From a virus (lineage: Duplodnaviria > Caudoviricetes), in IMG/VR virus record IMGVR_UViG_3300024344_003081: a DNA stretch of 64,000 nucleotides; one strand, 5' to 3'. Below are positions 1-64,000 of this stretch, one piece after another (position 1 is the first letter of the stretch; each line of letters begins with the position of its first letter). Below the pieces are notes generated by a model. The model had not been told where the DNA came from, made no database searches, and saw nothing but the letters and a program-made list of their open reading frames with translations. The translations under genes and the position numbers were made by a program.

Positions 1-32
1 AAATGTTTAGGAAGAATGATTGTAAATGAAAC

Positions 33-1223
33 ATGGAAGAGTTAATCTGTACATATCAACAAAATCATTTATCGATAACACAACCTGAAGGTAAAATAAC
101 TCCATGTTGTCATTTCGACAATAAACCTTATCCACATTGGGATGAAGTAAATTTAAACTCAGTAAATTCTTTAAGTAAATTACTCAAATCTTATAGATGG
201 TTTGAATTGAGAGATATTTTTTCTGAAGGTATAAAATATGAAGGATGTATAAATTGCTGGAATGCTGAAAAAATAGGATATTTGAGTAAAAGAGAATATT
301 ATAATCTTATTTCAGAGAAATATGAAAAAGAAAAAATAGAAGATTTAGAAATTGCTCTAGATTTTAATTGTAATTTCATGTGTAGATCATGTAGACCAGG
401 TATAAGTTCAAAATGGAATACAGCAACATCTGTTATAGATCAATTAAAAGAATTTGAAAAAGATCATTATGAACCATTATCTATTGACAATTATTCTTTC
501 AAGTTGCGAACAATATTAGAACAATCTGACCTTTCAAATTTAAAAAGAGTTGCGATAGTTGGAGGGGAGCCTTTTTTAAGTTATAATTTAAAATGGTTTT
601 TAAATAGTTTAAATTTAGAAAATATACAATTAAAAATTACTACTAATGGAAGTATTTTTCCAGATAAAGAATTGATGGAATTGATGAATAGATGTAAAAA
701 TGTTTATTTAGATATAAGTATTGATGCAATTGATGATTTAGCAGAAGTGATGAGATTTGGGGCTCCTTGGAAAATGATAGTTAATAATATTGAGAAATTT
801 TTAAAAACAGATTTTATTGTTAAATTGGTAACTACTGTGAGTATAATGAATATAAATAAATTGCAAAGTATTTTAGAGTTTTCTAGAAAATATAATTTAC
901 CACAAACATGTTATTCGCTTTTTTGGCCCAATCATTTAAGATCAAATATTGTTCCTTTAGATATAAGAAAATCTTGGACTATTAATCTTCCTCAAAAATT
1001 GAATATAATAGAATTTATGGGATATAAACATAAAAATTATAATGATGTTGAAGATTTTAATACTATAATATTAGATGAAACACAATCAGAGAATAATTTA
1101 TTAGAATTTGTCAAAACAATGAATTATCTTGATGAATTTCAAAATAAAAAATTTTCTGATGTAAATTCTGAAATATGGGAGTTAGCACATACATGCGAGA
1201 GAGTAAAAAAATATTATGCTTAG
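33..1223 (+). CDS. Radical SAM protein with N-terminal SPASM/twitch-like Cys domain
   Basis: CxxxCxxC (CNFMCRSC), GGEPF, TNG, SIDA motifs; N-terminal PCC...CxxC. Confidence 0.9.
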   Translation: MEELICTYQQNHLSITQPEGKITPCCHFDNKPYPHWDEVNLNSVNSLSKLLKSYRWFELRDIFSEGIKYEGCINCWNAEKIGYLSKREYYNLISEKYEKEKIEDLEIALDFNCNFMCRSCRPGISSKWNTATSVIDQLKEFEKDHYEPLSIDNYSFKLRTILEQSDLSNLKRVAIVGGEPFLSYNLKWFLNSLNLENIQLKITTNGSIFPDKELMELMNRCKNVYLDISIDAIDDLAEVMRFGAPWKMIVNNIEKFLKTDFIVKLVTTVSIMNINKLQSILEFSRKYNLPQTCYSLFWPNHLRSNIVPLDIRKSWTINLPQKLNIIEFMGYKHKNYNDVEDFNTIILDETQSENNLLEFVKTMNYLDEFQNKKFSDVNSEIWELAHTCERVKKYYA

Positions 1224-1918
1224 GATGTAGTTATACAGATAAAAATTATAGACCTGATCTTACATTTTTAAGATGGCCTGAAATTTTAGGTCAAGAGTTA
1301 AATGTTGAAATTATTAATTTAGGTCAAACTGCAGTTGGAAATGAAAAAATTTTTTATATTTTATATGATTATTTATATGATAATTCTGATATAACTGATG
1401 TATGCATTTTATGGACAGGATGGGATAGACAAAGTTTTTTCGAAACAGATTCTAAAGACATAACCTCTTCTCTTATTATGAGAATGATACAAGAATATGA
1501 AAGAGGCCTGCCGCATGGTTTTGCATATAAACATTTTTCATTAGAAAAAGTGGTTAATTTAAATTTAAGAATGTTTTATATGACTAAACAATTATGTGAA
1601 TCTAAAGATATAAATTATCTTTGTAGTCAAGGCATTAGTCCTTTACAAATATCAAAACTTGAAAAATTTAAACTTCAAGGTTATAATGCTCCCTATGATA
1701 TTTTTAATCTTGGTGAATTTACAAATTTATGTAAGAAAAATCGTTATTGGGAAGGACATATGCCCAATCTTTTACATATTTTAGATTATGAAAATAAAAA
1801 AGAGTTTCATATAAGTAAAGAAGATTTTCATCCTAATGAATTGGGACATAAAGCTATATCAAATTATTTTTTAACATATTATAAAAATGATATGGAAGGT
1901 GATTTTATATATGAATGA
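1193..1918 (+). CDS. SGNH/GDSL hydrolase-like protein
   Basis: GCSYT block I, GN block II, C-terminal DFHPNELGH (DxHP); start set at ATG 1193 overlapping the previous gene. Confidence 0.75.
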   Translation: MRESKKILCLGCSYTDKNYRPDLTFLRWPEILGQELNVEIINLGQTAVGNEKIFYILYDYLYDNSDITDVCILWTGWDRQSFFETDSKDITSSLIMRMIQEYERGLPHGFAYKHFSLEKVVNLNLRMFYMTKQLCESKDINYLCSQGISPLQISKLEKFKLQGYNAPYDIFNLGEFTNLCKKNRYWEGHMPNLLHILDYENKKEFHISKEDFHPNELGHKAISNYFLTYYKNDMEGDFIYE

Positions 1919-2741
1919 AACATATAGTGCTATAAAAGGAGGAAGAAGATATTTTGGTGAAATGAAAAATAATTTAGAACATGGATTGGGTTTTTATGAT
2001 ATTGAATTATGGAATCAAAAGTTTGTTGGAGAATTTTTAAATGATAAAGCAACAGGAATAGGTTTAAAAATTCAAGGTTCAGGAACAGATTGGGAACGAA
2101 AAATTGTTTGTGAATTTAATAATAATTCACATGAAGGTATAGGAATGTATAAGTGGCCTTCGGGAGCAACATATGTTGGCGAATTTAAAGATGATCGTGC
2201 TTATGGTATGGGATGTTTCAGGATATGGAATGGAAATAAATATTTTGGAAAAATGGGTATTGGTCCTATGGGAATGAAGGGTGATGATTTTTGGATAATG
2301 GGTGATGGAAAATGGACAGACTCTTTATCGCATAATTTTGATGAACATGGTTTTTGTAAAAAAAAGAATAAAGAGATATGGCCTGATGGAACTTACTATG
2401 TTGGCGAATTTGATGATCATGAAAATTATTGTGGAACTGGTACATTGATATTTTCTAAAAGTAGATTTTATGAAGGTGAATTTTTAAATGGGTATTTTCA
2501 TGGACAGGGTATTTTTTATCATGGAAATGAATATGTGATGGGCGAATTTAAAGATGGTCATGTGCATGGATATGGTGAAGCAATATTTAACACAGGAAGT
2601 TATAAAGGATATTGGCAAAAAAATAGATTTCATGGAAAAGGAATTTTAAAATTTAAAGATGAAACATATGATGGTGAATTTTATAACATAAACATAAATG
2701 ATTCAGGAGGTCGTGATACAGGTTTTCGTAGGTTACGATAA
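1911..2741 (+). CDS. MORN-repeat protein
   Basis: Repeated YxGEFxxGxxHGxGxxxxxxG units (YEGEFLNGYFHGQG, YKGYWQKNRFHGKG); likely start ATG 1911. Confidence 0.85.
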   Translation: MNETYSAIKGGRRYFGEMKNNLEHGLGFYDIELWNQKFVGEFLNDKATGIGLKIQGSGTDWERKIVCEFNNNSHEGIGMYKWPSGATYVGEFKDDRAYGMGCFRIWNGNKYFGKMGIGPMGMKGDDFWIMGDGKWTDSLSHNFDEHGFCKKKNKEIWPDGTYYVGEFDDHENYCGTGTLIFSKSRFYEGEFLNGYFHGQGIFYHGNEYVMGEFKDGHVHGYGEAIFNTGSYKGYWQKNRFHGKGILKFKDETYDGEFYNININDSGGRDTGFRRLR

Positions 2742-3303
2742 TGAAAGATCATGGATACATGATAATTGTATAGACAGTTTAAAAAAATTTGGATGTCAAT
2801 CAAATCCCATAGGCTCTTCTTTATTAAGTTCAACTATATGGTATAGAGAAAGGAATATTAAAGATTCAACTGAGTTTTCTGTGTGTAGATTTTTAGTTCC
2901 GTTTCTTTCTAATTTTGAAGGATGGTCTATTTTTATGGATGATGATTTTATATGGAAAGTAGATCCAATGGAATTAAAACAATTTTGTGATCCATCAAAA
3001 TCAGTATTGGTATGTCAGCATAATTATACACCCAAAACTGAAAAAAAATGGGGTGATTTAATTCAGTTTAAATACGAAAGAAAAAATTGGTCTTCATTGA
3101 TGTTATTTAATAATTCACATTCAGATTGCCGAAAATTATCAGTTCGAATGATTAATAGCATTCAGCCTTTGTGGTTGCATCAATTTAAATGGACCTCATC
3201 AATTGGAAGCATACCTTTAGAATATAATCATCTTGTGGGAGAATATGATAACATAGAAGAAGCAAAAGCATTGCATTATACAAACGGATATGATAACAGT
3301 TAA
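2698..3303 (+). CDS. Phage glycosyltransferase (GT-A, GT8-like)
   Basis: GYD...STEFS..RFLVPFL...FMDDDF...RKNWSSLMLFN pattern seen in T4-like phage GTs. Confidence 0.75.
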   Translation: MIQEVVIQVFVGYDNERSWIHDNCIDSLKKFGCQSNPIGSSLLSSTIWYRERNIKDSTEFSVCRFLVPFLSNFEGWSIFMDDDFIWKVDPMELKQFCDPSKSVLVCQHNYTPKTEKKWGDLIQFKYERKNWSSLMLFNNSHSDCRKLSVRMINSIQPLWLHQFKWTSSIGSIPLEYNHLVGEYDNIEEAKALHYTNGYDNS

Positions 3304-4333
3304 AACAATAATAGAAAGTCCAAAAGAATTTAAAGATAAAGAATCTTTTAAATCTTTTATGGTAAAAGAATATGCTCCAGAATCTTCTAGTATTAGAAAA
3401 TATAATTTCGATTTAATGGATAAATATGGACATTGTTTCTTCAATTTACAATTTCTTCCTCCAAATACAGGAGTTCTTTATCATAGATATCATACACAAG
3501 AAGAATATGAAAAAAGTATTCCTTTAAGAGAAGAACAGGAGAGAGAATTTATAAATGCGGGATTAAAATATGAATATGAACTTAACTCAAAAATATCTAT
3601 TATTGATGAAGAAGAATATGAAAAATTACATATATCAGAACTTGCCCCAATAGATATAAAAATTGATGTAGAATATTTTTTAGAAGAAATTGTACAATAT
3701 AAAAAATATTTTAAACAATGGGGTGATAAATTTCAAGATTATGGAAGATTTGGATTACCATTAGTTAACATGAACGGAATGATTGATAATGAAATAGAAC
3801 CTTCATGTTGGCCTTTAGATAGATGGAATTTTGTTAATTTGGGTTATAGAGATACTCCAGAAGATTTTACTAAATTTTATACAAATTCTTTTGATATGTC
3901 TACTATGGTAAATGAAACAGATTTTACATTTAAAACAGAAGTTATGAACATACCTTCATTAAAAGTTTTAAAGCCCATTGAAAAATATATGATTCGTTCT
4001 TGTATTTTAAAATTTCATACACTTGCACATTTTAAACCCCATGTAGACACCTGGAAAGAAAAATCTTCTTGGTTACGATTGTGGGGCACTACTCATCCTG
4101 ATTCTGTAAAATTACGTTATAAATCTGATGAAGGGGAAAAATTAGTGTGGAATGATATTAAAAAAGAATATGAAAGTTATATTCCTATAGAAAATATAGA
4201 AGCAGGAAGATTATATTTACATGATAGTTCAATATGGCATGATGCAATGTCATTTGAAGATAATACATATCAATTTTTTATTGCATTATCACCAAATGCT
4301 TTTCAAACATTGGGAGCGTTATGTATAGAGTAG
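3290..4333 (+). CDS. Putative 2OG/Fe(II) oxygenase (Asp/Asn beta-hydroxylase-like) with N-terminal extension
   Basis: HxD...H facial triad candidate (PHVD ... WHDA) in the C-terminal part. Confidence 0.55.
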   Translation: MITVKTIIESPKEFKDKESFKSFMVKEYAPESSSIRKYNFDLMDKYGHCFFNLQFLPPNTGVLYHRYHTQEEYEKSIPLREEQEREFINAGLKYEYELNSKISIIDEEEYEKLHISELAPIDIKIDVEYFLEEIVQYKKYFKQWGDKFQDYGRFGLPLVNMNGMIDNEIEPSCWPLDRWNFVNLGYRDTPEDFTKFYTNSFDMSTMVNETDFTFKTEVMNIPSLKVLKPIEKYMIRSCILKFHTLAHFKPHVDTWKEKSSWLRLWGTTHPDSVKLRYKSDEGEKLVWNDIKKEYESYIPIENIEAGRLYLHDSSIWHDAMSFEDNTYQFFIALSPNAFQTLGALCIE

Positions 4334-4842
4334 AAGATAATTTTTATGATTTTCCAATATTTTTAGAAATATTGAATTTAATTAAAGATAGACCTCTTAA
4401 TCAAATACCAGAGAAATATGATGGGAAGAGATGTTCTTATGGTGAAACTAGACAATATTTAACTGAAGATTCTGTTCTTGCTGATCTTATACTTTCTAAA
4501 TTTCCTTATAAAAAAGATTATAGAAGAAAAATAGAAATAGGTAATGATGTAAATGGTTTTTGGTTAAAACCGCATTCTGATCATTCAGCAAAAAAAGATG
4601 TTACAGTAATTTATTTTGAAGGTCAACAAAATAACGGAACTACTTTTCATTATGAAGATCATAATGAAACAACGGAATTTATTCCTAATAGAGCGGTTCA
4701 TTTTTATCCTGATTTAAAAGATACTTATGATTCTGAAAGTTGGAAACATTCAGTTAAAAAAATTGATATGAATGTTAGACGAACTATAGTTGTAAATTAT
4801 GTTGATAATACTTGGAGGGATATAGAAGATTGTTATGATTGA
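4321..4842 (+). CDS. 2OG/Fe(II) oxygenase
   Basis: PHSD...GT...KHSV...RRTIVVNY. Confidence 0.75.
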   Translation: MYRVEDNFYDFPIFLEILNLIKDRPLNQIPEKYDGKRCSYGETRQYLTEDSVLADLILSKFPYKKDYRRKIEIGNDVNGFWLKPHSDHSAKKDVTVIYFEGQQNNGTTFHYEDHNETTEFIPNRAVHFYPDLKDTYDSESWKHSVKKIDMNVRRTIVVNYVDNTWRDIEDCYD

Positions 4843-5419
4843 TCGAATAGGAAAATTGTTGGATCTGAATAAAATAAAAGAATTTTTTAACAGATCAGAT
4901 AAAGAACAATTTGAATATACAGGATTAGAACGTACAGATGGATTAGCAAATCATGGATATAGAGGATTAGGAGAAGAATTAGCGGCAAAGGAAAGTTATA
5001 ATTTTTCAAGACATCATGGATATAATCCTTTTGAATCTGAAGAAATTTTTGATTCTTTAGATGATATTGTTAGAAAATATTATGATGAAGATTTTGATGC
5101 AATTCTTAGAATAACACATTACCCTAAAATAAAATTAAAAATTACTGGCAATGATAGTGAAGGAGAAGGTGATAAAATTTTTAGATTATGTTCACATAAA
5201 GATTATGGTCCCCTAACCTTATATTATGAATATACTCCCAATACAGGATTTCAAATTTTTAGAAATGAAGAATGGATAGATCCTGGATCTTGTATTATTT
5301 GGAATGAACTACATCGGGTAGTATATACAGATCCCATAAAAGAAAGATGGACTGTGACTTATCATGTAGATTATAAAGATTGTAAGATTTCAATGAATAC
5401 TAGATTAGGAATAAAATGA
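4835..5419 (+). CDS. 2OG/Fe(II) oxygenase, IPNS-like
   Basis: LRITHYP...HKDYGPLTL...GFQI...HRVV...RWT. Confidence 0.8.
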   Translation: MIDRIGKLLDLNKIKEFFNRSDKEQFEYTGLERTDGLANHGYRGLGEELAAKESYNFSRHHGYNPFESEEIFDSLDDIVRKYYDEDFDAILRITHYPKIKLKITGNDSEGEGDKIFRLCSHKDYGPLTLYYEYTPNTGFQIFRNEEWIDPGSCIIWNELHRVVYTDPIKERWTVTYHVDYKDCKISMNTRLGIK

Positions 5420-6234
5420 ATGAATTTACTTCTAGCAATCATATTAATTTTAGAGCCGCCCAATATAGTAATTTAAATTCTGTTTTAGGAATGTCTACTC
5501 TTGAAATAAATCCAACAGAACTTTGTAATAGGACATGTAGTTTTTGTCCCAGAGGAGATTGGTATCCCAATAAAAATGAACATTTATCAATAGATGATAC
5601 ATATTTAATTAAAAAAAGACTTGATGAATTTGAATATCAAGGAATTATTATTATAAGCGGTAAAGGGGAGCCTCTACTACATCCAAATATTTTTAAGATT
5701 GTTAATGTATTTAAAAATGAATGGATAGAATTAATCACAAATGGTGATAATATATTAGAATCACCAGATATATTAGATAAATTGTTTGATAGCGGATTAA
5801 GTAGAATAATTTTAGATGAATATGATAATGAAGAAAATTATAATAAAAAAATAGAAATTTTGGGCGATAGATGTGGAGTAGTAAAAAATCATTTTACAGG
5901 AATATTACAATCTTCAATTTATAACAATAGATCGGGATCTTTTAAAACTATAGAAAAGTCATTAGATAGAAAATGTTATTTACCTTTTTATAAAGGATAT
6001 ATTGATTTGACCATGGACCTTAGATTTTGTTGTAATGATTGGAAATATAAAGAAAGTTTGGGAAATTTAAGAGAAAATACATTAAAAGAACTTTGGATGT
6101 CTGATAAAATGAATAGATATAGAAAAGAATTATCTAAAGGTAATAGATGTAATATAATATCGTGTAAAGAATGTGATGCAAATGGATTGTTATTGGGTGA
6201 AAATAGTTATAATGAATTGATGGAGATTATATGA
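5416..6234 (+). CDS. Radical SAM protein with C-terminal SPASM
   Basis: CNRTCSFC, GEPLLHP, C-terminal C...CC...C..C. Confidence 0.9.
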   Translation: MNEFTSSNHINFRAAQYSNLNSVLGMSTLEINPTELCNRTCSFCPRGDWYPNKNEHLSIDDTYLIKKRLDEFEYQGIIIISGKGEPLLHPNIFKIVNVFKNEWIELITNGDNILESPDILDKLFDSGLSRIILDEYDNEENYNKKIEILGDRCGVVKNHFTGILQSSIYNNRSGSFKTIEKSLDRKCYLPFYKGYIDLTMDLRFCCNDWKYKESLGNLRENTLKELWMSDKMNRYRKELSKGNRCNIISCKECDANGLLLGENSYNELMEII

Positions 6235-6902
6235 AATATGCAATGATAGCTTGCAGACTTGGTAGCACAAGAGCAAAATTTAAAAATTTAGCATTAATAG
6301 GTGGAGAGCCCATGATGGCATGGGCTACAAAAGCCGCTCTTGAATCAAATTGTTTTGATAAAGTCATAATTAATGGAGATAATGATATTTTTAAGCAGAT
6401 TGCAGAAGAATATGGTGTTGAATATTATGAAAGACCTATAGAATTGGGTTCATCTGAAACATTAATTGATGATGTATTTTATGATTTTATAGAAAAAAAT
6501 CCATGTGAAACTGCCGCAATAGTAAATACAGTTAATCCTCTGCAAACAGGAGAAGAAGTTGCTAAAGCAATGGCTTATTATGAAGATAATAAATTAGATT
6601 CTTGTAATACATATGAATTAAAATATGTTCATACGTGTTTAGGAGATACTCCTATTAATTTTGAATACGGTAAGATGTGTAAGACTCAAGATTTAGAACC
6701 TATAAAGTCAATAGCTTATTCTGTTCAAATAGTAAGAACGAAAGTTTTTATGAAAGAAAAACATATTTTTTGTGGAAAACATGGAATGTATGGTCCTATA
6801 TCAAAAAAAGCAGGAATGTTAGTTAAAACTCCCGAAGATATTAAGATAATAAATGCTATATTGCATTATCATTCATCAATTGGATATTATGAGGGACGAT
6901 AA
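6231..6902 (+). CDS. Acylneuraminate cytidylyltransferase family (NeuA/KdsB-like)
   Basis: ACRLGSTRAKFKNL...GEPM, YERPIEL, PLQT. Confidence 0.85.
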   Translation: MKYAMIACRLGSTRAKFKNLALIGGEPMMAWATKAALESNCFDKVIINGDNDIFKQIAEEYGVEYYERPIELGSSETLIDDVFYDFIEKNPCETAAIVNTVNPLQTGEEVAKAMAYYEDNKLDSCNTYELKYVHTCLGDTPINFEYGKMCKTQDLEPIKSIAYSVQIVRTKVFMKEKHIFCGKHGMYGPISKKAGMLVKTPEDIKIINAILHYHSSIGYYEGR

Positions 6903-7845
6903 AAAACATATAAAACTTCTTAAACGTGAAAGATCAAAAGGAGTTAATAAAAAAGGACTACCATTAGATAAAAATGAAAGAATTATTCCATTTTCTAAAT
7001 TTGAATTAGATGATTTGAGAAAACATTTGGGTACTAATCTTTGGAAATATCCTGATGTAGATGCATATTATAAAATTTTTGCCGATTGGTTGAAAATAGA
7101 TGAAAAGAAATTATTTTTTACTGAAGGAGTGTCTGGTGCTATTAGGTCTTTAATGGAATTATATGCCTCAAAAACAGTATATTATGATACTCCTACTTAT
7201 GCTATGTATGATGTTTATTCTGAAATTTTTAATTTGATTCATGCTCCTATGGAAAATGCTGATATAATATTTTTACAAAATCCAAATATTCCTTATGGCA
7301 CTACTTATAGTGAAGATCAAATTCGTAAAATATGTTTACTTAATTCAATGAAATTAATTGTATTAGATGATGTATATTTCGAATTTAATATGCCAGATCA
7401 TCTTTGGTTGATAGATGAAATTAAAAATTTGGTAATTATGAGAAGTTTTTCTAAAGCATTTGGATTAGCAAGTATTAGATTGGGTTATATAGTTTCAAAT
7501 GAAGAAAATATTAAATTTATTTCGAATAATAGAAATGGATATGAAACTAATTTATTATCTTTACAAACGGCTCATTATTTTATTCGTAATGAATCAATAA
7601 AAAATAATTATATTAATCAATTAAATTTTGGTCGTGATTATTTAATGGAACAATTGGATAGAATGAATATTGAAAGAGAAGGAGGATATTGTGGTAATTT
7701 TGTTTTTATTCGTACAGATCCTAAAAATACAGACAAACTTGCGGAAAAAGGTATTCTTGTAAGAAAATGTGATGATGGTATAAGAGTAACATTGGGTCCT
7801 AGAAATGAAATGGAGAAATTTATTGCTGTATTCAGAGACCTCTAA
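6889..7845 (+). CDS. PLP aminotransferase class I/II (HisC/CobD-like)
   Basis: NPN.P.G, DDVY, RSFSKAFGLASIRLGY; start set at ATG 6889. Confidence 0.88.
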   Translation: MRDDKKHIKLLKRERSKGVNKKGLPLDKNERIIPFSKFELDDLRKHLGTNLWKYPDVDAYYKIFADWLKIDEKKLFFTEGVSGAIRSLMELYASKTVYYDTPTYAMYDVYSEIFNLIHAPMENADIIFLQNPNIPYGTTYSEDQIRKICLLNSMKLIVLDDVYFEFNMPDHLWLIDEIKNLVIMRSFSKAFGLASIRLGYIVSNEENIKFISNNRNGYETNLLSLQTAHYFIRNESIKNNYINQLNFGRDYLMEQLDRMNIEREGGYCGNFVFIRTDPKNTDKLAEKGILVRKCDDGIRVTLGPRNEMEKFIAVFRDL

Positions 7846-8485
7846 TTTTGCTTTTTTCTTATGTCATAGTAATGCTAATCATTCTATTTGTATGGCTTTA
7901 GAAACTTTAATGGATCGTGAACACGATTATTCTTGGGACTGGGAAAATAGAAGCGAATATGGTTATAAACATGTATCACCATCGGGATTATTGTCTACAG
8001 ATTCTTTTAATTTTAAAGAAATAATAGGAGACGAATGGTATGATTTAAAAAAAATAACTACTGTTAGAAATCCCTGGTCTCGATTATATGATTTTTATAC
8101 TTGGCATTTTACTATAGAACGACCAATAAAAAAAATAGAACAAAAAATTTATGATTTTACAATATCAAAAAGTAGTTTTGATGAATGGATATCTTCTTTA
8201 GAAAAAGATAAAACTTTTGATTGGTGGGGAGAAATTTTTAATCAAGAAATTATGAGAAGACATTGTAATTATGTTATTAGATATGAGTATTTGAATGAAG
8301 ATATTAATAATATATTTCCAGGATTAAAGATTCCTTCTGCATCTGTATCTCATCCTGGTCAATGGTATGCGGAAGACAATAAATATTTAATGACTATTAA
8401 AACTAAAAATATTATTAACTATTTTTGTAAAGAAGATATTATAAATTACGAATATACATATGACGGAGAACAAACACTTAGTTAG
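7805..8485 (+). CDS. Sulfotransferase family 2-like protein (degenerate 5'-PAPS loop)
   Basis: VRNPWSRLYDFY and IRYEYLNED motifs; HIPKT motif not conserved. Confidence 0.55.
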   Translation: MKWRNLLLYSETSNFAFFLCHSNANHSICMALETLMDREHDYSWDWENRSEYGYKHVSPSGLLSTDSFNFKEIIGDEWYDLKKITTVRNPWSRLYDFYTWHFTIERPIKKIEQKIYDFTISKSSFDEWISSLEKDKTFDWWGEIFNQEIMRRHCNYVIRYEYLNEDINNIFPGLKIPSASVSHPGQWYAEDNKYLMTIKTKNIINYFCKEDIINYEYTYDGEQTLS

Positions 8486-8888
8486 AAAAGTGGGAGAAAT
8501 AGATTTAGATAAATTGATCGCCGCTTGTGAAGAACGTAGCTGGTTGAATCCCATTTTTGTTCATGATGATTCACCAAAAACATGGGAAGGTGGAGAGTTA
8601 CCAGATATACTACAAGAAATTAGTGAAGAATTTAACGTTACTCAATCGAGAATACTATGTTTGCCTCCTTTGTCTACATTAGATTATCACATGGATTCTA
8701 ATAATAGAATTAATATTCCTATACTTACTAATGATTATTGTTTTTTTATTTTTGATGATGTATTATATAAGTTTCCTGCAGATGGTAGTGTTTATTTAAC
8801 AAATACTAAAGTTTTACATACTGCAGTAAATGCATCTTATACACATCGTTTTCATTTAATAGGTTTTACAGATGTTGAATTTGATTGA
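8460..8888 (+). CDS. Asp/Asn beta-hydroxylase-like 2OG oxygenase
   Basis: YHMD..RINIPILTN...LHTAVN....RFHL. Confidence 0.8.
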   Translation: MTENKHLVRKVGEIDLDKLIAACEERSWLNPIFVHDDSPKTWEGGELPDILQEISEEFNVTQSRILCLPPLSTLDYHMDSNNRINIPILTNDYCFFIFDDVLYKFPADGSVYLTNTKVLHTAVNASYTHRFHLIGFTDVEFD

Positions 8889-9246
8889 AGACATGAATAT
8901 CGCATTAAAATATGGTTTAAAATTGATAAAAGAAGAATCTGTTCGAATGCCTGATATGACAACTTTACAATTACAATTGATTATAGAATGTGTGAGGGGA
9001 GGCGGTGGAACCGTTCCAGAAAGTACACAATCTGTTATTGGATATGATGACTTGACAGATAAAGATATAGATGTTTTTAGAAAAACAATTCAAAAAGAAT
9101 TGAATTTGTCGGATGATGATATGATTATAAATGATAATGATGAATTAAAAAATTATGTTTCAAAGACTGTTCATAGTAGTGCATGTTTGATAGGAAATGC
9201 TAAAAAAATTAATGGATCCACTGAATATTGGCAAGATGTCGGATGA
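8872..9246 (+). CDS. Hypothetical protein
   Basis: ORF fills the gap and overlaps both neighbours; start may be 8893. Confidence 0.55.
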   Translation: MLNLIEDMNIALKYGLKLIKEESVRMPDMTTLQLQLIIECVRGGGGTVPESTQSVIGYDDLTDKDIDVFRKTIQKELNLSDDDMIINDNDELKNYVSKTVHSSACLIGNAKKINGSTEYWQDVG

Positions 9247-9734
9247 TTTTTGATAAAATTTTACATAAAAATATTTATAATTATGGTATAGATTATGAAT
9301 TTAGAAAAAGAAATAAAGGCGATAGTATAGAATTTTATATTATTGAAGAATGTAGTAATGAAAAAGAATATAAATTTTATGTTTCTTCATATAGACCTTT
9401 GATAAAAAAATCGGGTTTAAAAAATCGAAATGGAGATTCTGATTATGCTTTGTTGTGGACTGATTTTCCAGAAAGAATTGATGATGCATTTGATAAGCAA
9501 ATGCAATGGCATTATAATAGAAATGTGGGTCTTGCTGATGTTGATTATAAAATTTCTTCTTTGATAATAAATCCTCATGGTATATTTTTTTATAGTTTGG
9601 GTAGTAATTTATATGTTCATGATTTAAAAATTTCAAACTATCAATTTTTTAATTCAACAGTATTAGAAAAAAATGTTTATTGGCAAATTGATCCTGTAAA
9701 ATTAAACTTTATACGTAAATATGAGATAATATGA
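9228..9734 (+). CDS. Hypothetical protein
   Basis: ORF coupled to neighbours; alternative start 9243. Confidence 0.55.
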   Translation: MARCRMIFDKILHKNIYNYGIDYEFRKRNKGDSIEFYIIEECSNEKEYKFYVSSYRPLIKKSGLKNRNGDSDYALLWTDFPERIDDAFDKQMQWHYNRNVGLADVDYKISSLIINPHGIFFYSLGSNLYVHDLKISNYQFFNSTVLEKNVYWQIDPVKLNFIRKYEII

Positions 9735-11011
9735 AATGGACTGGTGATCCCAATTGGAATTATATTTTTGATGGCAGATTCTATACAAAAGAAGATTTAA
9801 AATGGATGGGGGCTAGTGAATCTCCAGGAGAAATATTAAAAACTCCTGAGGATTGGGATGCTTCTATAAAAAAATTAAGTGAAAAAACGGATCGATATAC
9901 GTGTATATATGAACCAGTGAAATGGGAACGTAATGATGTATTAAAAAAAATTTATGAAAATATACATCCCGAAAATGCTTCAAATACATTTTATTGTAAT
10001 GGAGATTTGAGACTTGAACAAAATCATGAAAAATTATTAAAAACATATAATTTTGATTTTCGTATAAATGTATATACATTTCCATGGATACCTATACAAT
10101 CTTGGATATGGAGAGATAAAAAATATACAGAAAAAAGTGGAATGAAGGGATGTTTTGGAGATACGTATATAAAACATGCGAAATTAGATTATCATAAAAA
10201 GTATAAAATAGTTTGTCCAGTTAATCATCCAAAAATTAACAGAGTAATGACTTTAGGTAAATTTGCTCAACATCATGAATTTGCATATTCATTTAAAAAT
10301 ACTGATACTGTAAATATTGATGGTTCTTTTAATGATGATGAGTTTTGGTATTATTTAACTCATGACATAGAATGTAGAGATAAGAAAAAATGGTCTTGGT
10401 CTAAAGATGGTAATTATATTGAAGGAGATGATTTTGTATTACCGGTTGATCATGGTATTAAATTTCCTATAAATGATTTTGATATTAGCACACAAAAAAG
10501 TTTAACAGATATATTACAAGTCCCATCAGTTTGGCCCGAAGATTTACAAGAAAATGATTATCACAATTATTTTCCAACATTGGAATGGTTACAATCTCAT
10601 ATTGAACTAATACATGAAACTTATTGTGTTAATAGTGGTGTTTTTAGTGAAAAAACAGCTAAGGTAATCGGACTTCAAAAACCCTTTCTTACCATTGGTT
10701 GTCAAAATTGGTATAAGCATTTTAAATCTTTTGGATTTAAATTATATGATGAATTATTTGATTATACGTTTGATTCAATGCCTTCTTATAAAGATAGATG
10801 GGAAAATATTATGCAACAATGTGAAAATATTTTAGAAACTTCACATGATGAATTGAATGATAAAATAGAAAAAATACAACCAAAACTTGACCACAATAAA
10901 GAAGTAATGAAAAGTATTGGAAGATCATATATGAATAGAGTTGTTGATGCTTGGTTATTAGCTAATAGAATTCTATCACTTTCTTTTGGATTTGCAAATG
11001 ATAAAAAATGA
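9731..11011 (+). CDS. Hypothetical protein, possible GT-B-like C-terminus
   Basis: SEKT.K....KPFL..G...FGFKLYDELFDY.FD segment typical of a marine phage family. Confidence 0.55.
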   Translation: MKWTGDPNWNYIFDGRFYTKEDLKWMGASESPGEILKTPEDWDASIKKLSEKTDRYTCIYEPVKWERNDVLKKIYENIHPENASNTFYCNGDLRLEQNHEKLLKTYNFDFRINVYTFPWIPIQSWIWRDKKYTEKSGMKGCFGDTYIKHAKLDYHKKYKIVCPVNHPKINRVMTLGKFAQHHEFAYSFKNTDTVNIDGSFNDDEFWYYLTHDIECRDKKKWSWSKDGNYIEGDDFVLPVDHGIKFPINDFDISTQKSLTDILQVPSVWPEDLQENDYHNYFPTLEWLQSHIELIHETYCVNSGVFSEKTAKVIGLQKPFLTIGCQNWYKHFKSFGFKLYDELFDYTFDSMPSYKDRWENIMQQCENILETSHDELNDKIEKIQPKLDHNKEVMKSIGRSYMNRVVDAWLLANRILSLSFGFANDKK

Positions 11012-11978
11012 ATGGGATAAATTAAAAGAAGTTATTGTAGGAATTTCATATTCTAATTGTAATATAAATGGATTAGATAGAGTTATTGAAGAAACAAATG
11101 AAGATTTGGATGATCTAGAAAATATTTTTAAAGATTTAGGAGTAACTGTATATCGACCAAATCAACCAAAATTTTCTTTAGATGTACATCATCCAATAAT
11201 GCCTAGAGATATTTTAGGTTTTTTTGATGATGTAATTGTTAAAGCATATGGCGCAGTTTATTCACGTATTGAAGAACATAAATGTTATGAAGATATAATA
11301 AACGGACAATGTTTATTAGAAATGCCAGTTCCTAAAATAATTAAAACTGAGGAATATGAAATTGTACAAAATCATACGAATAAAATAAAAATGCAACAAC
11401 GATATGATAAATATGAAGATGAAGTGCTTTTTGAAACTGCGAATATTTTGAAATGTAATGATATGTTATTACATACACAGACCGCCAGTAAAGATACTGC
11501 AAATGGTAAAGGAACAGAAAAAGGATTAAACTGGTTGAAATCAAAATTTCCTGAAAAACAATGGGTGGAAATTCCTGCAGGAGGACATGCAGATGGAAAA
11601 TTAGCATTATTAAGAGAAGGTCTATTGTTGACTTGGAGAGAAGATTATATTCCTGATGAGTTGAAACATTGGGATAAAATAATAGTTCAGGATAATGCAG
11701 AGTTTCCTAAAGAATTTGTTGAGCAAAGAAAAAAACAATATTATACAGAATATGTAATGAAATATCTTTCTGATTGGGTTGGGTATGCAAGTGAAACTTG
11801 GTTTGATGTTAATTGTATTTCAGTAGATCCTAATACGATTATTACTGTAGGTAAAAATAAAGAAAATATTAAACAACTTGAAAAATATGATATTAATGTA
11901 GTTGTATGGAATTATAGACATCGTTATTTTTGGGATGGAGGGGCTCATTGTTGTACTCAGGACATATCAAGAATATAG
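10998..11978 (+). CDS. Amidinotransferase (glycine/inosamine-phosphate amidinotransferase family)
   Basis: NEWDKLKEVIVG, PRD, FETAN, HAD, GGAHCCT catalytic Cys; ATG 10998. Confidence 0.9.
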   Translation: MIKNEWDKLKEVIVGISYSNCNINGLDRVIEETNEDLDDLENIFKDLGVTVYRPNQPKFSLDVHHPIMPRDILGFFDDVIVKAYGAVYSRIEEHKCYEDIINGQCLLEMPVPKIIKTEEYEIVQNHTNKIKMQQRYDKYEDEVLFETANILKCNDMLLHTQTASKDTANGKGTEKGLNWLKSKFPEKQWVEIPAGGHADGKLALLREGLLLTWREDYIPDELKHWDKIIVQDNAEFPKEFVEQRKKQYYTEYVMKYLSDWVGYASETWFDVNCISVDPNTIITVGKNKENIKQLEKYDINVVVWNYRHRYFWDGGAHCCTQDISRI

Positions 11979-11985
11979 CAGGAAG

Positions 11986-11992
11986 ATAAATA
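11986..11992 (+). promoter_or_regulatory. Candidate T4-type late promoter (ATAAATA)
   Basis: Lies in one of the very few intergenic gaps of the cluster, 38 nt before ATG 12031; motif is common by chance in AT-rich DNA. Confidence 0.45.
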
Positions 11993-12030
11993 GTTAAAAA
12001 TAATTAAGAACAATCTCAGAGGAACAAATT

Positions 12031-12630
12031 ATGTATATAACAAACAATAAAATTACAACAGATTTGGATCTATCTTCTTCTATAGAACTATTAAATAAAA
12101 TAAAATTTGCTCTTTTTTCTTCAGATGAAAGTTTGTTAAATTTTGATCTTTCTAATGCATTGAATTATGAACTTCCTAGATTGTATGTTATGGAAAGTAA
12201 TAATATTATGAATTTTATTGAATTTTATAAATCTGAACCAGATATAGATACAAAGAATTCATTAAAATCCTATTGTGCCCAACATCTTACTTGGACAAAT
12301 ACTTTATTTCATGTAACTGTATCTGATGCATTAGTAACTACAATTAACAAAGTTTTTACTAATTTTACAACAGCAATGGGTAGTGATGTAGATGAAAGAA
12401 TTGAATCTGCTACTGGTAGTCCATTATATGATGCAACAACTACAATAGGAACAAATTTGGACTCTGTTGATTTGACTAATATTGATTCAGAGACAGCTAA
12501 AACTTCATGGACGGAAAAAGAATTAAAAGATTTGGGAATTTTTATGTTACAAGCATCAGGAAGTATTCCATATGATTTAATTAAAGATGATGTATTGGTT
12601 GTTTTAAGTGATTCACCTACAAGTTTATAG
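12031..12630 (+). CDS. Hypothetical Thr/Ser/Asp-rich protein
   Basis: AGAGGA RBS, own intergenic region, composition unlike the flanking enzymes. Confidence 0.7.
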   Translation: MYITNNKITTDLDLSSSIELLNKIKFALFSSDESLLNFDLSNALNYELPRLYVMESNNIMNFIEFYKSEPDIDTKNSLKSYCAQHLTWTNTLFHVTVSDALVTTINKVFTNFTTAMGSDVDERIESATGSPLYDATTTIGTNLDSVDLTNIDSETAKTSWTEKELKDLGIFMLQASGSIPYDLIKDDVLVVLSDSPTSL

Positions 12631-12653
12631 ATTTTTTAAAAATATATTATTTA

Positions 12654-14084
12654 ATGATTGATAAAGATCCTGAAAATCTTCCCTCATCTACTTTTTGTGC
12701 ATTACCGTGGATGCACATTTCTACTCGCCCCAATGGACATATGCGTGTATGTTGTACTGCAAATGCATCCGCAGTACAAGATAAAGATTCAACAAATAAA
12801 ACAATTTCAGAAGCAGGTGTTCTTAGGAGAGATGATGGAAAGCCTGCCAATTTAGCAACAACAAGTTTACTAGATGCATGGAATAATGAATATATGAAAT
12901 CCGTGCGAAAGATGATGCTTAGAGGTGAACGTCCTGCATCTTGTCTAAAATGTTTTAAGGAGGAAGATGCTGGACATAGATCAAAACGACAATGGGAAAC
13001 AGCAAAATGGGTTAACGAAATTGGACTTGAAGAAATTATTGATGAAACCACAGTTGAAGGAGCCGTTCCACCTAAAGTACGGTATATTGATCTTCGGCTT
13101 GGTAGTAAGTGTCAGCTTGCATGTGTTATGTGTAGTCCTCATGATTCATCTAAGTGGGTAAAAGAGTATAAAGAAATATATCCAGAAATAAAAAATCCTA
13201 GATTAAAAGATTCGCAATTATGGGAAAAGGAATCTGGAAAATTAGCTTGGTCTGGTGGATCATATGCTTGGCATAAATCAAATCCCAATTTCTGGGAAGA
13301 ATTTTATACTCAAGTGCCAACTCTTAAACAATTATATTGGGCTGGCGGTGAATCATTAATTATGAAAGAACATTATGAAGTTCTTGAAAAAATTATTGAG
13401 ATGGGTTATGCTAAAGATATTGAAGTTAGATATAATTCGAATGGACTTGAATGGGATTCTAATTTGTTTGATCTTTGGAAAGAATATAAGAATGTTATTT
13501 TTCATTTTAGTGTAGATTCATATAAAGAAAAAAATCATTTCATTAGATATCCTTCTCGTTGGAAAAGAATTGTAAAACAAATGCATGTGTTAGATGATTA
13601 TCCTCATGGTAATCTTAGATTGACAACAGCAACTACAATTACTGCTCTCAATATTTTTTATCTTCCAGAATTTATAAGTTGGAAATTAGAAGAAGATTGG
13701 AAATTACTTAATAAATTTCCTGCTGGTGCTGGTATGATTGATTTGCATCTTGCATATTGGCCCCCCCAATTAAATTGTAAGGTATTACCTAAATGGTTTA
13801 AACGAGATGTAACTGATAAATTCGAAGAGTTTTATCCATGGCTTGAAGAGAATTGGAAAAAATGTAATGGAGTTGAGGTCGAAAATATCGACTTCAAAGA
13901 GTGGAGAGAATTGCCGTATGGTATAAAAAGACTTGAGGGCCTTGTGTCTTTTATGAACTCTGAAGATTGGTCTGAAAGATTGCCCGAAACTGCTGAATGG
14001 TGTTTTACTATTGCAAAGACAAGAAACTTAGATTTTATAAAAATATTTCCTGATTTAGAATGGCTGGAGTGGTATGCAAATTGA
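12654..14084 (+). CDS. Radical SAM protein with N-terminal twitch/SPASM domain
   Basis: CALPW...VCC...CLKC; CQLACVMC; AGGE; YNSNG. Confidence 0.92.
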   Translation: MIDKDPENLPSSTFCALPWMHISTRPNGHMRVCCTANASAVQDKDSTNKTISEAGVLRRDDGKPANLATTSLLDAWNNEYMKSVRKMMLRGERPASCLKCFKEEDAGHRSKRQWETAKWVNEIGLEEIIDETTVEGAVPPKVRYIDLRLGSKCQLACVMCSPHDSSKWVKEYKEIYPEIKNPRLKDSQLWEKESGKLAWSGGSYAWHKSNPNFWEEFYTQVPTLKQLYWAGGESLIMKEHYEVLEKIIEMGYAKDIEVRYNSNGLEWDSNLFDLWKEYKNVIFHFSVDSYKEKNHFIRYPSRWKRIVKQMHVLDDYPHGNLRLTTATTITALNIFYLPEFISWKLEEDWKLLNKFPAGAGMIDLHLAYWPPQLNCKVLPKWFKRDVTDKFEEFYPWLEENWKKCNGVEVENIDFKEWRELPYGIKRLEGLVSFMNSEDWSERLPETAEWCFTIAKTRNLDFIKIFPDLEWLEWYAN

Positions 14085-14826
14085 AATTCCCAAAACAATA
14101 CGTAGATTGAAACAAAAATTCATTGAAGAACTTTATTCAAAATATGAGGGCGAAGATGTTTGGAAAAATCTAAGACATTATAAAGACAAATGTTATGAAG
14201 AAAAGTTTGTAAATACTATAGGTATTTGGATGTCGGGTGGAGCAGATAGTTCAATGTTAGCATATTTACTTGCTAAAAAAATTAAAGAAGAAAATTTAAA
14301 TATAAAAATTCAACCTTTGTCTGTTAGAAGAGGAAGACCTAATAATCCAATATATGCTGGAAATGTTATAGATTGGATTGAAGAAGAATTAAATATTAAA
14401 ATGAATGATCATATCATATATTTTCCAGATATTACAGATAAGCATCAACGAGAAATAAAAGAATTTTGGGATAGAGATGATGAAAATTTTAGAAATGATT
14501 TATTTCAAATTCTTTATTCTGGAATAACGTGTAATCCTCCTGTTAATGATAAAACTATTCCTTTAAATAAAGAACGTAGTAGAGATGAAAATGCGGATAG
14601 ACCTTTAATATCAGAAAATGGAATTCGTTATTATTTAAATCCTTTTTTTGATATAAACAAAAAACAATTAGCAGAATTATATAAAGAAAATAATTTATTA
14701 AATACTCTTTTTTCTCAAACTTATAGTTGTGAGGGAGAGGCCGAAGACACTAAAACACATACTCAGCATTGTGAAAAATGTTGGTGGTGTCAAGAAAGAT
14801 TTTGGGCGTTTGGAAGATATGTATAA
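14074..14826 (+). CDS. QueC-like PP-loop ATPase
   Basis: SGGADS PP-loop; TYSC...HCEKCWWCQER Zn-binding motif. Confidence 0.7.
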   Translation: MQIEIPKTIRRLKQKFIEELYSKYEGEDVWKNLRHYKDKCYEEKFVNTIGIWMSGGADSSMLAYLLAKKIKEENLNIKIQPLSVRRGRPNNPIYAGNVIDWIEEELNIKMNDHIIYFPDITDKHQREIKEFWDRDDENFRNDLFQILYSGITCNPPVNDKTIPLNKERSRDENADRPLISENGIRYYLNPFFDINKKQLAELYKENNLLNTLFSQTYSCEGEAEDTKTHTQHCEKCWWCQERFWAFGRYV

Positions 14827-15955
14827 TATTGAAGATCAATCAAATCGATATCAAATAATATGGGATCTTGGAAGAAGATGTTCATATGCATGTTCCTATT
14901 GTCCGCCTCATAGAAATAATAAAACATCCTCGTTTGTAAATTATAAAACATTATGTAAGTCTATGGATAATGTTGCAGAATATGCGTTGCTTTATGATAC
15001 ATTTAGAAAAAAACCTGCTAAGAAAAAATTGAGCTTTACTGGTGGTGAACCAACAGTACACCCTGATTTTTTTAGATTTTTAAAATATGTAAAAAAAGAA
15101 TATCCTGATTTTAGTCGAGGATTGACAACTAATGGATGGTTTGGTAATAATATTTTAGATAAAGTTTTATCATTGACTACGGGAGGAACATTATCTTATC
15201 ATTGTGAAGCAACAAAGAAACAAAAACAACAAGTAATATCAAATGCAATATATTTAAGACAAAAATATAAAGTTAATGTGATGTTTCATAAAGATTATTT
15301 TGAAGAATGTATAGATGTATGTGAAAAATTAGAAAAAAATAGTGTAGATTATGTACCAAGAATTATAGGAGATGATAATCCTAACGATAAAAAGTCTATA
15401 ATATTGGGTTATACACATAAGTATAATAAAGATCAAATGAAATGGTTTCGTAACTATTGGAAACAAAGGGGACAAAATGTCTCAGAAAAAGGAAACACTC
15501 AAAAAGGACTGGGAAGACCGTGTTGTGGAGGAAGGTGTTTCAAGGCAGACGGTGTGGATACTTATTTTTTGCCTGACACTAATTTTTTGGGGTGGAATTG
15601 CATGGTTAATTGGTACTTTCTTTTTTTAAATTCTGAATTAGATGCAGTTTATACACATCAAACTTGTGGAGTTAATTTAAATGGTGAAGTTGCTCCTTTA
15701 GGAAAAATATCAGAGTTTGATAAAATCATAGATGACTTAGCAGATAATATGTATCAAAAAAAGGTACCTATGATTACTTGCCCAAAAACTTTTTGTGGAT
15801 GCGGTATGTGCATTACAAAATCTAAAGACTCTATAGATGAAATGTTTAATCGACACGTAATTGATGAGTTAAATTATGAAAAAGTATCTCAAAAAACAAG
15901 TGATTGGAATACAGATTTAACAGTTAAAAAATTATTTGAAAATAATGTGTTATGA
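14819..15955 (+). CDS. Radical SAM protein
   Basis: WDLGRRCSYACSYC, TGGEPTVHP, TTNG; ATG 14819. Confidence 0.9.
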   Translation: MYNIEDQSNRYQIIWDLGRRCSYACSYCPPHRNNKTSSFVNYKTLCKSMDNVAEYALLYDTFRKKPAKKKLSFTGGEPTVHPDFFRFLKYVKKEYPDFSRGLTTNGWFGNNILDKVLSLTTGGTLSYHCEATKKQKQQVISNAIYLRQKYKVNVMFHKDYFEECIDVCEKLEKNSVDYVPRIIGDDNPNDKKSIILGYTHKYNKDQMKWFRNYWKQRGQNVSEKGNTQKGLGRPCCGGRCFKADGVDTYFLPDTNFLGWNCMVNWYFLFLNSELDAVYTHQTCGVNLNGEVAPLGKISEFDKIIDDLADNMYQKKVPMITCPKTFCGCGMCITKSKDSIDEMFNRHVIDELNYEKVSQKTSDWNTDLTVKKLFENNVL

Positions 15956-17040
15956 AACATTTTTGCATGGCTCCTTTTGTACACATTCAAAGAAATTCTT
16001 TTGGTGAATTTAATCCTTGTTGTATGTTTAGTGATAGAATTTATTCTGAATATAATTCTATATACGAAGCATTCAATAGTGGAGAGAATAATAATCTTAG
16101 ACAAAGAATGTTAAATGATGAAAAAATAGAAGGATGTAATAAATGTTATAGAGATGAGTCTTTGGGAAAACACAGTTATAGACAACGTTTTAATGAAAGA
16201 TATAAACAAGAATATATTGATAATCCAAAAATAAAAGAATTAGAATTAGCATTAAGTAATAAATGTAATTATAAATGTGTAGACTGTAATACGAAATTTA
16301 GTTCTTCTTGGTATGAAGATGATCTGTTATTAGAAAGAACTCACTATACTTTTAAAGGACGAGATGTAAAAAATACAATTCATGAAGAAGATTTTAAAAT
16401 CATGGATTTGAATGAAATAAAAATTTTAGGGGGCGAGCCATTTTTAGATAAAAGATATATTGATGTTTTTAAAAAAATAGATGCTGAAAATATTAAGTTG
16501 TTTCTTGTTACAAATAATTCTGTTTTCCCTAATAAAGAATGGATAGAACAATTAAAAAGATTTAAACATATTAATTTTAATATTAGTATTGATGGTGTTC
16601 ATGAAGTTGCAGAATTTGTAAGATATGGAACTAAATTTATAAAATTTGAAAAAAATTATAAAAAATGGTTGGATTTAAATTTTCATAATATAGACATAAT
16701 TCCTCATTTTGTTTTTCATTCTTTAAATGTTTTAAACTTTGATCAGACGATAGATTGGTTAATTGATGTTTATGATTCAGATATAGAAACAATATTAAAT
16801 TATATTTCCTATGATTTTTTATCAATGCCTGAAATGTTAAATTGTTCATTTTTAACGGATGAATGTAAAAATATGATTGTTGATAATAGTGTTTATTTTA
16901 AAAATGAATTAGAAAATTTTCTTGAAAGCAATTCATATAATTCGACATATATTGATGAATTGAAAAAATTTGTTTCTTTTTTGAATTTAAGAAGTGAAAT
17001 ACCCAATCAATCTTTTCAAGTTATATCATGTTTAAAATAA
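15952..17040 (+). CDS. Radical SAM protein with N-terminal twitch/SPASM domain
   Basis: CMAPF..PCC..CNKC; CNYKCVDC; GGEPF; SIDG. Confidence 0.9.
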   Translation: MKHFCMAPFVHIQRNSFGEFNPCCMFSDRIYSEYNSIYEAFNSGENNNLRQRMLNDEKIEGCNKCYRDESLGKHSYRQRFNERYKQEYIDNPKIKELELALSNKCNYKCVDCNTKFSSSWYEDDLLLERTHYTFKGRDVKNTIHEEDFKIMDLNEIKILGGEPFLDKRYIDVFKKIDAENIKLFLVTNNSVFPNKEWIEQLKRFKHINFNISIDGVHEVAEFVRYGTKFIKFEKNYKKWLDLNFHNIDIIPHFVFHSLNVLNFDQTIDWLIDVYDSDIETILNYISYDFLSMPEMLNCSFLTDECKNMIVDNSVYFKNELENFLESNSYNSTYIDELKKFVSFLNLRSEIPNQSFQVISCLK

Positions 17041-18014
17041 ATGTTATAGAAATAGAATTGTCATCTCTTTGTAACGCAAAATGTTCTGCATGTATGCGTA
17101 CTATATTAGATGAACGTGGAAAATATTATTTAAAAGATAATTTGCCTTTGAATGAAATTGAATCGTGGTTTAATGACATAGATTTATCAAATACTAAAAT
17201 AAAAATGTGTGGAGTATTGGGTGATCCAATGATTAATCCGGAATTGCATGATATTGTTTTTTATTTTTTATATGAAAAACATGTAAGAGATATTGAAATG
17301 TCTACGAATGGTGGTACTCGTACACTTGATTTCTGGAAAGAATTGGGTATGTTATCAAAAAATTCGAATAAAAGATTTTATGTTCATTGGGCTATTGATG
17401 GAGTTACAAAAAATGACTATAGAGAAAACGTTGTACTCGATAGAGTATGGAATAATATTAATGCTTACCATTCTACTGGCGGCCATAGTATCTGGCAGTA
17501 TATCATTTTTGATTATAATGAAGACGAAGTTGAAATGGCCAGAGAAAAAGCAAAAGAAAATGGAATGAAATTTGCAACTCGTAAAAGTTGGAGAAATAAT
17601 TCAGATTTTGCTAAAGTTAAATCTAGGGCCGCTAAAGAAATTGATGCTGAAAAGTATGAAGAAGTTGAAAAACGAGCATATGAGAAATCATATGAAGATG
17701 CAAAAATTGTATGTAGACATAAAGTAAAAGGAGAAATATACATTGGTGCAAATAGAAGATTGTGGCCTTGTTGTCATTTATATGATGAAGATGTTGCTCA
17801 AAAAAATAATTCTATGAAACATTTATTTGAGTCTGTGGGACACAATTTTAATGATTTAAATAAACATAGTATAAAAGATATTTTATCTGGTGAGTGGTAT
17901 AAAAAGACTTTAGAAGATAGTTGGAATAAATTTCATCCTATGCATTTGCCTAGATGTTATTTGACATGTGGAGATGAAGGAAAACGAGCGGTTATTAAAA
18001 ATGTGGAAAACTAA
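17028..18014 (+). CDS. Radical SAM protein with C-terminal SPASM
   Basis: CNAKCSAC, CGVLGDP, TNGG, PCC...C..C. Confidence 0.9.
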   Translation: MFKINVIEIELSSLCNAKCSACMRTILDERGKYYLKDNLPLNEIESWFNDIDLSNTKIKMCGVLGDPMINPELHDIVFYFLYEKHVRDIEMSTNGGTRTLDFWKELGMLSKNSNKRFYVHWAIDGVTKNDYRENVVLDRVWNNINAYHSTGGHSIWQYIIFDYNEDEVEMAREKAKENGMKFATRKSWRNNSDFAKVKSRAAKEIDAEKYEEVEKRAYEKSYEDAKIVCRHKVKGEIYIGANRRLWPCCHLYDEDVAQKNNSMKHLFESVGHNFNDLNKHSIKDILSGEWYKKTLEDSWNKFHPMHLPRCYLTCGDEGKRAVIKNVEN

Positions 18015-18930
18015 AACAGTAGAATGGATCGATGTTGAATTAACATCATTTTGTAATATAGCATGTCCTGGTTGTTTGAGACAAGAAAAAAGAAAACAAG
18101 TAGATCATATTTTAGATAAAGATATGATACAATTTTCTGATTTGCAAAAATGGATCAAAAAAGAAGATTTCCCTAATTTAAAATTGCTTAATTTTTGTGG
18201 ATCTGTAGATGAGCCCACAACACATCCTGAATTATTAGATATAGTAGAATATTTTTTAACATTTACAGAGATAAATATTGCATCCAATGGATCGACTAAG
18301 ACAAAAGATTTTTGGAAAAAATTAGGAGAATATGGTGTATCTGTATTTTTTGGTATTGATGGTATAGATCAGAAATCGTTAGAGAAATATAGAATAGGTT
18401 CTAGTTTTAAAAAAATACAGGAAAATTATAGAGCATTTATTAAAGCGGGGGGTAATGCTACTTGGCAATTTATAGTATTTGAACATAATGAACATCTTTT
18501 GGAAGATGCAAAAGCTCTTTCAGAAAAAGAAGGATTTACAAATTTTAGAACAATATTTTCTCATAGAAAAGGAAGTGGAGAGATTGAAAAAAAGACAGTT
18601 GAAGAACAAGAGATATATTGTAAGTATGGACATCAAAAAAGACTTTTTATAAATCATACAGGAGCTTTGATACCATGTTGTTATTTAAACTCTGAAGCAC
18701 TTGAATTACATGCTAATGAAACTATTAAAACTAAATTTGGGACAAAATATATGGAATTAGATGGAGTGTTATCAAATAATCTTAAATATAATACAGTATC
18801 GGAAGTATTGAATGGAGAATTATTTAAATATATTATTGAATCTTGGAATGATGATCCAGTTGAAAAGTGTTGGCAAACATGTAAACAGAAAAAAAGAGAT
18901 ATTTTTATAGATGAGAAAGTAACATGCTGA
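18001..18930 (+). CDS. Radical SAM protein with C-terminal SPASM
   Basis: CNIACPGC, CGSVDEP, SNGS, PCC...CWQTC; ATG 18001. Confidence 0.9.
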   Translation: MWKTKTVEWIDVELTSFCNIACPGCLRQEKRKQVDHILDKDMIQFSDLQKWIKKEDFPNLKLLNFCGSVDEPTTHPELLDIVEYFLTFTEINIASNGSTKTKDFWKKLGEYGVSVFFGIDGIDQKSLEKYRIGSSFKKIQENYRAFIKAGGNATWQFIVFEHNEHLLEDAKALSEKEGFTNFRTIFSHRKGSGEIEKKTVEEQEIYCKYGHQKRLFINHTGALIPCCYLNSEALELHANETIKTKFGTKYMELDGVLSNNLKYNTVSEVLNGELFKYIIESWNDDPVEKCWQTCKQKKRDIFIDEKVTC

Positions 18931-20270
18931 CTTGTTTTTACGCCCTTGGTGGAATTAATTATAAAAATGGAGTTATAACAACTTGTCCAAGACAAGCAAA
19001 TCAATTAGTATTTGCTCATGAAACAATATTGCCCTCAGAAATATTTAATCATAAAAATTTTAAAGAACTTAGAAAATCATTATATCAAAATAAATGGCCT
19101 AGTGGATGTGATACATGTGAGAATATGGAACAGGTAGGAGCAAAGTCTATGAGAAAAGATTATGTTTTAAATTCTGATAATTTTTTTCATAAGCCACAAA
19201 AAGACGATTATTCGGACGGAGATCCACAAAAAAATAAATTAAAAGATGAAAAAACAGAAATAAGATTATATGATTGTTATAATCCTATAACACATGAAGT
19301 AAATAGAAAAGGATTGCGACATGTTGAGTTTAGATTTAGTACGGCTTGTAATTTTTCTTGTTTACATTGTTCAAAAGTTTATTCCTCGGGATGGACTAAA
19401 AAATTACGTAATTATGAACCCGATCAAGAAGTTATACTAAATGATTTAAGACAATTGTTAGGAACAGAACATAGACATGGCCCAAATGATAGAAATGAAA
19501 TGTCTTTATCTATTGAAGAATCTTTAAAAATTGTAGAAGACCTGAATGAAAATTTTCCATTATTACAATATGTGGATTTTGCAGGAGGAGAATTACTATA
19601 TCAAAAGCAATTTTTTCCCACATTGAAAAAATTAGCAGATCATCCTAATGCAAAAAATATAAAAATATCTTTTCATACAAATTTTAATGCTGATTTTGAT
19701 GTTGCACTTTTGTCTAAACATCTGGAATGTTTTGGCTCTTCAGCAATAATAATATCTGTTGATGCGGGTAAAACATTTTATTCTTATTTTAGAAATGGGG
19801 GTGAATGGGACAAATTGAAAAATAATATTCAAGAATTTAAAAAAATAAATGATTTTACTTGGGTTGATATGAGTTGTACAACTTCAATTTATCAAATGTT
19901 GGATATATATGATGTTTTTGATTCGTTTTATGATTTGAATTTAAACTTTGATGCATCTATAGTTCAAACTCCACAATATTTGGATCCGTCATTAATACTT
20001 TATGATTTTTATGATGAGACTATGAAAGATATTGAAAAAACATATGAGTTAATTGAAAAAAGACAAAAAAATCCTGAAGGAAAAAGTGATTATTCAAAAT
20101 ATTGGTTTAATTATATTGTGGATTATGTAAAGCAAACGAAAATAAGTTATAATAATTTTAATAGATTTTTAATATATCGAAAAAAATCAGATGAGATTTG
20201 GAATCAAGATTTTAATGATTATTTTGAAAATTATCAAATCGAAAATAATGAATTAGTGAGAGTTAAGTGA
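18924..20270 (+). CDS. Radical SAM protein with N-terminal twitch/SPASM domain
   Basis: CFY..C..CDTC; CNFSCLHC; AGGE; HTN. Confidence 0.9.
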   Translation: MLTCFYALGGINYKNGVITTCPRQANQLVFAHETILPSEIFNHKNFKELRKSLYQNKWPSGCDTCENMEQVGAKSMRKDYVLNSDNFFHKPQKDDYSDGDPQKNKLKDEKTEIRLYDCYNPITHEVNRKGLRHVEFRFSTACNFSCLHCSKVYSSGWTKKLRNYEPDQEVILNDLRQLLGTEHRHGPNDRNEMSLSIEESLKIVEDLNENFPLLQYVDFAGGELLYQKQFFPTLKKLADHPNAKNIKISFHTNFNADFDVALLSKHLECFGSSAIIISVDAGKTFYSYFRNGGEWDKLKNNIQEFKKINDFTWVDMSCTTSIYQMLDIYDVFDSFYDLNLNFDASIVQTPQYLDPSLILYDFYDETMKDIEKTYELIEKRQKNPEGKSDYSKYWFNYIVDYVKQTKISYNNFNRFLIYRKKSDEIWNQDFNDYFENYQIENNELVRVK

Positions 20271-21334
20271 AATTAAGTGAATATGATTTTACCAAGATAC
20301 CTTGGAATAAAATTGAACGAGTTGGGACTTGGAAGATGCTGGAGTCTGACTTATTTACAGTTTCATGGTTGTTAGGGAGATTTTGTAATTATAGATGTTC
20401 ATATTGCTGGCCATATGCAAGAAGTAATACTAAAGATCATCGTCCTGTGAAATTATGTCTCAATACAATTGATGAAATTAAACGACAAGCCAGAGAAAGA
20501 AATTTTAATTCCTTTCATTTTAGTCTATCTGGAGGTGAGCCCACTTTTCATCCAGCATATCTTGATATACTTGAACATCTTGCAGATGATGTAGTATACA
20601 CTAATTATTCATCTGTCCATATGACTTCAAATTGTTCTCGACCTATGAAGTGGTTTGAACGATATGTTGAGTCAGCAAAGAAATTTTCAAGAGCATCTAT
20701 TACTGCATCATTTCATCGTGAATATATTACAAAAAATAAACTTAATGATTTTGCAGATAAACTTGATTTTTGTCAACGTAATGGTGTAAGAGTAACAATT
20801 AATTCTGTAATGGTACCAGAAAAATTTGATGAAATATATAAAGACTTATTGTATTTTTATGAACGAGGCATAAACGTAACACTTAAACCACAAAGTGATC
20901 CTACTGCATCATTTGTTGTTGATGGATATTCTGAAGAACAGATGCAAGTATTGCATAATGGTATGCCTCAGATTACAAACATGGAAGTTAAATCAAAAAA
21001 ACTTCAAAACATTCGTCAAGAATTTGAAATTGTTATGAATGATGATGAAGGAAAAGAGTGGTATCTTGATCAAGCAGAAAGATTTAATGCATTTAATTTT
21101 AATAATTTTAAAGGATGGACTTGCTCTACTGGTTATCGTAGTTGCATTATTCGTGAACCTGATGGAAGCATTAAACGATCTTATTCTTGTGGAGATGCTC
21201 CTTTAGGAAATATAGAAACAGGATTTAAATTATTTGATTCGCCTGTGATATGTACTACAAATGCGTGTGTAAGTTCTGCTGATAGTAAAATTCCTAAAAA
21301 GAAATCTAATTGTACCTTACCATTATGGAAATAG
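20267..21334 (+). CDS. Radical SAM protein
   Basis: WLLGRFCNYRCSYC, SGGEPTFHP; GTG start overlapping the previous stop. Confidence 0.9.
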   Translation: MKLSEYDFTKIPWNKIERVGTWKMLESDLFTVSWLLGRFCNYRCSYCWPYARSNTKDHRPVKLCLNTIDEIKRQARERNFNSFHFSLSGGEPTFHPAYLDILEHLADDVVYTNYSSVHMTSNCSRPMKWFERYVESAKKFSRASITASFHREYITKNKLNDFADKLDFCQRNGVRVTINSVMVPEKFDEIYKDLLYFYERGINVTLKPQSDPTASFVVDGYSEEQMQVLHNGMPQITNMEVKSKKLQNIRQEFEIVMNDDEGKEWYLDQAERFNAFNFNNFKGWTCSTGYRSCIIREPDGSIKRSYSCGDAPLGNIETGFKLFDSPVICTTNACVSSADSKIPKKKSNCTLPLWK

Positions 21335-21534
21335 ATAATATTATAAATGATTATTCTTTGAGAGAATTACAAATTATTTCTTCAAGAATATTATCAGAAC
21401 ATGAAGCTACAAATAATTTTATAAAACAATTTAAAGCAGATCATGATAGTCATCAATTTTATAAAAACGTTATTAAATGGTATATTGAAAAATATAAACA
21501 TTTTCCTGAATTGAAAAAATATGATTCCTTCTAA
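21325..21534 (+). CDS. Small hypothetical protein
   Basis: ORF fills the gap between two radical SAM genes, overlapping both; ATG 21325. Confidence 0.55.
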   Translation: MEIDNIINDYSLRELQIISSRILSEHEATNNFIKQFKADHDSHQFYKNVIKWYIEKYKHFPELKKYDSF

Positions 21535-23050
21535 AGATAATACTTTTTGTTTTTATCCTTTTTATGCCATGGTTTTTAAACTATGGAAAAAGAATAGTAA
21601 TGAATTAAGAGCAGTTGCACCATGTTGTATGATGCATGACACTAAAGATATAACAGGAATTAAAATAGATGTTTCATATACTGCTACAAATCCTGTGGTT
21701 ATTACAAGTATAAATCATGAATTAATTGATGATGATAAAATAGAAATTTATGAAGTAAATGGAGATGGAGTTGATGTGGGGCCATATACAGTAACAGTAC
21801 TTTCTTCAGATACATTTTCTATTCCTGAAGATGCTACAAAGGGCAATGTTGGTAAATTGAATTATCATATGAGAGAACCGAATTCAATTTTAACTAGAAG
21901 AGATTTAAAAGGATTGTCTCCTCATGATATTTTTCATCATAAAAAATTTGAAGAATTAAGAAAAAACTTACTTAATAATGTGCGGGATTCTCGTTGTTCC
22001 ACATGTTGGAATCAGGAAGATTTGGGAATAATGTCTCATAGAATGTATACACGATGGCAATTTCCAGAAAAATTTAAAACAAGTTTAAAAGAAATAGACA
22101 TATCAATATCTAATAAGTGTAATTTAGCATGTAGAATGTGTAATACAGGATCTTCACATCAACTAAATGAAGATGTGAATAAATTAAGAAAAAATAATAA
22201 ATTGCTTTTATTTGAAGAAGTTTCAGATAATGGTTTAGGATCACTTAATTTACCATTGGATGTTAAAAATAATCATTTAATACAATGGATATATCACAAT
22301 ACTGATAAAATAAAAATTTTAAAAGCATCTGGAGGAGAGCCACTATATGATAGAAATATATTAAATTTGTTAAGAAAATATGTGAAAGATGGTAATAGTA
22401 AATCAACAGAATTACAATTCCATACAAATGCAATGTTAATAACAGATAAAATTATTAAACTCATGGACGAATTTAAATTACAAAGACATTCATTTAGTAT
22501 AGATGGAGTTGATAAGACTTATAATTACATAAGACATAAAGCAAATTTTTCGATTTTAGAAAAAAATATTAAAAATTGGTTTAACAAATCTAATAACATT
22601 TATGCAGTAAATATTAATTTAGTATTGTCTGCGTTAAATATAGGTAATGTTGTTGAGTTTTTGGAATGGACAGCTTTGATGTTTCATGATAAGATTAGAT
22701 GTAATGTTTTTATTTCTGAAGTGCGGCCTCATGGTAGAGGACTCGATATTGCAAATTTACCAATCTCTTATTTAGAAAAAATACGAAAAGATATTATAGA
22801 ATATAGAGATGGTTTTGAAACATTTAGAACTAAAATATATAATTATATGCATAAAGGAAATTTTTTCCATTATGAAATTGATAAATTATTATCGTTAATT
22901 GATCATGCAATAACAAATAATGTATGTGATATTTTTCGTTTATATACTGAAATAACATTATTAGATGAAACAAGAAATCAAAGTTATAAAAATTTTTTAG
23001 ATTCTTCTTTAGTTTCTATTTTAGAAAACTATGAATCGCAAGAAAAATAA
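21521..23050 (+). CDS. Radical SAM protein with N-terminal twitch domain interrupted by a virion-type beta module
   Basis: CFYPF..PCC..[insert]..CSTC; CNLACRMC; SGGEP; HTN; SIDG. Confidence 0.9.
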   Translation: MIPSKDNTFCFYPFYAMVFKLWKKNSNELRAVAPCCMMHDTKDITGIKIDVSYTATNPVVITSINHELIDDDKIEIYEVNGDGVDVGPYTVTVLSSDTFSIPEDATKGNVGKLNYHMREPNSILTRRDLKGLSPHDIFHHKKFEELRKNLLNNVRDSRCSTCWNQEDLGIMSHRMYTRWQFPEKFKTSLKEIDISISNKCNLACRMCNTGSSHQLNEDVNKLRKNNKLLLFEEVSDNGLGSLNLPLDVKNNHLIQWIYHNTDKIKILKASGGEPLYDRNILNLLRKYVKDGNSKSTELQFHTNAMLITDKIIKLMDEFKLQRHSFSIDGVDKTYNYIRHKANFSILEKNIKNWFNKSNNIYAVNINLVLSALNIGNVVEFLEWTALMFHDKIRCNVFISEVRPHGRGLDIANLPISYLEKIRKDIIEYRDGFETFRTKIYNYMHKGNFFHYEIDKLLSLIDHAITNNVCDIFRLYTEITLLDETRNQSYKNFLDSSLVSILENYESQEK

Positions 23051-23810
23051 TCTTAGATTTGTATTTCCAGTAAATCAACCTGGACTTGGTGATAGATTTA
23101 TCATGACTTCAAATATTCTTTATGCTAGAAAAGAAGTTGAGCATGAATGTTGTATTATTGATATTTTTCTTAAAAATATCAAGCCAAGTAAGGATTATGA
23201 GTTTGATCAAAAACAATATTTAAATCTTACAGATTTTTATGATATTATAGATTTTTTTCATTTTAAAAGACCAGATAAAAGTGAACCATTAATAATTTCA
23301 AATATAATAGATGAAGAACCTCCTCCATTTCATGCCAGCACAGGTCACCGTAATATTGAGTATGAAATAACAAATAATGAATATAAGAGAAGCCACAATT
23401 TTCTTTATAATCGAGAACAATATTGGCCTATAAATTATGATAAAACTATAAAAAAAGATATTATAACATTTATGTTTTATGTAGATGATTCATTACCCGA
23501 ACATAAATTTATTACAGTAGAGGAAGAAAAAGAATTTCAATTATTAAAAACGAATTTATCATCATTTAATTTTCATCGTTTAGAAGATTTTAATTTTAAA
23601 AAAAATGTAGAATTATTATCTAGAAGTAAGTTATTAATATCATCAGAAGGAATGTGGACACATCTTTCAAGAGCAATGGATATTGATACTATTACGATTT
23701 CAAGAGATTCTAAGTTTATTAAAGAATTTACTCGACAAGGTTATTTTTGTTCTGGAATTCAAGAATGTTTAAATGAATTAGAAAAAAGATGTCATGAATC
23801 ACAGGTCTAG
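23031..23810 (+). CDS. GT-B/GT9-like glycosyltransferase, paralog 1
   Basis: GLGD N-terminal motif; C-terminal ISSEGMWTHLSRAM resembles GT9 DSG..HLA.A. Confidence 0.5.
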   Translation: MNRKKNNLRFVFPVNQPGLGDRFIMTSNILYARKEVEHECCIIDIFLKNIKPSKDYEFDQKQYLNLTDFYDIIDFFHFKRPDKSEPLIISNIIDEEPPPFHASTGHRNIEYEITNNEYKRSHNFLYNREQYWPINYDKTIKKDIITFMFYVDDSLPEHKFITVEEEKEFQLLKTNLSSFNFHRLEDFNFKKNVELLSRSKLLISSEGMWTHLSRAMDIDTITISRDSKFIKEFTRQGYFCSGIQECLNELEKRCHESQV

Positions 23811-23898
23811 TTATTGGGAAACAGGTTATTTTAAAAAAAAGAATCTTAGATTTGTATTTCCAGTAAATCAACCTGGACTGGGTGATAGATTTATCATG
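23049..23898 (+). repeat. Direct repeat from tandem gene duplication
   Basis: 23049-23105 vs 23842-23898 match at 56/57 nt; further shared blocks continue through both genes. Confidence 0.9.
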
Positions 23899-24663
23899 GC
23901 CTCAAATATTCTTTTTACTATGAAAGAAGTTGAACACGAATCTTGTATTGTTGATATTTTTCTTAAAAACACAAAGACGGTGCATAAAAGCCAGTATTTA
24001 AATCTTATAGATTTTTATGATATTATAGATTTTTTTCATTTTAAAAGACCAGATGAAAGTGAATCATCAATAATTACAAATATAATAGATGAAGCTCCTC
24101 CTACATATAAAGAGATATTGGCTTCAAAACGAAAAAATATTACAGGTGATGTTGCTTGTCATGATTTTAATTCTAGATATAATGAATATGTTATAAGTAA
24201 TTATTTTCTTTATAACGAAGCACGATATTGGCCTATAAATTATGATAAAACTGCAAAAAAGCAACTTATAACATTTATGTTTTATGTAGATGATTCAGTA
24301 CCCGAACATAAATTTATCACAACAGAGGAAGAAAAAGAATTTAATAAGGTAAAAGATTATTATGGACATTATTTTCATCGACATGAATATTATTTTGTTC
24401 GTTTAGAAGATTTTAATTATAAAAGAAATATAGAATTATTATCTAAAAGTTTGTTTTTAATAGCATCAGAAGGAATGTGGACCCATTTATCTAGAGCAAT
24501 GAAAGTTAATACCATAGCATATTCTAGGGATATTACTTTTATTGAGGAATTTAATAAACAGGGACATTTTTGTTCTGGATTTTTTGAAAAATGTTTAATT
24601 GAATTAGAAAAAAAATGTATAGAATTAAAAAAGAAGAGCAACTTTATAAGTTTGAAGAGATAA
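23794..24663 (+). CDS. GT-B/GT9-like glycosyltransferase, paralog 2
   Basis: Tandem paralog of 23031-23810 with the same motifs. Confidence 0.5.
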   Translation: MNHRSSYWETGYFKKKNLRFVFPVNQPGLGDRFIMASNILFTMKEVEHESCIVDIFLKNTKTVHKSQYLNLIDFYDIIDFFHFKRPDESESSIITNIIDEAPPTYKEILASKRKNITGDVACHDFNSRYNEYVISNYFLYNEARYWPINYDKTAKKQLITFMFYVDDSVPEHKFITTEEEKEFNKVKDYYGHYFHRHEYYFVRLEDFNYKRNIELLSKSLFLIASEGMWTHLSRAMKVNTIAYSRDITFIEEFNKQGHFCSGFFEKCLIELEKKCIELKKKSNFISLKR

Positions 24664-25682
24664 AACATATACATTTTGAACCTACGCAAAGATGTCAGGC
24701 GGCGTGTCCTATGTGTGATAGAACTAATAATCCACATATAAAAAATGCTGAACTTTCTATAGAACAATTTAAACAAATTGTAAATGCTAATTTAGCAAAA
24801 CAATTAAATAGTTTTCTTATGTGTGGTAATCATGGAGATCCTATGATTGCAAAGGATACCCTTGAAATGTTTGACTGGTTACGCTATAATAATAATGAAC
24901 TATATCTTCATATGACTACAAATGCTGGAGGACGATCTGATGATTGGTGGAAAAGACTTGCGGAAATTTTTGGTGATTATGGAAAAGTATCTTTTTCAGT
25001 AGATGGTTTAGAAGACACAAATCATTTATATCGAGTAAATGTAGATTGGAATCGTGTTGAAAATTCAATGGATGTTTTTACTCAAGCAGGAGGAAAAGGT
25101 TATTGGGTATTTTTAATATTTGAACATAATGAACATCAAGTAGAAGAAGCAGAACGAATGGCTAAATTATTTGGACTTGAATTTGTGAGAAAAAAGTCTG
25201 GAAGATGGGTGCAAAGTTATAAAAATAAGAAAATTGACAAAAAGATAACCACTAAGGGGAATGAGATTAAGCCACCAGCTAATCCAGAGAATCAGAATAA
25301 GAGTGTTAACAGTTATGATAAATTGATTAAAAGTCATGGTTCCTTTCAAGAGTATTTAGATAAAACAAAAATAAAATGTAAGTCAATAGATACTAAAGAA
25401 ATTTTTATTTCAGCAGAAGGTCTTGTGACTCCTTGTTGTTGGACTGCTGGAAAATTATATAAAGTATATGAAAAAATAGGACAAAATCAAATATGGTCTT
25501 ATATAGATGATATTAAAAATATTAATGCTTTATATAAACCTTTAAATGAAATTATTGAAGGAGATTTTTTTAAAAAGATTAAACAATCTTGGAATTTGCC
25601 TTCTTGTTCACAAGGAAAATCAAAAGTTTGTGCAGAGAAGTGTGGTACTGATTTTAACGCATTTGCAGATCAATGGAAATAA
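24615..25682 (+). CDS. Radical SAM protein with C-terminal SPASM
   Basis: CQAACPMC, CGNHGDP, TTNAG, SVDGL, PCC...CAEKC. Confidence 0.92.
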   Translation: MYRIKKEEQLYKFEEIKHIHFEPTQRCQAACPMCDRTNNPHIKNAELSIEQFKQIVNANLAKQLNSFLMCGNHGDPMIAKDTLEMFDWLRYNNNELYLHMTTNAGGRSDDWWKRLAEIFGDYGKVSFSVDGLEDTNHLYRVNVDWNRVENSMDVFTQAGGKGYWVFLIFEHNEHQVEEAERMAKLFGLEFVRKKSGRWVQSYKNKKIDKKITTKGNEIKPPANPENQNKSVNSYDKLIKSHGSFQEYLDKTKIKCKSIDTKEIFISAEGLVTPCCWTAGKLYKVYEKIGQNQIWSYIDDIKNINALYKPLNEIIEGDFFKKIKQSWNLPSCSQGKSKVCAEKCGTDFNAFADQWK

Positions 25683-26395
25683 AAATTAATTGTCTTAAAT
25701 GGGGAACAAAATATGATTCTTCATATGTTAATAGAACATATGGTGGGTTATTAAAACATTGTAATGAATCATTTCATTTCGTTTGTTATACTGATAATCC
25801 TAAGGGAATATCTTCTAAAATTGAAACAAAAGATATTGAAGAACTTAGACCATATAATACAAATATGATGTTTACATATGAAAAATTAATGCTGATAGAC
25901 AAAGACGAATATGATAAGAATCTCTGGATAGATTTAGATGTATTAGTACATGAAAATGTAACTGAATTAATAACAAGAAAGCATAATAATATTACATTTA
26001 TATGGAATTATTGGAATGATTATGAAAAAATAAGTTTATTTAATTTTGGTAGGGGAGTTTCTTGTCATGTAAATTCTTCATTTGTTGCATGGGATAAGGG
26101 AACAGCTTCTTGGCTTTTAAAATATACTAAAGAAAATTGGAAAAAAATAGAATGGACATATAAAAGTCTTGATAAGTATTTGTTTTATCAACATTACAGA
26201 AATAATAAAATTAATTTATGGGAAGATGGATTTTTTTCAAATTATAATAAAGAAAATTATAAATTAAAAAATAAAGTAACATTATTTAATACATCACATC
26301 TTTATAACAATAAAAATATGAAAGAAATTAAACATTACGAATTAGATGAATCACCAGTACAGGAATTATGGAAAAGTTATTCTCTTGGGTTGTAA
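25673..26395 (+). CDS. GT-A-like nucleotide-diphospho-sugar transferase
   Basis: CLKWGTKY..YVN, CYTD, DLD, NSS motifs. Confidence 0.7.
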   Translation: MEIKINCLKWGTKYDSSYVNRTYGGLLKHCNESFHFVCYTDNPKGISSKIETKDIEELRPYNTNMMFTYEKLMLIDKDEYDKNLWIDLDVLVHENVTELITRKHNNITFIWNYWNDYEKISLFNFGRGVSCHVNSSFVAWDKGTASWLLKYTKENWKKIEWTYKSLDKYLFYQHYRNNKINLWEDGFFSNYNKENYKLKNKVTLFNTSHLYNNKNMKEIKHYELDESPVQELWKSYSLGL

Positions 26396-26787
26396 ATCAT
26401 GAAAAAATTTCTGTATTATGTTGTCCAAGTTTTAAATTTATTAAAACATTAAAAGGACTGGATATGGAGATTGATAATATAAATTATGATATTAATTTTA
26501 GAGATATGCCAAATGTGATTTGTAAAGATTTTGTATTTGATAATGTTAAATTATATAATTGTGTATTGCATTATAATTGTGAGAAAACATATCCTGTGGG
26601 ACGAATGCATGAAGGAATTTTTATATTAAGGGGTGATGATAAAGAACATAATGGTGATTGTAATCCTATTCATTCGATTGATAAATTAATAGATGATAAT
26701 GAATTGACAGAAGTTTTTGATTCATTTGAAATACAAAGTAAAAATAAAAAATACAAACATTATTGTGTATATGGAACAAATCTATAA
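26368..26787 (+). CDS. Hypothetical protein, distantly resembles the C-terminus of the next gene
   Basis: NCEK...DCNPI.SIDKLI vs SSEH...HINCV..VDELI. Confidence 0.5.
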   Translation: MEKLFSWVVNHEKISVLCCPSFKFIKTLKGLDMEIDNINYDINFRDMPNVICKDFVFDNVKLYNCVLHYNCEKTYPVGRMHEGIFILRGDDKEHNGDCNPIHSIDKLIDDNELTEVFDSFEIQSKNKKYKHYCVYGTNL

Positions 26788-27541
26788 TTGGAGAAAAAAT
26801 AAAAACGATATAAGTTTGCACAATATTGAAATAGGTTCTTATAATGAAAAGATTGGAGAACTTAAAGAAGAAATAGGTTCTATTAGAGAGACTATTGGAG
26901 AACATAGAGAACAAATTTCTATATGTGAAAATGATAATAGAGAAACACCATATTATTGGGTCAATCAATGGGTTAATAATAATTTGCCTTCATATTCTAA
27001 TAGTTTTGAAGACTCTGTATCTCAAGGACAATATGAATCTAAATTATGGTTAAATGAAAAATTAGAAAAATTTATTTCTATGCCAGAACTTCATATTGAT
27101 ATTATCGGTTCTTGGTTTGGATTTCCTTTAATAGAAATGTTAGCAAATGCGTTTGATATAAAACAAATAGATTTATATGATATTGATGAGGATTGTCATA
27201 AAGTAACTGCTCAATATATAAATCATTTTGATTGTGATTTTAAAATAGTGCAATTTAAAGATTTTTTTGAACGTAAAGAAATGAGAAGAAGACATTTAAT
27301 TATTAATACATCATCTGAACATATGTCTGATATAGTTCTTATGAAAGAATATTATAAAGATTATCCAGTAAAACCTATTTTAGCAATACAATCAAATAAT
27401 TATTTTGATGTTGAAGATCATATAAATTGTGTAAAAGAGGTTGATGAATTAATAGAAAAAAATCAAATTAAAAATGTTTTGTATAAAGGAAAACGTTCTT
27501 TGCCATTATATGATAGATTTATGGTGATAGGTAAATGGTAG
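26771..27541 (+). CDS. Class I SAM-dependent methyltransferase-like protein
   Basis: IIGSWFG glycine loop, YDID, INTSSEHM; ATG 26771. Confidence 0.6.
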   Translation: MEQIYNWRKNKNDISLHNIEIGSYNEKIGELKEEIGSIRETIGEHREQISICENDNRETPYYWVNQWVNNNLPSYSNSFEDSVSQGQYESKLWLNEKLEKFISMPELHIDIIGSWFGFPLIEMLANAFDIKQIDLYDIDEDCHKVTAQYINHFDCDFKIVQFKDFFERKEMRRRHLIINTSSEHMSDIVLMKEYYKDYPVKPILAIQSNNYFDVEDHINCVKEVDELIEKNQIKNVLYKGKRSLPLYDRFMVIGKW

Positions 27542-28104
27542 TTATTGTTCTTGTACGCACAGGAAGTAAATATGATGAATGGTATGAAAATAATATCATT
27601 TATATGATACGTAAATTTGGAGAAATGAAAAGATGTGAATATTATATTATAAGAGAGGGAGAAGGTAGTGTATATGATAAACTTAAAATGTTTAAGGAAT
27701 GTACTGATGATGTAAATTATTTATATTTTGACTTAGATATTATTATTAAGAAGCCCATAGACTATTTAATTAAAGATGATTTTACACTTGTTAATGCTTG
27801 GTGGAGGGCGCCATTTCATACTCCTTTGAATTCTTCAATAATGTCATGGAAAGGAAATTATTCTCATATTTATGACAAATTTTATGAAGATGAAGATTAT
27901 AGCAGAGTAAAATATTGGAAAGGTATTGATGAATATATTTACAAAGAAATGGAGTATAATACTTATGATGATAAAGTATGTTGGTCTTATCCCTGGAATA
28001 GACAAGAATTAGATTATTCTATTTGTTTGTTCAATCATGAATTTGCTCCTGCAATGAGAATAAAAGGATGGATGGAAAAATATGTGTTATTAGAAACTTC
28101 TTAA
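27535..28104 (+). CDS. GT-A-like transferase
   Basis: VRTGSKY, YFDLD, NSSIMSW. Confidence 0.65.
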   Translation: MVVIVLVRTGSKYDEWYENNIIYMIRKFGEMKRCEYYIIREGEGSVYDKLKMFKECTDDVNYLYFDLDIIIKKPIDYLIKDDFTLVNAWWRAPFHTPLNSSIMSWKGNYSHIYDKFYEDEDYSRVKYWKGIDEYIYKEMEYNTYDDKVCWSYPWNRQELDYSICLFNHEFAPAMRIKGWMEKYVLLETS

Positions 28105-28601
28105 CAGAAGAAGAATGTTTTAATTTTATTATAACTTATAGAAAAAAAGTTCGGCGAGCCGGAGTTATAAATGAAGAATTTTCTGATTATCGAAGATCAA
28201 AAGTTTTTATTTGGCATAAAGATTCTTTTTTAGAAAACAAATTTAATTGTTCTAATATGATATTTCAATTTTCAGAATATTCTAAATTAAATTATTATCA
28301 TTGGCATAATGATTTTAATACTACTCAATCGGAGCGTAAAAGAATAGAAACATGTGTGGTGCCTTTAAATGAGGAATATCAAGGAGGTCTTTTTGAAATT
28401 AAAGATCAAGATCCAATTGAATTAAATGTAGGAGATTGTCTTAGATTTGATTCAAAATTAGAACATAGAGTTAATCCTGTATTAAAAGGAAAAAGATATT
28501 CTTTAACTGCTTGGGTTATTGAACAAAAGTCAATAAAACATTATTTTGAAGATGAAATTTATAAACATCTTGTAATTGCAAACGATTTGGAATTAATATG
28601 A
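28068..28601 (+). CDS. 2OG/Fe(II) oxygenase, prolyl-4-hydroxylase-like
   Basis: YHWHND...YQGG...HRVNPVLKGKRYSL. Confidence 0.88.
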   Translation: MDGKICVIRNFLTEEECFNFIITYRKKVRRAGVINEEFSDYRRSKVFIWHKDSFLENKFNCSNMIFQFSEYSKLNYYHWHNDFNTTQSERKRIETCVVPLNEEYQGGLFEIKDQDPIELNVGDCLRFDSKLEHRVNPVLKGKRYSLTAWVIEQKSIKHYFEDEIYKHLVIANDLELI

Positions 28602-29677
28602 CAGATAAAACATCCGATATAGTTTTGATACATGCTTATTTGTCTGATGAAGAAAGAAAATCAGTTTGTCATAAATTTATAAAACAATTTAAATCTTTTG
28701 GGTATGATGTTATAATCACAAGTCATTTGCCCCTTGATAAAGATACACAAGAATTGGTTGATTATGCAATTTATGATAAAGATAATATTTTGTTAAATGA
28801 TCCTACACTTAAAGGATATTTGGTAAATTATGCTTATGCTCCTGATGATGAAGGAAATCCTATACCCCTTTTTAATATTGCAAGTAGAGAATTTTTTAAA
28901 AATAATACAATACTTGCAGTTTTACGTTTATTGCTTGCTGGTGTTACGTATGCAAAACTTCTTAATAAAAAAATAATACATTTATTTGATTATGATGGAT
29001 TTTTGCCTACTGATGAAGAGTTAATAAAAAATAGCGATATTATATTGAATCAAGGAAAACAAGCAGTATTTTATGAACGTGAGACAGAAAATTTAGATGC
29101 CGAACATTGGGGCGAAAGAAGAATTAGACATTGGCAAATTATGACATTAATTATGTCTTGTAATGTAGATTTTTTATATCGAAGATTGAATATGTATTCT
29201 GATGATCATCTTAAAAAAATGATTACTTATAAAGGTATGCAAATGGGAGAAGAGTTATTAGGATATGTTCTTGGGGTGTCTTATTTAAATAAAGAAAAAG
29301 ATACTTTTGAAGAAAACATTGAAATAAAAAATCTTGAAGAAAGTTCTCAAAGAATAGGTTTTGAAAAACAAAAAGTTTATACTGATGCTGAATTTCCTTG
29401 GATATGTCTTGCAAAAGATCCGGCACAAGATGGATATAGATTTTTTGCTATGCCACCGAAAGGAACAATTCATGTGAAAGTTTTTTATAATCATAATTTA
29501 TATTCTGCATTTACTTGTTCTGATTGGGGATATAGAACAGATTATTTTGCTTCAGAAGGACTTGAAAATATAACAATTCATGTGAATGATGAATTTTTTA
29601 GAGAATATGATTTTACTGATCCAAAAACAGAAGCACTTATTTTAATGAATAGTATTTGGACTGATGCACCAAAATAA
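28598..29677 (+). CDS. Hypothetical protein, possibly GT-A-like
   Basis: Long coupled ORF; TSH...YDKDN and DYD motifs; weak assignment. Confidence 0.5.
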   Translation: MTDKTSDIVLIHAYLSDEERKSVCHKFIKQFKSFGYDVIITSHLPLDKDTQELVDYAIYDKDNILLNDPTLKGYLVNYAYAPDDEGNPIPLFNIASREFFKNNTILAVLRLLLAGVTYAKLLNKKIIHLFDYDGFLPTDEELIKNSDIILNQGKQAVFYERETENLDAEHWGERRIRHWQIMTLIMSCNVDFLYRRLNMYSDDHLKKMITYKGMQMGEELLGYVLGVSYLNKEKDTFEENIEIKNLEESSQRIGFEKQKVYTDAEFPWICLAKDPAQDGYRFFAMPPKGTIHVKVFYNHNLYSAFTCSDWGYRTDYFASEGLENITIHVNDEFFREYDFTDPKTEALILMNSIWTDAPK

Positions 29678-30452
29678 AATAACTATTATAATTCATACAT
29701 GTGATGAATACAGTCATTTTTGGGATGGTTGGTATACCATGTTCGATCATTTTGGATTTTTAGATTTAGGATGGCCCATACATTTTTGCAATGAAGAAGT
29801 AGATTTGCCTTTTAATGATCAGAGAATAACTCAGATTAAAACAGGTAAAAGTAAAAAGTATATGGGAGTTGAATGGAGAGAATGGTTACCTACTTTTGGG
29901 GGACCTAAACAAGTTGATGAAGGATGGAGTGATAGACTTATAGCATCTTTAAATTCAACTCAAACAAAGTATGTTTTATACATGCAAGAAGATCAATGGC
30001 CTTTTAAACAGATTAATGTAAATTTATTTAATAAATTATTAAATTTCGTATCTATTCATGATATAAATGGATTAAGATTACATCGACTTATATCTTCTTA
30101 TGATCTAAATGAATTTGAAGAAACAGACTATTATATAGACAATAAAAAAGTTTTAAGAGTCAAAAGGGATGCCGGTTTTTTATTATGTCATCAACCTACT
30201 ATTTGGAATAAAGACTTTTTATTAGATGTGAGTATTCATGGAGAAGGGTTTAGAGATAATGAATATGCTGGAAGTGAAAGAGTTAGAGAAAAATATAAAG
30301 ATCCAAAAATTTTTGTATATAATCATCATTGGTTTTTAGAAAAATCTGCTTCTTCTGCTGGTTTATGGATACCAGAAATTGAATGGGAATATAGAGAAGT
30401 TGCAAGAGAACGTGATGTTTATAAACATTTTAATATGATTAAAAATGAATAA
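29664..30452 (+). CDS. GT-A-like transferase
   Basis: HTCD.Y...W, YVLYMQED, HQPTIWNK. Confidence 0.6.
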   Translation: MHQNKITIIIHTCDEYSHFWDGWYTMFDHFGFLDLGWPIHFCNEEVDLPFNDQRITQIKTGKSKKYMGVEWREWLPTFGGPKQVDEGWSDRLIASLNSTQTKYVLYMQEDQWPFKQINVNLFNKLLNFVSIHDINGLRLHRLISSYDLNEFEETDYYIDNKKVLRVKRDAGFLLCHQPTIWNKDFLLDVSIHGEGFRDNEYAGSERVREKYKDPKIFVYNHHWFLEKSASSAGLWIPEIEWEYREVARERDVYKHFNMIKNE

Positions 30453-31170
30453 AACAAAAGTTTTTGCAGTTAGAATAGGCGACAAGTATGGACAAGATGT
30501 AGAAAATTACATTGAATCCAAAATTTCAAATGTAACTTGGATTCGTGATGAATTACCAGATGTAAAATTACAATGGAATAAGTTACGAGTTATGAATATG
30601 GACATAGATGAACCTGTTCTTGTGATTGATATAGATATGCTTTTTATGAATGATTATGTTAAAGCAATAGATTATCCAATTAAAAAAGGTGAATTTTTAA
30701 CTGCAAAGTCTTGGTGGAAAGATACTTGGAATGAAAATTATTCTTTATGTGGGGGATTTCAAAAATATTATCCAAAAGATTGTAAATACATTTATGATGA
30801 ATTTATGAGTAATATTGATTATTGGTCACAATATTATATTACACGTAAAATAACAATTGGACCAGTTAATGGAGAGCAATATTTTGTAGAAGATCAAGTA
30901 AAGAATCGACTAAAATTAAAATATCTTCCAGAAACATGGATGTCTAGGATGTGTAATAAAAATGATTTAGAAGAACTTGCTTTAATAAATTCTCAATATC
31001 CAGGAGAATATGTTTATTTAGATGGGTTTCATAATGATATCAAAATAATACATTTTAAAGATTATGAAATAGATTATTCTTTTTCTTCTGGATATAGTTC
31101 CGCATCTCTTTCTGCTTCAACATCAGGTGTTTCTTCTTCACCTTCACCCTCATTAAGAATTTCAGAATAA
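30445..31170 (+). CDS. GT-A-like transferase with Ser-rich tail
   Basis: VRIGDKY, WNKL, DID, GEQ; last 97 nt overlap a minus-strand gene. Confidence 0.65.
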   Translation: MNKTKVFAVRIGDKYGQDVENYIESKISNVTWIRDELPDVKLQWNKLRVMNMDIDEPVLVIDIDMLFMNDYVKAIDYPIKKGEFLTAKSWWKDTWNENYSLCGGFQKYYPKDCKYIYDEFMSNIDYWSQYYITRKITIGPVNGEQYFVEDQVKNRLKLKYLPETWMSRMCNKNDLEELALINSQYPGEYVYLDGFHNDIKIIHFKDYEIDYSFSSGYSSASLSASTSGVSSSPSPSLRISE

Positions 31171-31961
31171 GCCGCAAATAATGAAACTAAATCTTCAGCT
31201 TTTCTAATTCTGGATCTGGCATCTTTATTTTCACTATTTTGTACATTTTCTTTTTCGAAAAGTTGTAATTTCCATTTAAAAATTTGTTCGGAACTTCCAC
31301 CAAGTAATACTTCTATATTTGTAGGAATTTTTTCTGCTGTATCTTCCGGTACATCACCATTAACTATCAAATAATACCAATACATTGCTTCAATAATTGA
31401 ACTAGCTTTTCTGATATTTTGACGATACTCTTTATTTTCACATTCTTGTACTGGAGGGGATTCAAATATTTCAAGTTTTGTTTGAAATAATTCTTCTGTT
31501 GAAGCATTTCTTATTGAGTCCCATGTAATAGGTCTTGTTTCATCAATAGTTTCTATTTTAATATTGCCATTTGCTCTATATTCTAGATACTCTTGAAAAT
31601 CTTTTTCTCTTTGTAAATTATCATTATGCCATGCCTCAGTAAATTTTTCTATTTCTTCAAATGTCTTGAATTTGTGATCATCAGGCATAGAATCTATCAA
31701 TGCTCGACATAATTCTGTTTCAACCATTGTTTCTAATTGTTGTACATCAATCTCGGGATGAGGAACAGTCAAATCTTCACCTTCAGGAATTTCTCTCCAA
31801 CGAACCCATAAGGGATTATCTACATCAGGTGTATTCAATGGATATTTGTAAAATATACCAGTAATTCTACATTGCTTCCAATATGATGTCCATGTTTCAT
31901 AATCTGAAGCGTGATATGCTTCTGCAAGAGTAGTTCTTTTTTGGACACTTTGTTCAGCCAT
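31074..31961 (-). CDS. Hypothetical protein with two internal ~50-aa repeats
   Basis: LF..KL.IFE...V....KE.R..IRKA occurs twice; GGAG RBS upstream. Confidence 0.75.
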   Translation of the reverse strand: MAEQSVQKRTTLAEAYHASDYETWTSYWKQCRITGIFYKYPLNTPDVDNPLWVRWREIPEGEDLTVPHPEIDVQQLETMVETELCRALIDSMPDDHKFKTFEEIEKFTEAWHNDNLQREKDFQEYLEYRANGNIKIETIDETRPITWDSIRNASTEELFQTKLEIFESPPVQECENKEYRQNIRKASSIIEAMYWYYLIVNGDVPEDTAEKIPTNIEVLLGGSSEQIFKWKLQLFEKENVQNSENKDARSRIRKAEDLVSLFAAYSEILNEGEGEEETPDVEAERDAELYPEEKE

Positions 31962-31974
31962 TATATTTTCTCCT

Positions 31975-32928
31975 TTAAGGTGTTCTTTGTCCTGGTGTTA
32001 TAAAATAATATGGTCCGCCATTATCTACTAATGATCCGCTTGGAGTATATGTTCTTGTATAGACTCCTCCAGAAGGCCCACTTAATGAGTTAGTGTAACT
32101 ATTATATATTTTATCGTAAAAAGTTCCTCTATTTGTTCCTGAATTTGTTGTTGATACATTATACAATAAATGTCTTCTATAAAGTACTTGTAAATAAACA
32201 TCATTTACCAATTTATTAGTGGAAGCATTTGTACTTGATTCTAATTGTATTTCAGAATTGGTGCTGTCCCATCTAATATAATTATCAGGAGATGAGGGTT
32301 CAGTTGTATTTGCAGTTTTTAGATATAATTTATAAGTTGCATTTGTTGCACCATAGTATGTGTCAGTAAACCATGTTCCCTTATCGGACCAAGTTCCTCC
32401 TCCTGGATCAGATGTTGCCACTCTATAAGTTCCCACTTCATCACCAGAAAGCATTTGAGTAAGACAATGAGTTGCGAGAGTGTCTAGTAAGTCTGCTTCA
32501 ACTATTGGTCCCATTTTTAAATCTGGAGAAGTCCAATACAATAATCCTGTGGCATTTATATCGGTATCATTGATACTTCCTGGATGATTGTTTGATGTAT
32601 TTTGGTAAAATGTAGATGTTGAATTAGCTAAAGTTGTTTGATCACTACTGAAGTTTGTGTCTGGTTCTGCTCCACTGCTAGGAGAATTATCATCAGGTTC
32701 TGTGTGAGATCCTTGAGCCCGTACCCCATTAATAGCCGTTCCTATAGTTACATCATCAGCACCGTTTGGTTGAGAAAGTCCCACATGTCCTGGAGTGGTA
32801 TTAGTAGAATCTAAAAGGGCCGCATATCTTTTTCTTAGAAAATAGCTAAGAACTTCTAATTCAGAATCAGAAAACATTCTGAGATCGGCATTTCCTGAAT
32901 CCCAGTATAAGTGTCTATATTGTGTCAT
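31975..32928 (-). CDS. Hypothetical Thr/Ser/Asn/Gly-rich protein, probably virion-associated
   Basis: Composition, plus a late-promoter cluster upstream. Confidence 0.7.
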   Translation of the reverse strand: MTQYRHLYWDSGNADLRMFSDSELEVLSYFLRKRYAALLDSTNTTPGHVGLSQPNGADDVTIGTAINGVRAQGSHTEPDDNSPSSGAEPDTNFSSDQTTLANSTSTFYQNTSNNHPGSINDTDINATGLLYWTSPDLKMGPIVEADLLDTLATHCLTQMLSGDEVGTYRVATSDPGGGTWSDKGTWFTDTYYGATNATYKLYLKTANTTEPSSPDNYIRWDSTNSEIQLESSTNASTNKLVNDVYLQVLYRRHLLYNVSTTNSGTNRGTFYDKIYNSYTNSLSGPSGGVYTRTYTPSGSLVDNGGPYYFITPGQRTP

Positions 32929-32938
32929 AAATAGTCCA

Positions 32939-32967
32939 TTGACAAGTGGTTCAAAATAGTGTAAACT
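32939..32967 (+). promoter_or_regulatory. Sigma70-type promoter TTGACA-N17-TAAACT
   Basis: Perfect -35, 17-nt spacer, 4/6 -10; in the intergenic gap 63 nt before ATG 33031. Confidence 0.7.
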
Positions 32968-32998
32968 ATATAATTGTATATCTTGTTTATATTATATG

Positions 32999-33015
32999 TA
33001 TTTATATTTATTTAG
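32999..33015 (-). promoter_or_regulatory. Overlapping T4-type late promoter motifs (CTAAATAAATATAAATA)
   Basis: Contains exact TATAAATA at 32999-33006 on minus, upstream of the 31975-32928 gene. Confidence 0.6.
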
Positions 33016-33030
33016 TCATCAAAAGTGCTT

Positions 33031-35691
33031 ATGAAAATCCTATATATTACTCCTCACCTATCTACAGGTGGTGCCCCACAGTATCTTCTTAAAAAAATAG
33101 AATTCTTACATAGTGACAATGATATTTATGTCATCGAATATAATGATTATGGTATCTATAGAGTTCAAAAAGATAAAATATTAAACATTTTAAATGACCG
33201 ATTAATAACTTTGTCTGAAGACAAAACTGATATACTGAAATATTTAGATGAAATAAAACCCCATATTGTTCACTTTGAGGAGATGCCTGAATTTTTTGTG
33301 GACGATGAAATAGCAGAACAAATTTATCAAAAAGAAAGAAGATATTTAATTTTTGAAACTTCTCATGATTCTTCATTCAATCCTGATGAAAAAAGATTTT
33401 TACCAGATAAATTTTTATTCTGTAGTGATAATCAATTAATAAAATTTAGATCATTAGATGTTCCTGCATGTGTTATAGAATATCCTGTTGATAAAAAAGT
33501 AGAAGAGAAACGAAGAGATGTTGCTTTAAGAGAATTAGGAGTTGATCCTGCCTTGAAGCACGTATTGAATGTTGGATTATGGACATCTAGAAAAAATCAA
33601 GCAGAAATTATTGAATATGCCAAACTTTTACCTGATGTACAATTTCATTTTGTAGGGAATCTTGCAGAAAATTTCAAAGAATATTGGGAACCCCTAACAA
33701 AAGATTTGCCTGATAATTGTATCGTTTGGGGAGAACGAGAAGATGTAGACAGATTTTATTCATGTATGGATTTATTTTTATTTGCTTCAAGGGGGAATGA
33801 ACACGATAAAGAAACGAATCCATTAGTATTAAAAGAAGCATTATCTTGGAAGATACCTGTTTTAGCACATAAACTTGATTCATATCTTGACAAATATAAT
33901 GATAAAGTTACTTGGCTTTCTGATAATGTTGAAATTAATACAATTAAAATATGCAGAATGTTGAATATAAGTGATCGAATTGTAAATTGTTCCATTGATG
34001 AAACTAAAGTAACTTTACACTTCACGAATTTTTATGAATGTTTTCATGAAAAATTATTATGTATCTATGAAATAGATACTGAATTGTTGGCGTATAGATC
34101 CCATATTATATGCAATTCGATGTGGGCTCAACCGCATTGTGGTAAAGATGTTACAAATGGATTTATAGTAAAAATATATGATGCTCCTAAAAATTATTTT
34201 TCGAATATAAATGATGAAAATTTAGTAGATGATCATCATCTTTTATTCGAAAAAACGTTTTCATGGAAAAATGAAGTAGATATTGCAGTTCTTGGTGAAA
34301 GAAAAAAATTTCATGGAATACCAGATGATCCCTCTTCTTGGTATACTCTTTATGAAACGTTAATATTAAAATATTATAATAAATTAAATTTAATAGAAGG
34401 CGATACTGTAATTGATATTGGAGGTCACTATGGATTTTTTACTATGTACGCCTTAAACAAAGGTGCTTCTCAGGTTCATACAATTGAACCCACAAAAACA
34501 ACTTTTGATGTTTTATGTAAAAATTTAAAAGATTATGATAATGTTAAAAAATATAATTTAGCAATTTCTTCTGATAATGAAAGTAGAGAACTTATTGCTA
34601 TTGGTTCTAGTTCATGTAATTCTTTTCATGAAAACTTTAATAATAGTCCAGACAATAAAGAAAATTTAGGAATAAGAAAAAAACAAGTTGTTAATTGTGT
34701 TACACTTGAACAATTTATGAAAAATAATAATATTGATAGAATAGATGCATTGAAATTAGATTGTGAAGGAGCAGAATGGGATATGTTACCAGCAATTAGT
34801 GATGATTTTTTTAAGTATAAGATAAGAAAACTTTCTATGGAAGCACATCCAGATGGTGTGGGTCAAGAAGGAATGAAAAATAGGGCAATTGAATTTATAG
34901 AACGATTAGAGGGTTTAAATTATCATGTCATTGCTGATTCTCAAATAACATCAAATGGAGAATTGGGTAATTTATGGGCATCAAGAAAACCAAAAATAAA
35001 AATAGTTCATATGCTTGTTGATCCTGATGGAGAAAGAGAAAAAGAATCGATAAGACATCTTACAAAATTATCTGAATATTCGAACTGGAAATATGAACAA
35101 ATAATAAATCCCTTATATAAAGATTTTCCACCAAAAGAAACATGTGCTAGACCAGAATCTGTCCAAATGAAGCCAGGAGAATATAAATTAACTCCTGCAC
35201 ATTATGGTAATTATTCTGCTCATAAAGATGCTATAAACAAACATTTAAATGATGAATTTGATGCGATTTTATTTTGTGAATGTGATGCTATTTTTATAAA
35301 ACCGGTTCATGTGGTTTATAGAGAAATTATGGATAGATTAGATGATATAAATCAATATGATTTGTATTATATGTCTTTTGGAAAAAGAATTCCTGATTGG
35401 GAACACGAAGACTATGAATATTTTGGTGTGACGAATAGAATGTCTGAAGCACATTGTTATTTACTGCCCACAGATAAAAAGAGAAAATTATATTTTAGAA
35501 AGAAATTAAAAGACACGAAGTGGGATACATATGATTTATGGTTGAATAACAATATATTTCCAGATAAGAAATGTGGCATAGTTAAATCTCCTATTTCAAT
35601 TCAATGTTCAGGTGAGTCATATCTAGACAAATCTTTTAAAGATGGAACTACTTTATTAACTGATGAAGAACTAACACATGAAACGTTTTAA
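33031..35691 (+). CDS. Multidomain protein: GT-B (GT4-like) + FkbM methyltransferase + C-terminal GT-A-like domain
   Basis: PHLSTGGAPQY, RKNQ, DLFLFAS..E.NPLVLKEA; VIDIGGHYG..KLDCEGAE; ECDA. Confidence 0.85.
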   Translation: MKILYITPHLSTGGAPQYLLKKIEFLHSDNDIYVIEYNDYGIYRVQKDKILNILNDRLITLSEDKTDILKYLDEIKPHIVHFEEMPEFFVDDEIAEQIYQKERRYLIFETSHDSSFNPDEKRFLPDKFLFCSDNQLIKFRSLDVPACVIEYPVDKKVEEKRRDVALRELGVDPALKHVLNVGLWTSRKNQAEIIEYAKLLPDVQFHFVGNLAENFKEYWEPLTKDLPDNCIVWGEREDVDRFYSCMDLFLFASRGNEHDKETNPLVLKEALSWKIPVLAHKLDSYLDKYNDKVTWLSDNVEINTIKICRMLNISDRIVNCSIDETKVTLHFTNFYECFHEKLLCIYEIDTELLAYRSHIICNSMWAQPHCGKDVTNGFIVKIYDAPKNYFSNINDENLVDDHHLLFEKTFSWKNEVDIAVLGERKKFHGIPDDPSSWYTLYETLILKYYNKLNLIEGDTVIDIGGHYGFFTMYALNKGASQVHTIEPTKTTFDVLCKNLKDYDNVKKYNLAISSDNESRELIAIGSSSCNSFHENFNNSPDNKENLGIRKKQVVNCVTLEQFMKNNNIDRIDALKLDCEGAEWDMLPAISDDFFKYKIRKLSMEAHPDGVGQEGMKNRAIEFIERLEGLNYHVIADSQITSNGELGNLWASRKPKIKIVHMLVDPDGEREKESIRHLTKLSEYSNWKYEQIINPLYKDFPPKETCARPESVQMKPGEYKLTPAHYGNYSAHKDAINKHLNDEFDAILFCECDAIFIKPVHVVYREIMDRLDDINQYDLYYMSFGKRIPDWEHEDYEYFGVTNRMSEAHCYLLPTDKKRKLYFRKKLKDTKWDTYDLWLNNNIFPDKKCGIVKSPISIQCSGESYLDKSFKDGTTLLTDEELTHETF

Positions 35692-38600
35692 ATTATCTCT
35701 TGTAACTTCTTGTTACAATGCTGAGTCTTATTTGGAAGAGTTAGCGAATTCTGTTTTTTATCAAAATTATGATCATTGGGAATGGATTCTTGCTGATGAT
35801 TTTTCTGTTGATAATACTCGTACATTAATGGAAGAATTAAAAAGAAAAGATTCTAGAATAAGAATTGTAGAACCCAAACATAAAAAAGAAATTTGGTGGA
35901 ATCCACAACTTCATGCTGTTGGTGAAATAGTATGTCATTTAGATGCTGATGATGCAATTTTACCTGGAACATTTGATAAAATAATACATTATTTTAATTT
36001 ATTTCCAGAAGCAGTTTTACTTCATTTTAATGCAAACAAATATTTTAATACCCTACCCCAAAATACAACTAATCTCTTTGATAATTTTAAAGACAATGTA
36101 TACATGACAAGAGATAACAATTCTTTTTTAGAAGGATTTGAAAAGTTGTGGCCCCAACGAACAAATATTTTTGGATATTTAAGAATATTTAAAAATTTAC
36201 CAGGATTGCATTTTCCAGAACATAAAGATGATGATGCTTGTTTATCAAATGATGGACAATGGCTTTTACATTTAGAAAGATATGGAAAATGGTTAACTAT
36301 TCCTAGAACATCATATCTTGCAAGAGAACACGGTGAATGTGAAAACTTTAGAAACTGGAATCCTCGTGGAGAAGCACAATTAGTAATAAATGAAAAAAGA
36401 GATAGAAATAATTTTATTTTAGAATATCCAAGAAATATTAAATATTTTGATGATATCTATGATTTAGCAGAATCTACTTATTTGAGCAAATTGAATTATG
36501 AAACAGAAAGAAAAAATGTAAGTTTTTTAAATTTTAATTATGGTGAAGAACAACGAACAAAAGTAAAACAATTATTTTTTGATCATGATATAGTTTTTGA
36601 AAAGTATCTAGACAATATTTCTTATTATTTTGTTAAAATAAATTTAGAAGATACATCAGATACAATAAGAACAATTATATCTAAATTACCTGTAGCAAAT
36701 TTTGAATTAAGTTTTTTTTCAGATAATGTGCATTTACATCAAAATAATCGTACACAATCAGACAATATTGAAAATATAAAAGAGACTATTACATCAGATG
36801 GTCGAAGTGTTTTTTGGTATGCACAAGATAATCGAATACAATTTATTTCTGCTGTTCAACAAATAAAAGATGTTTCTGATATTGTTTTATCTACAGGAAA
36901 TGCATATGTTTTAGAAAGAAAAAAAGAAAGAGAAGAAGAAAATAATAATTTAAAAATAATGCAAGTACATATTGGTTGTGGGCTTGATATTCCACCCAAA
37001 GGATATGGGGGATTAGAAGAAGTCATGTATCAATATATGAGAGTAGCAAAGGGTAGAGGACATGAAGTAGAGTTAAAATGGTTAGATGATATAACGCAAA
37101 GTGATTTAGAAAAATATGATGTATTTCATAATCATACTGGTGGATTTTATGATTTATTGAGAGATAGATGTATACCTTATATTTTTACAATGCATGATGC
37201 TTTTGTGAAAATACATGGAAAAGATTCTCATTTTTATATGACTAATAATGAGACTATAAAAAATTCTTTATTCAGTTTAATTCCAACTGAAGATATGATA
37301 GATTTTTTTCTATATCCAGATAAGTTAAGAAGATTGCATCATGGTGTAGATACGAATTTTTATTTTCCTGTAAAAAACAAAAATGATGTACGATTGATTT
37401 GCGTGGGTGGAGGAGATGATAGAAAAGGATTTCATTTAGCAGTTCAGGCGGCAAAAACATTAGGACTTCCTATAACGATTGTTGGACCAGATTCAATACA
37501 TGCAGTATATAATAAAACTTTTTATGATATTGTAGAAGAATGTAAAAATCATATTGATATAACTCTTACAGGTAATGTAGAAAAATATGAATTAAGAAAT
37601 ATATTAAATGAACATCATATAATGATTCATCCAGCATCATTAGAAACAGGGCAACCCTGTCTTGCAGTTCTTGAAGCAATGGCGTGTGGATTACCTGTAG
37701 TTGGAACAATGCAAGATAAAATTTCTTTGAAAGGATTTGAATTATGTACTAGAGAAGTTGATGATATTGTAAATAAGGTTAAACTTGTTTTAAATGACTA
37801 TGATGAATATTCAAAGAAAGCAAGAGAATTTGCTAAAGAAAGAGATTGGGAAAATATTTTTGATGAATTGGAAAAATATTATTATGAAGCAAAAGAATTA
37901 AAATATACTAAGCCATTTGATATGAAAGATAGATTGTTATTTGCGTATCAAAATACAGATGCAGATGGTAAAAATATTTTCGATTTAAATATGCAAAAAA
38001 ATCCTTATTTGGCTGTTAAAGGATCTATTCCTGGAAATTATAAAATTAATTTTATTGATAGAGATACGGGTGGGGTTCATTATTCAAATGATGTTTCTGC
38101 GGGTGGCTGGGTTGCTTGTGGTATTGATTATTATGTTAATTGGAGAGTTGAAGCAATAAATGTTCAAACAGAAGAAATAGAATTTGAATATGAACAAGAT
38201 TTTACAAATAAAAATATTTTTGTTTGGTTTGATTCAGTAGCATTGGGAGATACTTTAGCTTGGGTACCAGTTGTTGAAGCATTTCGCAAGAAACATAAAT
38301 GTAAAATGTATTGTAGTACATTTTGGAACGATTTAGTATCTGAATCATACCCAGAAATAACCTTTATAACCCCTGAATCTGGATTTAATGATTTTGTATC
38401 TTCTTATCGAATAGGTTTTTTTGAAGAAAGTCTTCAATCTCCAGTAGATATGAAAAATGTTTCGTTACAGAAATTATGTGCAGGTATTCTTGGTTTTAAA
38501 GATTTTGAAGAAACAAAATGTGAAATAATAGTTAAAGAAAGAGAGGAAGATCCACAATTAATTCGAAAGCCTTATGTGTGCATTGGTATGCAATCAACTG

Positions 38601-39091
38601 CTCAAGCAAAATATTGGAATTATCCAGGAGGATGGGATGAGGTGGTTGACTTTTTATCCAAAAAGGGATATAATATAGTATGTATAGATAAACACCATTC
38701 TTTTGGACAAGGAGAATATTTTAATAAATCACCAAAAAATGTGATAGGAAGACATGAACGAACTTTAGATCAAACAATTGCTACTTTAAATGGTGCTGAA
38801 TTTTTTATTGGATTGGGTTCTGGTTTATCGTGGTTGGCGTGGTCTTTAAATAAATATGTAGTAATGATATCGGGATTTAGTAATCCTATATCTGAATTCT
38901 CTTCAAAATGTTTTAGAATCCATAATGATACAGTTTGTAATAGTTGTTATAATCGGCATAAATTTGATCCCGGTGATTGGTTGTGGTGTCCAGATCATAA
39001 AAATACTGACAGAATGTTTGAATGCACAAAAAACATTGAACCAGTAAAAGTTTGTGATGCTATTGAAGAAGTAATAAAACTAATAGACTAA
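35678..39091 (+). CDS. Multidomain protein: GT2 + GT4 + Aah/TibC-like O-heptosyltransferase
   Basis: ADDFSVD/LDADD; PPKGYGGLE, E..CLAVLEAMACG; ALGDTLAW, GLGSGLSWLAW, CNSC..WCP..ECT Cys cluster. Confidence 0.85.
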   Translation: MKRFKLSLVTSCYNAESYLEELANSVFYQNYDHWEWILADDFSVDNTRTLMEELKRKDSRIRIVEPKHKKEIWWNPQLHAVGEIVCHLDADDAILPGTFDKIIHYFNLFPEAVLLHFNANKYFNTLPQNTTNLFDNFKDNVYMTRDNNSFLEGFEKLWPQRTNIFGYLRIFKNLPGLHFPEHKDDDACLSNDGQWLLHLERYGKWLTIPRTSYLAREHGECENFRNWNPRGEAQLVINEKRDRNNFILEYPRNIKYFDDIYDLAESTYLSKLNYETERKNVSFLNFNYGEEQRTKVKQLFFDHDIVFEKYLDNISYYFVKINLEDTSDTIRTIISKLPVANFELSFFSDNVHLHQNNRTQSDNIENIKETITSDGRSVFWYAQDNRIQFISAVQQIKDVSDIVLSTGNAYVLERKKEREEENNNLKIMQVHIGCGLDIPPKGYGGLEEVMYQYMRVAKGRGHEVELKWLDDITQSDLEKYDVFHNHTGGFYDLLRDRCIPYIFTMHDAFVKIHGKDSHFYMTNNETIKNSLFSLIPTEDMIDFFLYPDKLRRLHHGVDTNFYFPVKNKNDVRLICVGGGDDRKGFHLAVQAAKTLGLPITIVGPDSIHAVYNKTFYDIVEECKNHIDITLTGNVEKYELRNILNEHHIMIHPASLETGQPCLAVLEAMACGLPVVGTMQDKISLKGFELCTREVDDIVNKVKLVLNDYDEYSKKAREFAKERDWENIFDELEKYYYEAKELKYTKPFDMKDRLLFAYQNTDADGKNIFDLNMQKNPYLAVKGSIPGNYKINFIDRDTGGVHYSNDVSAGGWVACGIDYYVNWRVEAINVQTEEIEFEYEQDFTNKNIFVWFDSVALGDTLAWVPVVEAFRKKHKCKMYCSTFWNDLVSESYPEITFITPESGFNDFVSSYRIGFFEESLQSPVDMKNVSLQKLCAGILGFKDFEETKCEIIVKEREEDPQLIRKPYVCIGMQSTAQAKYWNYPGGWDEVVDFLSKKGYNIVCIDKHHSFGQGEYFNKSPKNVIGRHERTLDQTIATLNGAEFFIGLGSGLSWLAWSLNKYVVMISGFSNPISEFSSKCFRIHNDTVCNSCYNRHKFDPGDWLWCPDHKNTDRMFECTKNIEPVKVCDAIEEVIKLID

Positions 39092-39093
39092 AA

Positions 39094-39318
39094 ATGATTA
39101 AAACAATAAAGCCTCAAGATTTTGCAATTATTATAGAAGATATTGTTGCTAATAAAAAAATGACTTATTTAGATGCAATATCTCATTACTGTGAAGAAAC
39201 AAAAATGGAACCAGAAACAGTTGGAAAACTTGTTCAAGGAAATTTAAAAGCCAAGCTAAGAGAAGAAGTTACGGCCTTGCATTTTCTCCCAAAAACTGCT
39301 ACAATACCAGGACTATGA
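39094..39318 (+). CDS. gp33: Late transcription coactivator
   Basis: F..IIE.IV....TYLDAI.HYCE......V.KL....LK.KL..E..LHFL; gp33-59-32 synteny. Confidence 0.85.
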   Translation: MIKTIKPQDFAIIIEDIVANKKMTYLDAISHYCEETKMEPETVGKLVQGNLKAKLREEVTALHFLPKTATIPGL

Positions 39319-39935
39319 TAAAAATGGATCCGTTTGATTGTTATAAAGAATACGTTTCAATCAAGACTCATTTTCATGCTAATAAGTATGATTACTTTAA
39401 GCATAAAAAAAGAAAAATCTCATTGAATGCTTTTAAAAAACGTAATGATCAATTCTTTTTTGTAAGATTGTCAAAAAGTTATAAAGATGATGAGATATCG
39501 AAATTCTTTGTTGCTAACTTTATTGAGAATGAAAACTTGTGGATAGGTGATGCACTTGATTCACAAGCAGAAATGAAATATAAAGAATGGCAAAAAAGAA
39601 TACAAAGCATGAGTTATATTTTTAGCAATGATATTGAAAAATTGTTGAACAAAGAAGATTTTGAAAATTGGTTCAAAGTTGAAAAGGGTCAACATCCTTT
39701 ATTGCTGAAACAAACGATTGCTAAATATATTTGTATGGAAACTTTTTCCATACTTAATATGATACTTAACTTTGTTCCTGATTGGGATCAAAAGATAAAA
39801 GAAACTTTTGTCTGGCCTCAGTTTAGAGATAAAGTTTTAAAATACACTCCATTTTTGGAGGTGGATAAGACGAAATTTCGTAAAATACTACGAGATACAA
39901 TTAATACAACGAATATAACGAATATGAAAGGTTAA
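39315..39935 (+). CDS. gp59: Helicase loader
   Basis: FDCYK.Y..IK.HF...YDY..F..R.D; synteny with gp32. Confidence 0.9.
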   Translation: MIKMDPFDCYKEYVSIKTHFHANKYDYFKHKKRKISLNAFKKRNDQFFFVRLSKSYKDDEISKFFVANFIENENLWIGDALDSQAEMKYKEWQKRIQSMSYIFSNDIEKLLNKEDFENWFKVEKGQHPLLLKQTIAKYICMETFSILNMILNFVPDWDQKIKETFVWPQFRDKVLKYTPFLEVDKTKFRKILRDTINTTNITNMKG

Positions 39936-39936
39936 C

Positions 39937-40821
39937 ATGGCACAACTATCTGCACTAAAAAAATCCCGCAAATCCTTTATGCAAAATCTTCACAAAGAAA
40001 TTGAGAAGATTGATACTCCTTCTGAATCGAAGAGTTATATCGATGATCGATTTTGGAAGCCAGAAATAGATAAGTCTGGAAATGGATATGCTGTTATTCG
40101 ATTTCTTCCCCCAGTAGATGGAGAAGATATTCCATGGGCGAGAGTTTTCAACCATGGTTTTCAAGGACCAACAGGTCTTTGGTACATTGAAAATTCTTTG
40201 ACAACTCTTGGTAAGAAAGATCCTGTCTCAGAATATAATTCTCAACTCTGGAATTCTGGAATCGAGGCGAACAAAGAGATTGCTCGTAAGCAAAAACGCC
40301 GTCTAACTTATATCAGTAACATTTATATTGTTTCTGATTCAAAGAATCCTCAGAACGAAGGAAAAGTTTTTCTATACAAATTTGGAAAAAAGATTTTCGA
40401 TAAAGTCAATGATTTGATGAATCCCGAATTTGAAGATGAAACTCCTGTAAATCCTTTTGATCTTTGGGAAGGTGCGAACTTCAAATTGAAGATTCGTAAA
40501 GTTGAGGGTTATCAAAATTATGATAAGAGTGAATTTGATAAACCTGCACAACTTGTAGAAGATGAAACTGAGCTTGAAAAAGTTTGGAATTCACAGTATG
40601 CTCTTACAGAATTTACTGGTGATGATCAATTTAAGTCTTATGAGGATTTGAAAGCGAGATTAGATTCTGTTCTTGCAGTAGAAACTCCTCCTATTACTGA
40701 GCCTGTTTCTCGACCTGTTACTAAACCTAAAACTGCTGAAGATGTATCATCAGAAGATAAAACAACTTCTGAAGATGATGAAGATATGTCTTATTTTGCT
40801 AAGTTAGCAGAAGATAATTAA
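39937..40821 (+). CDS. gp32: Single-stranded DNA-binding protein
   Basis: DDRFWKP..DKSGNGYAVIRFLP, YIENSLTTLG..DPV, acidic C-terminal tail. Confidence 0.97.
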   Translation: MAQLSALKKSRKSFMQNLHKEIEKIDTPSESKSYIDDRFWKPEIDKSGNGYAVIRFLPPVDGEDIPWARVFNHGFQGPTGLWYIENSLTTLGKKDPVSEYNSQLWNSGIEANKEIARKQKRRLTYISNIYIVSDSKNPQNEGKVFLYKFGKKIFDKVNDLMNPEFEDETPVNPFDLWEGANFKLKIRKVEGYQNYDKSEFDKPAQLVEDETELEKVWNSQYALTEFTGDDQFKSYEDLKARLDSVLAVETPPITEPVSRPVTKPKTAEDVSSEDKTTSEDDEDMSYFAKLAEDN

Positions 40822-40847
40822 TCTAAGAGTGCTTAGTACTCACTTTA

Positions 40848-40890
40848 ATTAGGGGGCCTGGAGTGTCGTTCCAGCGGCACGCCTCCTAAT
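40848..40890 (+). other. GC-rich stem-loop between convergent operons
   Basis: 10-bp stem ATTAGGGGGC/GCCTCCTAAT enclosing a 6-bp stem GTGTCG/CGGCAC; 26/43 nt G+C; no U-tract. Confidence 0.7.
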
Positions 40891-40892
40891 CA

Positions 40893-42746
40893 TCAACGAG
40901 CCCCATCAAATAAACCATCACCCATATAATTAAAGTCTACATTTTGTTGAATATCAGATCGAACAGTATTATGAGTAGTTTCTTGTAAAACTACATTATC
41001 TCCTCCTCCTCCTCGATTAACTGATCTTCTTCTTGTCTCTTCCCATTGTGCCAATATTTGTTGTGCTTTTAATTCACGTAGTTTATGCAATTGGTCCACA
41101 TCTACATTTCCTGCTTCTAACAATTTTTGCATAACTAGACTATTTTTTAATGCTCCTGGACCAATTTGATGATCTGGAATAGGTGGAGCGTTTTTACCTG
41201 GAAACCATATATCCCATAAACCTCCAGCATTTTTTATTGCTGAAAGTATCGTTGACAGTCCTAAACTGGTTGTTGGACTAACTCCTTGAGCCCGTAATGC
41301 ATCATCTATTACTTCTAAATCTTGTTGAGCTTGATGCATTTTTGTCTGTGTAGTTTGAGCCCCCCCATATGTAGCAAGTTCTTCTTCCAATTTCGCCGCT
41401 ACTACTGCTTTCTTTTTGGATATACCAAAAAGTGCATCAAGTTCATCAGTCACGACTTGCAATGCATATCCTAGTGCCGCTCCTAAAATCATACCTCCAA
41501 GTATTCCAGGTATACTTCCTGCAGTTAAAAATGCACCAGCTATACCGCCCAAAGCTCCCCCAGCAACCATTTTCCTAGCATATGGACTGGCTTTAAAATA
41601 TTCAACTAAAGCCTTTTTATAGGCATTTGCCATTCCTTTTCCTTCAGCTTTGTCAATTCTTAATGCTTCTGCTAAGACTGGTCCTGCTAATAGTCCAGCT
41701 CCAGCTCCAAGTATTAAACCAGCCATCATTCCTGCTGGACCAAATTTACTTAATACTAATGCACCAAAAAGTGCGCCACCTCCAGGAGCAAATTCTAAAA
41801 CACCTTTCATTTGATCACTTGAAAACCATTTCACTAAACCTGCAGTCATTGCCGATTTCCAATCTGCTCCAGTAGCTCTTTCTATCTCCATCATTTCTTT
41901 TATTGTACCAGCACCTATTATTCCAATACCTGCTCCAAGAATTGCTCCAGCCACCATTCCTGCAGGACCAAATAACATTCCCATTTTACCAAACAGAGCC
42001 GCCCCGCCCAATCCCATATAAGGAATAAAATTTTTGTATAAATGCTCTTTCACTTTATTCATTACATTTTTGGAATCTACTTTTGATTTATCTTCTGCAA
42101 AAATATGATTTAATCCAGTTAATGCCCCTCCAAGTACTCCGCCAATTATTGCTCCTCTTGGTCCCAATAAACCAAAACCGATCAAAGCTCCTTTTCCAGC
42201 ACCTCCTGCCGCGGCTTCAGCAAGTGATTTATATGCTCCTCCTGATGGAGAAAAAAATGAATCTATAAATGCTCTAACGCCACCACTAAAGGTGTCTTGA
42301 TCAAATCCTGCTTGTAATGCTTGAACTAATGCTGGTCCTGCAACGAGTAAAGCAATACCTCTTGCTAATTTGGGCAATAGTGCCATACCTAAAGATGCGG
42401 GCATGAATCTTCTTAATCCTCCAGGAATTCCCATAAGTGCAGTAGATAAGAAATTTCCCAACATTCCCATGAAACCCTTTCCTGAGAATCTTGGTAAATT
42501 CATCTTGGATTTCATATTTAATTCTTTTCTGCCTTCTTTTTTTTCCTCAAGTTCGTTTTCTCTATCTTTTCGGTCCTTAACTTTATCTGCATTTACCCCT
42601 TTTAGCAGAAGTCCTCTCATACTGTATAATAAAGCGGACTGTACTTCCATCTGTTTTTCGATGGTTGCAATATTATTTTTATTTTGATCTTTTAGTTCAT
42701 TGACAAGATTTTGAAAATGAGAATAATTGTGGGGTTTACGTGCCAT
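40893..42746 (-). CDS. Gly/Ala-zipper-rich protein, tape-measure (gp29-position) candidate
   Basis: Repeated GxxGAxxGxxxG hydrophobic helices; directly downstream of gp26/gp51. Confidence 0.55.
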   Translation of the reverse strand: MARKPHNYSHFQNLVNELKDQNKNNIATIEKQMEVQSALLYSMRGLLLKGVNADKVKDRKDRENELEEKKEGRKELNMKSKMNLPRFSGKGFMGMLGNFLSTALMGIPGGLRRFMPASLGMALLPKLARGIALLVAGPALVQALQAGFDQDTFSGGVRAFIDSFFSPSGGAYKSLAEAAAGGAGKGALIGFGLLGPRGAIIGGVLGGALTGLNHIFAEDKSKVDSKNVMNKVKEHLYKNFIPYMGLGGAALFGKMGMLFGPAGMVAGAILGAGIGIIGAGTIKEMMEIERATGADWKSAMTAGLVKWFSSDQMKGVLEFAPGGGALFGALVLSKFGPAGMMAGLILGAGAGLLAGPVLAEALRIDKAEGKGMANAYKKALVEYFKASPYARKMVAGGALGGIAGAFLTAGSIPGILGGMILGAALGYALQVVTDELDALFGISKKKAVVAAKLEEELATYGGAQTTQTKMHQAQQDLEVIDDALRAQGVSPTTSLGLSTILSAIKNAGGLWDIWFPGKNAPPIPDHQIGPGALKNSLVMQKLLEAGNVDVDQLHKLRELKAQQILAQWEETRRRSVNRGGGGDNVVLQETTHNTVRSDIQQNVDFNYMGDGLFDGAR

Positions 42747-42748
42747 TA

Positions 42749-42937
42749 TTAGGCCCTTCTTTCTTGATCTTTTTGTTTACTATTTTCTTGTTCTATATGA
42801 GCAATTAGCATTTCTACGTATATGTCTCTTTCAAAAGGCATTAAATTTTCTATTTCTGTTAAACTATATTTATGATGTTGCATCAATTGAAACGTTAGTT
42901 GATAATAGTTTGCTAAAGTATTATGACTACACATCAT
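42749..42937 (-). CDS. gp51: Baseplate hub/tail assembly chaperone, small subunit
   Basis: LMQHHKYSLTEIENLMPFERDIY signature. Confidence 0.88.
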   Translation of the reverse strand: MMCSHNTLANYYQLTFQLMQHHKYSLTEIENLMPFERDIYVEMLIAHIEQENSKQKDQERRA

Positions 42938-43677
42938 AAAAAAAAATCGCCAATTCCATTCAAAGTTTGTTTTTCATGACATTTACATTTAGAACATGTA
43001 AATTCAATATCGTGTAATATAGCAGGCATTGTGCCAAAAAACAGTTTAAGTTTTTCAAATTGATCACTTGATAAACTACTAATAAATTCTTCCAGTTCTT
43101 CTTTATTATATTCACCTGCATTAAATACTTCTTCACCAGAATATATGTTATCAATACAATCAATAACAATACTAAACAATTCTGCTACAGTTGAAGTTTT
43201 TTCATTTTCCATGTCTGCTAAACGATTATAAACTTCCATTGTTGGATATTTCATTTCAACAGTAATTGTATCTGTTAATTTAATGTTCTTAGAATGTTTA
43301 TCGTTTGTAGTAAGTTTTATATCAGCAAGATTTATTTTTACTTTTGTTTGAGCATCACAAGATTCCCCATTACTATTTGTTTCTTCTCGATGTTTTATCA
43401 TTAGTTCAACAACTTCACCAACAGATTTTGCTCTTATATTTAATAATGCCATCTGTAAATCAAATAATGGTAATTCTTCAGCATTTACTTCTTCTGATAA
43501 AATACAATTATTGATTATTTGTTTTGAAGTTCTTACTATTTCATCTTGTTCTCCCCCCTCCATAGCCATCAATAAAAGTTTCTCTTCTTTGACTAGAAAG
43601 GGTCTGTAAGTTACTGGTTTTTTTATTGAAGTCAAGTTCATTGTAAATGTAGGTGCTTCAATTTTGGGTAAACTCAT
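42934..43677 (-). CDS. gp26: Baseplate hub assembly protein
   Basis: LPKIEAP..YRPFLVKEEK.LL, RAKSVGE, C..C...GIGDFF. Confidence 0.92.
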   Translation of the reverse strand: MSLPKIEAPTFTMNLTSIKKPVTYRPFLVKEEKLLLMAMEGGEQDEIVRTSKQIINNCILSEEVNAEELPLFDLQMALLNIRAKSVGEVVELMIKHREETNSNGESCDAQTKVKINLADIKLTTNDKHSKNIKLTDTITVEMKYPTMEVYNRLADMENEKTSTVAELFSIVIDCIDNIYSGEEVFNAGEYNKEELEEFISSLSSDQFEKLKLFFGTMPAILHDIEFTCSKCKCHEKQTLNGIGDFFL

Positions 43678-43702
43678 TATATCTCCATTTTTTAATTATT
43701 TT

Positions 43703-44245
43703 TTACGCAACACTAGGGGGATTGGCTCCAGTTGAAATTCTGCTCATTTCCCATTTTCGATATGCAAAGGTAACACTAAGTCTTGCATATTCATTATTTT
43801 GTGACCATCCCAAATTTATTGCTCCCACATTTAGGGGAAATGCTTCTCTAAATCTTATTCCATAACTTCTAACATTTTCTTCTGTAAATGTTCTTAACCA
43901 AATATCAGTTGTATAATCATTATAATATGAAGCATCATATAGATCGGGATCAACTATATCATTTTGCCAATTGTCAAAAAACTCTTTTTCTTTCCATCCC
44001 TCTGCAGAACAAATAAATGTCATTGTAGTATCAATGAACATTTGACCATAACCTATTTTTCTTACTGGTCCATATAATTTATCTTCAACTGTAAGCATAG
44101 TTTTACCAGGAAGTTCTGCTTGTTCGCATTGAAATACGCTAAAATCAGAATCTTGTCTACCGATATAGACTTCATATCTATTTAATGGTGCGGGACCATG
44201 TTTAACATTTAATTTGCTTCTAAAATTATCTACACTTAAAGGCAT
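43703..44245 (-). CDS. gp54: Tail tube initiator (tube-protein family)
   Basis: CEQAELPG, F..W...I, Y..AFP..VG...L, V.F.YR.W. Confidence 0.7.
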   Translation of the reverse strand: MPLSVDNFRSKLNVKHGPAPLNRYEVYIGRQDSDFSVFQCEQAELPGKTMLTVEDKLYGPVRKIGYGQMFIDTTMTFICSAEGWKEKEFFDNWQNDIVDPDLYDASYYNDYTTDIWLRTFTEENVRSYGIRFREAFPLNVGAINLGWSQNNEYARLSVTFAYRKWEMSRISTGANPPSVA

Positions 44246-44826
44246 TAAATCATTCTCCTACTATCTCCCCAAACAACGAGTTTGTTTTCTTTTTTGAATC
44301 TTTCTGTTGGTAAAAATAATGCAATTTCTTTTTCATCATCATCTACAATTACAACTCTAGATGTTATGTGTTTATATAGATATCTTTTTACTGTTGGTTT
44401 AATTTGTTTAATTCTTGCAAGTCCTTCATAATTTACTGATTTTGACCGATCAATAGCATCCATTAATTTTGCCCTAAGTAATGGAGGAAGATAATGAAAA
44501 TTTAAACCAAGAAAACCATTTCCATACATTTTTACGCACATGATTAATGGGAATCTATCATAATACTTCATTTTATCTTTAGTTTTTGGATCATAAAAAT
44601 ATGATGCCATTGCACCAGGTGCTATTGTTCCCTTACCTGATTTTTTAGCAGTTTTATAAAATTCATCTGCAGTATCTACTTCACTAAATCTACTTCTTAA
44701 TTCTGCTCTTAAAGCGCCAACTTTTCTGCGAAACCATTGTGATGCATTACTTGTTCTTGGTTGTCCTTCATTTCTTCTTATTGCAGTCTTTAATTTATCT
44801 AAAAACGTTTGATCTTGTTGTGCCAT
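44245..44826 (-). CDS. gp2: DNA end protector
   Basis: YDPKTK..M.YYDRFPL, GLNFHYLPP..RAKL, VKRYLY.H. Confidence 0.92.
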   Translation of the reverse strand: MAQQDQTFLDKLKTAIRRNEGQPRTSNASQWFRRKVGALRAELRSRFSEVDTADEFYKTAKKSGKGTIAPGAMASYFYDPKTKDKMKYYDRFPLIMCVKMYGNGFLGLNFHYLPPLLRAKLMDAIDRSKSVNYEGLARIKQIKPTVKRYLYKHITSRVVIVDDDEKEIALFLPTERFKKENKLVVWGDSRRMI

Positions 44827-44831
44827 AATTA

Positions 44832-44838
44832 TATTTAG
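44832..44838 (-). promoter_or_regulatory. Candidate late promoter (CTAAATA)
   Basis: In the 12-nt gap immediately upstream of gp2. Confidence 0.55.
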
Positions 44839-45270
44839 TTAAAAAAGATGATCTTCTGTAATGATTTTAAATCTCCATTTTCTGTCGCTACAATACTCTG
44901 TAGCCGCTTTCCATTTTGCTTCATTTACACCAAATGTGTATACTTCAGATAAATATCTTCTAGTGATTCTTTTAGGTTTTTTGGGTTGTGATAGTTGCTT
45001 TTTGGGTTTAACTTCTATAAGCACACATTCTGTTAATCCATTTTCTTTTTTTATTTTGATCCAAAAATCAGGAAAATATCTATGTATTCGTTTATCAATA
45101 GGAGATTTGTAGGGAACAACTATCTCTTCACTTGACCATTCAATAACATCGGGATTGTTTTCACAATAATTCATGAATTTTTTTTCCCATAAAGAACGGT
45201 AAGTAACTTTAGTAGGATCTCCCCGATATTTTTTCAAATTTTTTATTTTATATTTTCCTTTGTAACTCAT
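44839..45270 (-). CDS. gp4: Head completion nuclease
   Basis: MSYKGKY..KY.GDP...YRSLWE..M.YC...WSSEE...HRYFPDF; ATG 45270. Confidence 0.95.
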   Translation of the reverse strand: MSYKGKYKIKNLKKYRGDPTKVTYRSLWEKKFMNYCENNPDVIEWSSEEIVVPYKSPIDKRIHRYFPDFWIKIKKENGLTECVLIEVKPKKQLSQPKKPKRITRRYLSEVYTFGVNEAKWKAATEYCSDRKWRFKIITEDHLF

Positions 45271-45271
45271 G

Positions 45272-45278
45272 CTAAATA
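45272..45278 (+). promoter_or_regulatory. Candidate late promoter (CTAAATA)
   Basis: In the divergent gap, followed by a GAGGAG RBS and ATG 45305. Confidence 0.55.
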
Positions 45279-45304
45279 TTATGTATATAACGTAGAGGAG
45301 AATA

Positions 45305-46192
45305 ATGGCCCAGAATCCGGCAACCAAATTAAGAGAAGTAGTAAATGTAAAAACTGGTGTTAGAATATATAGATTTCCAGAAAATATAGGATCAACTACA
45401 GCAGAACCAGAATCAAGAAAATTTTGTTTATTTCGTTTTCATAATGTAGATGATAGTGGAAATCCAGGAGAAACATCTACTTGTGTAGTATTGCCTTTTC
45501 CAGAAATAAATGATGCGATTAATATAAAATATGAGAATGTTGAATTTGATGTTGTTGGAGCAATTGCAGTAGGGGCCTCGGCGGGAAATGTAAGTATAGA
45601 TCGTTTATCGGATATTGCAAAAACAGGATTAAAATCTTTTAATAGAGATTCTTTTGCACGAATAGCCGCAGATACAGTATTAAGTGGAACTCCTGGACTA
45701 AAAGCAGGAGTTGCAAAAGGATTAAATACAATACAAAATCCTTATATTACAAACGTATTTAATAGTTCAGGATTTAGAGATTTTTCTTTTACTTTTACTC
45801 TTATACCAAAAAGGGCTCATGAAAGTGATCATATACAAGATATTATTAGAACTTTTAAAGAAGCAATGTTACCCGAAAAAAAATTAATAAAAGAAGGAAG
45901 AAATATAAATCAGAGTACAGGAATTATAAAAATGCCAGATAAAGTTGATATTACTTTTTTTCCTACTACAGGAGCAGATTATAACAAAAATAAATCAATA
46001 ATAAAAATTCGAAATGCAGTCGTAACAGATTTGACAGTTGAATTTTCATCAGGAACACAAAATCCTACTTTTTTTAAAGACACGGGTGCTCCTTTATCTG
46101 CAGTATTGAATGTATCAGTTAAAGAAACCGAAATTTATACTAAAGAAAGTCTTATAAAAGATTATCCAGAACACAGAAAGGATTTCAAATAG
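45305..46192 (+). CDS. gp48: Baseplate tail-tube cap, copy 1
   Basis: NPY....F....FRDFSFTF.L.P....E...I..II..FK..M.P. Confidence 0.8.
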   Translation: MAQNPATKLREVVNVKTGVRIYRFPENIGSTTAEPESRKFCLFRFHNVDDSGNPGETSTCVVLPFPEINDAINIKYENVEFDVVGAIAVGASAGNVSIDRLSDIAKTGLKSFNRDSFARIAADTVLSGTPGLKAGVAKGLNTIQNPYITNVFNSSGFRDFSFTFTLIPKRAHESDHIQDIIRTFKEAMLPEKKLIKEGRNINQSTGIIKMPDKVDITFFPTTGADYNKNKSIIKIRNAVVTDLTVEFSSGTQNPTFFKDTGAPLSAVLNVSVKETEIYTKESLIKDYPEHRKDFK

Positions 46193-46196
46193 TAAA

Positions 46197-47267
46197 ATGG
46201 AACCATATGCTAATTTGAATAGAATAGTAGGACTTAAAAAAAGATATGAATATCCTAAAGGTATAGGTAGTACTAAAGGACTACATCATTTTATGTTAAT
46301 AAAAGAATTAAGATGGAAAAAACCTGAAAAAGGAAGTGATGCGTTTAGTGGAAGTGGAATAACAAATTTTGAAAATGTTACTGGTGGAAATGAATCAAAA
46401 GATTTTTATGAACCTGGGAAAAATTTTATTTTACATTTGCCACCTGGTTCATTAAAAACACAATATTCTGCTGATTATGCTGATGTAAATTTGGGTATTT
46501 TTGGAGATATATTATCACAAAATGCAATGCAAATAACAGAAGATATGAAAACACATTTTTCAGAATTTGCAAAAGGTGATACAGGATTTATACAAAATAC
46601 GATGAAAATGTATAATGAATTAAGAAAAGATATGACAGATAAAATTATGCCATATTATGATAGTGAAGATTTTAAAGGAGATTTTGTAAATAGAATTAGA
46701 TTTAATGTAGCAACCGCTGTTGGTGCTTTAGCTCCTTCACAGGCAAAAGGAGAACAAATAGCATCTATGTCTATGAGAGCGGCAAGAAATCCATATACTT
46801 CTCTCATATTTACAGGAATAAAAAAATTACGAACACATAATTTTAATTTTGAATTTAATCCTAAAGATGCAAACGAATCTAGTACTCTTATGTCAATTAT
46901 ATTAAATTTAAAATATGGAATGTTACCAGGATTAGATAGATTAACTATTAAAAAAGGAGCGAATTCAAATATTATTGCTCAAACACCAACTGCTCATCCA
47001 GATCATAAACGTATGCATACTATGTCTATTCAAAATGAAATGAATTCTGCTTTTTTTACTTATCCCCATAATTATAGAATTCAATTTTTTAGTAATGCTG
47101 GAGAGAACAAATATTTGTATCGTATAGGAAATTCTTTTTTAGTATCACTTAAAGCAAAATATGCACCTAGATTTTTTGAAGAAAATGGAATGCCAACAAC
47201 AATAGGTTTACAACTTCAGTTTAAAGAAAACTTTGCTATTGATAGATCACAAGCGGAGACTTACTAA
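46197..47267 (+). CDS. gp48: Baseplate tail-tube cap, copy 2
   Basis: NPY....F.G...R.H.F.F.F.P....E; YP; GMPT...L.L.FKE. Confidence 0.75.
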   Translation: MEPYANLNRIVGLKKRYEYPKGIGSTKGLHHFMLIKELRWKKPEKGSDAFSGSGITNFENVTGGNESKDFYEPGKNFILHLPPGSLKTQYSADYADVNLGIFGDILSQNAMQITEDMKTHFSEFAKGDTGFIQNTMKMYNELRKDMTDKIMPYYDSEDFKGDFVNRIRFNVATAVGALAPSQAKGEQIASMSMRAARNPYTSLIFTGIKKLRTHNFNFEFNPKDANESSTLMSIILNLKYGMLPGLDRLTIKKGANSNIIAQTPTAHPDHKRMHTMSIQNEMNSAFFTYPHNYRIQFFSNAGENKYLYRIGNSFLVSLKAKYAPRFFEENGMPTTIGLQLQFKENFAIDRSQAETY

Positions 47268-47845
47268 TGTCAGATTTTTTTAAGAATTATAGTACATTTT
47301 ATTATAATATGGATAAGGTTAAACCAATTAGAGGGAAACTTGCGACAAATTTATTGTCTAGAGTAAACATAACTAATGAAGTTTTAAAAAATGTTAGATC
47401 ATATTATCCGTATCGAATAAAAGAACATGAAAGACCAGATATTATAGCACAAGAATATTATGGATCTAGTGATCTAGTTTTTTTAATATTTTTAGCAAAT
47501 AATATTCAAGATCCTTTATATGATTGGCCATTATTTGGAAACGAATTGACAAATCTTATTAAAGAAAAGTATGGTTCAGTTGATTCTGCAAAAACAGATG
47601 TGCATCATTATGAACAAATATTAAGAAGTGGTTCTAATAAAACAGTGGATACTCCTAAGATTTTAGAAAAAGTTGCGATTGTTGATAAAGAATCATATGA
47701 TCTTCTTGATGCAACAAAAAGAAAAATAATATACAATTATGATTATGAGATTATGAAAAACAATGCAAAAAAAGAAATTGTTTTAATAGAAAATACTTTT
47801 TCTAAACAAATTTTAACTGAACTAAGAAGTCTTTATGCTAATTAA
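47267..47845 (+). CDS. gp53: Baseplate wedge protein with LysM-like domain
   Basis: ERPDIIA..YYGS, N...P..DWP, VHHYE. Confidence 0.9.
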   Translation: MSDFFKNYSTFYYNMDKVKPIRGKLATNLLSRVNITNEVLKNVRSYYPYRIKEHERPDIIAQEYYGSSDLVFLIFLANNIQDPLYDWPLFGNELTNLIKEKYGSVDSAKTDVHHYEQILRSGSNKTVDTPKILEKVAIVDKESYDLLDATKRKIIYNYDYEIMKNNAKKEIVLIENTFSKQILTELRSLYAN

Positions 47846-49605
47846 TGGAATATAATATGTCAGAATATTCAGATATAGGAACTTCAGAATTTAACAAATC
47901 CGAATCAAAATTTAGTACTGAAGCAGAATGGACATTAACCTTTATTAATTATAGGGGAAGAGAATATGTAGTTAATTCTGAAGAAAATTCAGTAATTCTT
48001 GGTTTTACAATAAACGAATCTTTATTTGAAAGTAATGTTATAACTGGTGATATAAAAATACTTGATGGTGCTGGATTAGATGAAAGAATTCCTATTATCG
48101 GACAAGAAAAAGTTCGTATTAAATTAAAAAATAAATTATTGGGTGGATCAATGTGGGATGCTGAATATACGATTATTAAAAGATCCGCCACTATAGAAGA
48201 TGGACCATCAAAGTTTTTTGTTTTGGATTTTTGTTCAGATGAATTTATTGCAAATTTAAGAAACAGAGTATCTAAATCATATAAATCACAATTAGCTTCT
48301 CATATAATTAAAGACATATATGATAATTATGTAAAAAATGATCATTTTGTAAAAGATCAAAAACTATTAAATTATGATGAAAAAGGAGATTCTGATGGAA
48401 CTTTTTATGGAATGCATTTTGTATTTCCTACAGTAAGACCTTTTAAAGCAATAAGCATGGTAGTTAAAAAATCTGTTGCTTCAAATGTTGAAATGAGGCA
48501 AAGACAAGTAAGTGCAAATTTTGGTAAATTTTTATTTTATGAAAATAAATTTGGTTTTTATTTTAAAGCATTGTCTGATTTATTACATCCCTTGGTAACA
48601 ACATCGGAAGCGGAAATTGAAGAATCGGAAATAGAAGCATTAGAATCACAGGGCACAGATTCTGGTCAACAAAATCCCCTTACTAGAGAAAAAGGAAAAA
48701 GAATAGCTCGTCCTCCTACGACATCATCAATTGAAATACCAGTAGCCTCTTATGTAATAAGACCAGCAGATCATATTGGTATATCTGCAGAAGAAAAAGA
48801 ATTTTTAGTTGTTCGATTTAAATTACAATCTACTTTTAATGTTTTAAATAATTTAGTAGAAGGAATGTATTCTGGAAGATTATTAACATATGATCCAACA
48901 ACTCAAAGAATAGGTTCTATAAATCAATCATCAGCTACACCATATATTCCTAAAGATGATAAAGAAGATGAAAGATTTACTAATGGTTTATATAAAGCAA
49001 ATCATAAGGCAACGTATTATGAATATGATTATTGGAATCAATTTTCAAATTTTAGACATGTTGGCGGTGAAAGAAATCCTCTAACAAATGATCATCATTA
49101 TGGAGTAGATAAATCTGAATCATTTTACAAATATGTATCAACAAATTTTAATCATAATGAAAAAATGATTACAAAATTATTGCAAAATGTTATGACAGAT
49201 AATGATAAGGGAGCAATTTCCGTAGACAAACAAGTAGAAAGATGGTTGATTCAGAGTTATTCTCAATCAAGACAATTGAAAAATATAATAACACAAGTAA
49301 CTGTGCCTGGTGATCATAATAGAGTTATTGGAGAAATAATAGAATTGAAATATCCTTCAAGTTATTATCCAAATGAAGAACATTCGTTTTATACAGGACA
49401 TTATTTAATAACAAAAATTCAACATATAATTACAAATAATAGTTATTTAACAACAATGGAATTAGCAAAAGATACATTATTTACTAGACTTTATAGACAT
49501 ATTTTTGATGATGCAAATGAAATGATATTTGATCCAGAAGCTGTGGTGGGTTTAGATCAAGGTCTTAATCCCAAACATGGTATGGAAGGAGGATATAGTG
49601 AATAG
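47845..49605 (+). CDS. Baseplate hub protein (gp27/tail-hub-like)
   Basis: I.ESLF....G.I.I.D..L.E..PI.G.E; F.FYEN; VPGD....G...L....Y.G.YLIT.I.H; sits between gp53 and gp5. Confidence 0.7.
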   Translation: MEYNMSEYSDIGTSEFNKSESKFSTEAEWTLTFINYRGREYVVNSEENSVILGFTINESLFESNVITGDIKILDGAGLDERIPIIGQEKVRIKLKNKLLGGSMWDAEYTIIKRSATIEDGPSKFFVLDFCSDEFIANLRNRVSKSYKSQLASHIIKDIYDNYVKNDHFVKDQKLLNYDEKGDSDGTFYGMHFVFPTVRPFKAISMVVKKSVASNVEMRQRQVSANFGKFLFYENKFGFYFKALSDLLHPLVTTSEAEIEESEIEALESQGTDSGQQNPLTREKGKRIARPPTTSSIEIPVASYVIRPADHIGISAEEKEFLVVRFKLQSTFNVLNNLVEGMYSGRLLTYDPTTQRIGSINQSSATPYIPKDDKEDERFTNGLYKANHKATYYEYDYWNQFSNFRHVGGERNPLTNDHHYGVDKSESFYKYVSTNFNHNEKMITKLLQNVMTDNDKGAISVDKQVERWLIQSYSQSRQLKNIITQVTVPGDHNRVIGEIIELKYPSSYYPNEEHSFYTGHYLITKIQHIITNNSYLTTMELAKDTLFTRLYRHIFDDANEMIFDPEAVVGLDQGLNPKHGMEGGYSE

Positions 49606-51613
49606 TTCAGATTTTTTAAATGTTAATGATGCAAAAGATTTTATGGGAGCTGAAGGTTTTGTTTGGTTTTATGGTGTTGTAGAAGATAGAAAAGATCCTC
49701 TTTTTCTTGGAAGAGTTAAAGTAAGATGTATTGGATTTCATACAGATGATAAAACATTAATACCAACAGAGGATCTTCCTTGGGCCGATGTTATTCAACC
49801 AATAACATCAGCCGCAATATCTGGAATCGGAACTACTCCTACTGGATTAGTAGAAGGTACTCATGTGCTTGGATTTTTTAGAGATGGACAAGAAGCACAA
49901 GAGCCAGTAATTTTAGGAACATCTGGAGGAGTACCTGAAAATATTTCAAACCCTGATAGAGGATTTCATGATTCTAGAACAATTGAAGAAAGAAAAAATG
50001 CTCCTTATCCTCCATTATATATCGATAGATTTAATTCGGGCATTCCTGCAAAAGTTGTAGAACATTCTCAAGTAGAAGAACAATCTACTTATGAATTTGT
50101 TGGAGAAACTCCAATGAAGGATGGTAAATTATGGTATGGAAAAAATGAAGACGAATCTAAAATTCAAGCAAACATTTATAAACGTAAAGATTCAGATAAA
50201 CCAGAAGATAAACCTAAAAAAGCAAATACTTCACCGATGTTGACGGCTCAACTTTATTCTAGAAATCCAGATGAAAATAGAATGATATATGATAAAGATG
50301 GTATACCAATTATGTCTTTACCGTCAACAAATTTACTTGGTTTAAATAGAATAAAATTTATAAGAAAATATGAATCTAATGTAACTCCTCATCCTGCTTC
50401 TTCGGTTCATCCACATGCTCAAATTGTTTTGAATGCTCATAGAATTGCAGGAAGTTTAATGTCAACTCAGAATAATTTGCATAGGGGAGTTGAAAAAGCT
50501 ATGGGAGAACCTTGGGGAGTACCACCAGATGGTTTTAATCCTGAATATCCTTATAATCATGTCACATATACTGAAAGCGGACATTTATTTGAATTAGATG
50601 ATTCTCCTGGTGCTGAAAGAATTAGATTGTTACATAGAACTCAAAGTTTTCTTGAATTTTTACCAGACGGTTCTAGAGTTGATAATGTTGTTGGAAAGTC
50701 TTATTTTCTTGCAGATGCGGATGTACATTCTCACATTTATGGTGATGATGTAAAACATGTTAAAGGAGCGATGAATCATATTTATAATTCTAGGGGAGCA
50801 GGAACTAATAAAATGCTTTTTGCTGGTGATGGTGATGTAAATTTAGAAGTTACTAAAGGAGATTATAATATTGATTTAAAAGATGGTGAGATGACAATTA
50901 AAGCAAGAAATCTTAAAATCATAGGAACAGCAATTGATCCAGGAGCATCAAAATTTCAATTACAACAAATGTCACCAGAATTGGGTGATTCGCAGTTAGC
51001 ATTTAAGACAGAAGCAGAAAGTTGGGCTACTGATACTGGAGATTTTTCGTTAAATTGTTCAAATGAAAATTTATCTGTTACAGGAAATGCTAAAACAAAT
51101 GTAGGTGCAGATAATGAAATAACAGTAGAAGGAAGTTCAAGGGAAGTAGTAAAGGGTATATTTGGAATGGGTATGAAAAAAGTATGTGTAGCAAAACCAA
51201 TTACTCTTGAAGCAACAAATCCATCAGCGGGTATTAAATTACATAGTGGTCCTGGAGGAGTACCAACATCTTTAGAATTAGATGCGGGTGGAATGGCTCT
51301 CAGTACTAAATTAGGCAATGTTACTGCAGATGCAACTATAGGAAAAATTGAATTAACAGCAGGAACAAGTTTTTCTCTTGAAACGGGTACAGAAATAGAC
51401 CTTAAAAATAAAAAAGGTAATATTAAAATAGATACTACAGGACTTATTTCTATGAAAGGAATGGGTTCTGATATTCATACTTTATTAAAAAAATTATCAA
51501 TGGCATTACAAAATATGACTCATCCAACTCCTGCTGGTCCAAGTGGTCCAGCAACGAATATGAGTGAAATTATACAATTTGATTTAGAAATAGATAAGGT
51601 GTTTCAAGCATGA
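49598..51613 (+). CDS. gp5: Baseplate hub spike protein (no lysozyme domain recognised)
   Basis: FVWFYGVVEDRKDP..LGRVKVRC.G.H; YPYNHV..TESGH.FE.DD.PG.ERI; GTG start with GGAGGA RBS. Confidence 0.92.
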   Translation: MNSSDFLNVNDAKDFMGAEGFVWFYGVVEDRKDPLFLGRVKVRCIGFHTDDKTLIPTEDLPWADVIQPITSAAISGIGTTPTGLVEGTHVLGFFRDGQEAQEPVILGTSGGVPENISNPDRGFHDSRTIEERKNAPYPPLYIDRFNSGIPAKVVEHSQVEEQSTYEFVGETPMKDGKLWYGKNEDESKIQANIYKRKDSDKPEDKPKKANTSPMLTAQLYSRNPDENRMIYDKDGIPIMSLPSTNLLGLNRIKFIRKYESNVTPHPASSVHPHAQIVLNAHRIAGSLMSTQNNLHRGVEKAMGEPWGVPPDGFNPEYPYNHVTYTESGHLFELDDSPGAERIRLLHRTQSFLEFLPDGSRVDNVVGKSYFLADADVHSHIYGDDVKHVKGAMNHIYNSRGAGTNKMLFAGDGDVNLEVTKGDYNIDLKDGEMTIKARNLKIIGTAIDPGASKFQLQQMSPELGDSQLAFKTEAESWATDTGDFSLNCSNENLSVTGNAKTNVGADNEITVEGSSREVVKGIFGMGMKKVCVAKPITLEATNPSAGIKLHSGPGGVPTSLELDAGGMALSTKLGNVTADATIGKIELTAGTSFSLETGTEIDLKNKKGNIKIDTTGLISMKGMGSDIHTLLKKLSMALQNMTHPTPAGPSGPATNMSEIIQFDLEIDKVFQA

Positions 51614-51780
51614 GTAAAAAAGAAGAAGAAATTATTTTAGAACAAAAACCAATAGTTAATGGTAATATGACAGAAGTTTTAGAAAAGGTTTTAAATTTCA
51701 ATAATGATTATTTAAAATTTTTAAAAAGTGAATTGGAAACTGCTAAAAAAATACAATTAGAAGAAAGAAATAATGGCTGA
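51610..51780 (+). CDS. Small hypothetical protein (56 aa, absent from ORF track)
   Basis: MSKKEEEIILEQKP...EERNNG; ATGA overlap with gp5 stop, overlaps next start. Confidence 0.55.
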   Translation: MSKKEEEIILEQKPIVNGNMTEVLEKVLNFNNDYLKFLKSELETAKKIQLEERNNG

Positions 51781-54700
51781 AGAAGAAGTATCAAAAGATG
51801 ATGTTATTTTAAAGCAGATGGAGGGTGTTGCTTTTGGTGGCTCTACTGCAGATGCTTTAAATCTTTTTTTATCAGGATTACAAACATTCGGTAATAATTT
51901 TGCTGTAATTTGTGATACATTAATTCAATTTTTTCAAGCAACCAAATTATTTTTAGAATCTTTTGCAAATCCTCTTACTGCATCTTTAATAGCAACTATT
52001 GATTCTTTAATAGAAGCACTTGAAGAATTAAATGCTTTAGGATTTGGTAGTGTTACTGTTTGGCCTTGGGCACATGGAACATATCCCCAACAATTGAATA
52101 CTGAAAAATTAGATGAAGCAATGCTTGGTCTTGTTGCCGCTATGCAAGGAGTTGATATTGGAGATATTCGTTTTAGTGAACGTGGATTTTTTGTACAGAC
52201 AAAAAATGGAGAAACTTTACTTACTCCTGGTCAGGAAATTGCGGCTGGTGGTACTAGAGAATCTTTTCAAACAAAAGACACGATATATGATACTCTGACA
52301 GGAATTCGTAATTTTTTTCATCCAGAATTGTGGACTGGTACAACAACTCCTTTTTGGCTTGATTCTCCAAGTGATGCCGCAAAACGAAGAGCCGCATTCA
52401 CGCAGAGGGGAGGTAGTGGTCCTCACCAAGATACAGATCCAGCTTCCCTTGAACAGCATTGGTCTGGTCAAGCCGCAGATTGGTCAAAAGATAAACTTCT
52501 TTCAGCTATTCAGACGACACAAAAAAATCTACTTGTTAGAGAATTGACTCCTAATCAAGCTGTGAAAAAAATTATACAATCATTATCTGGAAACACTCCT
52601 GATGATAATAGACCAACTGGAGGTGGTCCTTATAAAGCATATGTTTTAATGTTTGCTCTTCCAACAATAAATGATGTAGTTCAGGTTGTGCAACAATTTG
52701 CTGATTATTTTGGTTCTGTTATAGGTGATCCACTGGTTAAAAAATTAGCGGCTCCTGGATCTGGTACTTTTGATGAAAGAATAAAAACAATTCAATTAGG
52801 AGAGCCCTTACATAAACCAGGAGTCTGGGACAGACCAGATGAACAGTCAGAATTTTATTATAATGAAGCAGATTTTAAAGTAAGAAAAGTTGCAGATAAG
52901 ACATATAAATTAGGCGGCGAAATACCCATGTTTAGACCAGGTGATAGAATAGTTCAAACAGGTGGTATATTAGGAAATCATACTGCTTCTGCAGAAGTTG
53001 TTCAACATCTTCCAATAATCGTTAAGAATGGTATGATTATACAAAATAGAGTTAGAGTAAAAAGTGTTAGAGGTGAATTTATAGGAACAAGTCATAAACC
53101 CCTTAATACGGCATCAACGCCACTTGTTAAATCTATTTTAACAGGTCCTCCTAATCCTAATAACGATCCTATTTTTAGATCAGATACATTAGAAAAACCA
53201 ATTGAAAGAATAGATGGTACATTTTTTGGAACAATTAAAGAAGGGGAAACTGTAATAACTGAAATTATACCTAATGATACAATTGGTCAACTTATTAGAA
53301 CCACATGTCAAAATCTTTCTGTCTCTCAGGGGTCAGGCGGAGCTTTTAAAGCAGGAATGAAAAGTTTATTAGAGGGGGGAGGAAGTAAAAGAATTATTGA
53401 CTCTTATATGACTTTTTTGAAAAGCATTAAAAAGGGAATGGTGATTAAGCATCAATTTTTACAACCAATGGATATGTCTAATAAGGCTTTTGATTTTTAT
53501 CATGGTTCAGCATGGACGGATACTGAGTTTAAATTTAATTACGGTCAATTATTAGATGTAATACCTTCATTAGATGTACAGTATCATATTGCTAATATTA
53601 AAATTGGTGGTATGGCTATAGAAAGCACAAATAATTTAACAGAGGAGTCACTTTTTGCTTATGTAGATGGAGATAATAAACCTATTATGGCGGATCTTAC
53701 TTTTGAAATAGGATTTTTAAATTATGATGGATCATATGATACAGATTTTTTAAATATTGATATTGGTGGAATAATAACTGTACCAAATACGGGGTATGGG
53801 GGAGTACATTCTTGGCAAACAACAATACCAACAACTAATGACAGATTCGGTCCTCCCAATCAACCTTTTGAAACAATATCAGGAAATAAAAATATTTCTC
53901 CTAATTGGAACTATATAAGAATTTCAGATTTATTTCCAGCATATGGACAAGTTGTAAAAGATGCAATTGGATCAGTAAAGAAATTTAAGAAACAAGTTGA
54001 AGAAATAGCTAAAGCAATAGATGAATATATAAGATTTTTGGAAAGACAAATAAAAGCAATACAAAGATTAAATGATCAAGTTCAACAATTGATTGCATTT
54101 TTTACTAAGGGATTAAATATGGCTGGTATTTATACAGCACAATTTGGTGGAGATGGAATTGGTGATTTTAAAAAGAAATTAAAAAACATGAAAATGTTGC
54201 AAACTAATAAAAATAATTTAAATGAAATAACTTTGGAGACAGTTGAAACTGATACTGAGATAGAAGATCCCTTTACTGGATTAAAGAAAACTGTTAAAAG
54301 AAAAATTTTAAAACCAGTTACAAAAAAAGCAACAGGGGAAGAACCTGACGGTATTCCAAAACCATTAAGTGAACTTGATAATTTAAAATATTCTGGAGCT
54401 ATTGTATTTTTGGGTCAGGGACCTGATTTAGAAAAATTTGATACGTTTATGAATAATTTTAACGGATTAGCAACTCTTGGAAAAGGATTTCTTTCAAATT
54501 TATTTTCCAAAGAAAGTATTATTGCTCAACGAATAATTCCATATGTTCATGATATACAAGGAGAGAATGTAAATGGAGATTTTGAAAGTATAGAGGGATT
54601 GGGATCAATTGATGAAGAAGCAACAATACGAATCGTTTTTACAAATGATGCTAATTTATTGGACAATACTGAGAGAGAACTTGTTAATGGACAAGTTGAA

Positions 54701-55123
54701 AGAAGTGTAGATTTTTCTCCAAGGATTCAAATGAATAGTGTTTCACTTACAAATTCTGAAGATAATTCTATTTCTACAAAAAATGATTCAATTATATTAT
54801 TTCAAGGAACATATAACGAAGAAGAGTCGGTAGGTAATAAATTTTCTCAAGATGCTTCTTTTCATCAATTTGTAACACGGCCCAAAACACGTATTGTAGG
54901 AAAGGGCAATGCTGATAAAGATGGAAAGTTTGAAAAACAATATTTTAATGTGGATCTTAAACCTAAAAACCCATTAAAAAGATGCACCGACAAGAATAAA
55001 TATAAAATTTTAATTCAATCAAGTATAGTGAATCAAGAAGGTCAATCATTAAAAGAAAGATATAAACTTAATATTGGATTTTCTATAAATCCTGTAACAG
55101 TAGATTTTGGAGGATTTGTTTAA
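51773..55123 (+). CDS. Large virion structural protein, helical segments plus C-terminal Ig-like domain
   Basis: Position in baseplate operon; C-terminal IVF...P...L...Y.I.I...I....G..L pattern. Confidence 0.6.
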   Translation: MAEEEVSKDDVILKQMEGVAFGGSTADALNLFLSGLQTFGNNFAVICDTLIQFFQATKLFLESFANPLTASLIATIDSLIEALEELNALGFGSVTVWPWAHGTYPQQLNTEKLDEAMLGLVAAMQGVDIGDIRFSERGFFVQTKNGETLLTPGQEIAAGGTRESFQTKDTIYDTLTGIRNFFHPELWTGTTTPFWLDSPSDAAKRRAAFTQRGGSGPHQDTDPASLEQHWSGQAADWSKDKLLSAIQTTQKNLLVRELTPNQAVKKIIQSLSGNTPDDNRPTGGGPYKAYVLMFALPTINDVVQVVQQFADYFGSVIGDPLVKKLAAPGSGTFDERIKTIQLGEPLHKPGVWDRPDEQSEFYYNEADFKVRKVADKTYKLGGEIPMFRPGDRIVQTGGILGNHTASAEVVQHLPIIVKNGMIIQNRVRVKSVRGEFIGTSHKPLNTASTPLVKSILTGPPNPNNDPIFRSDTLEKPIERIDGTFFGTIKEGETVITEIIPNDTIGQLIRTTCQNLSVSQGSGGAFKAGMKSLLEGGGSKRIIDSYMTFLKSIKKGMVIKHQFLQPMDMSNKAFDFYHGSAWTDTEFKFNYGQLLDVIPSLDVQYHIANIKIGGMAIESTNNLTEESLFAYVDGDNKPIMADLTFEIGFLNYDGSYDTDFLNIDIGGIITVPNTGYGGVHSWQTTIPTTNDRFGPPNQPFETISGNKNISPNWNYIRISDLFPAYGQVVKDAIGSVKKFKKQVEEIAKAIDEYIRFLERQIKAIQRLNDQVQQLIAFFTKGLNMAGIYTAQFGGDGIGDFKKKLKNMKMLQTNKNNLNEITLETVETDTEIEDPFTGLKKTVKRKILKPVTKKATGEEPDGIPKPLSELDNLKYSGAIVFLGQGPDLEKFDTFMNNFNGLATLGKGFLSNLFSKESIIAQRIIPYVHDIQGENVNGDFESIEGLGSIDEEATIRIVFTNDANLLDNTERELVNGQVERSVDFSPRIQMNSVSLTNSEDNSISTKNDSIILFQGTYNEEESVGNKFSQDASFHQFVTRPKTRIVGKGNADKDGKFEKQYFNVDLKPKNPLKRCTDKNKYKILIQSSIVNQEGQSLKERYKLNIGFSINPVTVDFGGFV

Positions 55124-58100
55124 TGGCAAACAATTCAATTTCTAGAACAGGAACATTTACATCTAGCGGAAGTGCTGGGGGTTCGGGAACATATCATTAT
55201 AATCATGGTGAATATTGGAGTAGTTCTGGATCATCTGGTTATTCTGGCACAGATTATTATTCTAATGATGATTTAAATAACGGTTCTATTTTTGTTAATA
55301 TTGATAGTCAAATATCTATAACATTTACACAAGAAGTTGATAATAGTTCTATAACTACTTTCAACAAAGATAAGTTATTGCCTCTAGATTCTCAAAACAA
55401 AAAAGGAACTGTTGGATTGACACATATTGTTTCTACGACTCAGGGAGCAACAGATGATGGAAATAATTTAAAAGCCTTAAAATTAACTTCTCTACCTATA
55501 GATTTAACAACTAATGATCATGAAGCTGTTGCTGATCAAGAATTTGTAGAAATGGCTTCTTCTCCTTCTACAGTAGATAATCAAACTTATATTTTTACAC
55601 CAAAAGCAAATCTTTCTTCAAATACAACTTATTTTTTAAGAATGGATCCTACAAATGTATTAGATGCTACTGGTTCAGAAATTAGTTATTTTACTGAAAA
55701 AGGATTTGTTACTGATAATACGCAAAGTTTTGTGACTACAGGAGATTATTATGATGGATTTAAAATGCAAATTGAAAAGGTTAATTTATATTTAGAAGAA
55801 ACAGAACCTAATGCTGATGGTGTAACTGATCCTCAACCAGATTCTTTGACTTTATATCGAGATGATGGAAAAAGCGGAACAGTTTCTTTAGCAACTACTT
55901 TAAATATTCAATCTATAGAAGGAACAGTATTAAAATATCAATTAGATCCTACTTCATATAAAATGAATGTTGCTTATACTGCTACTAATCCTATAGTAAT
56001 TACAAGTATAAATCATGGATTAGCAGATGATGACAAAATAGAAGTTTATGATGTAGTAAGTGGGGTTTCAATTAAAGAAGGTGCATATACATTAACAGAA
56101 ATTACTTCAGATACATTTTCTATTCCTGTTGATGGTACAGGAAGTACTGCTGGTAGATTAAATTATTATAGAAATGCAAATAAAAATGATTTATTTAAAT
56201 GGAGCGAAAGCAAGGATGAAGGACCAACAACAACAAATTATGTTGTAAGAAAAAAAGCATTGTCTGTTCCGAAAAAAAATGGAAAATCTATTGATGAGTT
56301 GTTAGATGTTAAGTTTAAAACTAAAGCAACAAGTGAGGGTTCAATAGGCGAACCAGCAACAGGTAGAGAAGGAAAAATAATAAAAATTGATGATGAGACT
56401 ATATCATTTGTTGCTATATCCGATACTGCTTCAGGTGGAAAAATTATATCTTCTACTTTTGTAAATAATTCTATAGTAGATATTTCAACTTCTAATAATG
56501 ATATTAGATTCCATATAAAAGCAAATACTTCTCCCGATCATAATGTACATCCTTTTCATTCTTCTGCGCCAAAAGTGATTTCTACCTTTCCTGAAGATGG
56601 TACATCTTTCCCGAGAAAATTGACAATTACTCAAATTTCAAGAAGTGGACATGAAGCCATTGTATCTACAAATCATCCTCATAATTTGTTTAAAGATGAT
56701 TATATACAAATTGTTGATTCTACTCAACTCATTTATAATAAAACAACAAAAGTATTGTCTGTTCCAACACCAAACACTTTTCGTTATGATATGGGTTCAC
56801 ATAGTAATTTTACAAATGTACAAAGTCCTGCTCCTGGAAAACCGAAACTTGAGATTAGTAATGATGATGGTACTACTTATGCAGAAAGATATAATGCTAT
56901 ATTCGTAAATTTTAATCAATCTATGAACACAAGTACTGTTACTGTTGCAAATAATACTCATTTAATTTCTGCAAATGGAACAAGTGCAACATTTTCTGGT
57001 GGGCAAGATTCTGCTTCAAGCACAATACATTTATCAGATGATGGATTTGAAACAATTGAAAATTGTGTTTCAGTAATAGCAAGTTCAGGTAATTCTGTTT
57101 TTGCAATTGTCCCTGAAGCTCTTCAAGCAAGACATGATTATAATATAAAAGTTAAAACAGATATTCAGGATTTGGGTCAAACAAATAGTCTTTATCAATT
57201 TACAACAACTGAAGGAATTACTACTGGACAGAAATTTATAGATCCACAGACTGGTCAAGAAACAATATATTCAAAAGACGAAGATCCTCCGAAAATTAAA
57301 AGAATAACTTTTCCAACAGCCGATGATGATCTTATTGTAGAAAGTGCTAATATAGCTGAAATAACTGCCCATTCAGATTTTTATCATACAGCAATGCCCC
57401 TCAGTACGTTAATGACTTATGGTGTTAAGATTCAATTTTCTGAAAGTATGAAAATAAATTCAGTAACTACTGCAACATCTAATACAGATCCTACAGGCAC
57501 AGTATTGCTGTCTGCCGATGATTTTAGTACAGTTGTTCAAATGGCTACAGATCCAGTTGTAACAACAACTGATGAAGAGAATGATACTTTTACTGTTAAA
57601 CCTATAGCAAATGTATCTGCAAATGCTGTTTATACTTTAAAAGTTTTAAAAGATGTTACTGATGATTCACCAGAAGAAAATCGAATGGAACAAGATAATG
57701 TGATGTCAATAAAAGTTCTTACAGTAAATTCGATTCCTGGAAGTGCTGTGAATTATTATTCTGCAGGAGAAATTATATCAGGAGTTAGAACATTAACGAT
57801 TAAAGCAAATACAGGAACACCAACTATAGGAGTAACTGCTGGATCTACGTTTTTAGGTTTAACATCAAAAGGTAAAGGGAAAGTTTTAGATTTTACTGAA
57901 GATTCGGGAGCAATAACATCTATTAGATATACGGAATTATCTGGTCAAGATGGATCTATTAGACCTTTACGTCCTGGTGAAATTTGTAAAGTAAGTGATA
58001 CTGTTAATTTTACAATTGATAATGTTGCAATAACTGATCCTCCAGAAGGAAATGTTATCTCTTTTACTACAGGAACAAGAAAATTAATTTATAGAGATAG

Positions 58101-59064
58101 GAGTGCAGATAATGAATTTGTATCTGCAAATTCAAGTGCAGAGAGAATTTTTGGTAGAGCATCAAATGGAGAAGTTTTTGCAAGTAGTTCTGGTAGTGAA
58201 GGTATAGTGGGACCAGGAATTAAAACTGCTACAACTGGACTTGTAGCAAATGTGTTTTTTAGTGATGGTTCAAGTTTAGTGTCTCCTATAGATGGAAATC
58301 TAACTGGTATTGATGAAAGATCAAATCTTACTGTTAAGTTTACTCAAACAATGAATGTTGAAAGTATTAATTTTAATGCAGTTGATTCAATAGTAAGAGA
58401 TCCTTATAATATATTGCTTTCTTATGATAGTAATTTTGGTAATACAATACCACTGAGTACGAATTTTACAAGTTCAAATAATGATACTGTATTTGAATTC
58501 CAACCAGCAATATTGTCAAATACAAGTTTACAATTAACACAAGATAAGAATCTTTATGCTAAGGTAACACAGACAGCAAAAAATCTGGGTGATATGAATT
58601 TGGCAAGTGTTTTTGCTCCTTCAAATTATGCTAATACTGTTACAAATGTTGATTTTAAAGCAATAGATGCTTCTGTTTTTACTACAGATGGAGAAGAAAT
58701 AAAATTAGGAACAGGAACTTCTATTTCTATGCCTAATCAATCTTCAATAATAGCAAGATCAACTCTTGTTATTATTCATTTTAACGAGGTTCCTGATCTG
58801 GCAGATTTTGACATGGCTGGGTCGGGATATGAAATAGAATTATCAACTGTCAGTAATTTTGCTTCAGGTTTTTATTCAGGTACAGCAACTTTAACAAAAC
58901 AAGGCAAATATGGAACAGAAATACATATTAGACTTTCTGTAGGATTAACGGCATCAACTCAGCATTATTTAAGAGTTGTGGGTAGTGTAGGCGGAAGTAG
59001 TGAAGGCGGAAAAGCAATTGATACAACTACCCAATATTTCAATTCATTTACAACTTCATCATAA
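55123..59064 (+). CDS. Large virion protein with about five SbsA/Big_5-type Ig-like repeats and two FCCH-like beta modules
   Basis: Repeats I.F.(Q/E).(M/V)...S..T and P..L.....Y.L.V; TNP.VITS..HGL..DD.I module. Confidence 0.75.
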   Translation: MANNSISRTGTFTSSGSAGGSGTYHYNHGEYWSSSGSSGYSGTDYYSNDDLNNGSIFVNIDSQISITFTQEVDNSSITTFNKDKLLPLDSQNKKGTVGLTHIVSTTQGATDDGNNLKALKLTSLPIDLTTNDHEAVADQEFVEMASSPSTVDNQTYIFTPKANLSSNTTYFLRMDPTNVLDATGSEISYFTEKGFVTDNTQSFVTTGDYYDGFKMQIEKVNLYLEETEPNADGVTDPQPDSLTLYRDDGKSGTVSLATTLNIQSIEGTVLKYQLDPTSYKMNVAYTATNPIVITSINHGLADDDKIEVYDVVSGVSIKEGAYTLTEITSDTFSIPVDGTGSTAGRLNYYRNANKNDLFKWSESKDEGPTTTNYVVRKKALSVPKKNGKSIDELLDVKFKTKATSEGSIGEPATGREGKIIKIDDETISFVAISDTASGGKIISSTFVNNSIVDISTSNNDIRFHIKANTSPDHNVHPFHSSAPKVISTFPEDGTSFPRKLTITQISRSGHEAIVSTNHPHNLFKDDYIQIVDSTQLIYNKTTKVLSVPTPNTFRYDMGSHSNFTNVQSPAPGKPKLEISNDDGTTYAERYNAIFVNFNQSMNTSTVTVANNTHLISANGTSATFSGGQDSASSTIHLSDDGFETIENCVSVIASSGNSVFAIVPEALQARHDYNIKVKTDIQDLGQTNSLYQFTTTEGITTGQKFIDPQTGQETIYSKDEDPPKIKRITFPTADDDLIVESANIAEITAHSDFYHTAMPLSTLMTYGVKIQFSESMKINSVTTATSNTDPTGTVLLSADDFSTVVQMATDPVVTTTDEENDTFTVKPIANVSANAVYTLKVLKDVTDDSPEENRMEQDNVMSIKVLTVNSIPGSAVNYYSAGEIISGVRTLTIKANTGTPTIGVTAGSTFLGLTSKGKGKVLDFTEDSGAITSIRYTELSGQDGSIRPLRPGEICKVSDTVNFTIDNVAITDPPEGNVISFTTGTRKLIYRDRSADNEFVSANSSAERIFGRASNGEVFASSSGSEGIVGPGIKTATTGLVANVFFSDGSSLVSPIDGNLTGIDERSNLTVKFTQTMNVESINFNAVDSIVRDPYNILLSYDSNFGNTIPLSTNFTSSNNDTVFEFQPAILSNTSLQLTQDKNLYAKVTQTAKNLGDMNLASVFAPSNYANTVTNVDFKAIDASVFTTDGEEIKLGTGTSISMPNQSSIIARSTLVIIHFNEVPDLADFDMAGSGYEIELSTVSNFASGFYSGTATLTKQGKYGTEIHIRLSVGLTASTQHYLRVVGSVGGSSEGGKAIDTTTQYFNSFTTSS

Positions 59065-59077
59065 AAAAGGAAATAAC

Positions 59078-59347
59078 ATGTTAGATGAAAACACTTTAAA
59101 ACAGGGCATAGAAGAAGCATTTAAACTTGGTGCGGCCGCTGGATCATATCCAGCAGTTGCGGCACTATTAGCTAAAGCAATACACACTTATGTAAATACT
59201 GCTGAGATTAAAATACCCATAACTACTGAAGTATTGGGTTCTACTGGTCCGTGTGCAGTTGGCGCTCCTGCTGTACTTGATGGGGTGCTTGGCATAGCTA
59301 AGGGAACGGGCATAGTTCAAGCAGGACCAGGATCAGCTTTAATATAG
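59078..59347 (+). CDS. Small Ala/Gly-rich hypothetical virion protein
   Basis: AAGGA RBS, ATG 59078; LAKAIH.YV..A pattern. Confidence 0.65.
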   Translation: MLDENTLKQGIEEAFKLGAAAGSYPAVAALLAKAIHTYVNTAEIKIPITTEVLGSTGPCAVGAPAVLDGVLGIAKGTGIVQAGPGSALI

Positions 59348-59358
59348 AGTAAATAGAA

Positions 59359-59365
59359 CTAAATA
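59359..59365 (+). promoter_or_regulatory. Candidate late promoter (CTAAATA)
   Basis: In the gap immediately upstream of gp25. Confidence 0.5.
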
Positions 59366-59370
59366 AACAT

Positions 59371-59847
59371 ATGGCTACAAACGCATTACAAGAAGAATAT
59401 TTAACATTTGATCAGGATCAGCTTAATTTAAAAGATGATGAAGCAATTCGTTATCTAACTTTATTGGGACCTAGAGATTTGAATATGCAATTTCGTCATA
59501 ATCCCAATACAGGGGATCTTGCCTTAAAAACAGGATCTAATGCAGTAAAAGAATCTATAAAAAATATAATTTTAACTAGAAAAATGGAAAGACCTTTTCA
59601 ACCTGGTTTTGGTTCAAATGTAATGGAATTATTATTTGAGTCAAATGATATAATTACTGAAAAATTAATTGAAGATGAGATTAGGTCTGCGGTTGAAAAT
59701 TTTGAAAATAGAGCAAATATATTAGATGTAATTGTTAATGATGATAGAGGAGGACATGGTTATCGAATTAAAATAGTTTTTTCTGTTGCTAATGAATCTG
59801 AACCGATAACATTTACAACATTTTTACGACAAACAAGAGGTACCTAA
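59371..59847 (+). CDS. gp25: Baseplate wedge subunit
   Basis: DL...F..NP.TGDL......AVK.SI.NI.LT...ERPF.P.FGS...LLFE. Confidence 0.93.
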   Translation: MATNALQEEYLTFDQDQLNLKDDEAIRYLTLLGPRDLNMQFRHNPNTGDLALKTGSNAVKESIKNIILTRKMERPFQPGFGSNVMELLFESNDIITEKLIEDEIRSAVENFENRANILDVIVNDDRGGHGYRIKIVFSVANESEPITFTTFLRQTRGT

Positions 59848-61713
59848 ATGGCAGAAGCTACTAAATTACGGGTTTCAGAATTAGACTTTGATCAAATAAA
59901 AACTAATTTTAAAAGTTTTCTCAAAGAACAAGATATCTTTAGAGATTATAATCAAGATGGTTCTGTTATTTCTCAACTATTAGATATTTTAGCATATAAT
60001 ACTCATTATAATGCTTTTTATTTAAACATGGTAGCAAATGAAATGTATATTGATTCTGCAACTACTAGAAATGCTATGATATCTTTGTCTAAGTTATTAG
60101 GTTATACTCCGAAATCAAGAACTGGAGCAACAGCAAATGTAAATATATCAATAACACCCGATGATGCTCCTTCAAATATTACTGTAGTAAAAAATACACA
60201 ATTTAATACTGTTATAAATGGAGTCAATTTTTCTTTTGTTACTGATAAATCATATTCTACAACTGCAAATTCTGATAATTCAACAGTTACCATTTCAAAT
60301 GTTACATTGATTGAAGGTGATCCATTAACTTATAGATATACTGCTAATACACAAGATTCTTCACAAAGATTTACTATTCCTAATAGAGGAGTTGATCATT
60401 CAACAGTTACAATTTCTATTAAAGAAAATTCTTTTACTACTGAATTGTCTCCTTATACTTTAGCATCTGATTTACTTGGTGTTAGTTCAACATCAAATGT
60501 ATTTTTTATAGAAGAGGCTTCAGATTTTAAGACAGATATAAAATTTGGAGATGGTGTTTTAGGAAGAAAATTAAAATCTGGAAATATTGTTATTATTGAT
60601 TATAATGTTTGTGCTGGTGTAATGGGAAACGGTGCAAATAATTTTTCAGTTGCAACAACTGTTGGTGGTTATTCAACCGCTACTGTTTCAACTAATAGTA
60701 AAGCTGAAGGTGGTTCAGATGAGGAAACTATTAATTCTATAAGATTTAATGCTCCCAGACATTATAATACACAAAATCGAGCAGTAACAACAGATGATTA
60801 TAAAAGAATAATTTTAAGAGATTATCCATTGGCAGAATCAATAGTTGTATATGGGGGAGAAGAAGCTGATCCTCCAGAATATGGAAAAGTTTTTATAGGT
60901 ATAAAACCTAAATCGGGACTATATTTAACTGATTCAGTAAAAACAAATATTAAAGATAATATTCTCAAAAAATATAACGTTGCATCTATAACACCAGAGT
61001 TTGTTGATCTTGATTACATTTATATTTTATTAACAACAACTGTTAATTTTGATTCACGAAAAACAACAAAAACTTCACAAACATTAAGAAGTAGTATTAT
61101 AAATTCTATTAACACATATGTTAATGAAGACCTTTATAAATTTGAACAAGCATTTAGATTATCGAAGTTACAAACAAAAATAGATGATACTGATTCTTCT
61201 GTTTTAGGTAATGATAGTTCTATTAGATTGAAAAAAGTATTCGAACCATTATTAAATGCGAAATTATCTTATACTCTAAGATTTAATAATTCAATTTTTC
61301 ATCCTCATAGTGGTCATGCTCCTGCTTTATCTTCTACCACATTTTCTATAAATGATGAACAAGATGTTTTAAGAGAAGATTGTAAAATAAAAGATAAAGA
61401 TAGTGTATTAATAGTTTATAGAATAGATAATGAAGGAAAAGAACATACAGTCCGAGAAAATATTGGTTCAATTGATTATATAACTGGAAAAGTAATAATA
61501 GATGCTTTTGATCCCGCATCGTATACAGGTCATAACATTAATATAACTGTTATACCAGTTTTAAGTGATATATCATCTTTGAGAGAGCAATTAATAACAA
61601 TTCAAGAGAGTGATATTAATTTAAAGATGAATGATACATCATTAGTTGAAAAACAAGATCAAATAACAACAAGTAAAACCACAACATCTCAAACAACGGC
61701 AGTAAATTATTAA
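59848..61713 (+). CDS. gp6: Baseplate wedge subunit
   Basis: ELDFDQIK, LLDILAYNTHYNAFY.NM..NE..DSA..R, QNRAVT..DY, PP.YGKVFI. Confidence 0.95.
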   Translation: MAEATKLRVSELDFDQIKTNFKSFLKEQDIFRDYNQDGSVISQLLDILAYNTHYNAFYLNMVANEMYIDSATTRNAMISLSKLLGYTPKSRTGATANVNISITPDDAPSNITVVKNTQFNTVINGVNFSFVTDKSYSTTANSDNSTVTISNVTLIEGDPLTYRYTANTQDSSQRFTIPNRGVDHSTVTISIKENSFTTELSPYTLASDLLGVSSTSNVFFIEEASDFKTDIKFGDGVLGRKLKSGNIVIIDYNVCAGVMGNGANNFSVATTVGGYSTATVSTNSKAEGGSDEETINSIRFNAPRHYNTQNRAVTTDDYKRIILRDYPLAESIVVYGGEEADPPEYGKVFIGIKPKSGLYLTDSVKTNIKDNILKKYNVASITPEFVDLDYIYILLTTTVNFDSRKTTKTSQTLRSSIINSINTYVNEDLYKFEQAFRLSKLQTKIDDTDSSVLGNDSSIRLKKVFEPLLNAKLSYTLRFNNSIFHPHSGHAPALSSTTFSINDEQDVLREDCKIKDKDSVLIVYRIDNEGKEHTVRENIGSIDYITGKVIIDAFDPASYTGHNINITVIPVLSDISSLREQLITIQESDINLKMNDTSLVEKQDQITTSKTTTSQTTAVNY

Positions 61714-61714
61714 A

Positions 61715-64000
61715 ATGTCAGAATATAATTGGTTAAAAGATACAGAAAATACGAAATTAGTAAGTAAGATATCTAATTTAGTTGAGAATCAATTTCCAGA
61801 ATTTGTTAAAAATGAAGGAACGAATTTTGTTGAATTTTTAAAATTTTACTACAAATGGATGGAATCACATGAATTAACTATTAAAGATGTGGTTCAAGAT
61901 GAATATCATATTAGATTAGAAAGTGAACAGGGCGGTTTTGTTTTAGAAACTGGATCGGATTTTATTTTAGAAGGCGATAGAACTAATAATAGTGCTTATG
62001 AAAAAAATGAAATTATAACAGGAATGACTTCAGGTGCAACTGGTACTGTTGATAGAAACACAAATACTGCATCGAGTAAAATTTATGTAACAGGAGTAAC
62101 GAAAACAGATTTCGAAGTAGGTGAAATAATTAAAGGCACAAATAATCGTACACTTGGTACTGTAACTAGCTTTCAGAAAAATCCTCTTTTTGCATCGAGA
62201 ACATTATTAAAATCAAAAGATATTGATAGCACTACAACAACTATGATGGATTATTTTGCTAAAGAATTTTTGATAAATTTTCCATTAAATTTAAGTACAG
62301 ACAAACCACTTTTAATAAAACATATATCTGATATTTACAGATCAAAGGGAACAAGTACTTCATATGATTTTTTATTTAAATCATTATATGATATACAAAA
62401 TCTTACTTTTTATACCCCAAAACTAGATTTACTTAAACCTTCTACTGGTAATTGGCAACAAGACAAATCTATCAGAATTATTACAGATGATCCTGCGACA
62501 TCATTTGAAAGTCATTCTGTTACAGGAAAACAATCAGGAGCAACTGGAATTGTAAATCGTATTGAAGAATTTGCGGCTGGAGTTTTTGATATAACAGAAT
62601 TATTTTTAACAAATATTGAAGGAACATTTATTGTAGGAGAATCGGTAGACTCAAATGAAGTTGATGGAGTATCTGGTAGTGGAATAGCACAAGGATTAAT
62701 ATCTGAAATTCTTATTTCCACTGCGGGTTCTGATTATAAAATAAATGATAAACTTTCATTTTCTGGTGGGGGAGGTGTTGAAGCAAAAGCAAAAGTAACA
62801 GATATTGGATCTGGTGCATTAGCTAAATTTACTATATTCGATGGTGGAGATGGATATCTTGAAGATAAAGAATTAACAGTAAATAATTTTGCTACGTTGG
62901 GAACTGGATTTGCTGGAAAAATTAAAGATGTAATTGATACTTTTACATTTTCAAAAAATGAAGATATAATAGGAAATTATACTTCAGTTACATTGGATGC
63001 TCTTGCATATGAATTGAGTGGAGATGTATCAGCGGATGTCGATAGTAGATTAATTGATGCATTAGGTTTTTCAAAATTAGATGCAGGACACATTTCTAGT
63101 GTAGAAACTACTGGTACTGGTGCTGGTTATGAGGCTATTCCTAAAATATCAGTTTCAGAATCAACAACTGAAGATTTTAATGAAAATTCTGTTCAAATTT
63201 TGAATTTAAATCCAGATCCTGATGATCTTGGTACAACTAATGCGATTACAGATTTTTTTGATCCTGGTGAAAAAATAACTTCTAATAGTGGTAATAAAAT
63301 AGGAACATTTTTTGGTACTGTATCGACAACATATGATCACTTAGATCCTTCCAGAATAAGAGTAAAAACTATAAAATTTTTAGATCAAAATGTAACTGAA
63401 AAAATTCCAATTGCACAAAGAAACGATTTGCTTGTAAATAATTCTTCTTATTTAGCAACTTCAAATCCATCAGTATATCATGTACAATTCGTTACTGGTG
63501 GTTCGGGTTCAGTAAATACTATAAAATATAAACGAGGAATTGATGCAAGAGAAGATTTTAATAGTGCAAATAATACTGGAAATATAGATTTTTATCCAAC
63601 ATCAGGTGGAGTAGATGTAACAGGTGGTTATCAAACATTAAGTTTTGGTATTACATCAATTACTAGATCAAGCACAATTGCAACTGCAACCACATATGGA
63701 AAACATGGATTAGAAGATGGGCAAATAGTTGCTATATCAGGAGCAAGTCCTGCTGGTTACAATGGAACTGCAACAATTACGGTAGCAAGTACAACTTCTT
63801 TTTCATATACCGTAGGGGGTTCCCTTACAACTCCTGCTACAGGAACTATAACTTATAATGAAAATGTTTCTGTAAAATTTACATTACCTTTTGGACATAC
63901 TACTGATGATGAATATGCTTTTTCTACTATTGATTTTGTTTCTAATGAAGTTCTTACTGGCGCTAATTCTGCCGCAGTTGCAACTGTAAACACTGGTGTT
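61715..64000 (+). CDS. gp7: Baseplate wedge initiator, truncated by window end (absent from ORF track)
   Basis: ISNLVENQFPEFV...FVEFLKFYY, IK.I...Y.SKGT..S..FLF...Y; FCCH-like module at 63650-63856. Confidence 0.85.
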   Translation, partial: MSEYNWLKDTENTKLVSKISNLVENQFPEFVKNEGTNFVEFLKFYYKWMESHELTIKDVVQDEYHIRLESEQGGFVLETGSDFILEGDRTNNSAYEKNEIITGMTSGATGTVDRNTNTASSKIYVTGVTKTDFEVGEIIKGTNNRTLGTVTSFQKNPLFASRTLLKSKDIDSTTTTMMDYFAKEFLINFPLNLSTDKPLLIKHISDIYRSKGTSTSYDFLFKSLYDIQNLTFYTPKLDLLKPSTGNWQQDKSIRIITDDPATSFESHSVTGKQSGATGIVNRIEEFAAGVFDITELFLTNIEGTFIVGESVDSNEVDGVSGSGIAQGLISEILISTAGSDYKINDKLSFSGGGGVEAKAKVTDIGSGALAKFTIFDGGDGYLEDKELTVNNFATLGTGFAGKIKDVIDTFTFSKNEDIIGNYTSVTLDALAYELSGDVSADVDSRLIDALGFSKLDAGHISSVETTGTGAGYEAIPKISVSESTTEDFNENSVQILNLNPDPDDLGTTNAITDFFDPGEKITSNSGNKIGTFFGTVSTTYDHLDPSRIRVKTIKFLDQNVTEKIPIAQRNDLLVNNSSYLATSNPSVYHVQFVTGGSGSVNTIKYKRGIDAREDFNSANNTGNIDFYPTSGGVDVTGGYQTLSFGITSITRSSTIATATTYGKHGLEDGQIVAISGASPAGYNGTATITVASTTSFSYTVGGSLTTPATGTITYNENVSVKFTLPFGHTTDDEYAFSTIDFVSNEVLTGANSAAVATVNTGV

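Follow-up and report, generated by a model that had tools for sequence, protein, structure and literature searches.

T4-like phages with many radical SAM genes have already been published and are not new. Pelagimyophage islands vary by their radical SAM cassettes (PMC7029224), and in cyanophage S-SCSM2R similar gene trios were interpreted as 'antibiotic synthesis genes' (PMC12801897). The stretch of viral DNA analysed here (64,000 nucleotides, hereafter the window) opens with a block of this kind, at positions 1-31170.

Layout of the island

The block is occupied by 38 ORFs, all on the + strand (37 of at least 80 aa and a conserved ORF of 74 aa at 21310-21534), in agreement with a preliminary description of about 40 co-oriented, mostly overlapping genes. 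About 99.8% of it is coding and 35 of the 37 junctions overlap, which implies co-translation. The only two junctions without overlap flank a single gene:

12031..12630 (+) unassigned ORF

All island proteins are soluble and none is membrane-bound. The run had been described as free of replication and structural core genes, and in family profile searches of the window no T4 replication or structural match was found upstream of gp59 at 39315. The window start truncates the block; functionally, the enzyme region runs on to 39091.

Eleven radical SAM enzymes

Each of the eleven CxxxCxxC radical SAM genes listed in the preliminary description is intact, has one such motif and scores above the gathering score of Pfam PF04055 (Radical_SAM; 30.1-58.4 bits against 29.5 bits). 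The starts given for two of them, 14819 and 18001, are alternative starts within ORFs 14729-15955 and 17968-18930.

33..1223 (+) radical SAM, N-terminal twitch type (NF033640), 201.6 bits; PF04055 48.2 bits
5416..6234 (+) short radical SAM, C-terminal SPASM domain; PF04055 43.9 bits, PF13186 33.9 bits
12654..14084 (+) core radical SAM 1, N-terminal twitch type; NF033640 397.5 bits
14729..15955 (+) radical SAM without twitch or SPASM match; PF04055 39.4 bits
15952..17040 (+) radical SAM, N-terminal twitch type; NF033640 235.6 bits
17028-18014 (+) radical SAM, C-terminal SPASM/twitch; PF04055 30.1 bits, SPASM 17.6 bits (below cut-off)
17968-18930 (+) radical SAM, C-terminal SPASM/twitch; PF04055 43.4 bits, SPASM 25.0 bits
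18924..20270 (+) radical SAM, N-terminal twitch type; NF033640 198.7 bits
20267..21334 (+) core radical SAM 2; PF04055 58.4 bits
21521..23050 (+) radical SAM, N-terminal twitch type with an insert of ~75 aa; NF033640 208.8 bits
24615..25682 (+) core radical SAM 3, C-terminal SPASM/twitch type; PF04055 39.3 bits

They divide into five members of NF033640 (NCBIfam, cut-off 170 bits), a C-terminal SPASM/twitch group of three, a pair and a single short SPASM protein. A second Cys-rich module of the twitch/SPASM type is present in nine of the eleven, N-terminal in five and C-terminal in four; in the protein at 33..1223 the N-terminal cysteines are at 6, 25, 26, 72 and 75 and the radical SAM motif is at 113. 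The paralogs share only 20-32% identity (29% for 17028-18014 and 17968-18930), and the 14729 protein is a distant paralog of 20267 (25%) that scores 38.6 bits with the viperin model, whose cut-off is 180.

None of the radical SAM enzymes of the block falls in a family of known reaction. Sugar or nucleotide enzymes (BlsE, viperin, MoaA) and peptide maturases (SkfB, CteB, SuiB) share first place among solved structures, at Z 9-10. SPASM/twitch enzymes are frequently peptide maturases, which would fit a scheme in which the radical SAMs modify peptides or virion proteins (thioether or C–C cross-links, epimerised residues) and the other enzymes decorate the polypeptide. The RiPP maturases SkfB and CteB are indeed among the best PDB neighbours of the AF2 model of 12654 (pLDDT 81.5), but the likeness stops at the fold core that radical SAM enzymes share (TM about 0.3). 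Also compatible with protein modification is the 21521 enzyme, residues 43-116 of which match residues 275-349 of ORF 55123-59064 (59% identity, E 1e-22); judged from this match, its ~75-aa insert is a copy from that structural gene. A small gene within the block is a further point in favour:

21310..21534 (+) conserved small ORF, 74 aa, without match in family searches

This ORF is, however, not Cys-rich and is present in only eight related loci. No conserved precursor-like peptide was found in the island, and a Cys-rich or repeat precursor, a peptidase and a transporter are all missing from the block. Among the 58 bacterial loci described below, none has a small ORF conserved beside the core, and the partner enzymes are of sugar or small-molecule types. 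Peptide or protein modification by the radical SAMs themselves is thus considered unlikely.

A four-gene core shared with Bdellovibrionota

Three of the radical SAM genes (12654, 20267 and 24615) form a core with a methyltransferase-fold gene, which is preceded by a short relative:

26717-27541 (+) core methyltransferase-fold protein (AF2 model pLDDT 84.3; Foldseek)
26368-26787 (+) short ORF related to the 26717 protein (hhalign 95.5% between both)

Foldseek related the 26717 model to the class I SAM methyltransferases BioC, MtmC, KijD1 and CmoA, of which MtmC and KijD1 are sugar C-methyltransferases. Related phages have this core too, as do chromosomes of Bdellovibrionota (58 loci, most of which hold three radical SAMs and the methyltransferase). 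There, orthologs of 12654 (about 51% identity) occur in 55 of the 58 loci, those of 20267 (53-62%) in 44, the 24615 family (orthologs at 35-49%) in 47 and the 26717 family in 30. Bdellovibrio-like bacteria are predatory.

Orthologs of island genes were found in about 45 viral contigs, with dN/dS values of 0.07-0.39 (12654, 0.07-0.13; 20267, 0.07-0.12; 24615, 0.12-0.16), and all genes tested are under purifying selection. The most conserved is 12654, found in 45 viral loci. Complete relatives have 15-22 radical SAM matches each. A close relative has further tailoring genes just upstream of the block: DegT_DnrJ_EryC1, a carbamoyltransferase, a halogenase, two extra radical SAM genes and an AMP-binding fragment. 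A synteny survey had been proposed; dozens of viral contigs proved to have orthologs, and gene order is shuffled among relatives, so that the block behaves like exchangeable cassettes around a core and not like a single fixed operon.

Such shuffling could also mean that there is no common pathway and that auxiliary genes, each mobile by itself and with roles unrelated to one another, have accumulated in the region. Relatives differ in gene order, cassettes are gained and lost, and the first 12 kb are common to just two or three contigs; radical SAM cassettes likewise distinguish pelagimyophage islands (PMC7029224). Yet phages and members of a bacterial phylum have the fixed four-gene core in common, the overlapping junctions point to co-translation, and no tested gene escapes purifying selection. 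We regard unrelated accretion as very improbable; that the genes form a dedicated enzyme set, neither random nor decayed, is borne out by the viral orthologs and by the reach of the core into Bdellovibrionota.

Partner enzymes

The radical SAM genes are interspersed with predicted genes for sugar, amine, sulfo and oxygenase chemistry:

6231..6902 (+) CMP-sugar-type cytidylyltransferase, PseF/KdsB-like; PF02348 57.6 bits, TIGR03584 (PseF) 55.8 bits, below cut-off
6853..7845 (+) class I/II PLP aminotransferase, HisC/CobD-like; PF00155 83.1 bits, TIGR01141 169.6 bits, below cut-off
7805..8485 (+) sulfotransferase-like protein, weak; phrog_3347 Galactose-3-O-sulfotransferase, 1.1e-5
10986..11978 (+) amidinotransferase, StrB1/AGAT/SxtG/HsvA family; conserved C-terminal GG-x-HC motif
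14074..14826 (+) QueC-like PP-loop ATPase; invariant SGGADS PP-loop, C-terminal Cys motif, PF06508 27.2 bits
28068..28601 (+) 2OG-Fe(II) oxygenase; PF13640 (2OG-FeII_Oxy_3) 55.7 bits
4835-5419 (+) small oxygenase-like ORF; 2OG-FeII_Oxy 18.4 bits, below cut-off
8460..8888 (+) cupin/Asp-Arg-hydroxylase-like oxygenase, weak; PF05118 22.5 bits against a cut-off of 22.6
3290..4333 (+) unassigned, oxygenase-like; HxD...H motif, invariant in the alignment
4321-4842 (+) small oxygenase-like ORF; HxD...H motif only

Of the five oxygenases initially proposed, all of them HxD...H proteins, that at 28068-28601 is above cut-off, two are below it and two have the motif only. The ORF at 3290-4333 occurs in 12 related loci and had no match in a PDB sequence search. 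A nucleotide-sugar starter (dehydratase, sugar-1-phosphate nucleotidylyltransferase or isomerase) was not seen within the window. The remaining ORFs are:

1175..1918 (+) SGNH/GDSL-hydrolase-like, tentatively, by motifs only; no match in Pfam, NCBIfam or PHROG
1887..2741 (+) MORN-repeat protein; PF02493 51.6 bits
8872-9246 and 9228-9734 (+) two ORFs without match in family searches
28598-29677 and 29664-30452 (+) two ORFs without match in family searches

The amidinotransferase profile matched StrB1 (1bwd, 4.5e-31), HsvA (1.6e-27) and AGAT (about 1e-26) in the PDB. Streptidine and 2-deoxystreptamine pathways proceed by oxidation, transamination and amidination, and the StrB1/SxtG-type amidinotransferase, the aminotransferase and the twitch radical SAMs of the island parallel these steps; BtrN in these pathways is itself a twitch enzyme. 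The aminotransferase is HisC-like, whereas the usual sugar type is DegT, a point against sugar tailoring. The product could be a diffusible metabolite that resembles an aminocyclitol, an aminoglycoside or a nucleoside, bears guanidino and carbamoyl groups, and acts on the host or competitors without being bound to a macromolecule. The halogenase, AMP-binding fragment and carbamoyltransferase of the close relative would suit such a product, as would the interpretation given to the S-SCSM2R trios (PMC12801897). A scaffold synthase (inositol-phosphate or 2-deoxy-scyllo-inosose synthase), an exporter and a resistance gene are lacking, however, and the number of GT-like genes, together with the pair of giant glycosyltransferases described below, points to attachment to an acceptor. 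A free metabolite appears improbable.

The QueC-like ATPase, the radical SAMs and the amidinotransferase also superficially resemble 7-deazaguanine/archaeosine chemistry, and the virion could carry a modified base or a DNA-attached sugar. DNA glycosylation occurs in T4-type phages, and radical-SAM-rich Campylobacter T4-like phages have unusual DNA bases. Still, the ATPase scored 26.8 bits with the QueC equivalog model TIGR00364, far under its cut-off of 150.3. TGT/DpdA, FolE, QueD and ThyA/hydroxymethylase families are absent from the window, and TGT and ThyA from three complete and two partial relatives, which disfavours DNA base modification. The Bdellovibrionota counterparts, moreover, lie in GT-rich chromosomal loci. 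DNA hypermodification is considered highly unlikely.

Glycosyltransferases

The preliminary description also mentioned many GT-like genes. About seven weak candidates emerged from PHROG, hhalign, fold and motif leads, but none scores above a Pfam GT model in 1-31170:

25673..26395 (+) GT-A-like glycosyltransferase candidate; phrog_1962 glycosyltransferase, 6.1e-5, invariant DLD motif
27535..28104 (+) GT-A-like candidate; hhalign links to 25673 (96.6%) and 30445
30445-31170 (+) GT-A-like ORF with Ser-rich tail; hhalign 83.8% to 27535
23031-23810 and 23794-24663 (+) tandem GT9-like (GT-B) proteins, 62% identity to each other
2698..3303 (+) phage family of unknown function (phrog_28018, 1.3e-38), GT-A-like by a DxD-type motif only
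9731-11011 (+) ORF with a weak GT10 lead only (score 0.79); no match in family searches

The tandem pair resembles GT9 and Aah/TibC-named clusters (atlas features 0.92, fold TM about 0.58) and had no PDB match by sequence. Orthologs of 2698-3303 are present at 62-63% identity in the related loci L001 and L002 and at 62% in L046. Further glycosyltransferases are found next to the island:

33025..39091 (+) two multi-domain glycosyltransferases, the first GT1 + FkbM methyltransferase, the second GT2 + GT1 + GT9

In the second, a protein of 1137 aa, residues 786-1130 match TibC (4rb4/4rap, chain residues 39-384) at 3e-65, and this C-terminal domain is clearly of the TibC protein O-heptosyltransferase type; the gene lies 4.5 kb downstream of the island. 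Three complete relatives with 15-22 radical SAM genes lack the domain, and the core therefore does not require it.

In annotated Bdellovibrionota examples the genes around the core include those for GT2 enzymes, an acetyltransferase and a QueC-like protein, besides more radical SAMs, and GT2, carbamoyltransferase and SDR are recurrent neighbour families. GT2-like genes were found by phmmer in only 22 of the 58 loci, and in L120, an annotated locus, seven radical SAMs are accompanied by no GT.

Proposed sugar tailoring pathway

The sugar-type enzymes around the radical SAMs, the GT-rich Bdellovibrionota loci and the TibC-type protein glycosyltransferase next door favour a glycan. We give an even chance to the view that the island serves cytoplasmic sugar tailoring for a glycan, possibly attached to protein, in an uncultured marine T4-like myovirus. 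The dedicated pathway for an unusual modification proposed at the outset is retained as a co-inherited enzyme set; of the products then listed, a glycan is favoured over a DNA base, and direct peptide or protein modification keeps some probability.

In this pathway the substrates of the C–H chemistry performed by the radical SAMs would be activated sugars or units resembling them, and the reactions may include BtrN-like oxidation of an alcohol to a ketone, epimerisation, deoxygenation or decarboxylation, and C-methylation. The aminotransferase could convert keto products to amines for guanidinylation by the amidinotransferase, and the QueC-like ATPase may amidate carboxylates. The methyltransferase and the oxygenases would introduce further groups, as would the sulfotransferase-like protein, and the cytidylyltransferase would activate the unit as a CMP or CDP derivative. 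Assembly of the product would fall to the GT-like proteins together with the large pair of glycosyltransferases at 33025-39091. Judging by the TibC-type domain, the chain in this phage may start on Ser residues of a protein, for which virion fibres or baseplate proteins are the obvious candidates; alternatively, the host surface may be remodelled.

Gene run and position in the phage genome

The DNA is that of a T4-like myovirus with about 27% G+C. Positions 1-31170 hold 38 ORFs on the + strand; 35 of their 37 junctions overlap, and the sole gaps are of 52 and 23 bases. The eleven radical SAM genes counted in the preliminary description were all recovered, each with one CxxxCxxC motif and a score above the Pfam gathering threshold (PF04055, 30.1-58.4 bits against 29.5). 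Its claim of an uninterrupted run is also borne out, since family searches detected no T4 core family within 1-31170.

The island is truncated by the start of the window. On the contig of a close relative (locus L002), two further radical SAMs and a 2OG oxygenase are encoded in the 10 kb that precede the first gene's ortholog, together with a DegT/DnrJ/EryC1 sugar aminotransferase fragment, a carbamoyltransferase, a flavin halogenase and an AMP-binding fragment. On the 3' side of the island, replication genes are found:

39315-39935, gp59 helicase loader
39937-40821, gp32

Baseplate proteins of the gp53, gp5, gp25 and gp6 families also lie 3' of the island. A host recognition cluster of the pelagimyophage and cyanomyophage type, a variable island flanked by VrlC and gp14 and holding tail fibre genes (PMC7029224), was considered and rejected. 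The present block precedes gp59, gp32 and the baseplate genes and contains no fibre gene, and both VrlC and gp14 are absent from the window.

No close cultured phage was found: the replication and baseplate region has no megablast match among cultured phages, and gp32 shares 55-65% identity with proteins of cyanomyophages and of the Methylophilales phage Melnitz. At least six metagenome studies, of marine plankton and 'subsurface' samples, contain DNA near-identical to the window. None of the RNA runs searched contains the stretch. The T4 late-promoter word TATAAATA occurs in the window less often than chance predicts (7 seen, 19 expected) and never precedes a + strand gene start, so that no inference on timing is drawn from it. 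Within the baseplate module, the - strand at 44839-45327 encodes a protein with a TnsA-like endonuclease N-terminal domain (88.7 bits), which may be a mobile or homing-type nuclease.

Classes of radical SAM enzymes

The eleven enzymes, named here by ORF start, fall into distinct classes.

Radical SAM genes of the island with family scores in bits. Curated whole-protein cut-off of NF033640 (N_Twi_rSAM, twitch domain-containing radical SAM protein), 170; PF13186 threshold, 21.5
33, NF033640 member (201.6)
5416, short SPASM enzyme (PF13186, 33.9)
12654, NF033640 member (397.5); PF13186, N-terminal (24.1)
14729, paired with 20267, no recognised auxiliary domain
15952, NF033640 member (235.6)
17028, C-terminal Cys module (PF13186, 17.6, under threshold)
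17968, C-terminal Cys module (PF13186, 25.0)
18924, NF033640 member (198.7)
20267, paired with 14729, no recognised auxiliary domain
21521, NF033640 member (208.8)
24615, C-terminal Cys module (PF13186, 18.3, under threshold)

In the five NF033640 members an N-terminal Cys-rich module of the form C...CC...CxxC precedes the catalytic CxxxCxxC core. Its spacing is C-x17-24-CC-x36-122-CxxC in four of the five; in 18924 a single Cys replaces the CC. The remaining six enzymes score only 27-47 bits and are not members. Three of these (17028, 17968 and 24615) are mutual paralogs that carry a like Cys module at the C-terminus, and the Cys pattern is present in all five proteins scored with PF13186, including the two under the threshold. 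Membership of the viperin family (NF038283, cut-off 180) was rejected for 20267 (44.0 bits) and 14729 (38.6 bits), and QueE family membership was likewise ruled out by score.

NF033640 is a catalogue entry of which no member has been assigned a reaction; here five old paralogs occur side by side with six other radical SAMs. Because the island paralogs are just 20-32% identical to one another, they represent an old, diversified set rather than a recent tandem amplification. A structure search with the model of 12654 returned BlsE, SkfB, viperin, CteB and MoaA about equally (Z 9-10), and this comparison did not separate sugar-acting from peptide-acting relatives.

Radical SAM 21521-23050 contains an insert of about 75 residues in a loop of the twitch domain (window 21641-21874), which is missing from the orthologs in related loci. 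This insert matches residues 275-349 of the 1313-residue structural protein 55123-59064 (window 55945-56169) at 59% identity (E 1e-22), as if a module of the virion protein had recently been copied into the enzyme. Related phage loci also encode free-standing small Cys-rich proteins of about 102 residues (L024-L026, L032-L034) or about 120 residues (L003, L011, L012, L023), which look like isolated twitch/SPASM modules. A 74-residue ORF between two radical SAM genes (21310-21534) is conserved in eight related loci and is not Cys-rich.

A conserved core in viruses and Bdellovibrionota

Searching IMG/VR with 12654 gave 45 loci. The stretch 12654-25682 is found again in relatives at 55-95% identity with shuffled gene order, and the upstream 12 kb are common to two or three contigs only. 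Against three relatives, the core radical SAMs (12654, 20267 and 24615) have dN/dS values of 0.07-0.18, and the other genes values of 0.12-0.39. The methyltransferase-fold protein 26717-27541 is the fourth member of the core. Metagenomes yield more than 3,000 protein matches to 12654 at E <= 1e-10, with no functional name among the best 120 of them, and the Atlas clusters nearest to it are almost entirely viral. Complete relatives of 167, 177 and 328 kb contain 16, 15 and 22 Radical_SAM matches, respectively.

A cellular scan covering one genome per species returned 73 loci, most of them on Bdellovibrionota chromosomes, and the carriers include an isolate Bdellovibrio and complete MAG chromosomes. 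Of 58 Bdellovibrionota loci, 55 have N-twitch radical SAMs, with 123 copies in all; 47 have the SPASM group, 44 a gene of the 20267 type and 30 one of the 26717 methyltransferase type. Identities to the island proteins are about 51% for 12654, 53-62% for 20267, 35-43% for 24615 and about 31% for 26717. As in the island, the core orthologs are clustered and accompanied by extra N-twitch paralogs and QueC-like genes. These loci differ in being cellular and GC-richer, and GT2, carbamoyltransferase and SDR families, their recurrent neighbours, take the place of the upstream module of the phage.

The content of individual loci varies. In L119 (Bdellovibrio sp. HCB2-146) the core lies amid GT2 genes and an acetyltransferase by Pfam annotation; in L121 it occurs with GT2 genes, a QueC-like gene and five more radical SAMs; and L120 has seven radical SAMs and no glycosyltransferase. 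With phmmer, GT2-like ORFs were detected in only 22 of the 58 loci. Adjoining the core in L119 (17278-21377) is a 1959-residue protein with a Peptidase_S74 domain, a domain typically found in the tail-spike and fibre proteins of phages.

In a quick tree, the viral clade lies within Bdellovibrionota diversity, beside Bacteriovoracaceae and Halobacteriovoraceae (SH-aLRT 89-90). As this support is moderate and the root falls on very long paralog branches, the nesting is only a lead. Our literature searches found no paper on Bdellovibrionota radical SAM loci.

Partner enzymes and the nature of the product

The radical SAM genes are interspersed with genes for other enzymes, the better defined of which are listed below.

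Partner enzymes of the island
6231-6902, cytidylyltransferase, PseF/KdsB-like (family matches)
6853-7845, aminotransferase, HisC/CobD-like (family matches)
10986-11978, amidinotransferase (family profile A2 against StrB1, 1bwd, 4.5e-31; also HsvA, AGAT and SxtG)
14074-14826, QueC-like PP-loop ATPase (PP-loop invariant; Cys motif resembling that of QueC)
26717-27541, class I SAM methyltransferase fold (model pLDDT 84; sugar C-methyltransferases among the matches)
28068-28601, 2OG oxygenase (clear Pfam match)

For the predicted amidinotransferase, HsvA and SxtG align end to end, and the catalytic C-terminal Cys motif GG-x-HC-x-T-x-D is kept in the family alignment A2, where the invariant columns include G318, G319, H321, T324 and D326. 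Full-length homology and the catalytic motif place it in the StrB1/AGAT/SxtG/HsvA family. Four further oxygenase-like proteins have weak matches or an HxD...H motif alone, and 7805-8485 has a weak sulfotransferase PHROG match. The evidence for glycosyltransferases in the island is indirect: 25673 has a PHROG match and is tied by hhalign to 27535 and 30445, and 23031 and 23794 are GT9-like by feature and fold matches. PDB profile searches with the 26717, 25673, 3290 and 23794 families gave nothing usable. The two GT9-like genes form a tandem duplicate pair (23031-24663, 62% identical) in the middle of the radical SAM run, and the GT-A-like protein 30445-31170 ends in a very Ser-rich tail of about 30 residues.

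The combination of twitch radical SAM, aminotransferase and StrB1-family amidinotransferase recalls the aminocyclitol steps of BtrN and StrB1, and suggests a sequence in which a substrate would be oxidised, aminated and amidinated. Differences are that no significant BtrN sequence match was obtained, that the island twitch module is N-terminal, that a cyclitol synthase is missing and that the aminotransferase is HisC-like.

Two large glycosyltransferases come after the island. Residues 786-1130 of ORF 35678-39091 align with TibC (PDB 4rb4; E 3e-65, 346 residues, chain residues 39-384 of 406), and the alignment takes in the C-terminal Cys-rich metal motif. TibC is the protein O-heptosyltransferase of ETEC and belongs with Aah to the BAHT family, in which the terminal domain of the phage protein can be placed by this alignment. 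Unlike TibC and Aah, the phage version is fused behind GT2 and GT1 domains, and it lies outside the island coordinates. The match makes a protein a plausible glycan acceptor in this phage; the Ser/Thr density of the structural proteins of the window did not single out an acceptor. Apart from this phage, the domain was found in the closest relative only (81% identity). Three complete relatives that are rich in radical SAMs lack it, and the radical SAM core is thus independent of this domain. Literature searches found no paper on phage TibC-type enzymes.

Three types of product can be considered: a glycan, a peptide and a modified DNA base. The preliminary description had interpreted the block as a dedicated pathway that builds or installs an unusual modification. 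This interpretation is partly supported. The dedicated pathway stands, and among its candidate products a glycan is favoured by the sugar-type partner enzymes, the GT-rich contexts in Bdellovibrionota and the two large glycosyltransferases after the block. A DNA base, also proposed there, is disfavoured. Base exchange would call for TGT/DpdA and pyrimidine hydroxymethylation for a ThyA-type enzyme, and neither family was detected in the window or in five related records (G001-G005); FolE and QueD, partners in a 7-deazaguanine pathway, were not found in the window either. The QueC-like protein 14074 was rejected as a true QueC (TIGR00364, 26.8 bits against a cut-off of 150.3).

If the enzymes instead made a RiPP-like peptide, a substrate gene could be expected nearby. 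The island contains no Cys-rich or repeat small ORF, no precursor-like ORF, no peptidase and no exporter or membrane protein, convincing membrane segments being absent among its proteins, and in the Bdellovibrionota loci the core has no conserved small ORF as a neighbour. Hypervariable precursors could escape such a search. The island represents a dedicated tailoring pathway whose product is most likely sugar-based.

Relation to known gene sets and implications

Large sets of radical SAM genes have been described in other T4-like phages. The Campylobacter phages CP220 and CPt10 have 11-12 such genes, and each carries an exchangeable cluster of five radical SAMs and a putative glycine amidinotransferase (PMC2853527). 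The marine T4-like genome TARA_ERS488813_N000010 has 12, noted in connection with Fe-S metabolism (PMC5332604), and radical SAM cassettes in pelagimyophage islands vary between close relatives (PMC7029224). The genes were read as a metabolic boost or as Fe-S related (PMC2853527, PMC5332604, PMC7029224). In contrast to the present analysis, these three reports define no core, cellular counterpart or product. A tblastn search with 12654, 10986 and 15952 gave no Campylobacter phage match and hence no sign of homology to the CP220 cluster. An aminotransferase, a radical SAM and an amidinotransferase also occur as a trio in a cyanophage, where they were interpreted as antibiotic genes (PMC12801897).

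The cultured T4-like Vibrio phage KVP40 has a QueC-like gene beside two N-twitch-type radical SAMs (KVP40.0258-0261), which are 22-26% identical to the island enzymes. It differs from the island in having two or three copies only, without a visible glycosyltransferase or amidinotransferase nearby, and in the adjoining NAD salvage genes. At 134159-135052 (locus L123), the QueC-like gene and the two radical SAMs flank a NAPRTase-family protein, near nadV. The reports considered here contain no product assignment for the CP220/CPt10, TARA, pelagimyophage, cyanophage or KVP40 gene sets.

The island is a further large example of a kind known in the literature; with its conserved core defined and a cellular counterpart found, it becomes testable. 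The cultured Bdellovibrio that share the core and the small KVP40 version offer laboratory systems for this purpose. T4-like phages and Bdellovibrionota both attack other bacteria. It is conceivable, though improbable, that the three radical SAMs and the methyltransferase-fold protein represent an unrecognised, widespread radical sugar chemistry with which both groups decorate their prey-recognition proteins, the variable enzyme panel tuning host or prey range.

Complete relatives devote 15-22 genes to radical SAMs, and one island enzyme alone has over 3,000 metagenome matches. To maintain some 30 kb of iron-costly, oxygen-sensitive enzymes in sea water presumably brings the phage an important gain. 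Should the product prove to be a glycan, attached to virion proteins or to the host surface, it would matter for the way in which abundant ocean phages recognise their hosts and for superinfection, and would add a new radical sugar chemistry.

What the first reader, a model, noticed from the sequence alone, without database searches (positions are those of the whole stretch)
21662..21868. Virion-protein module copied into a radical SAM enzyme
Seen: the radical SAM at 21521-23050 has a ~65-aa insert in its twitch-domain loop (VSYTATNPVVITSINHELIDDDKIEIYEV...YTVTVLSSDTFSIPEDATKGNVGKLNY). It aligns at 41/66 aa with 55969-56166 of the 1313-aa structural protein (VAYTATNPIVITSINHGLADDDKIEVYDV...YTLTEITSDTFSIPVDGTGSTAGRLNY). 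Identical DNA blocks remain (ATTACAAGTATAAATCATG, TTCAGATACATTTTCTATTCCTG). The four twitch-type paralogs in the window lack it. Knowledge: this HGL..G/D module (FCCH-like) recurs in phage tail and baseplate proteins. Inference: an in-frame intragenomic domain transfer that may dock the enzyme on virion parts or mimic its substrate, physically linking the enzyme cluster to the tail.
Basis: partly seen in the sequence, partly recalled or inferred. Interest (0 to 1): 0.9.

Follow-up and report, generated by a model that had tools for sequence, protein, structure and literature searches.

The report
Baseplate-protein domain copied into a phage enzyme
One lineage of an uncultured marine T4-like phage copied a small beta-barrel domain from a baseplate-region protein, in frame, into a surface loop of one of its radical SAM enzymes; the event is real and inherited, but the insert evolves about as fast as neutral sequence, so a role in docking to the virion is not shown.

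Summary
Residues 47-118 of the radical SAM protein (nt 21659-21874) match residues 279-351 of the 1313-aa protein at 55123-59064. Identity is 44/75 aa (BLASTP E 1e-22), 41/66 in the core and about 80% in DNA, and both exact DNA blocks are present.

It is not an assembly artefact. Four contigs from four studies carry both junctions with no differences.

The module is conserved at the same position in all seven orthologs of the 1313-aa protein that cover this region. Among the radical SAM orthologs, only one clade carries it (bootstrap 99, three alleles, dozens of contigs). That points to a single gain, with the baseplate-protein family as donor.

The module belongs to the E1-FCCH / endosialidase beta-barrel family. 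AlphaFold2 predicts a confident six-strand domain between the second Cys and the CxxC of an intact N-terminal twitch domain.

The insert's dN/dS is about 1.2 (CI 0.68-2.6), against 0.33 for the rest of the enzyme. It has also gained or lost codons.

My reading is a tolerated accessory domain, possibly a weak binding module. Docking on the virion and substrate mimicry remain untested. The window's insert is no closer to its own genome's copy than to copies in other phages, so "intragenomic" is unproven.

The scan had already noted the same insert on another genome (e1-5349119).

The parts
21521..23050 (+). N-terminal-twitch radical SAM gene (509 aa) that hosts the insert
   Evidence: NF033640 N_Twi_rSAM scores 208.8 bits against a cut-off of 170, and Pfam Radical_SAM covers residues 194-382. 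AF2 mean pLDDT is 86.7, with twitch and core above 90. Foldseek matches CteB, SuiB, MoaA, BlsE and SkfB.
21659..21874 (+). Inserted segment, residues 47-118 (72 codons): one E1-FCCH / endosialidase-barrel-type beta domain
   Evidence: Absent from about 30 aligned orthologs of 66-77% identity. BLASTP to the 1313-aa protein gives E 1e-22. Family profile matches residues 51-113 with E 1.9e-27. AF2 with a module-containing alignment gives pLDDT 87-96 and six strands.
21548..21628 (+). Twitch-domain cysteines upstream of the insert (C10, C35, C36)
   Evidence: C35 is invariant and C10 and C36 are at least 90% conserved in 57 homologs.
21995..22006 (+). Twitch-domain CxxC downstream of the insert (C159, C162)
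   Evidence: Both are invariant in 57 homologs.
22118..22141 (+). Radical SAM CX3CX2C motif (C200, C204, C207)
   Evidence: Invariant in 57 homologs.
55123..59064 (+). 1313-aa protein of the baseplate gene block, the donor family of the module
   Evidence: Lies between the gp5-like hub (49577-51613) and the gp25-, gp6- and gp7-like wedge genes (59371-64000). Has Pfam Big_5 Ig-like domains. No PHROG or PDB sequence match.
55957..56175 (+). Donor-type module, residues 279-351 of the 1313-aa protein
   Evidence: Conserved at the same position in seven orthologs, L002-L007 and L009.
56623..56820 (+). Second, divergent FCCH-like module of the 1313-aa protein (about residues 501-566)
   Evidence: Family HMM E 6e-14. 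Also present in all orthologs.
63650..63832 (+). Weak FCCH-like module in the gp7-like baseplate wedge ORF (61715 onward)
   Evidence: Family HMM E 2.5e-4. The ORF matches phrog_17744, baseplate wedge subunit.
18924..20270 (+). Nearest in-window N-twitch paralog, without the insert
   Evidence: NF033640 scores 198.7 bits. Alignment shows a short loop at the site.

Best explanation
SHOWN
- A 216-nt segment encoding one six-stranded beta-barrel domain (E1-FCCH / endosialidase-barrel family) was copied once, in frame, into a radical SAM gene of a marine T4-like phage lineage. The source was the 1313-aa baseplate-block protein family.
- It landed in the loop between the second cysteine (C35/C36) and the CxxC (C159/C162) of the enzyme's N-terminal twitch domain.
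- All Fe-S cysteines and the radical SAM core are intact and under purifying selection, so the enzyme most likely still works.

PREDICTED
- The extra domain folds on its own, flanked by strands 42-53 and 111-120.

INFERRED
- The extra domain is not part of the catalytic machinery. It changes amino acids about 3.6 times faster than the rest of the protein and has gained and lost codons.
- I read it as a tolerated accessory domain in a permissive loop.
- If it does anything, the likeliest role is a low-stringency binding module. It would hold the enzyme near a polymeric ligand such as a glycan. The related barrel inserted into the catalytic domain of phage endosialidases binds polysialic acid in this way.
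For: Origin and direction:
- The module is present at the same place in all seven orthologs of the 1313-aa protein that cover this region.
- A search of 1.84 billion cluster representatives finds that family as the only close relative (62% identity). The next best hits are 49% identical or less over the aligned part and come from unrelated module families.
- Among the radical SAM orthologs, only P0001/P0003, P0266 and P0004/P0280 carry it.
- These carriers form one clade (bootstrap 99) on insert-free columns, nested among insert-less sequences.
- The inserts share a derived 1-codon deletion and the GPYT/VLSS states.

Not an artefact:
- About 20 runs from at least 6 studies hold at least 94% of the words sampled from the 601-bp stretch over both junctions.
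- Contigs from four of those studies, laid on the stretch, show 0 differences.
- P0280 is indexed in 56 blocks of the contig collection.

Fold:
- 26 of 36 family members match PF16190 and 12 of 36 match PF12195.
- The family profile hits the UBA1 FCCH domain, PDB 2lzj, at E 1e-7.
- AF2 gives pLDDT 87-96 over the insert.
- Short BFVD matches of 74-85 columns fall on phage tail or fibre proteins.

Enzyme intact:
- The Cys and GGE motifs are invariant.
- Twitch and core have pLDDT above 90.
- dN/dS of the non-insert part is 0.33, CI 0.23-0.47.

Relaxed insert:
- dN/dS is 1.20, CI 0.68-2.6. A +4-aa and a -1-aa indel occur among the alleles.

Permissive loop:
- P0009, L001 and L011 carry an unrelated insert of about 27 aa at the same site.

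Precedent:
- The endosialidase beta-barrel carries a sialic-acid binding site and is 'largely permissive' in deep mutational scanning (bioRxiv 10.1101/2025.10.06.680778).
Against: - All three sampled alleles of the clade retain the insert, and no secondary loss was seen.
- Fold-defining residues (NP..ITS..H.L, GPYT, DTFSIP) are kept.
- Within alleles there is no amino-acid polymorphism in the insert (0 sites, against 14 in the rest), despite 28 fixed A-B differences against 78 in the rest. Fisher p = 0.04. This hints at episodic or adaptive divergence followed by constraint, which would mean a real function rather than a passenger.
- Substitutions tend to avoid family-conserved columns, but not significantly (p 0.08 and 0.10).
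- dS is low and probably biased in this 29% GC genome. The same estimator gives 0.49 for the structural copies, so the absolute dN/dS values are inflated.
- No binding or activity data exist.
Confidence: 0.55

Rival explanations
1. The insert is a selected targeting module. It tethers the radical SAM enzyme either to the ligand that the baseplate protein's module binds (a glycan), or to virion or baseplate proteins during assembly. That would physically link the enzyme island to the tail. This is the first reader's idea, plus a variant in which the insert acts like a carbohydrate-binding module (CBM).
For: - The insert is retained in all three alleles of the clade across dS of about 0.2-0.35.
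- Fold residues are kept and the fold is predicted with confidence.
- There are zero within-allele amino-acid polymorphisms in the insert against an excess of fixed differences, p = 0.04.
- In the window the module otherwise occurs only in baseplate-block proteins.
- Elsewhere it occurs with adhesin-type partners: F5/8 type C, glycine-rich tail-fibre domains and tandem arrays in giant proteins.
- The homologous endosialidase barrel is a glycan-binding insert in an enzyme.
- FCCH domains face outward on siphophage tail tubes (PMC13576161).
Against: - dN/dS is about 1.2, and the CI includes 1.
- Indels occur inside the insert.
- About 30 aligned close orthologs in similar gene islands do without it.
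- The insert shows no special similarity to its own genome's copy.
- No interaction partner is known, and no test was run.
Confidence: 0.33
2. The insert mimics the enzyme's substrate. The enzyme would normally modify this domain in the 1313-aa protein, and the internal copy would act as a pseudo-substrate or is itself modified.
For: Only the sequence kinship of the insert and the structural module, and the presence of many modifying enzymes in the island.
Against: - Insert-less orthologs coexist with a conserved module in the structural protein.
- No residue is conserved specifically between the insert and the structural copies beyond the fold core.
- No precedent is known to me.
Confidence: 0.04
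3. The similarity is an assembly chimera, or the two genes acquired the module independently from a third source.
For: None for a chimera. For a third source: the insert clade lies outside all sampled structural copies on a long branch.
Against: - Identical junctions appear in contigs of four studies and in many independent assemblies.
- The best hit outside the 1313-aa family is 49% identical or less, against 62% for that family, among 1.84 billion representatives.
Confidence: 0.03

Closest known systems
Beta-barrel domain of phage endosialidases (Pfam PF12195; endoNF / K1F tailspike)
   Same: Same small beta-barrel superfamily: 12 of 36 module family members match PF12195. It is also a domain inserted within a catalytic domain of a phage-encoded enzyme. 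It carries a ligand (polysialic acid) site and tolerates mutation well.
   Different: The host there is a glycosidase that is itself a virion tailspike, and the barrel is an old, fixed part of the family. Here the host is a cytoplasmic-type radical SAM enzyme, and the insert is confined to one young clade. The window's own insert does not reach PF12195 by itself.
E1 ubiquitin-activating enzyme FCCH domain (Pfam PF16190; PDB 2lzj, 2v31)
   Same: The family profile hits it at E 1e-7, and 26 of 36 members match PF16190. It is a six-stranded barrel. In E1 it is likewise an inserted domain (my knowledge: Lee and Schindelin 2008, as cited in PMC13576161).
   Different: It is eukaryotic and contacts ubiquitin. 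The window's insert alone scores 19.5 bits, below the 29.5 gathering cut-off.
FCCH decoration domains of phage virion proteins (for example siphophage tail tube gp13/gp39)
   Same: Same domain, exposed on the outside of tail structures (PMC13576161). Solved 'structural protein' and 'tail protein gp15' chains also match the profile.
   Different: Those are terminal fusions to structural proteins, not insertions into an enzyme.
N-terminal-twitch radical SAM proteins (NCBIfam NF033640) without insert
   Same: The score is above the cut-off. The Cys pattern and core are identical, and about 30 orthologs and four in-window paralogs belong to the family.
   Different: None of them carries the 72-aa domain. 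One sublineage carries an unrelated insert of about 27 aa at the same loop. No member has a known substrate.
Shuffling of Ig-like / FN3 domains between phage virion proteins and carbohydrate-active enzymes (my knowledge: Fraser et al. 2006)
   Same: A small beta domain moves between virion proteins and enzymes.
   Different: The fold differs, and here donor and recipient families can both be identified within one phage group.

Membership tests
NCBIfam NF033640 N_Twi_rSAM (host enzyme) | Whole-protein HMM score above the curated cut-off | tested here: met
   208.8 bits against a cut-off of 170, E 1.4e-61.
NCBIfam NF033640 N_Twi_rSAM (host enzyme) | Radical SAM CX3CX2C motif and GGE SAM-binding motif | tested here: met
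   C200, C204, C207 and G271-G272-E273 are invariant in 57 homologs. Pfam PF04055 E 4.5e-12.
NCBIfam NF033640 N_Twi_rSAM (host enzyme) | N-terminal cysteines for an auxiliary (twitch) Fe-S cluster | tested here: met
   C10, C35, C36, C159 and C162 are present and conserved. Residues 1-40 and 120-170 have pLDDT of about 90 or more. Actual cluster binding cannot be tested with these tools.
Pfam PF16190 E1_FCCH / PF12195 End_beta_barrel (insert) | Score above the Pfam gathering threshold | tested here: not met
   The insert alone scores 19.5 bits against 29.5, E 0.001. Kinship rests on the profile: 26 of 36 relatives match PF16190, and the A3 profile hits PDB 2lzj at E 1e-7. I therefore call it FCCH-like, not a curated member.
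Pfam PF16190 E1_FCCH / PF12195 End_beta_barrel (insert) | Six-stranded closed beta-barrel | tested here: inconclusive
   AF2 predicts six strands (42-53, 59-62, 73-80, 87-90, 98-101, 111-120) at pLDDT 87-96. Local BFVD matches of 74-85 columns fall on tail or fibre proteins. I had no coordinates to check barrel closure or topology.
Carbohydrate-binding / docking module (function) | Binds a defined ligand or partner | not testable with these tools
   No ligand site is known for this subfamily, and no complex prediction was sent because no partner could be named.
Intein or other self-splicing / mobile insert | Cys/Ser/Thr at both splice junctions, HN motif, endonuclease | tested here: not met
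   The insert starts with Ile47 and is followed by Glu119. It shows no intein blocks and no match to any mobile-element family.

The most novel reading that the evidence does not exclude
The copied baseplate domain is a true targeting device. It would bring one enzyme of the ~48-kb 'chemical decoration' island to the assembling baseplate, or to the glycan that the baseplate protein recognises. The island's chemistry would then be applied to virion parts or to the receptor polymer. The rapid amino-acid divergence between alleles would reflect adaptive retuning of that binding surface.
Probability: 0.12. Interest if true: 0.8.

Novelty: new variant of a known kind. Interest (0 to 1): 0.42.

Why it matters
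This is a clean natural example of domain shuffling caught young. Donor family, recipient family, insertion site, single origin and later divergence can all be read from environmental sequence. It shows that a loop of the N-terminal twitch domain accepts whole domains; a second, unrelated insert sits at the same site. That is useful for engineering or tagging these uncharacterised enzymes. If the insert does bind something, it would be the first physical lead to the substrate of a very large, functionally unknown radical SAM island in marine T4-like phages. If it does not, it is an ordinary tolerated insertion.

Tried and rejected
- blastn and tblastn against 50,697 GenBank phage records found nothing.
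- No whole genome is held for the window.
- The IMG/VR record behind L001 lacks the 1313-aa gene, being a 23% complete fragment.
- Metagenome records behind L012-L017 could not be searched. I therefore could not compare the insert and the structural module within the A' and B genomes.
- A first combined alignment of orthologs plus module fragments (A4) misplaced all fragments and was discarded. A set that aligns correctly was found by trial.
- Model 1, built from orthologs only, left the insert at pLDDT 41-64.
- Testing whether A-B substitutions avoid family-conserved columns gave a trend only (p 0.08 and 0.10).
- Junction microhomology is uninformative: a possible shared TATAA at the left junction, too degraded to interpret.
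- The source of the other 27-aa insert was not found in any held DNA.
- PDB sequence and Atlas searches gave no identity for the 1313-aa protein.
- The intein or mobile-element reading was rejected (see the membership test).
- Complex prediction was not used. I do not claim a specific binding pair, and no partner could be named.
- The domain-only fold search could not be run, because fold search takes whole models.

Full report
**Observation**

The ORF at 21521-23050 encodes a 509-aa protein (P0001). It scores 208.8 bits against NCBIfam NF033640, 'twitch domain-containing radical SAM protein' (cut-off 170). The match only resumes at residue 127, at profile position 34. Pfam places the radical SAM core at residues 194-382.

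BLASTP against the 1313-aa ORF at 55123-59064 (P0002) gives one strong local match. It covers residues 43-116 against 275-349, with 44/75 identities and E 1e-22.

An HMM built from orthologs finds four further N-twitch paralogs in the window: 33-1223, 12654-14084, 15952-17040 and 18924-20270. The aligned 18924 paralog lacks the insert. A profile scan for the module finds it in none of the four.

**Exact limits and site**

Alignment with insert-less orthologs shows ...HDTKGITG|EYNSILT... becoming ...HDTKDITG|[72 aa]|EPNSILT.... The insert is therefore residues 47-118, nt 21659-21874.

It lies between C35/C36 and the C159-x-x-C162 pair of the N-terminal twitch domain. These cysteines, the CX3CX2C motif (C200, C204, C207) and the GGE motif are invariant or nearly so in 57 homologs.

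**Not an artefact**

- The same protein, or its allele, was called on many independently assembled contigs. P0001 is on 21 contigs, and P0280 is indexed in 56 blocks of the collection. Sources include ENA, JGI and NCBI assemblies made with different assemblers.
- About 20 public runs from at least six studies hold at least 94% of the words sampled from the 601-bp stretch spanning both junctions.
- Contigs from four studies cover that stretch in one piece with zero differences.

**Direction and number of events**

All seven orthologs of the 1313-aa protein that cover this region, fetched from IMG/VR (63-76% identical overall), carry the module at the same position.

A search of 1.84 billion cluster representatives with the insert alone found that family as the only close relative (62%). 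The other 140 or so hits are 49% identical or less over the aligned part, and most are tandem arrays in very large proteins.

Among the radical SAM orthologs at 66-77% identity that I aligned or placed on the tree, about 30 lack the insert. Only three alleles carry it:
- A: the window's protein, P0001/P0003.
- A': P0266, 512 aa, with four extra residues.
- B: P0004/P0280.

On a maximum-likelihood tree built from insert-free columns, the three alleles form one clade (bootstrap 99) nested among insert-less sequences. Their inserts share a derived one-codon deletion and other derived states relative to every structural copy. One gain, with the baseplate-block protein family as donor, is the parsimonious reading.

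On the module tree, the insert clade sits outside all sampled structural copies (bootstrap 100). The window's insert is no closer to its own genome's copy (62%) than to copies from other phages (59-65%). The transfer may have been intragenomic in an ancestor, but that is not shown, and there is no sign of continuing gene conversion.

**What the module is**

- Of 36 aligned family members, 26 match Pfam PF16190 (E1_FCCH) and 12 match PF12195 (endosialidase beta-barrel).
- The family profile hits the solved FCCH domain of UBA1 (2lzj) at E 1e-7. It also hits solved phage 'structural protein' and 'tail protein' chains.
- The window's insert alone reaches only 19.5 bits, against a gathering score of 29.5. 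'FCCH-like' is the honest label.
- In the window, the family HMM also finds a second divergent copy in the 1313-aa protein and a weak one in the gp7-like wedge ORF. It finds none in any other enzyme of the island.
- Ten other module-bearing proteins had only adhesin-type partners, or none.

**Structure**

With 57 homologs, AlphaFold2 gives mean pLDDT 86.7. The twitch region and core are above 90, and the insert is poorly defined. With an alignment that also places 33 module fragments correctly, the insert reaches pLDDT 87-96 as six strands. Strands 42-53 and 111-120 flank it.

The rest of the secondary structure is essentially unchanged between the two models. The prediction is therefore an intact twitch fold plus a separate beta domain.

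Foldseek places the enzyme with CteB, SuiB, MoaA, BlsE and SkfB. In BFVD it groups with many phage radical SAM proteins, and short 74-85-column matches fall on tail or fibre proteins.

**Evolutionary regime**

| Comparison (Nei-Gojobori) | dN/dS | 95% bootstrap CI |
|---|---|---|
| Insert, allele A vs B | 1.20 | 0.68-2.6 |
| Rest of the gene, A vs B | 0.33 | 0.23-0.47 |
| Module among structural orthologs | about 0.49 | not computed |

- The A-A' and A'-B comparisons agree with the A-B result.
- The insert has also gained four codons in A' and lost one in A' and B.
- These points argue that the insert is not part of the catalytic machinery and is weakly constrained.

Points on the other side:
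- All sampled members of the clade retain the insert.
- The fold-defining residues are kept.
- Substitutions tend to avoid family-conserved columns, though not significantly (p 0.08 and 0.10).
- Within alleles there are 0 polymorphic amino-acid sites in the insert against 14 elsewhere. Fixed A-B differences are 28 in the insert against 78 elsewhere (Fisher p = 0.04).

The last point is a weak, McDonald-Kreitman-like hint of past adaptive or episodic change. The polymorphisms may include assembly errors, so I give it little weight.

The gene is mosaic. The 3' third of L010 is identical to the window, while L012 differs there.

**Context**

The window is 29% GC and reads as a T4-like phage. It carries gp48-like, gp5-like, gp25-, gp6- and gp7-like genes.

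Upstream of these lies an island with eleven radical SAM genes, a cytidylyltransferase, an aminotransferase, a QueC-like gene, and methyl- and glycosyltransferase-like domains. This agrees with earlier notes of this scan.

The 1313-aa protein has Ig-like Big_5 domains. It has no PHROG, PDB or informative Atlas match. Its virion role is inferred from position only.

**Interpretation**

Shown:
- A single in-frame domain transfer from the baseplate-block protein family into a permissive loop of the twitch domain.
- Inheritance in one clade.
- An intact enzyme.
- A fast-evolving insert.

Inferred:
- The insert is an accessory domain, either a tolerated passenger or a low-stringency binding module.

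Two precedents fit the accessory reading. In phage endosialidases, the homologous barrel is an insert in the catalytic domain, holds a polysialic-acid site and is mutationally permissive. FCCH domains also decorate the outside of siphophage tail tubes.

Docking of the enzyme on virion parts is possible but untested. Substrate mimicry has no support.

A second, unrelated insert of about 27 aa at the same loop in another sublineage shows that the site is simply tolerant.

**Novelty**

I found no description of a virion-type beta-barrel inside a radical SAM enzyme. Domain insertion into enzyme loops is a known kind of event, so I class this as a new variant of a known kind, of moderate interest. 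The scan had already noted the same insert on another genome.

Noticed in passing
L011:10001-11395 and L001:5998-7395 (protein P0009): A different sublineage of the same radical SAM ortholog carries an unrelated insert of about 27 aa (ERKRFSLESSTNLSEECLQLETGEHFILT) at exactly the same loop.
   Followed up: partly
window 21310-21534; L012:9805-10014: A small ORF (74 aa here, 69 aa in L012) overlaps the start of the insert-bearing radical SAM gene. It is 97% identical between allele A and allele B contigs, so it is more conserved than the enzyme. It is absent upstream of allele A' (L016) and of the insert-less ortholog (L019). It could be a partner or a precursor peptide.
   Followed up: partly
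window 22721-23047 versus L010 and L012: The gene is a recombination mosaic. Codons 401-509 of the allele on L010 are identical to the window at the DNA level (dS 0), while the otherwise near-identical allele on L012 differs there. Allele A' (L016) joins an A-like first half of the insert to a B-like second half.
   Followed up: partly
window 33-25682: Eleven radical SAM genes lie in one co-oriented block, five with an N-terminal twitch domain. The block also holds a cytidylyltransferase (6231-6902), an aminotransferase (6853-7845), a QueC-like gene (14074-14826) and a MORN-repeat protein (1887-2741). No substrate is evident.
   Followed up: partly
window 51773-55123 and 55123-59064: Two very large ORFs (1116 and 1313 aa) sit between the gp5-like hub and the gp25-like wedge gene. 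Neither has a PHROG match. The second has Big_5 Ig-like domains and two FCCH-like modules.
   Followed up: partly
window 21521-23050: tblastn of this protein against 50,697 GenBank phage records found nothing at E 1e-5. Yet BFVD holds structurally similar radical SAM proteins from uncultured Caudovirales and from Vibrio phages KVP40 and phi-pp2.
   Followed up: no

Follow-up and report, generated by a model that had tools for sequence, protein, structure and literature searches.

A trans-frame gp26-gp51 protein is very probably made in this uncultured marine phage of the T4 type by a programmed −1 frameshift on a run of U residues at the end of the gp26-like gene, as judged from the sequence of the site and of its relatives. 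The stretch of DNA analyzed here (64 kb, 29% G+C, referred to as the window hereafter) carries late genes of the T4 type on its minus strand, and their order on that strand is a gp2-like DNA end protector, a 180-aa protein of the tube class, a 247-aa gp26-like protein, a gp51-like ORF, and a 617-aa protein. The features in and around the site are as follows.

43703..44245, minus strand: tail-tube-like protein (gp54/gp19 class), 180 aa; from PHROG 45 and a weak Pfam gp19 match
43677..42934, minus strand: gp26-like gene, 0-frame product of 247 aa; from PF12322, PHROG 150, and an AlphaFold model
42937..42946, minus strand: slippery U9 run with two in-frame −1 heptamers; from the sequence
42749..42937, minus strand: gp51-like small domain in the −1 frame, 62 codons and a stop; from PHROG 634, PHROG 150, and the HMM of the fused product
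40893..42746, minus strand: presumed tape measure, a Gly/Ala-rich protein of 617 aa and positional analogue of T4 gp29; from position, size, and composition

The 3′ end of the gp26-like gene reads GGC GAT TTT TTT TTA TGA (...GIGDFFL*), and the T run at 42938-42946 consists of nine bases, which the plus strand reads as A9. This U9 run holds two overlapping heptamers, T_TTT_TTT (42946-42940) and T_TTT_TTA (42943-42937), both of the in-frame X_XXY_YYZ form and located one to two codons before the TGA. From about 42973, the −1 frame runs without a stop into the gp51-like ORF, whose ATG (42937-42935) overlaps the TGA of gp26 as ATGA. No purine-rich Shine-Dalgarno (SD) sequence was found before this ATG in the window, where U's alone precede it. 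In these respects, namely the sequence of the gene end, the stop-free path in the −1 frame, and the lack of a clear SD sequence before the gp51-like ORF, the description given in the initial annotation was confirmed. A search of the 64-kb window with the HMM of the fused product located the gp26/gp51 system in a single copy.

In the mechanism that we propose, most ribosomes would terminate at the TGA and release the 247-aa gp26-like chaperone, while on U_UUU_UUU or U_UUU_UUA a minority would move back by one base and continue through the 62-codon gp51 domain. The conceptual product of this slip is a fusion of 309 aa with ...GDFF(F/L)MMCSHNTL... at the junction.

Conservation of the slippery heptamer

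When 50,697 phage records were searched at the protein level, 684 matched, all of them with less than 60% identity. They are mostly cyanophages, accompanied by Vibrio, Aeromonas, Stenotrophomonas, and Sinorhizobium phages. Each of them (684/684) has one gp26-like place, and thus a separate gene 51 paralogue was not detected there. A scan of IMG/VR provided 80 loci of 32-80% identity, and scanning it again with the proteins of K445 and VH7D yielded hardly any more. The 3′ end was complete in 82 IMG/VR and isolate loci. All 82 have the gp51 domain in the −1 frame and an in-frame T_TTT_TTN 2-5 codons ahead of the gp26 stop, and in all of them no stop codon interrupts the −1 frame between the heptamer and the domain. 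The same arrangement was found in six distant phages: VH7D (host Vibrio), a KVP40-like contig, phiM9, LPCS28 (Cronobacter), OLIVR5 (Agrobacterium), and XG4 (Pseudoalteromonas); the heptamer of the Sinorhizobium phage phiM9 is T_TTT_TTG. In total, the heptamer occurs at 88 of the 90 loci where the gp51 domain is downstream of gp26.

Three features were found in the codon analysis, for which 38 representatives sharing less than 70% identity were used. One is that the first Phe codon is TTT in all 38, against a background of 71% TTT among the Phe codons of the same genes. Another is that the codon preceding it also ends in T in all 38 (GAT 17, AGT 13, AAT 4, TCT 3, CGT 1) and encodes any of four amino acids, Asp, Ser, Asn, or Arg; in the background, AGT and TCT together account for 54% of the Ser codons, and CGT for 12% of the Arg codons. 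The last feature is that the second Phe codon is free, being TTT in 23 and TTC in 15. An invariant T-ending codon and an invariant TTT, combined with a free last position, form the pattern expected of X_XXY_YYZ. Since the lineages are related, the codon counts are partly dependent, and these frequencies cannot simply be multiplied into a true probability; on the other hand, the amino acid and the Z position have turned over, and thus the sites have had time to change. Phe-Phe is conserved as protein too, by which the T run is partly explained. The counts strongly support the view that selection acts on the nucleotides beyond this protein-level conservation. The heptamer X XXY YYZ is thus conserved at synonymous sites in the aligned gp26 3′ ends, as the initial annotation had anticipated, and the mixture of TTC and TTT codons free of slippery conservation that it had named as a contrary sign does not appear among these frameshift-type homologs.

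The length of the run in the window bears on two other explanations. The U9 run is the sole A or T run of at least nine bases in the 64-kb window, and the expected number of such runs is from about 8 (iid) to 14 (first-order Markov); from the comparison of these expectations with the one run found, the U9 run was judged to exceed chance. It is covered by contigs of three independent DNA metagenome studies with zero insertions or deletions, and T9 is identical in 21 of 21 relatives with 67-80% protein identity. The length of the U9 run is therefore not an assembly error. Homopolymers are prone to error, and the frame break could in principle be an artefact, either a homopolymer sequencing error within one fused gene or a sign of gene decay. 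Such an artefact is extremely improbable, however, because the run length is equal in the contigs of the three studies and in the 21 relatives, and because the −1 frame relation recurs in 90 loci, some of which belong to finished isolate genomes that have just six T's.

The other explanation concerns the step at which the slip would occur. If RNA polymerase added one U on the U9 run, some mRNAs would carry gp26 and gp51 in frame, and the fusion could arise mainly via transcriptional slippage. A/T runs of about nine bases cause polymerase slippage in bacteria and phages, and both the presence of T9 in all 21 relatives of the window clade and the uniqueness of the run in the window agree with this possibility. 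Most lineages, however, have only six T's (T_TTT_TTC), a length at which polymerases do not slip efficiently but tRNAs can re-pair, and it is the in-frame heptamer, not the run length, that is conserved. Ribosomal slippage is therefore favored, and a mainly transcriptional origin of the fusion is unlikely, although polymerase slippage could contribute on the U9 run of the window clade.

Natural controls and the start of the gp51 domain

Eight T-even-type controls (T4, Moon, PMBT63, KIT01, an Acinetobacter phage, AV108, avDM7, and one IMG/VR contig) were compared with the frameshift-type loci. In 8/8, gene 26 ends without a slippery heptamer and gene 25 comes directly next; the 3′ ends read GAR TTC TTT, TTT GTT, TTT CTG, or G TTT TTT, the last with the −1 frame closed at once. 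A separate, divergently transcribed gene 51 of full length was found in 7/7 isolate controls. Among the 90 loci with the gp51 domain downstream, the heptamer is absent from two, those of Vibrio phage K445 and Pseudomonas phage Cygsa01, where the 3′ ends read ..TCA CTT TTC AAG TAA (L096:3680-3940) and ..AGC ATT TTC ACC TAA (L108:1770-1985), respectively. In both phages, the gp51 domain is still in the −1 frame and has a Met at its start, and the tree places the two in one clade nested among the frameshift types. From these sequences, it looks as if this clade switched from recoding to a free small protein, and the small gp51 domain can probably work as a separate protein, to judge from this lineage. 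The T-even controls and this clade together indicate that the slippery site is retained exactly where it would be needed.

The beginning of the gp51 domain is variable in the remaining lineages. Before or at the domain start, ATG is missing in 19 of the 38 representatives, and any of ATG, GTG, and TTG in 15 (~40%). The closest relatives of the window (76-80% identity) have TTA TAA or TTA TAG at the gene end, by which the ATG becomes ATA while T9 is kept. In run X16, an independent metagenome, a strain variant has TAG in place of TGA at window 42934-42935; there too the ATG is lost, and the gp26 stop and the U9 run are kept. In addition, the stretch of the −1 frame that precedes any Met after the heptamer encodes conserved residues (R/Y-I/L-x-L-x-H); in lineages that do have a Met, it stands in place of a conserved Leu.

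These data can be set against an explanation in which no recoding takes place here: gp51 would be a free 62-aa protein made by termination-reinitiation at the ATGA, and the U run would follow from the conserved Phe-Phe and the AT-richness of the genome. The window does have an ATG overlapping the gp26 stop, which would allow independent initiation, and ATGA overlaps are frequent there; moreover, Phe-Phe is conserved at the protein level, and K445 and Cygsa01 appear to use their own gp51 start in the absence of the heptamer. Nevertheless, it is precisely the ATG that is gone in the nearest relatives and in the co-occurring strain variant, in which the T run remains, and in the window no SD sequence stands ahead of it. 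The explanation also leaves the invariant wobble T of the preceding codon and the invariant TTT unaccounted for, while the T-even controls write the same Phe-Phe as TTC TTT. For these reasons, we consider a free gp51 in the window very unlikely and retain the −1 frameshift as the preferred reading.

The treatment of the gp51 domain in GenBank is uneven. In the records of Aswh_1 (L007:3690-3860), VH7D (L095:3825-4010), and LPCS28 (L104:1875-2045), the domain is present but unannotated, with no Met ahead of it, and the OLIVR5 record annotates it only after an internal Met (L107:2170-2360). A join at gp26/gp51 was annotated in 0/20 of the records inspected. One Acinetobacter phage record names gp51 'tape measure protein assembly chaperone'. 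As a separate observation, the record of Citrobacter phage Moon (NC_027331; L098:1-398) presents gp27/gp28 as a two-piece joined CDS, 'GT-like fusion protein'; to its annotators, the counterpart of G/GT was thus the 27/28 overlap and not 26/51. The overlap of genes 27 and 28 is 56 nt in T4.

The proteins, their T4 counterparts, and the neighboring genes

The gp26-like ORF matches Pfam PF12322 T4_baseplate, the family of T4 gp26 and gp51, with 197.9 bits (E 2.4e-58; gathering cut-off 24.5 bits), and fills positions 5-232 of the 282 in PHROG 150 'baseplate hub'. PF12322 was the sole significant family in 35/35 members scanned, and none of the Pfam chaperone families of the Phage_TAC type was matched. 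In the AlphaFold model of the protein (pLDDT 90.4, pTM 0.82), the N-domain (residues about 1-87) is followed by a second domain, of the alpha/beta type, and the C-terminus carries a pair of Cys. When residues 1-87 were compared exhaustively with 48,161 solved chains, the top match was the HK97 tail assembly chaperone 2ob9 (rmsd 3.4 over 82 aligned residues) with a structural Z of 7.2, which, like any Z below 8, is moderate and not strong. The second and third were 3fgx and B. subtilis YqbN, 3klu (Z 7.1 each), both of which we take to be prophage homologues of the HK97-type chaperone class; the fourth had a Z of 4.9. The N-domain folded alone matched several viral 'tail assembly chaperone' proteins (E 0.01-0.08, TM 0.5-0.65). 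In the Foldseek search of the N-domain against the PDB, 2ob9, 3fgx, and 5ir0 were leading with E values of 0.35-0.7, which are not significant; the whole gp26 model had zero significant matches in the same database, and the gp26 sequence profile had zero matches among the PDB sequences. These model-based comparisons give moderate support for an HK97 gp10-like tail-assembly-chaperone fold in the gp26 N-domain.

The first row of that Foldseek output, 5ir0, is ORF19 of a PICI-like element of Vibrio cholerae, i.e., of a phage satellite, and has a Z of 4.4 to the gp26 N-domain (residues 1-92); it also ranks close to the tail assembly chaperones. It hints that a satellite encodes a chaperone look-alike.

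The gp51-like ORF matches PHROG 634 'baseplate hub assembly catalyst' (E 3.9e-27) at profile positions 58-118 of 121, and also PHROG 150 at positions 238-276 of 282. Because PHROG 150 spans both ORFs in order, some members of this family hold both parts in one chain. The relationship with the T4 proteins was examined by use of an HMM made from 38 conceptual fusions (303 positions, junction near 243). On the window, this HMM matches at positions 1-244 in the gp26 frame and 238-302 in the gp51 frame, and the U run is where the two overlap. T4 gp26 aligns with positions 11-242, ending at the junction, while T4 gp51 aligns with positions 23-286 in a single stretch through the junction; six other T-even gp51 proteins also match across it, that of avDM7 in two stretches. 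T4 gp51 carries YSLNSISKMIPAERGF, for which the window counterpart is YSLTEIENLMPFERDIY. From these alignments, it is strongly supported that T4 gp51 corresponds to the predicted fusion product and T4 gp26 to the short form.

Several statements about T4 in the initial annotation can be judged from the same data. T4 gp26 was said to end near EFFELL, and its record reads ...KEFFELL. T4 gp51 was described as a gp26-like protein with a small C-terminal domain, which agrees with its collinearity with the fused product in the HMM comparison that had been suggested there. The idea that one slippery gene makes both products likewise gains support, from the 88/90 heptamers, the codon constraint, the missing start codons, and this collinearity. 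An unrooted tree of gp26, gp51, and the fused products contains three well-supported groups, the T-even gp26, the T-even gp51, and the frameshift type, and, being unrooted, gives no order for recoding and duplication.

One observation was made within the gp51 domain itself. In four marine/subsurface metagenomes, the summed contig depth rises about tenfold at window 42845-42885 (40 bases), which encodes the MPFERDIY core of the domain, and many short contigs diverge on either side. This segment seems to be nearly identical in DNA among many co-occurring phages.

The genes on both sides were also compared with known families. The 180-aa protein upstream matches PHROG 45 'tail tube' with an E of 3.7e-34, while its Pfam gp19 match is weak; the homologous upstream neighbor is annotated as gp54, tube initiator, or tail tube in phiM12, phiM9, Aswh_1, LPCS28, and OLIVR5. 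The complex prediction for the gp51 domain with the 180-aa tube-like protein gave a score of 0.01, which is uninformative in either direction. Downstream, the pair was claimed to sit directly upstream of a tape-measure candidate. The positional part of this claim holds, in that the 617-aa ORF starts 2 nt after the gp51 stop, while the identity of the candidate was not corroborated by the database comparisons: the protein had no match in Pfam (including PF25671) or the PHROGs, and BLAST against T4 gp29 and against the phiM12 and S-SSM7 neighbors gave no similarity. An Atlas feature search placed the T4_Tape_measure cluster at rank 31 with a score of 0.90, which is a weak lead. The 617-aa protein is presumed to be the tape measure from its position, size, and composition.

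Comparison with known frameshifts and implications

The −1 frameshift of lambda gpG/gpGT, conserved among tail assembly chaperone genes, is said to have been described by Levin, Hendrix and Casjens in 1993 and by Xu, Hendrix and Duda in 2004; the E/E+E' pair of P2 is a further tail assembly chaperone frameshift. Several points of likeness with lambda G/GT are found. The upstream ORF stops a few codons past an X_XXY_YYZ heptamer, and the downstream ORF lies in the −1 frame and is often startless. The gene order also corresponds to lambda V-G-T-H, that is, tube, chaperone, extension, and a long tape-measure-like gene, the tape-measure identity being presumed here. Furthermore, the gp26 N-domain has the HK97-type chaperone fold (at the moderate Z given above), and no conserved downstream RNA structure was found; the lambda G/GT frameshift needs no such structure. 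The differences are that the heptamer here is U_UUU_UUY while that of lambda is G_GGA_AAG, that gp26 is about twice as long, with an extra domain, a Cys-rich C-terminus, and no membership in the Pfam chaperone families, and that gp26 and gp51 belong to a complex baseplate hub of the T4 type. If lambda gpG/gpGT is taken as the model, the tape-measure or hub protein would be held by the N-terminal chaperone domain common to both forms, and the gp51 extension would supply a second contact, required in small amounts while the hub and tube are initiated. Such a G/GT-like working of the two forms is plausible.

Signals around the heptamer invite comparison with dnaX tau/gamma of E. coli, which likewise uses a homopolymeric heptamer to make two products with a common N-terminus. 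An SD-like GAGG, GGAG, or GGGG precedes the heptamer by 11-15 nt in 18 of the 38 lineages (47%, versus a background of 9%; e.g., L002:3690-3700), at the spacing that is stimulatory in dnaX. This motif overlaps conserved Glu-Gly codons and is absent from the window. In dnaX, however, slippage yields the shorter of the two products and depends on a strong hairpin downstream, whereas here the predicted shifted product is longer and no hairpin is conserved: no stimulatory RNA structure was found downstream in the window (z 0.39), and none is conserved over the 38 lineages (mean z −0.7). Structures with z below −2 downstream of the heptamer occur in 5/38 lineages, including S-SSM7 and L046. In these two, strong hairpins with z of about −5 lie a few bases past the heptamer (L002:3712-3760 in S-SSM7), and they may be lineage-specific stimulators; the majority of lineages lack such hairpins.

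With respect to T4 itself, the two products belong to the same family, PF12322; the 0-frame product aligns to the very end of gp26 (..FF..), and the trans-frame product aligns over the whole length of gp51, the C-terminal domain included. The genetic arrangement is different: T4 and its close relatives have two divergently transcribed paralogues, TTC TTT, and no slippery site, whereas here one gene with recoding would serve. In T4, gp26 (208 aa) and gp51 (249 aa) are baseplate hub assembly chaperones (PMC3004832, Table 2). According to the same review of the T4 tail, their mechanism is unknown, and gp51 is essential yet not in the particle (PMC3004832).

A full-text literature search, with subscription journals outside its coverage, gave no description of a gp26/gp51 frameshift. 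The type of mechanism is itself already known; the present evidence supports a widely conserved addition to the known class of −1 frameshifts in tail-chaperone genes, in a protein family not previously tied to that class. Relatives without a start codon for gp51 are available in culture, namely KVP40-like Vibrio phages, the Aswh_1/65-like Aeromonas phages, and Cronobacter phage LPCS28. As for a broader view, we lean slightly towards the view that gp26 and gp51 serve the whole T4 superfamily as its tail assembly chaperones, fold-homologous to lambda gpG and HK97 gp10, with recoding common outside the T-evens (cyanophages, marine, rhizobial, KVP40-like, and Aeromonas phages) and two paralogues only in the T-even branch. 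If this is true, it explains the apparent lack in T4 of the near-universal chaperone frameshift, and the 'catalytic' gp51 would gain a concrete role as an extended chaperone, present in low abundance, by which the tape measure is coupled to the hub or tube initiators.

The annotation of gp51 is inconsistent in hundreds of T4-like genomes, where it is a tiny free ORF, a piece beginning at an internal Met, or absent; if the frameshift is real, those records miss an essential product of ~300 aa. The finding would link gp26 and gp51, long enigmatic in the hub assembly of T4, to the G/GT chaperone principle, and the T4-like phages would offer a natural experiment on recoding versus gene duplication as ways of fixing the ratio of two related assembly factors.
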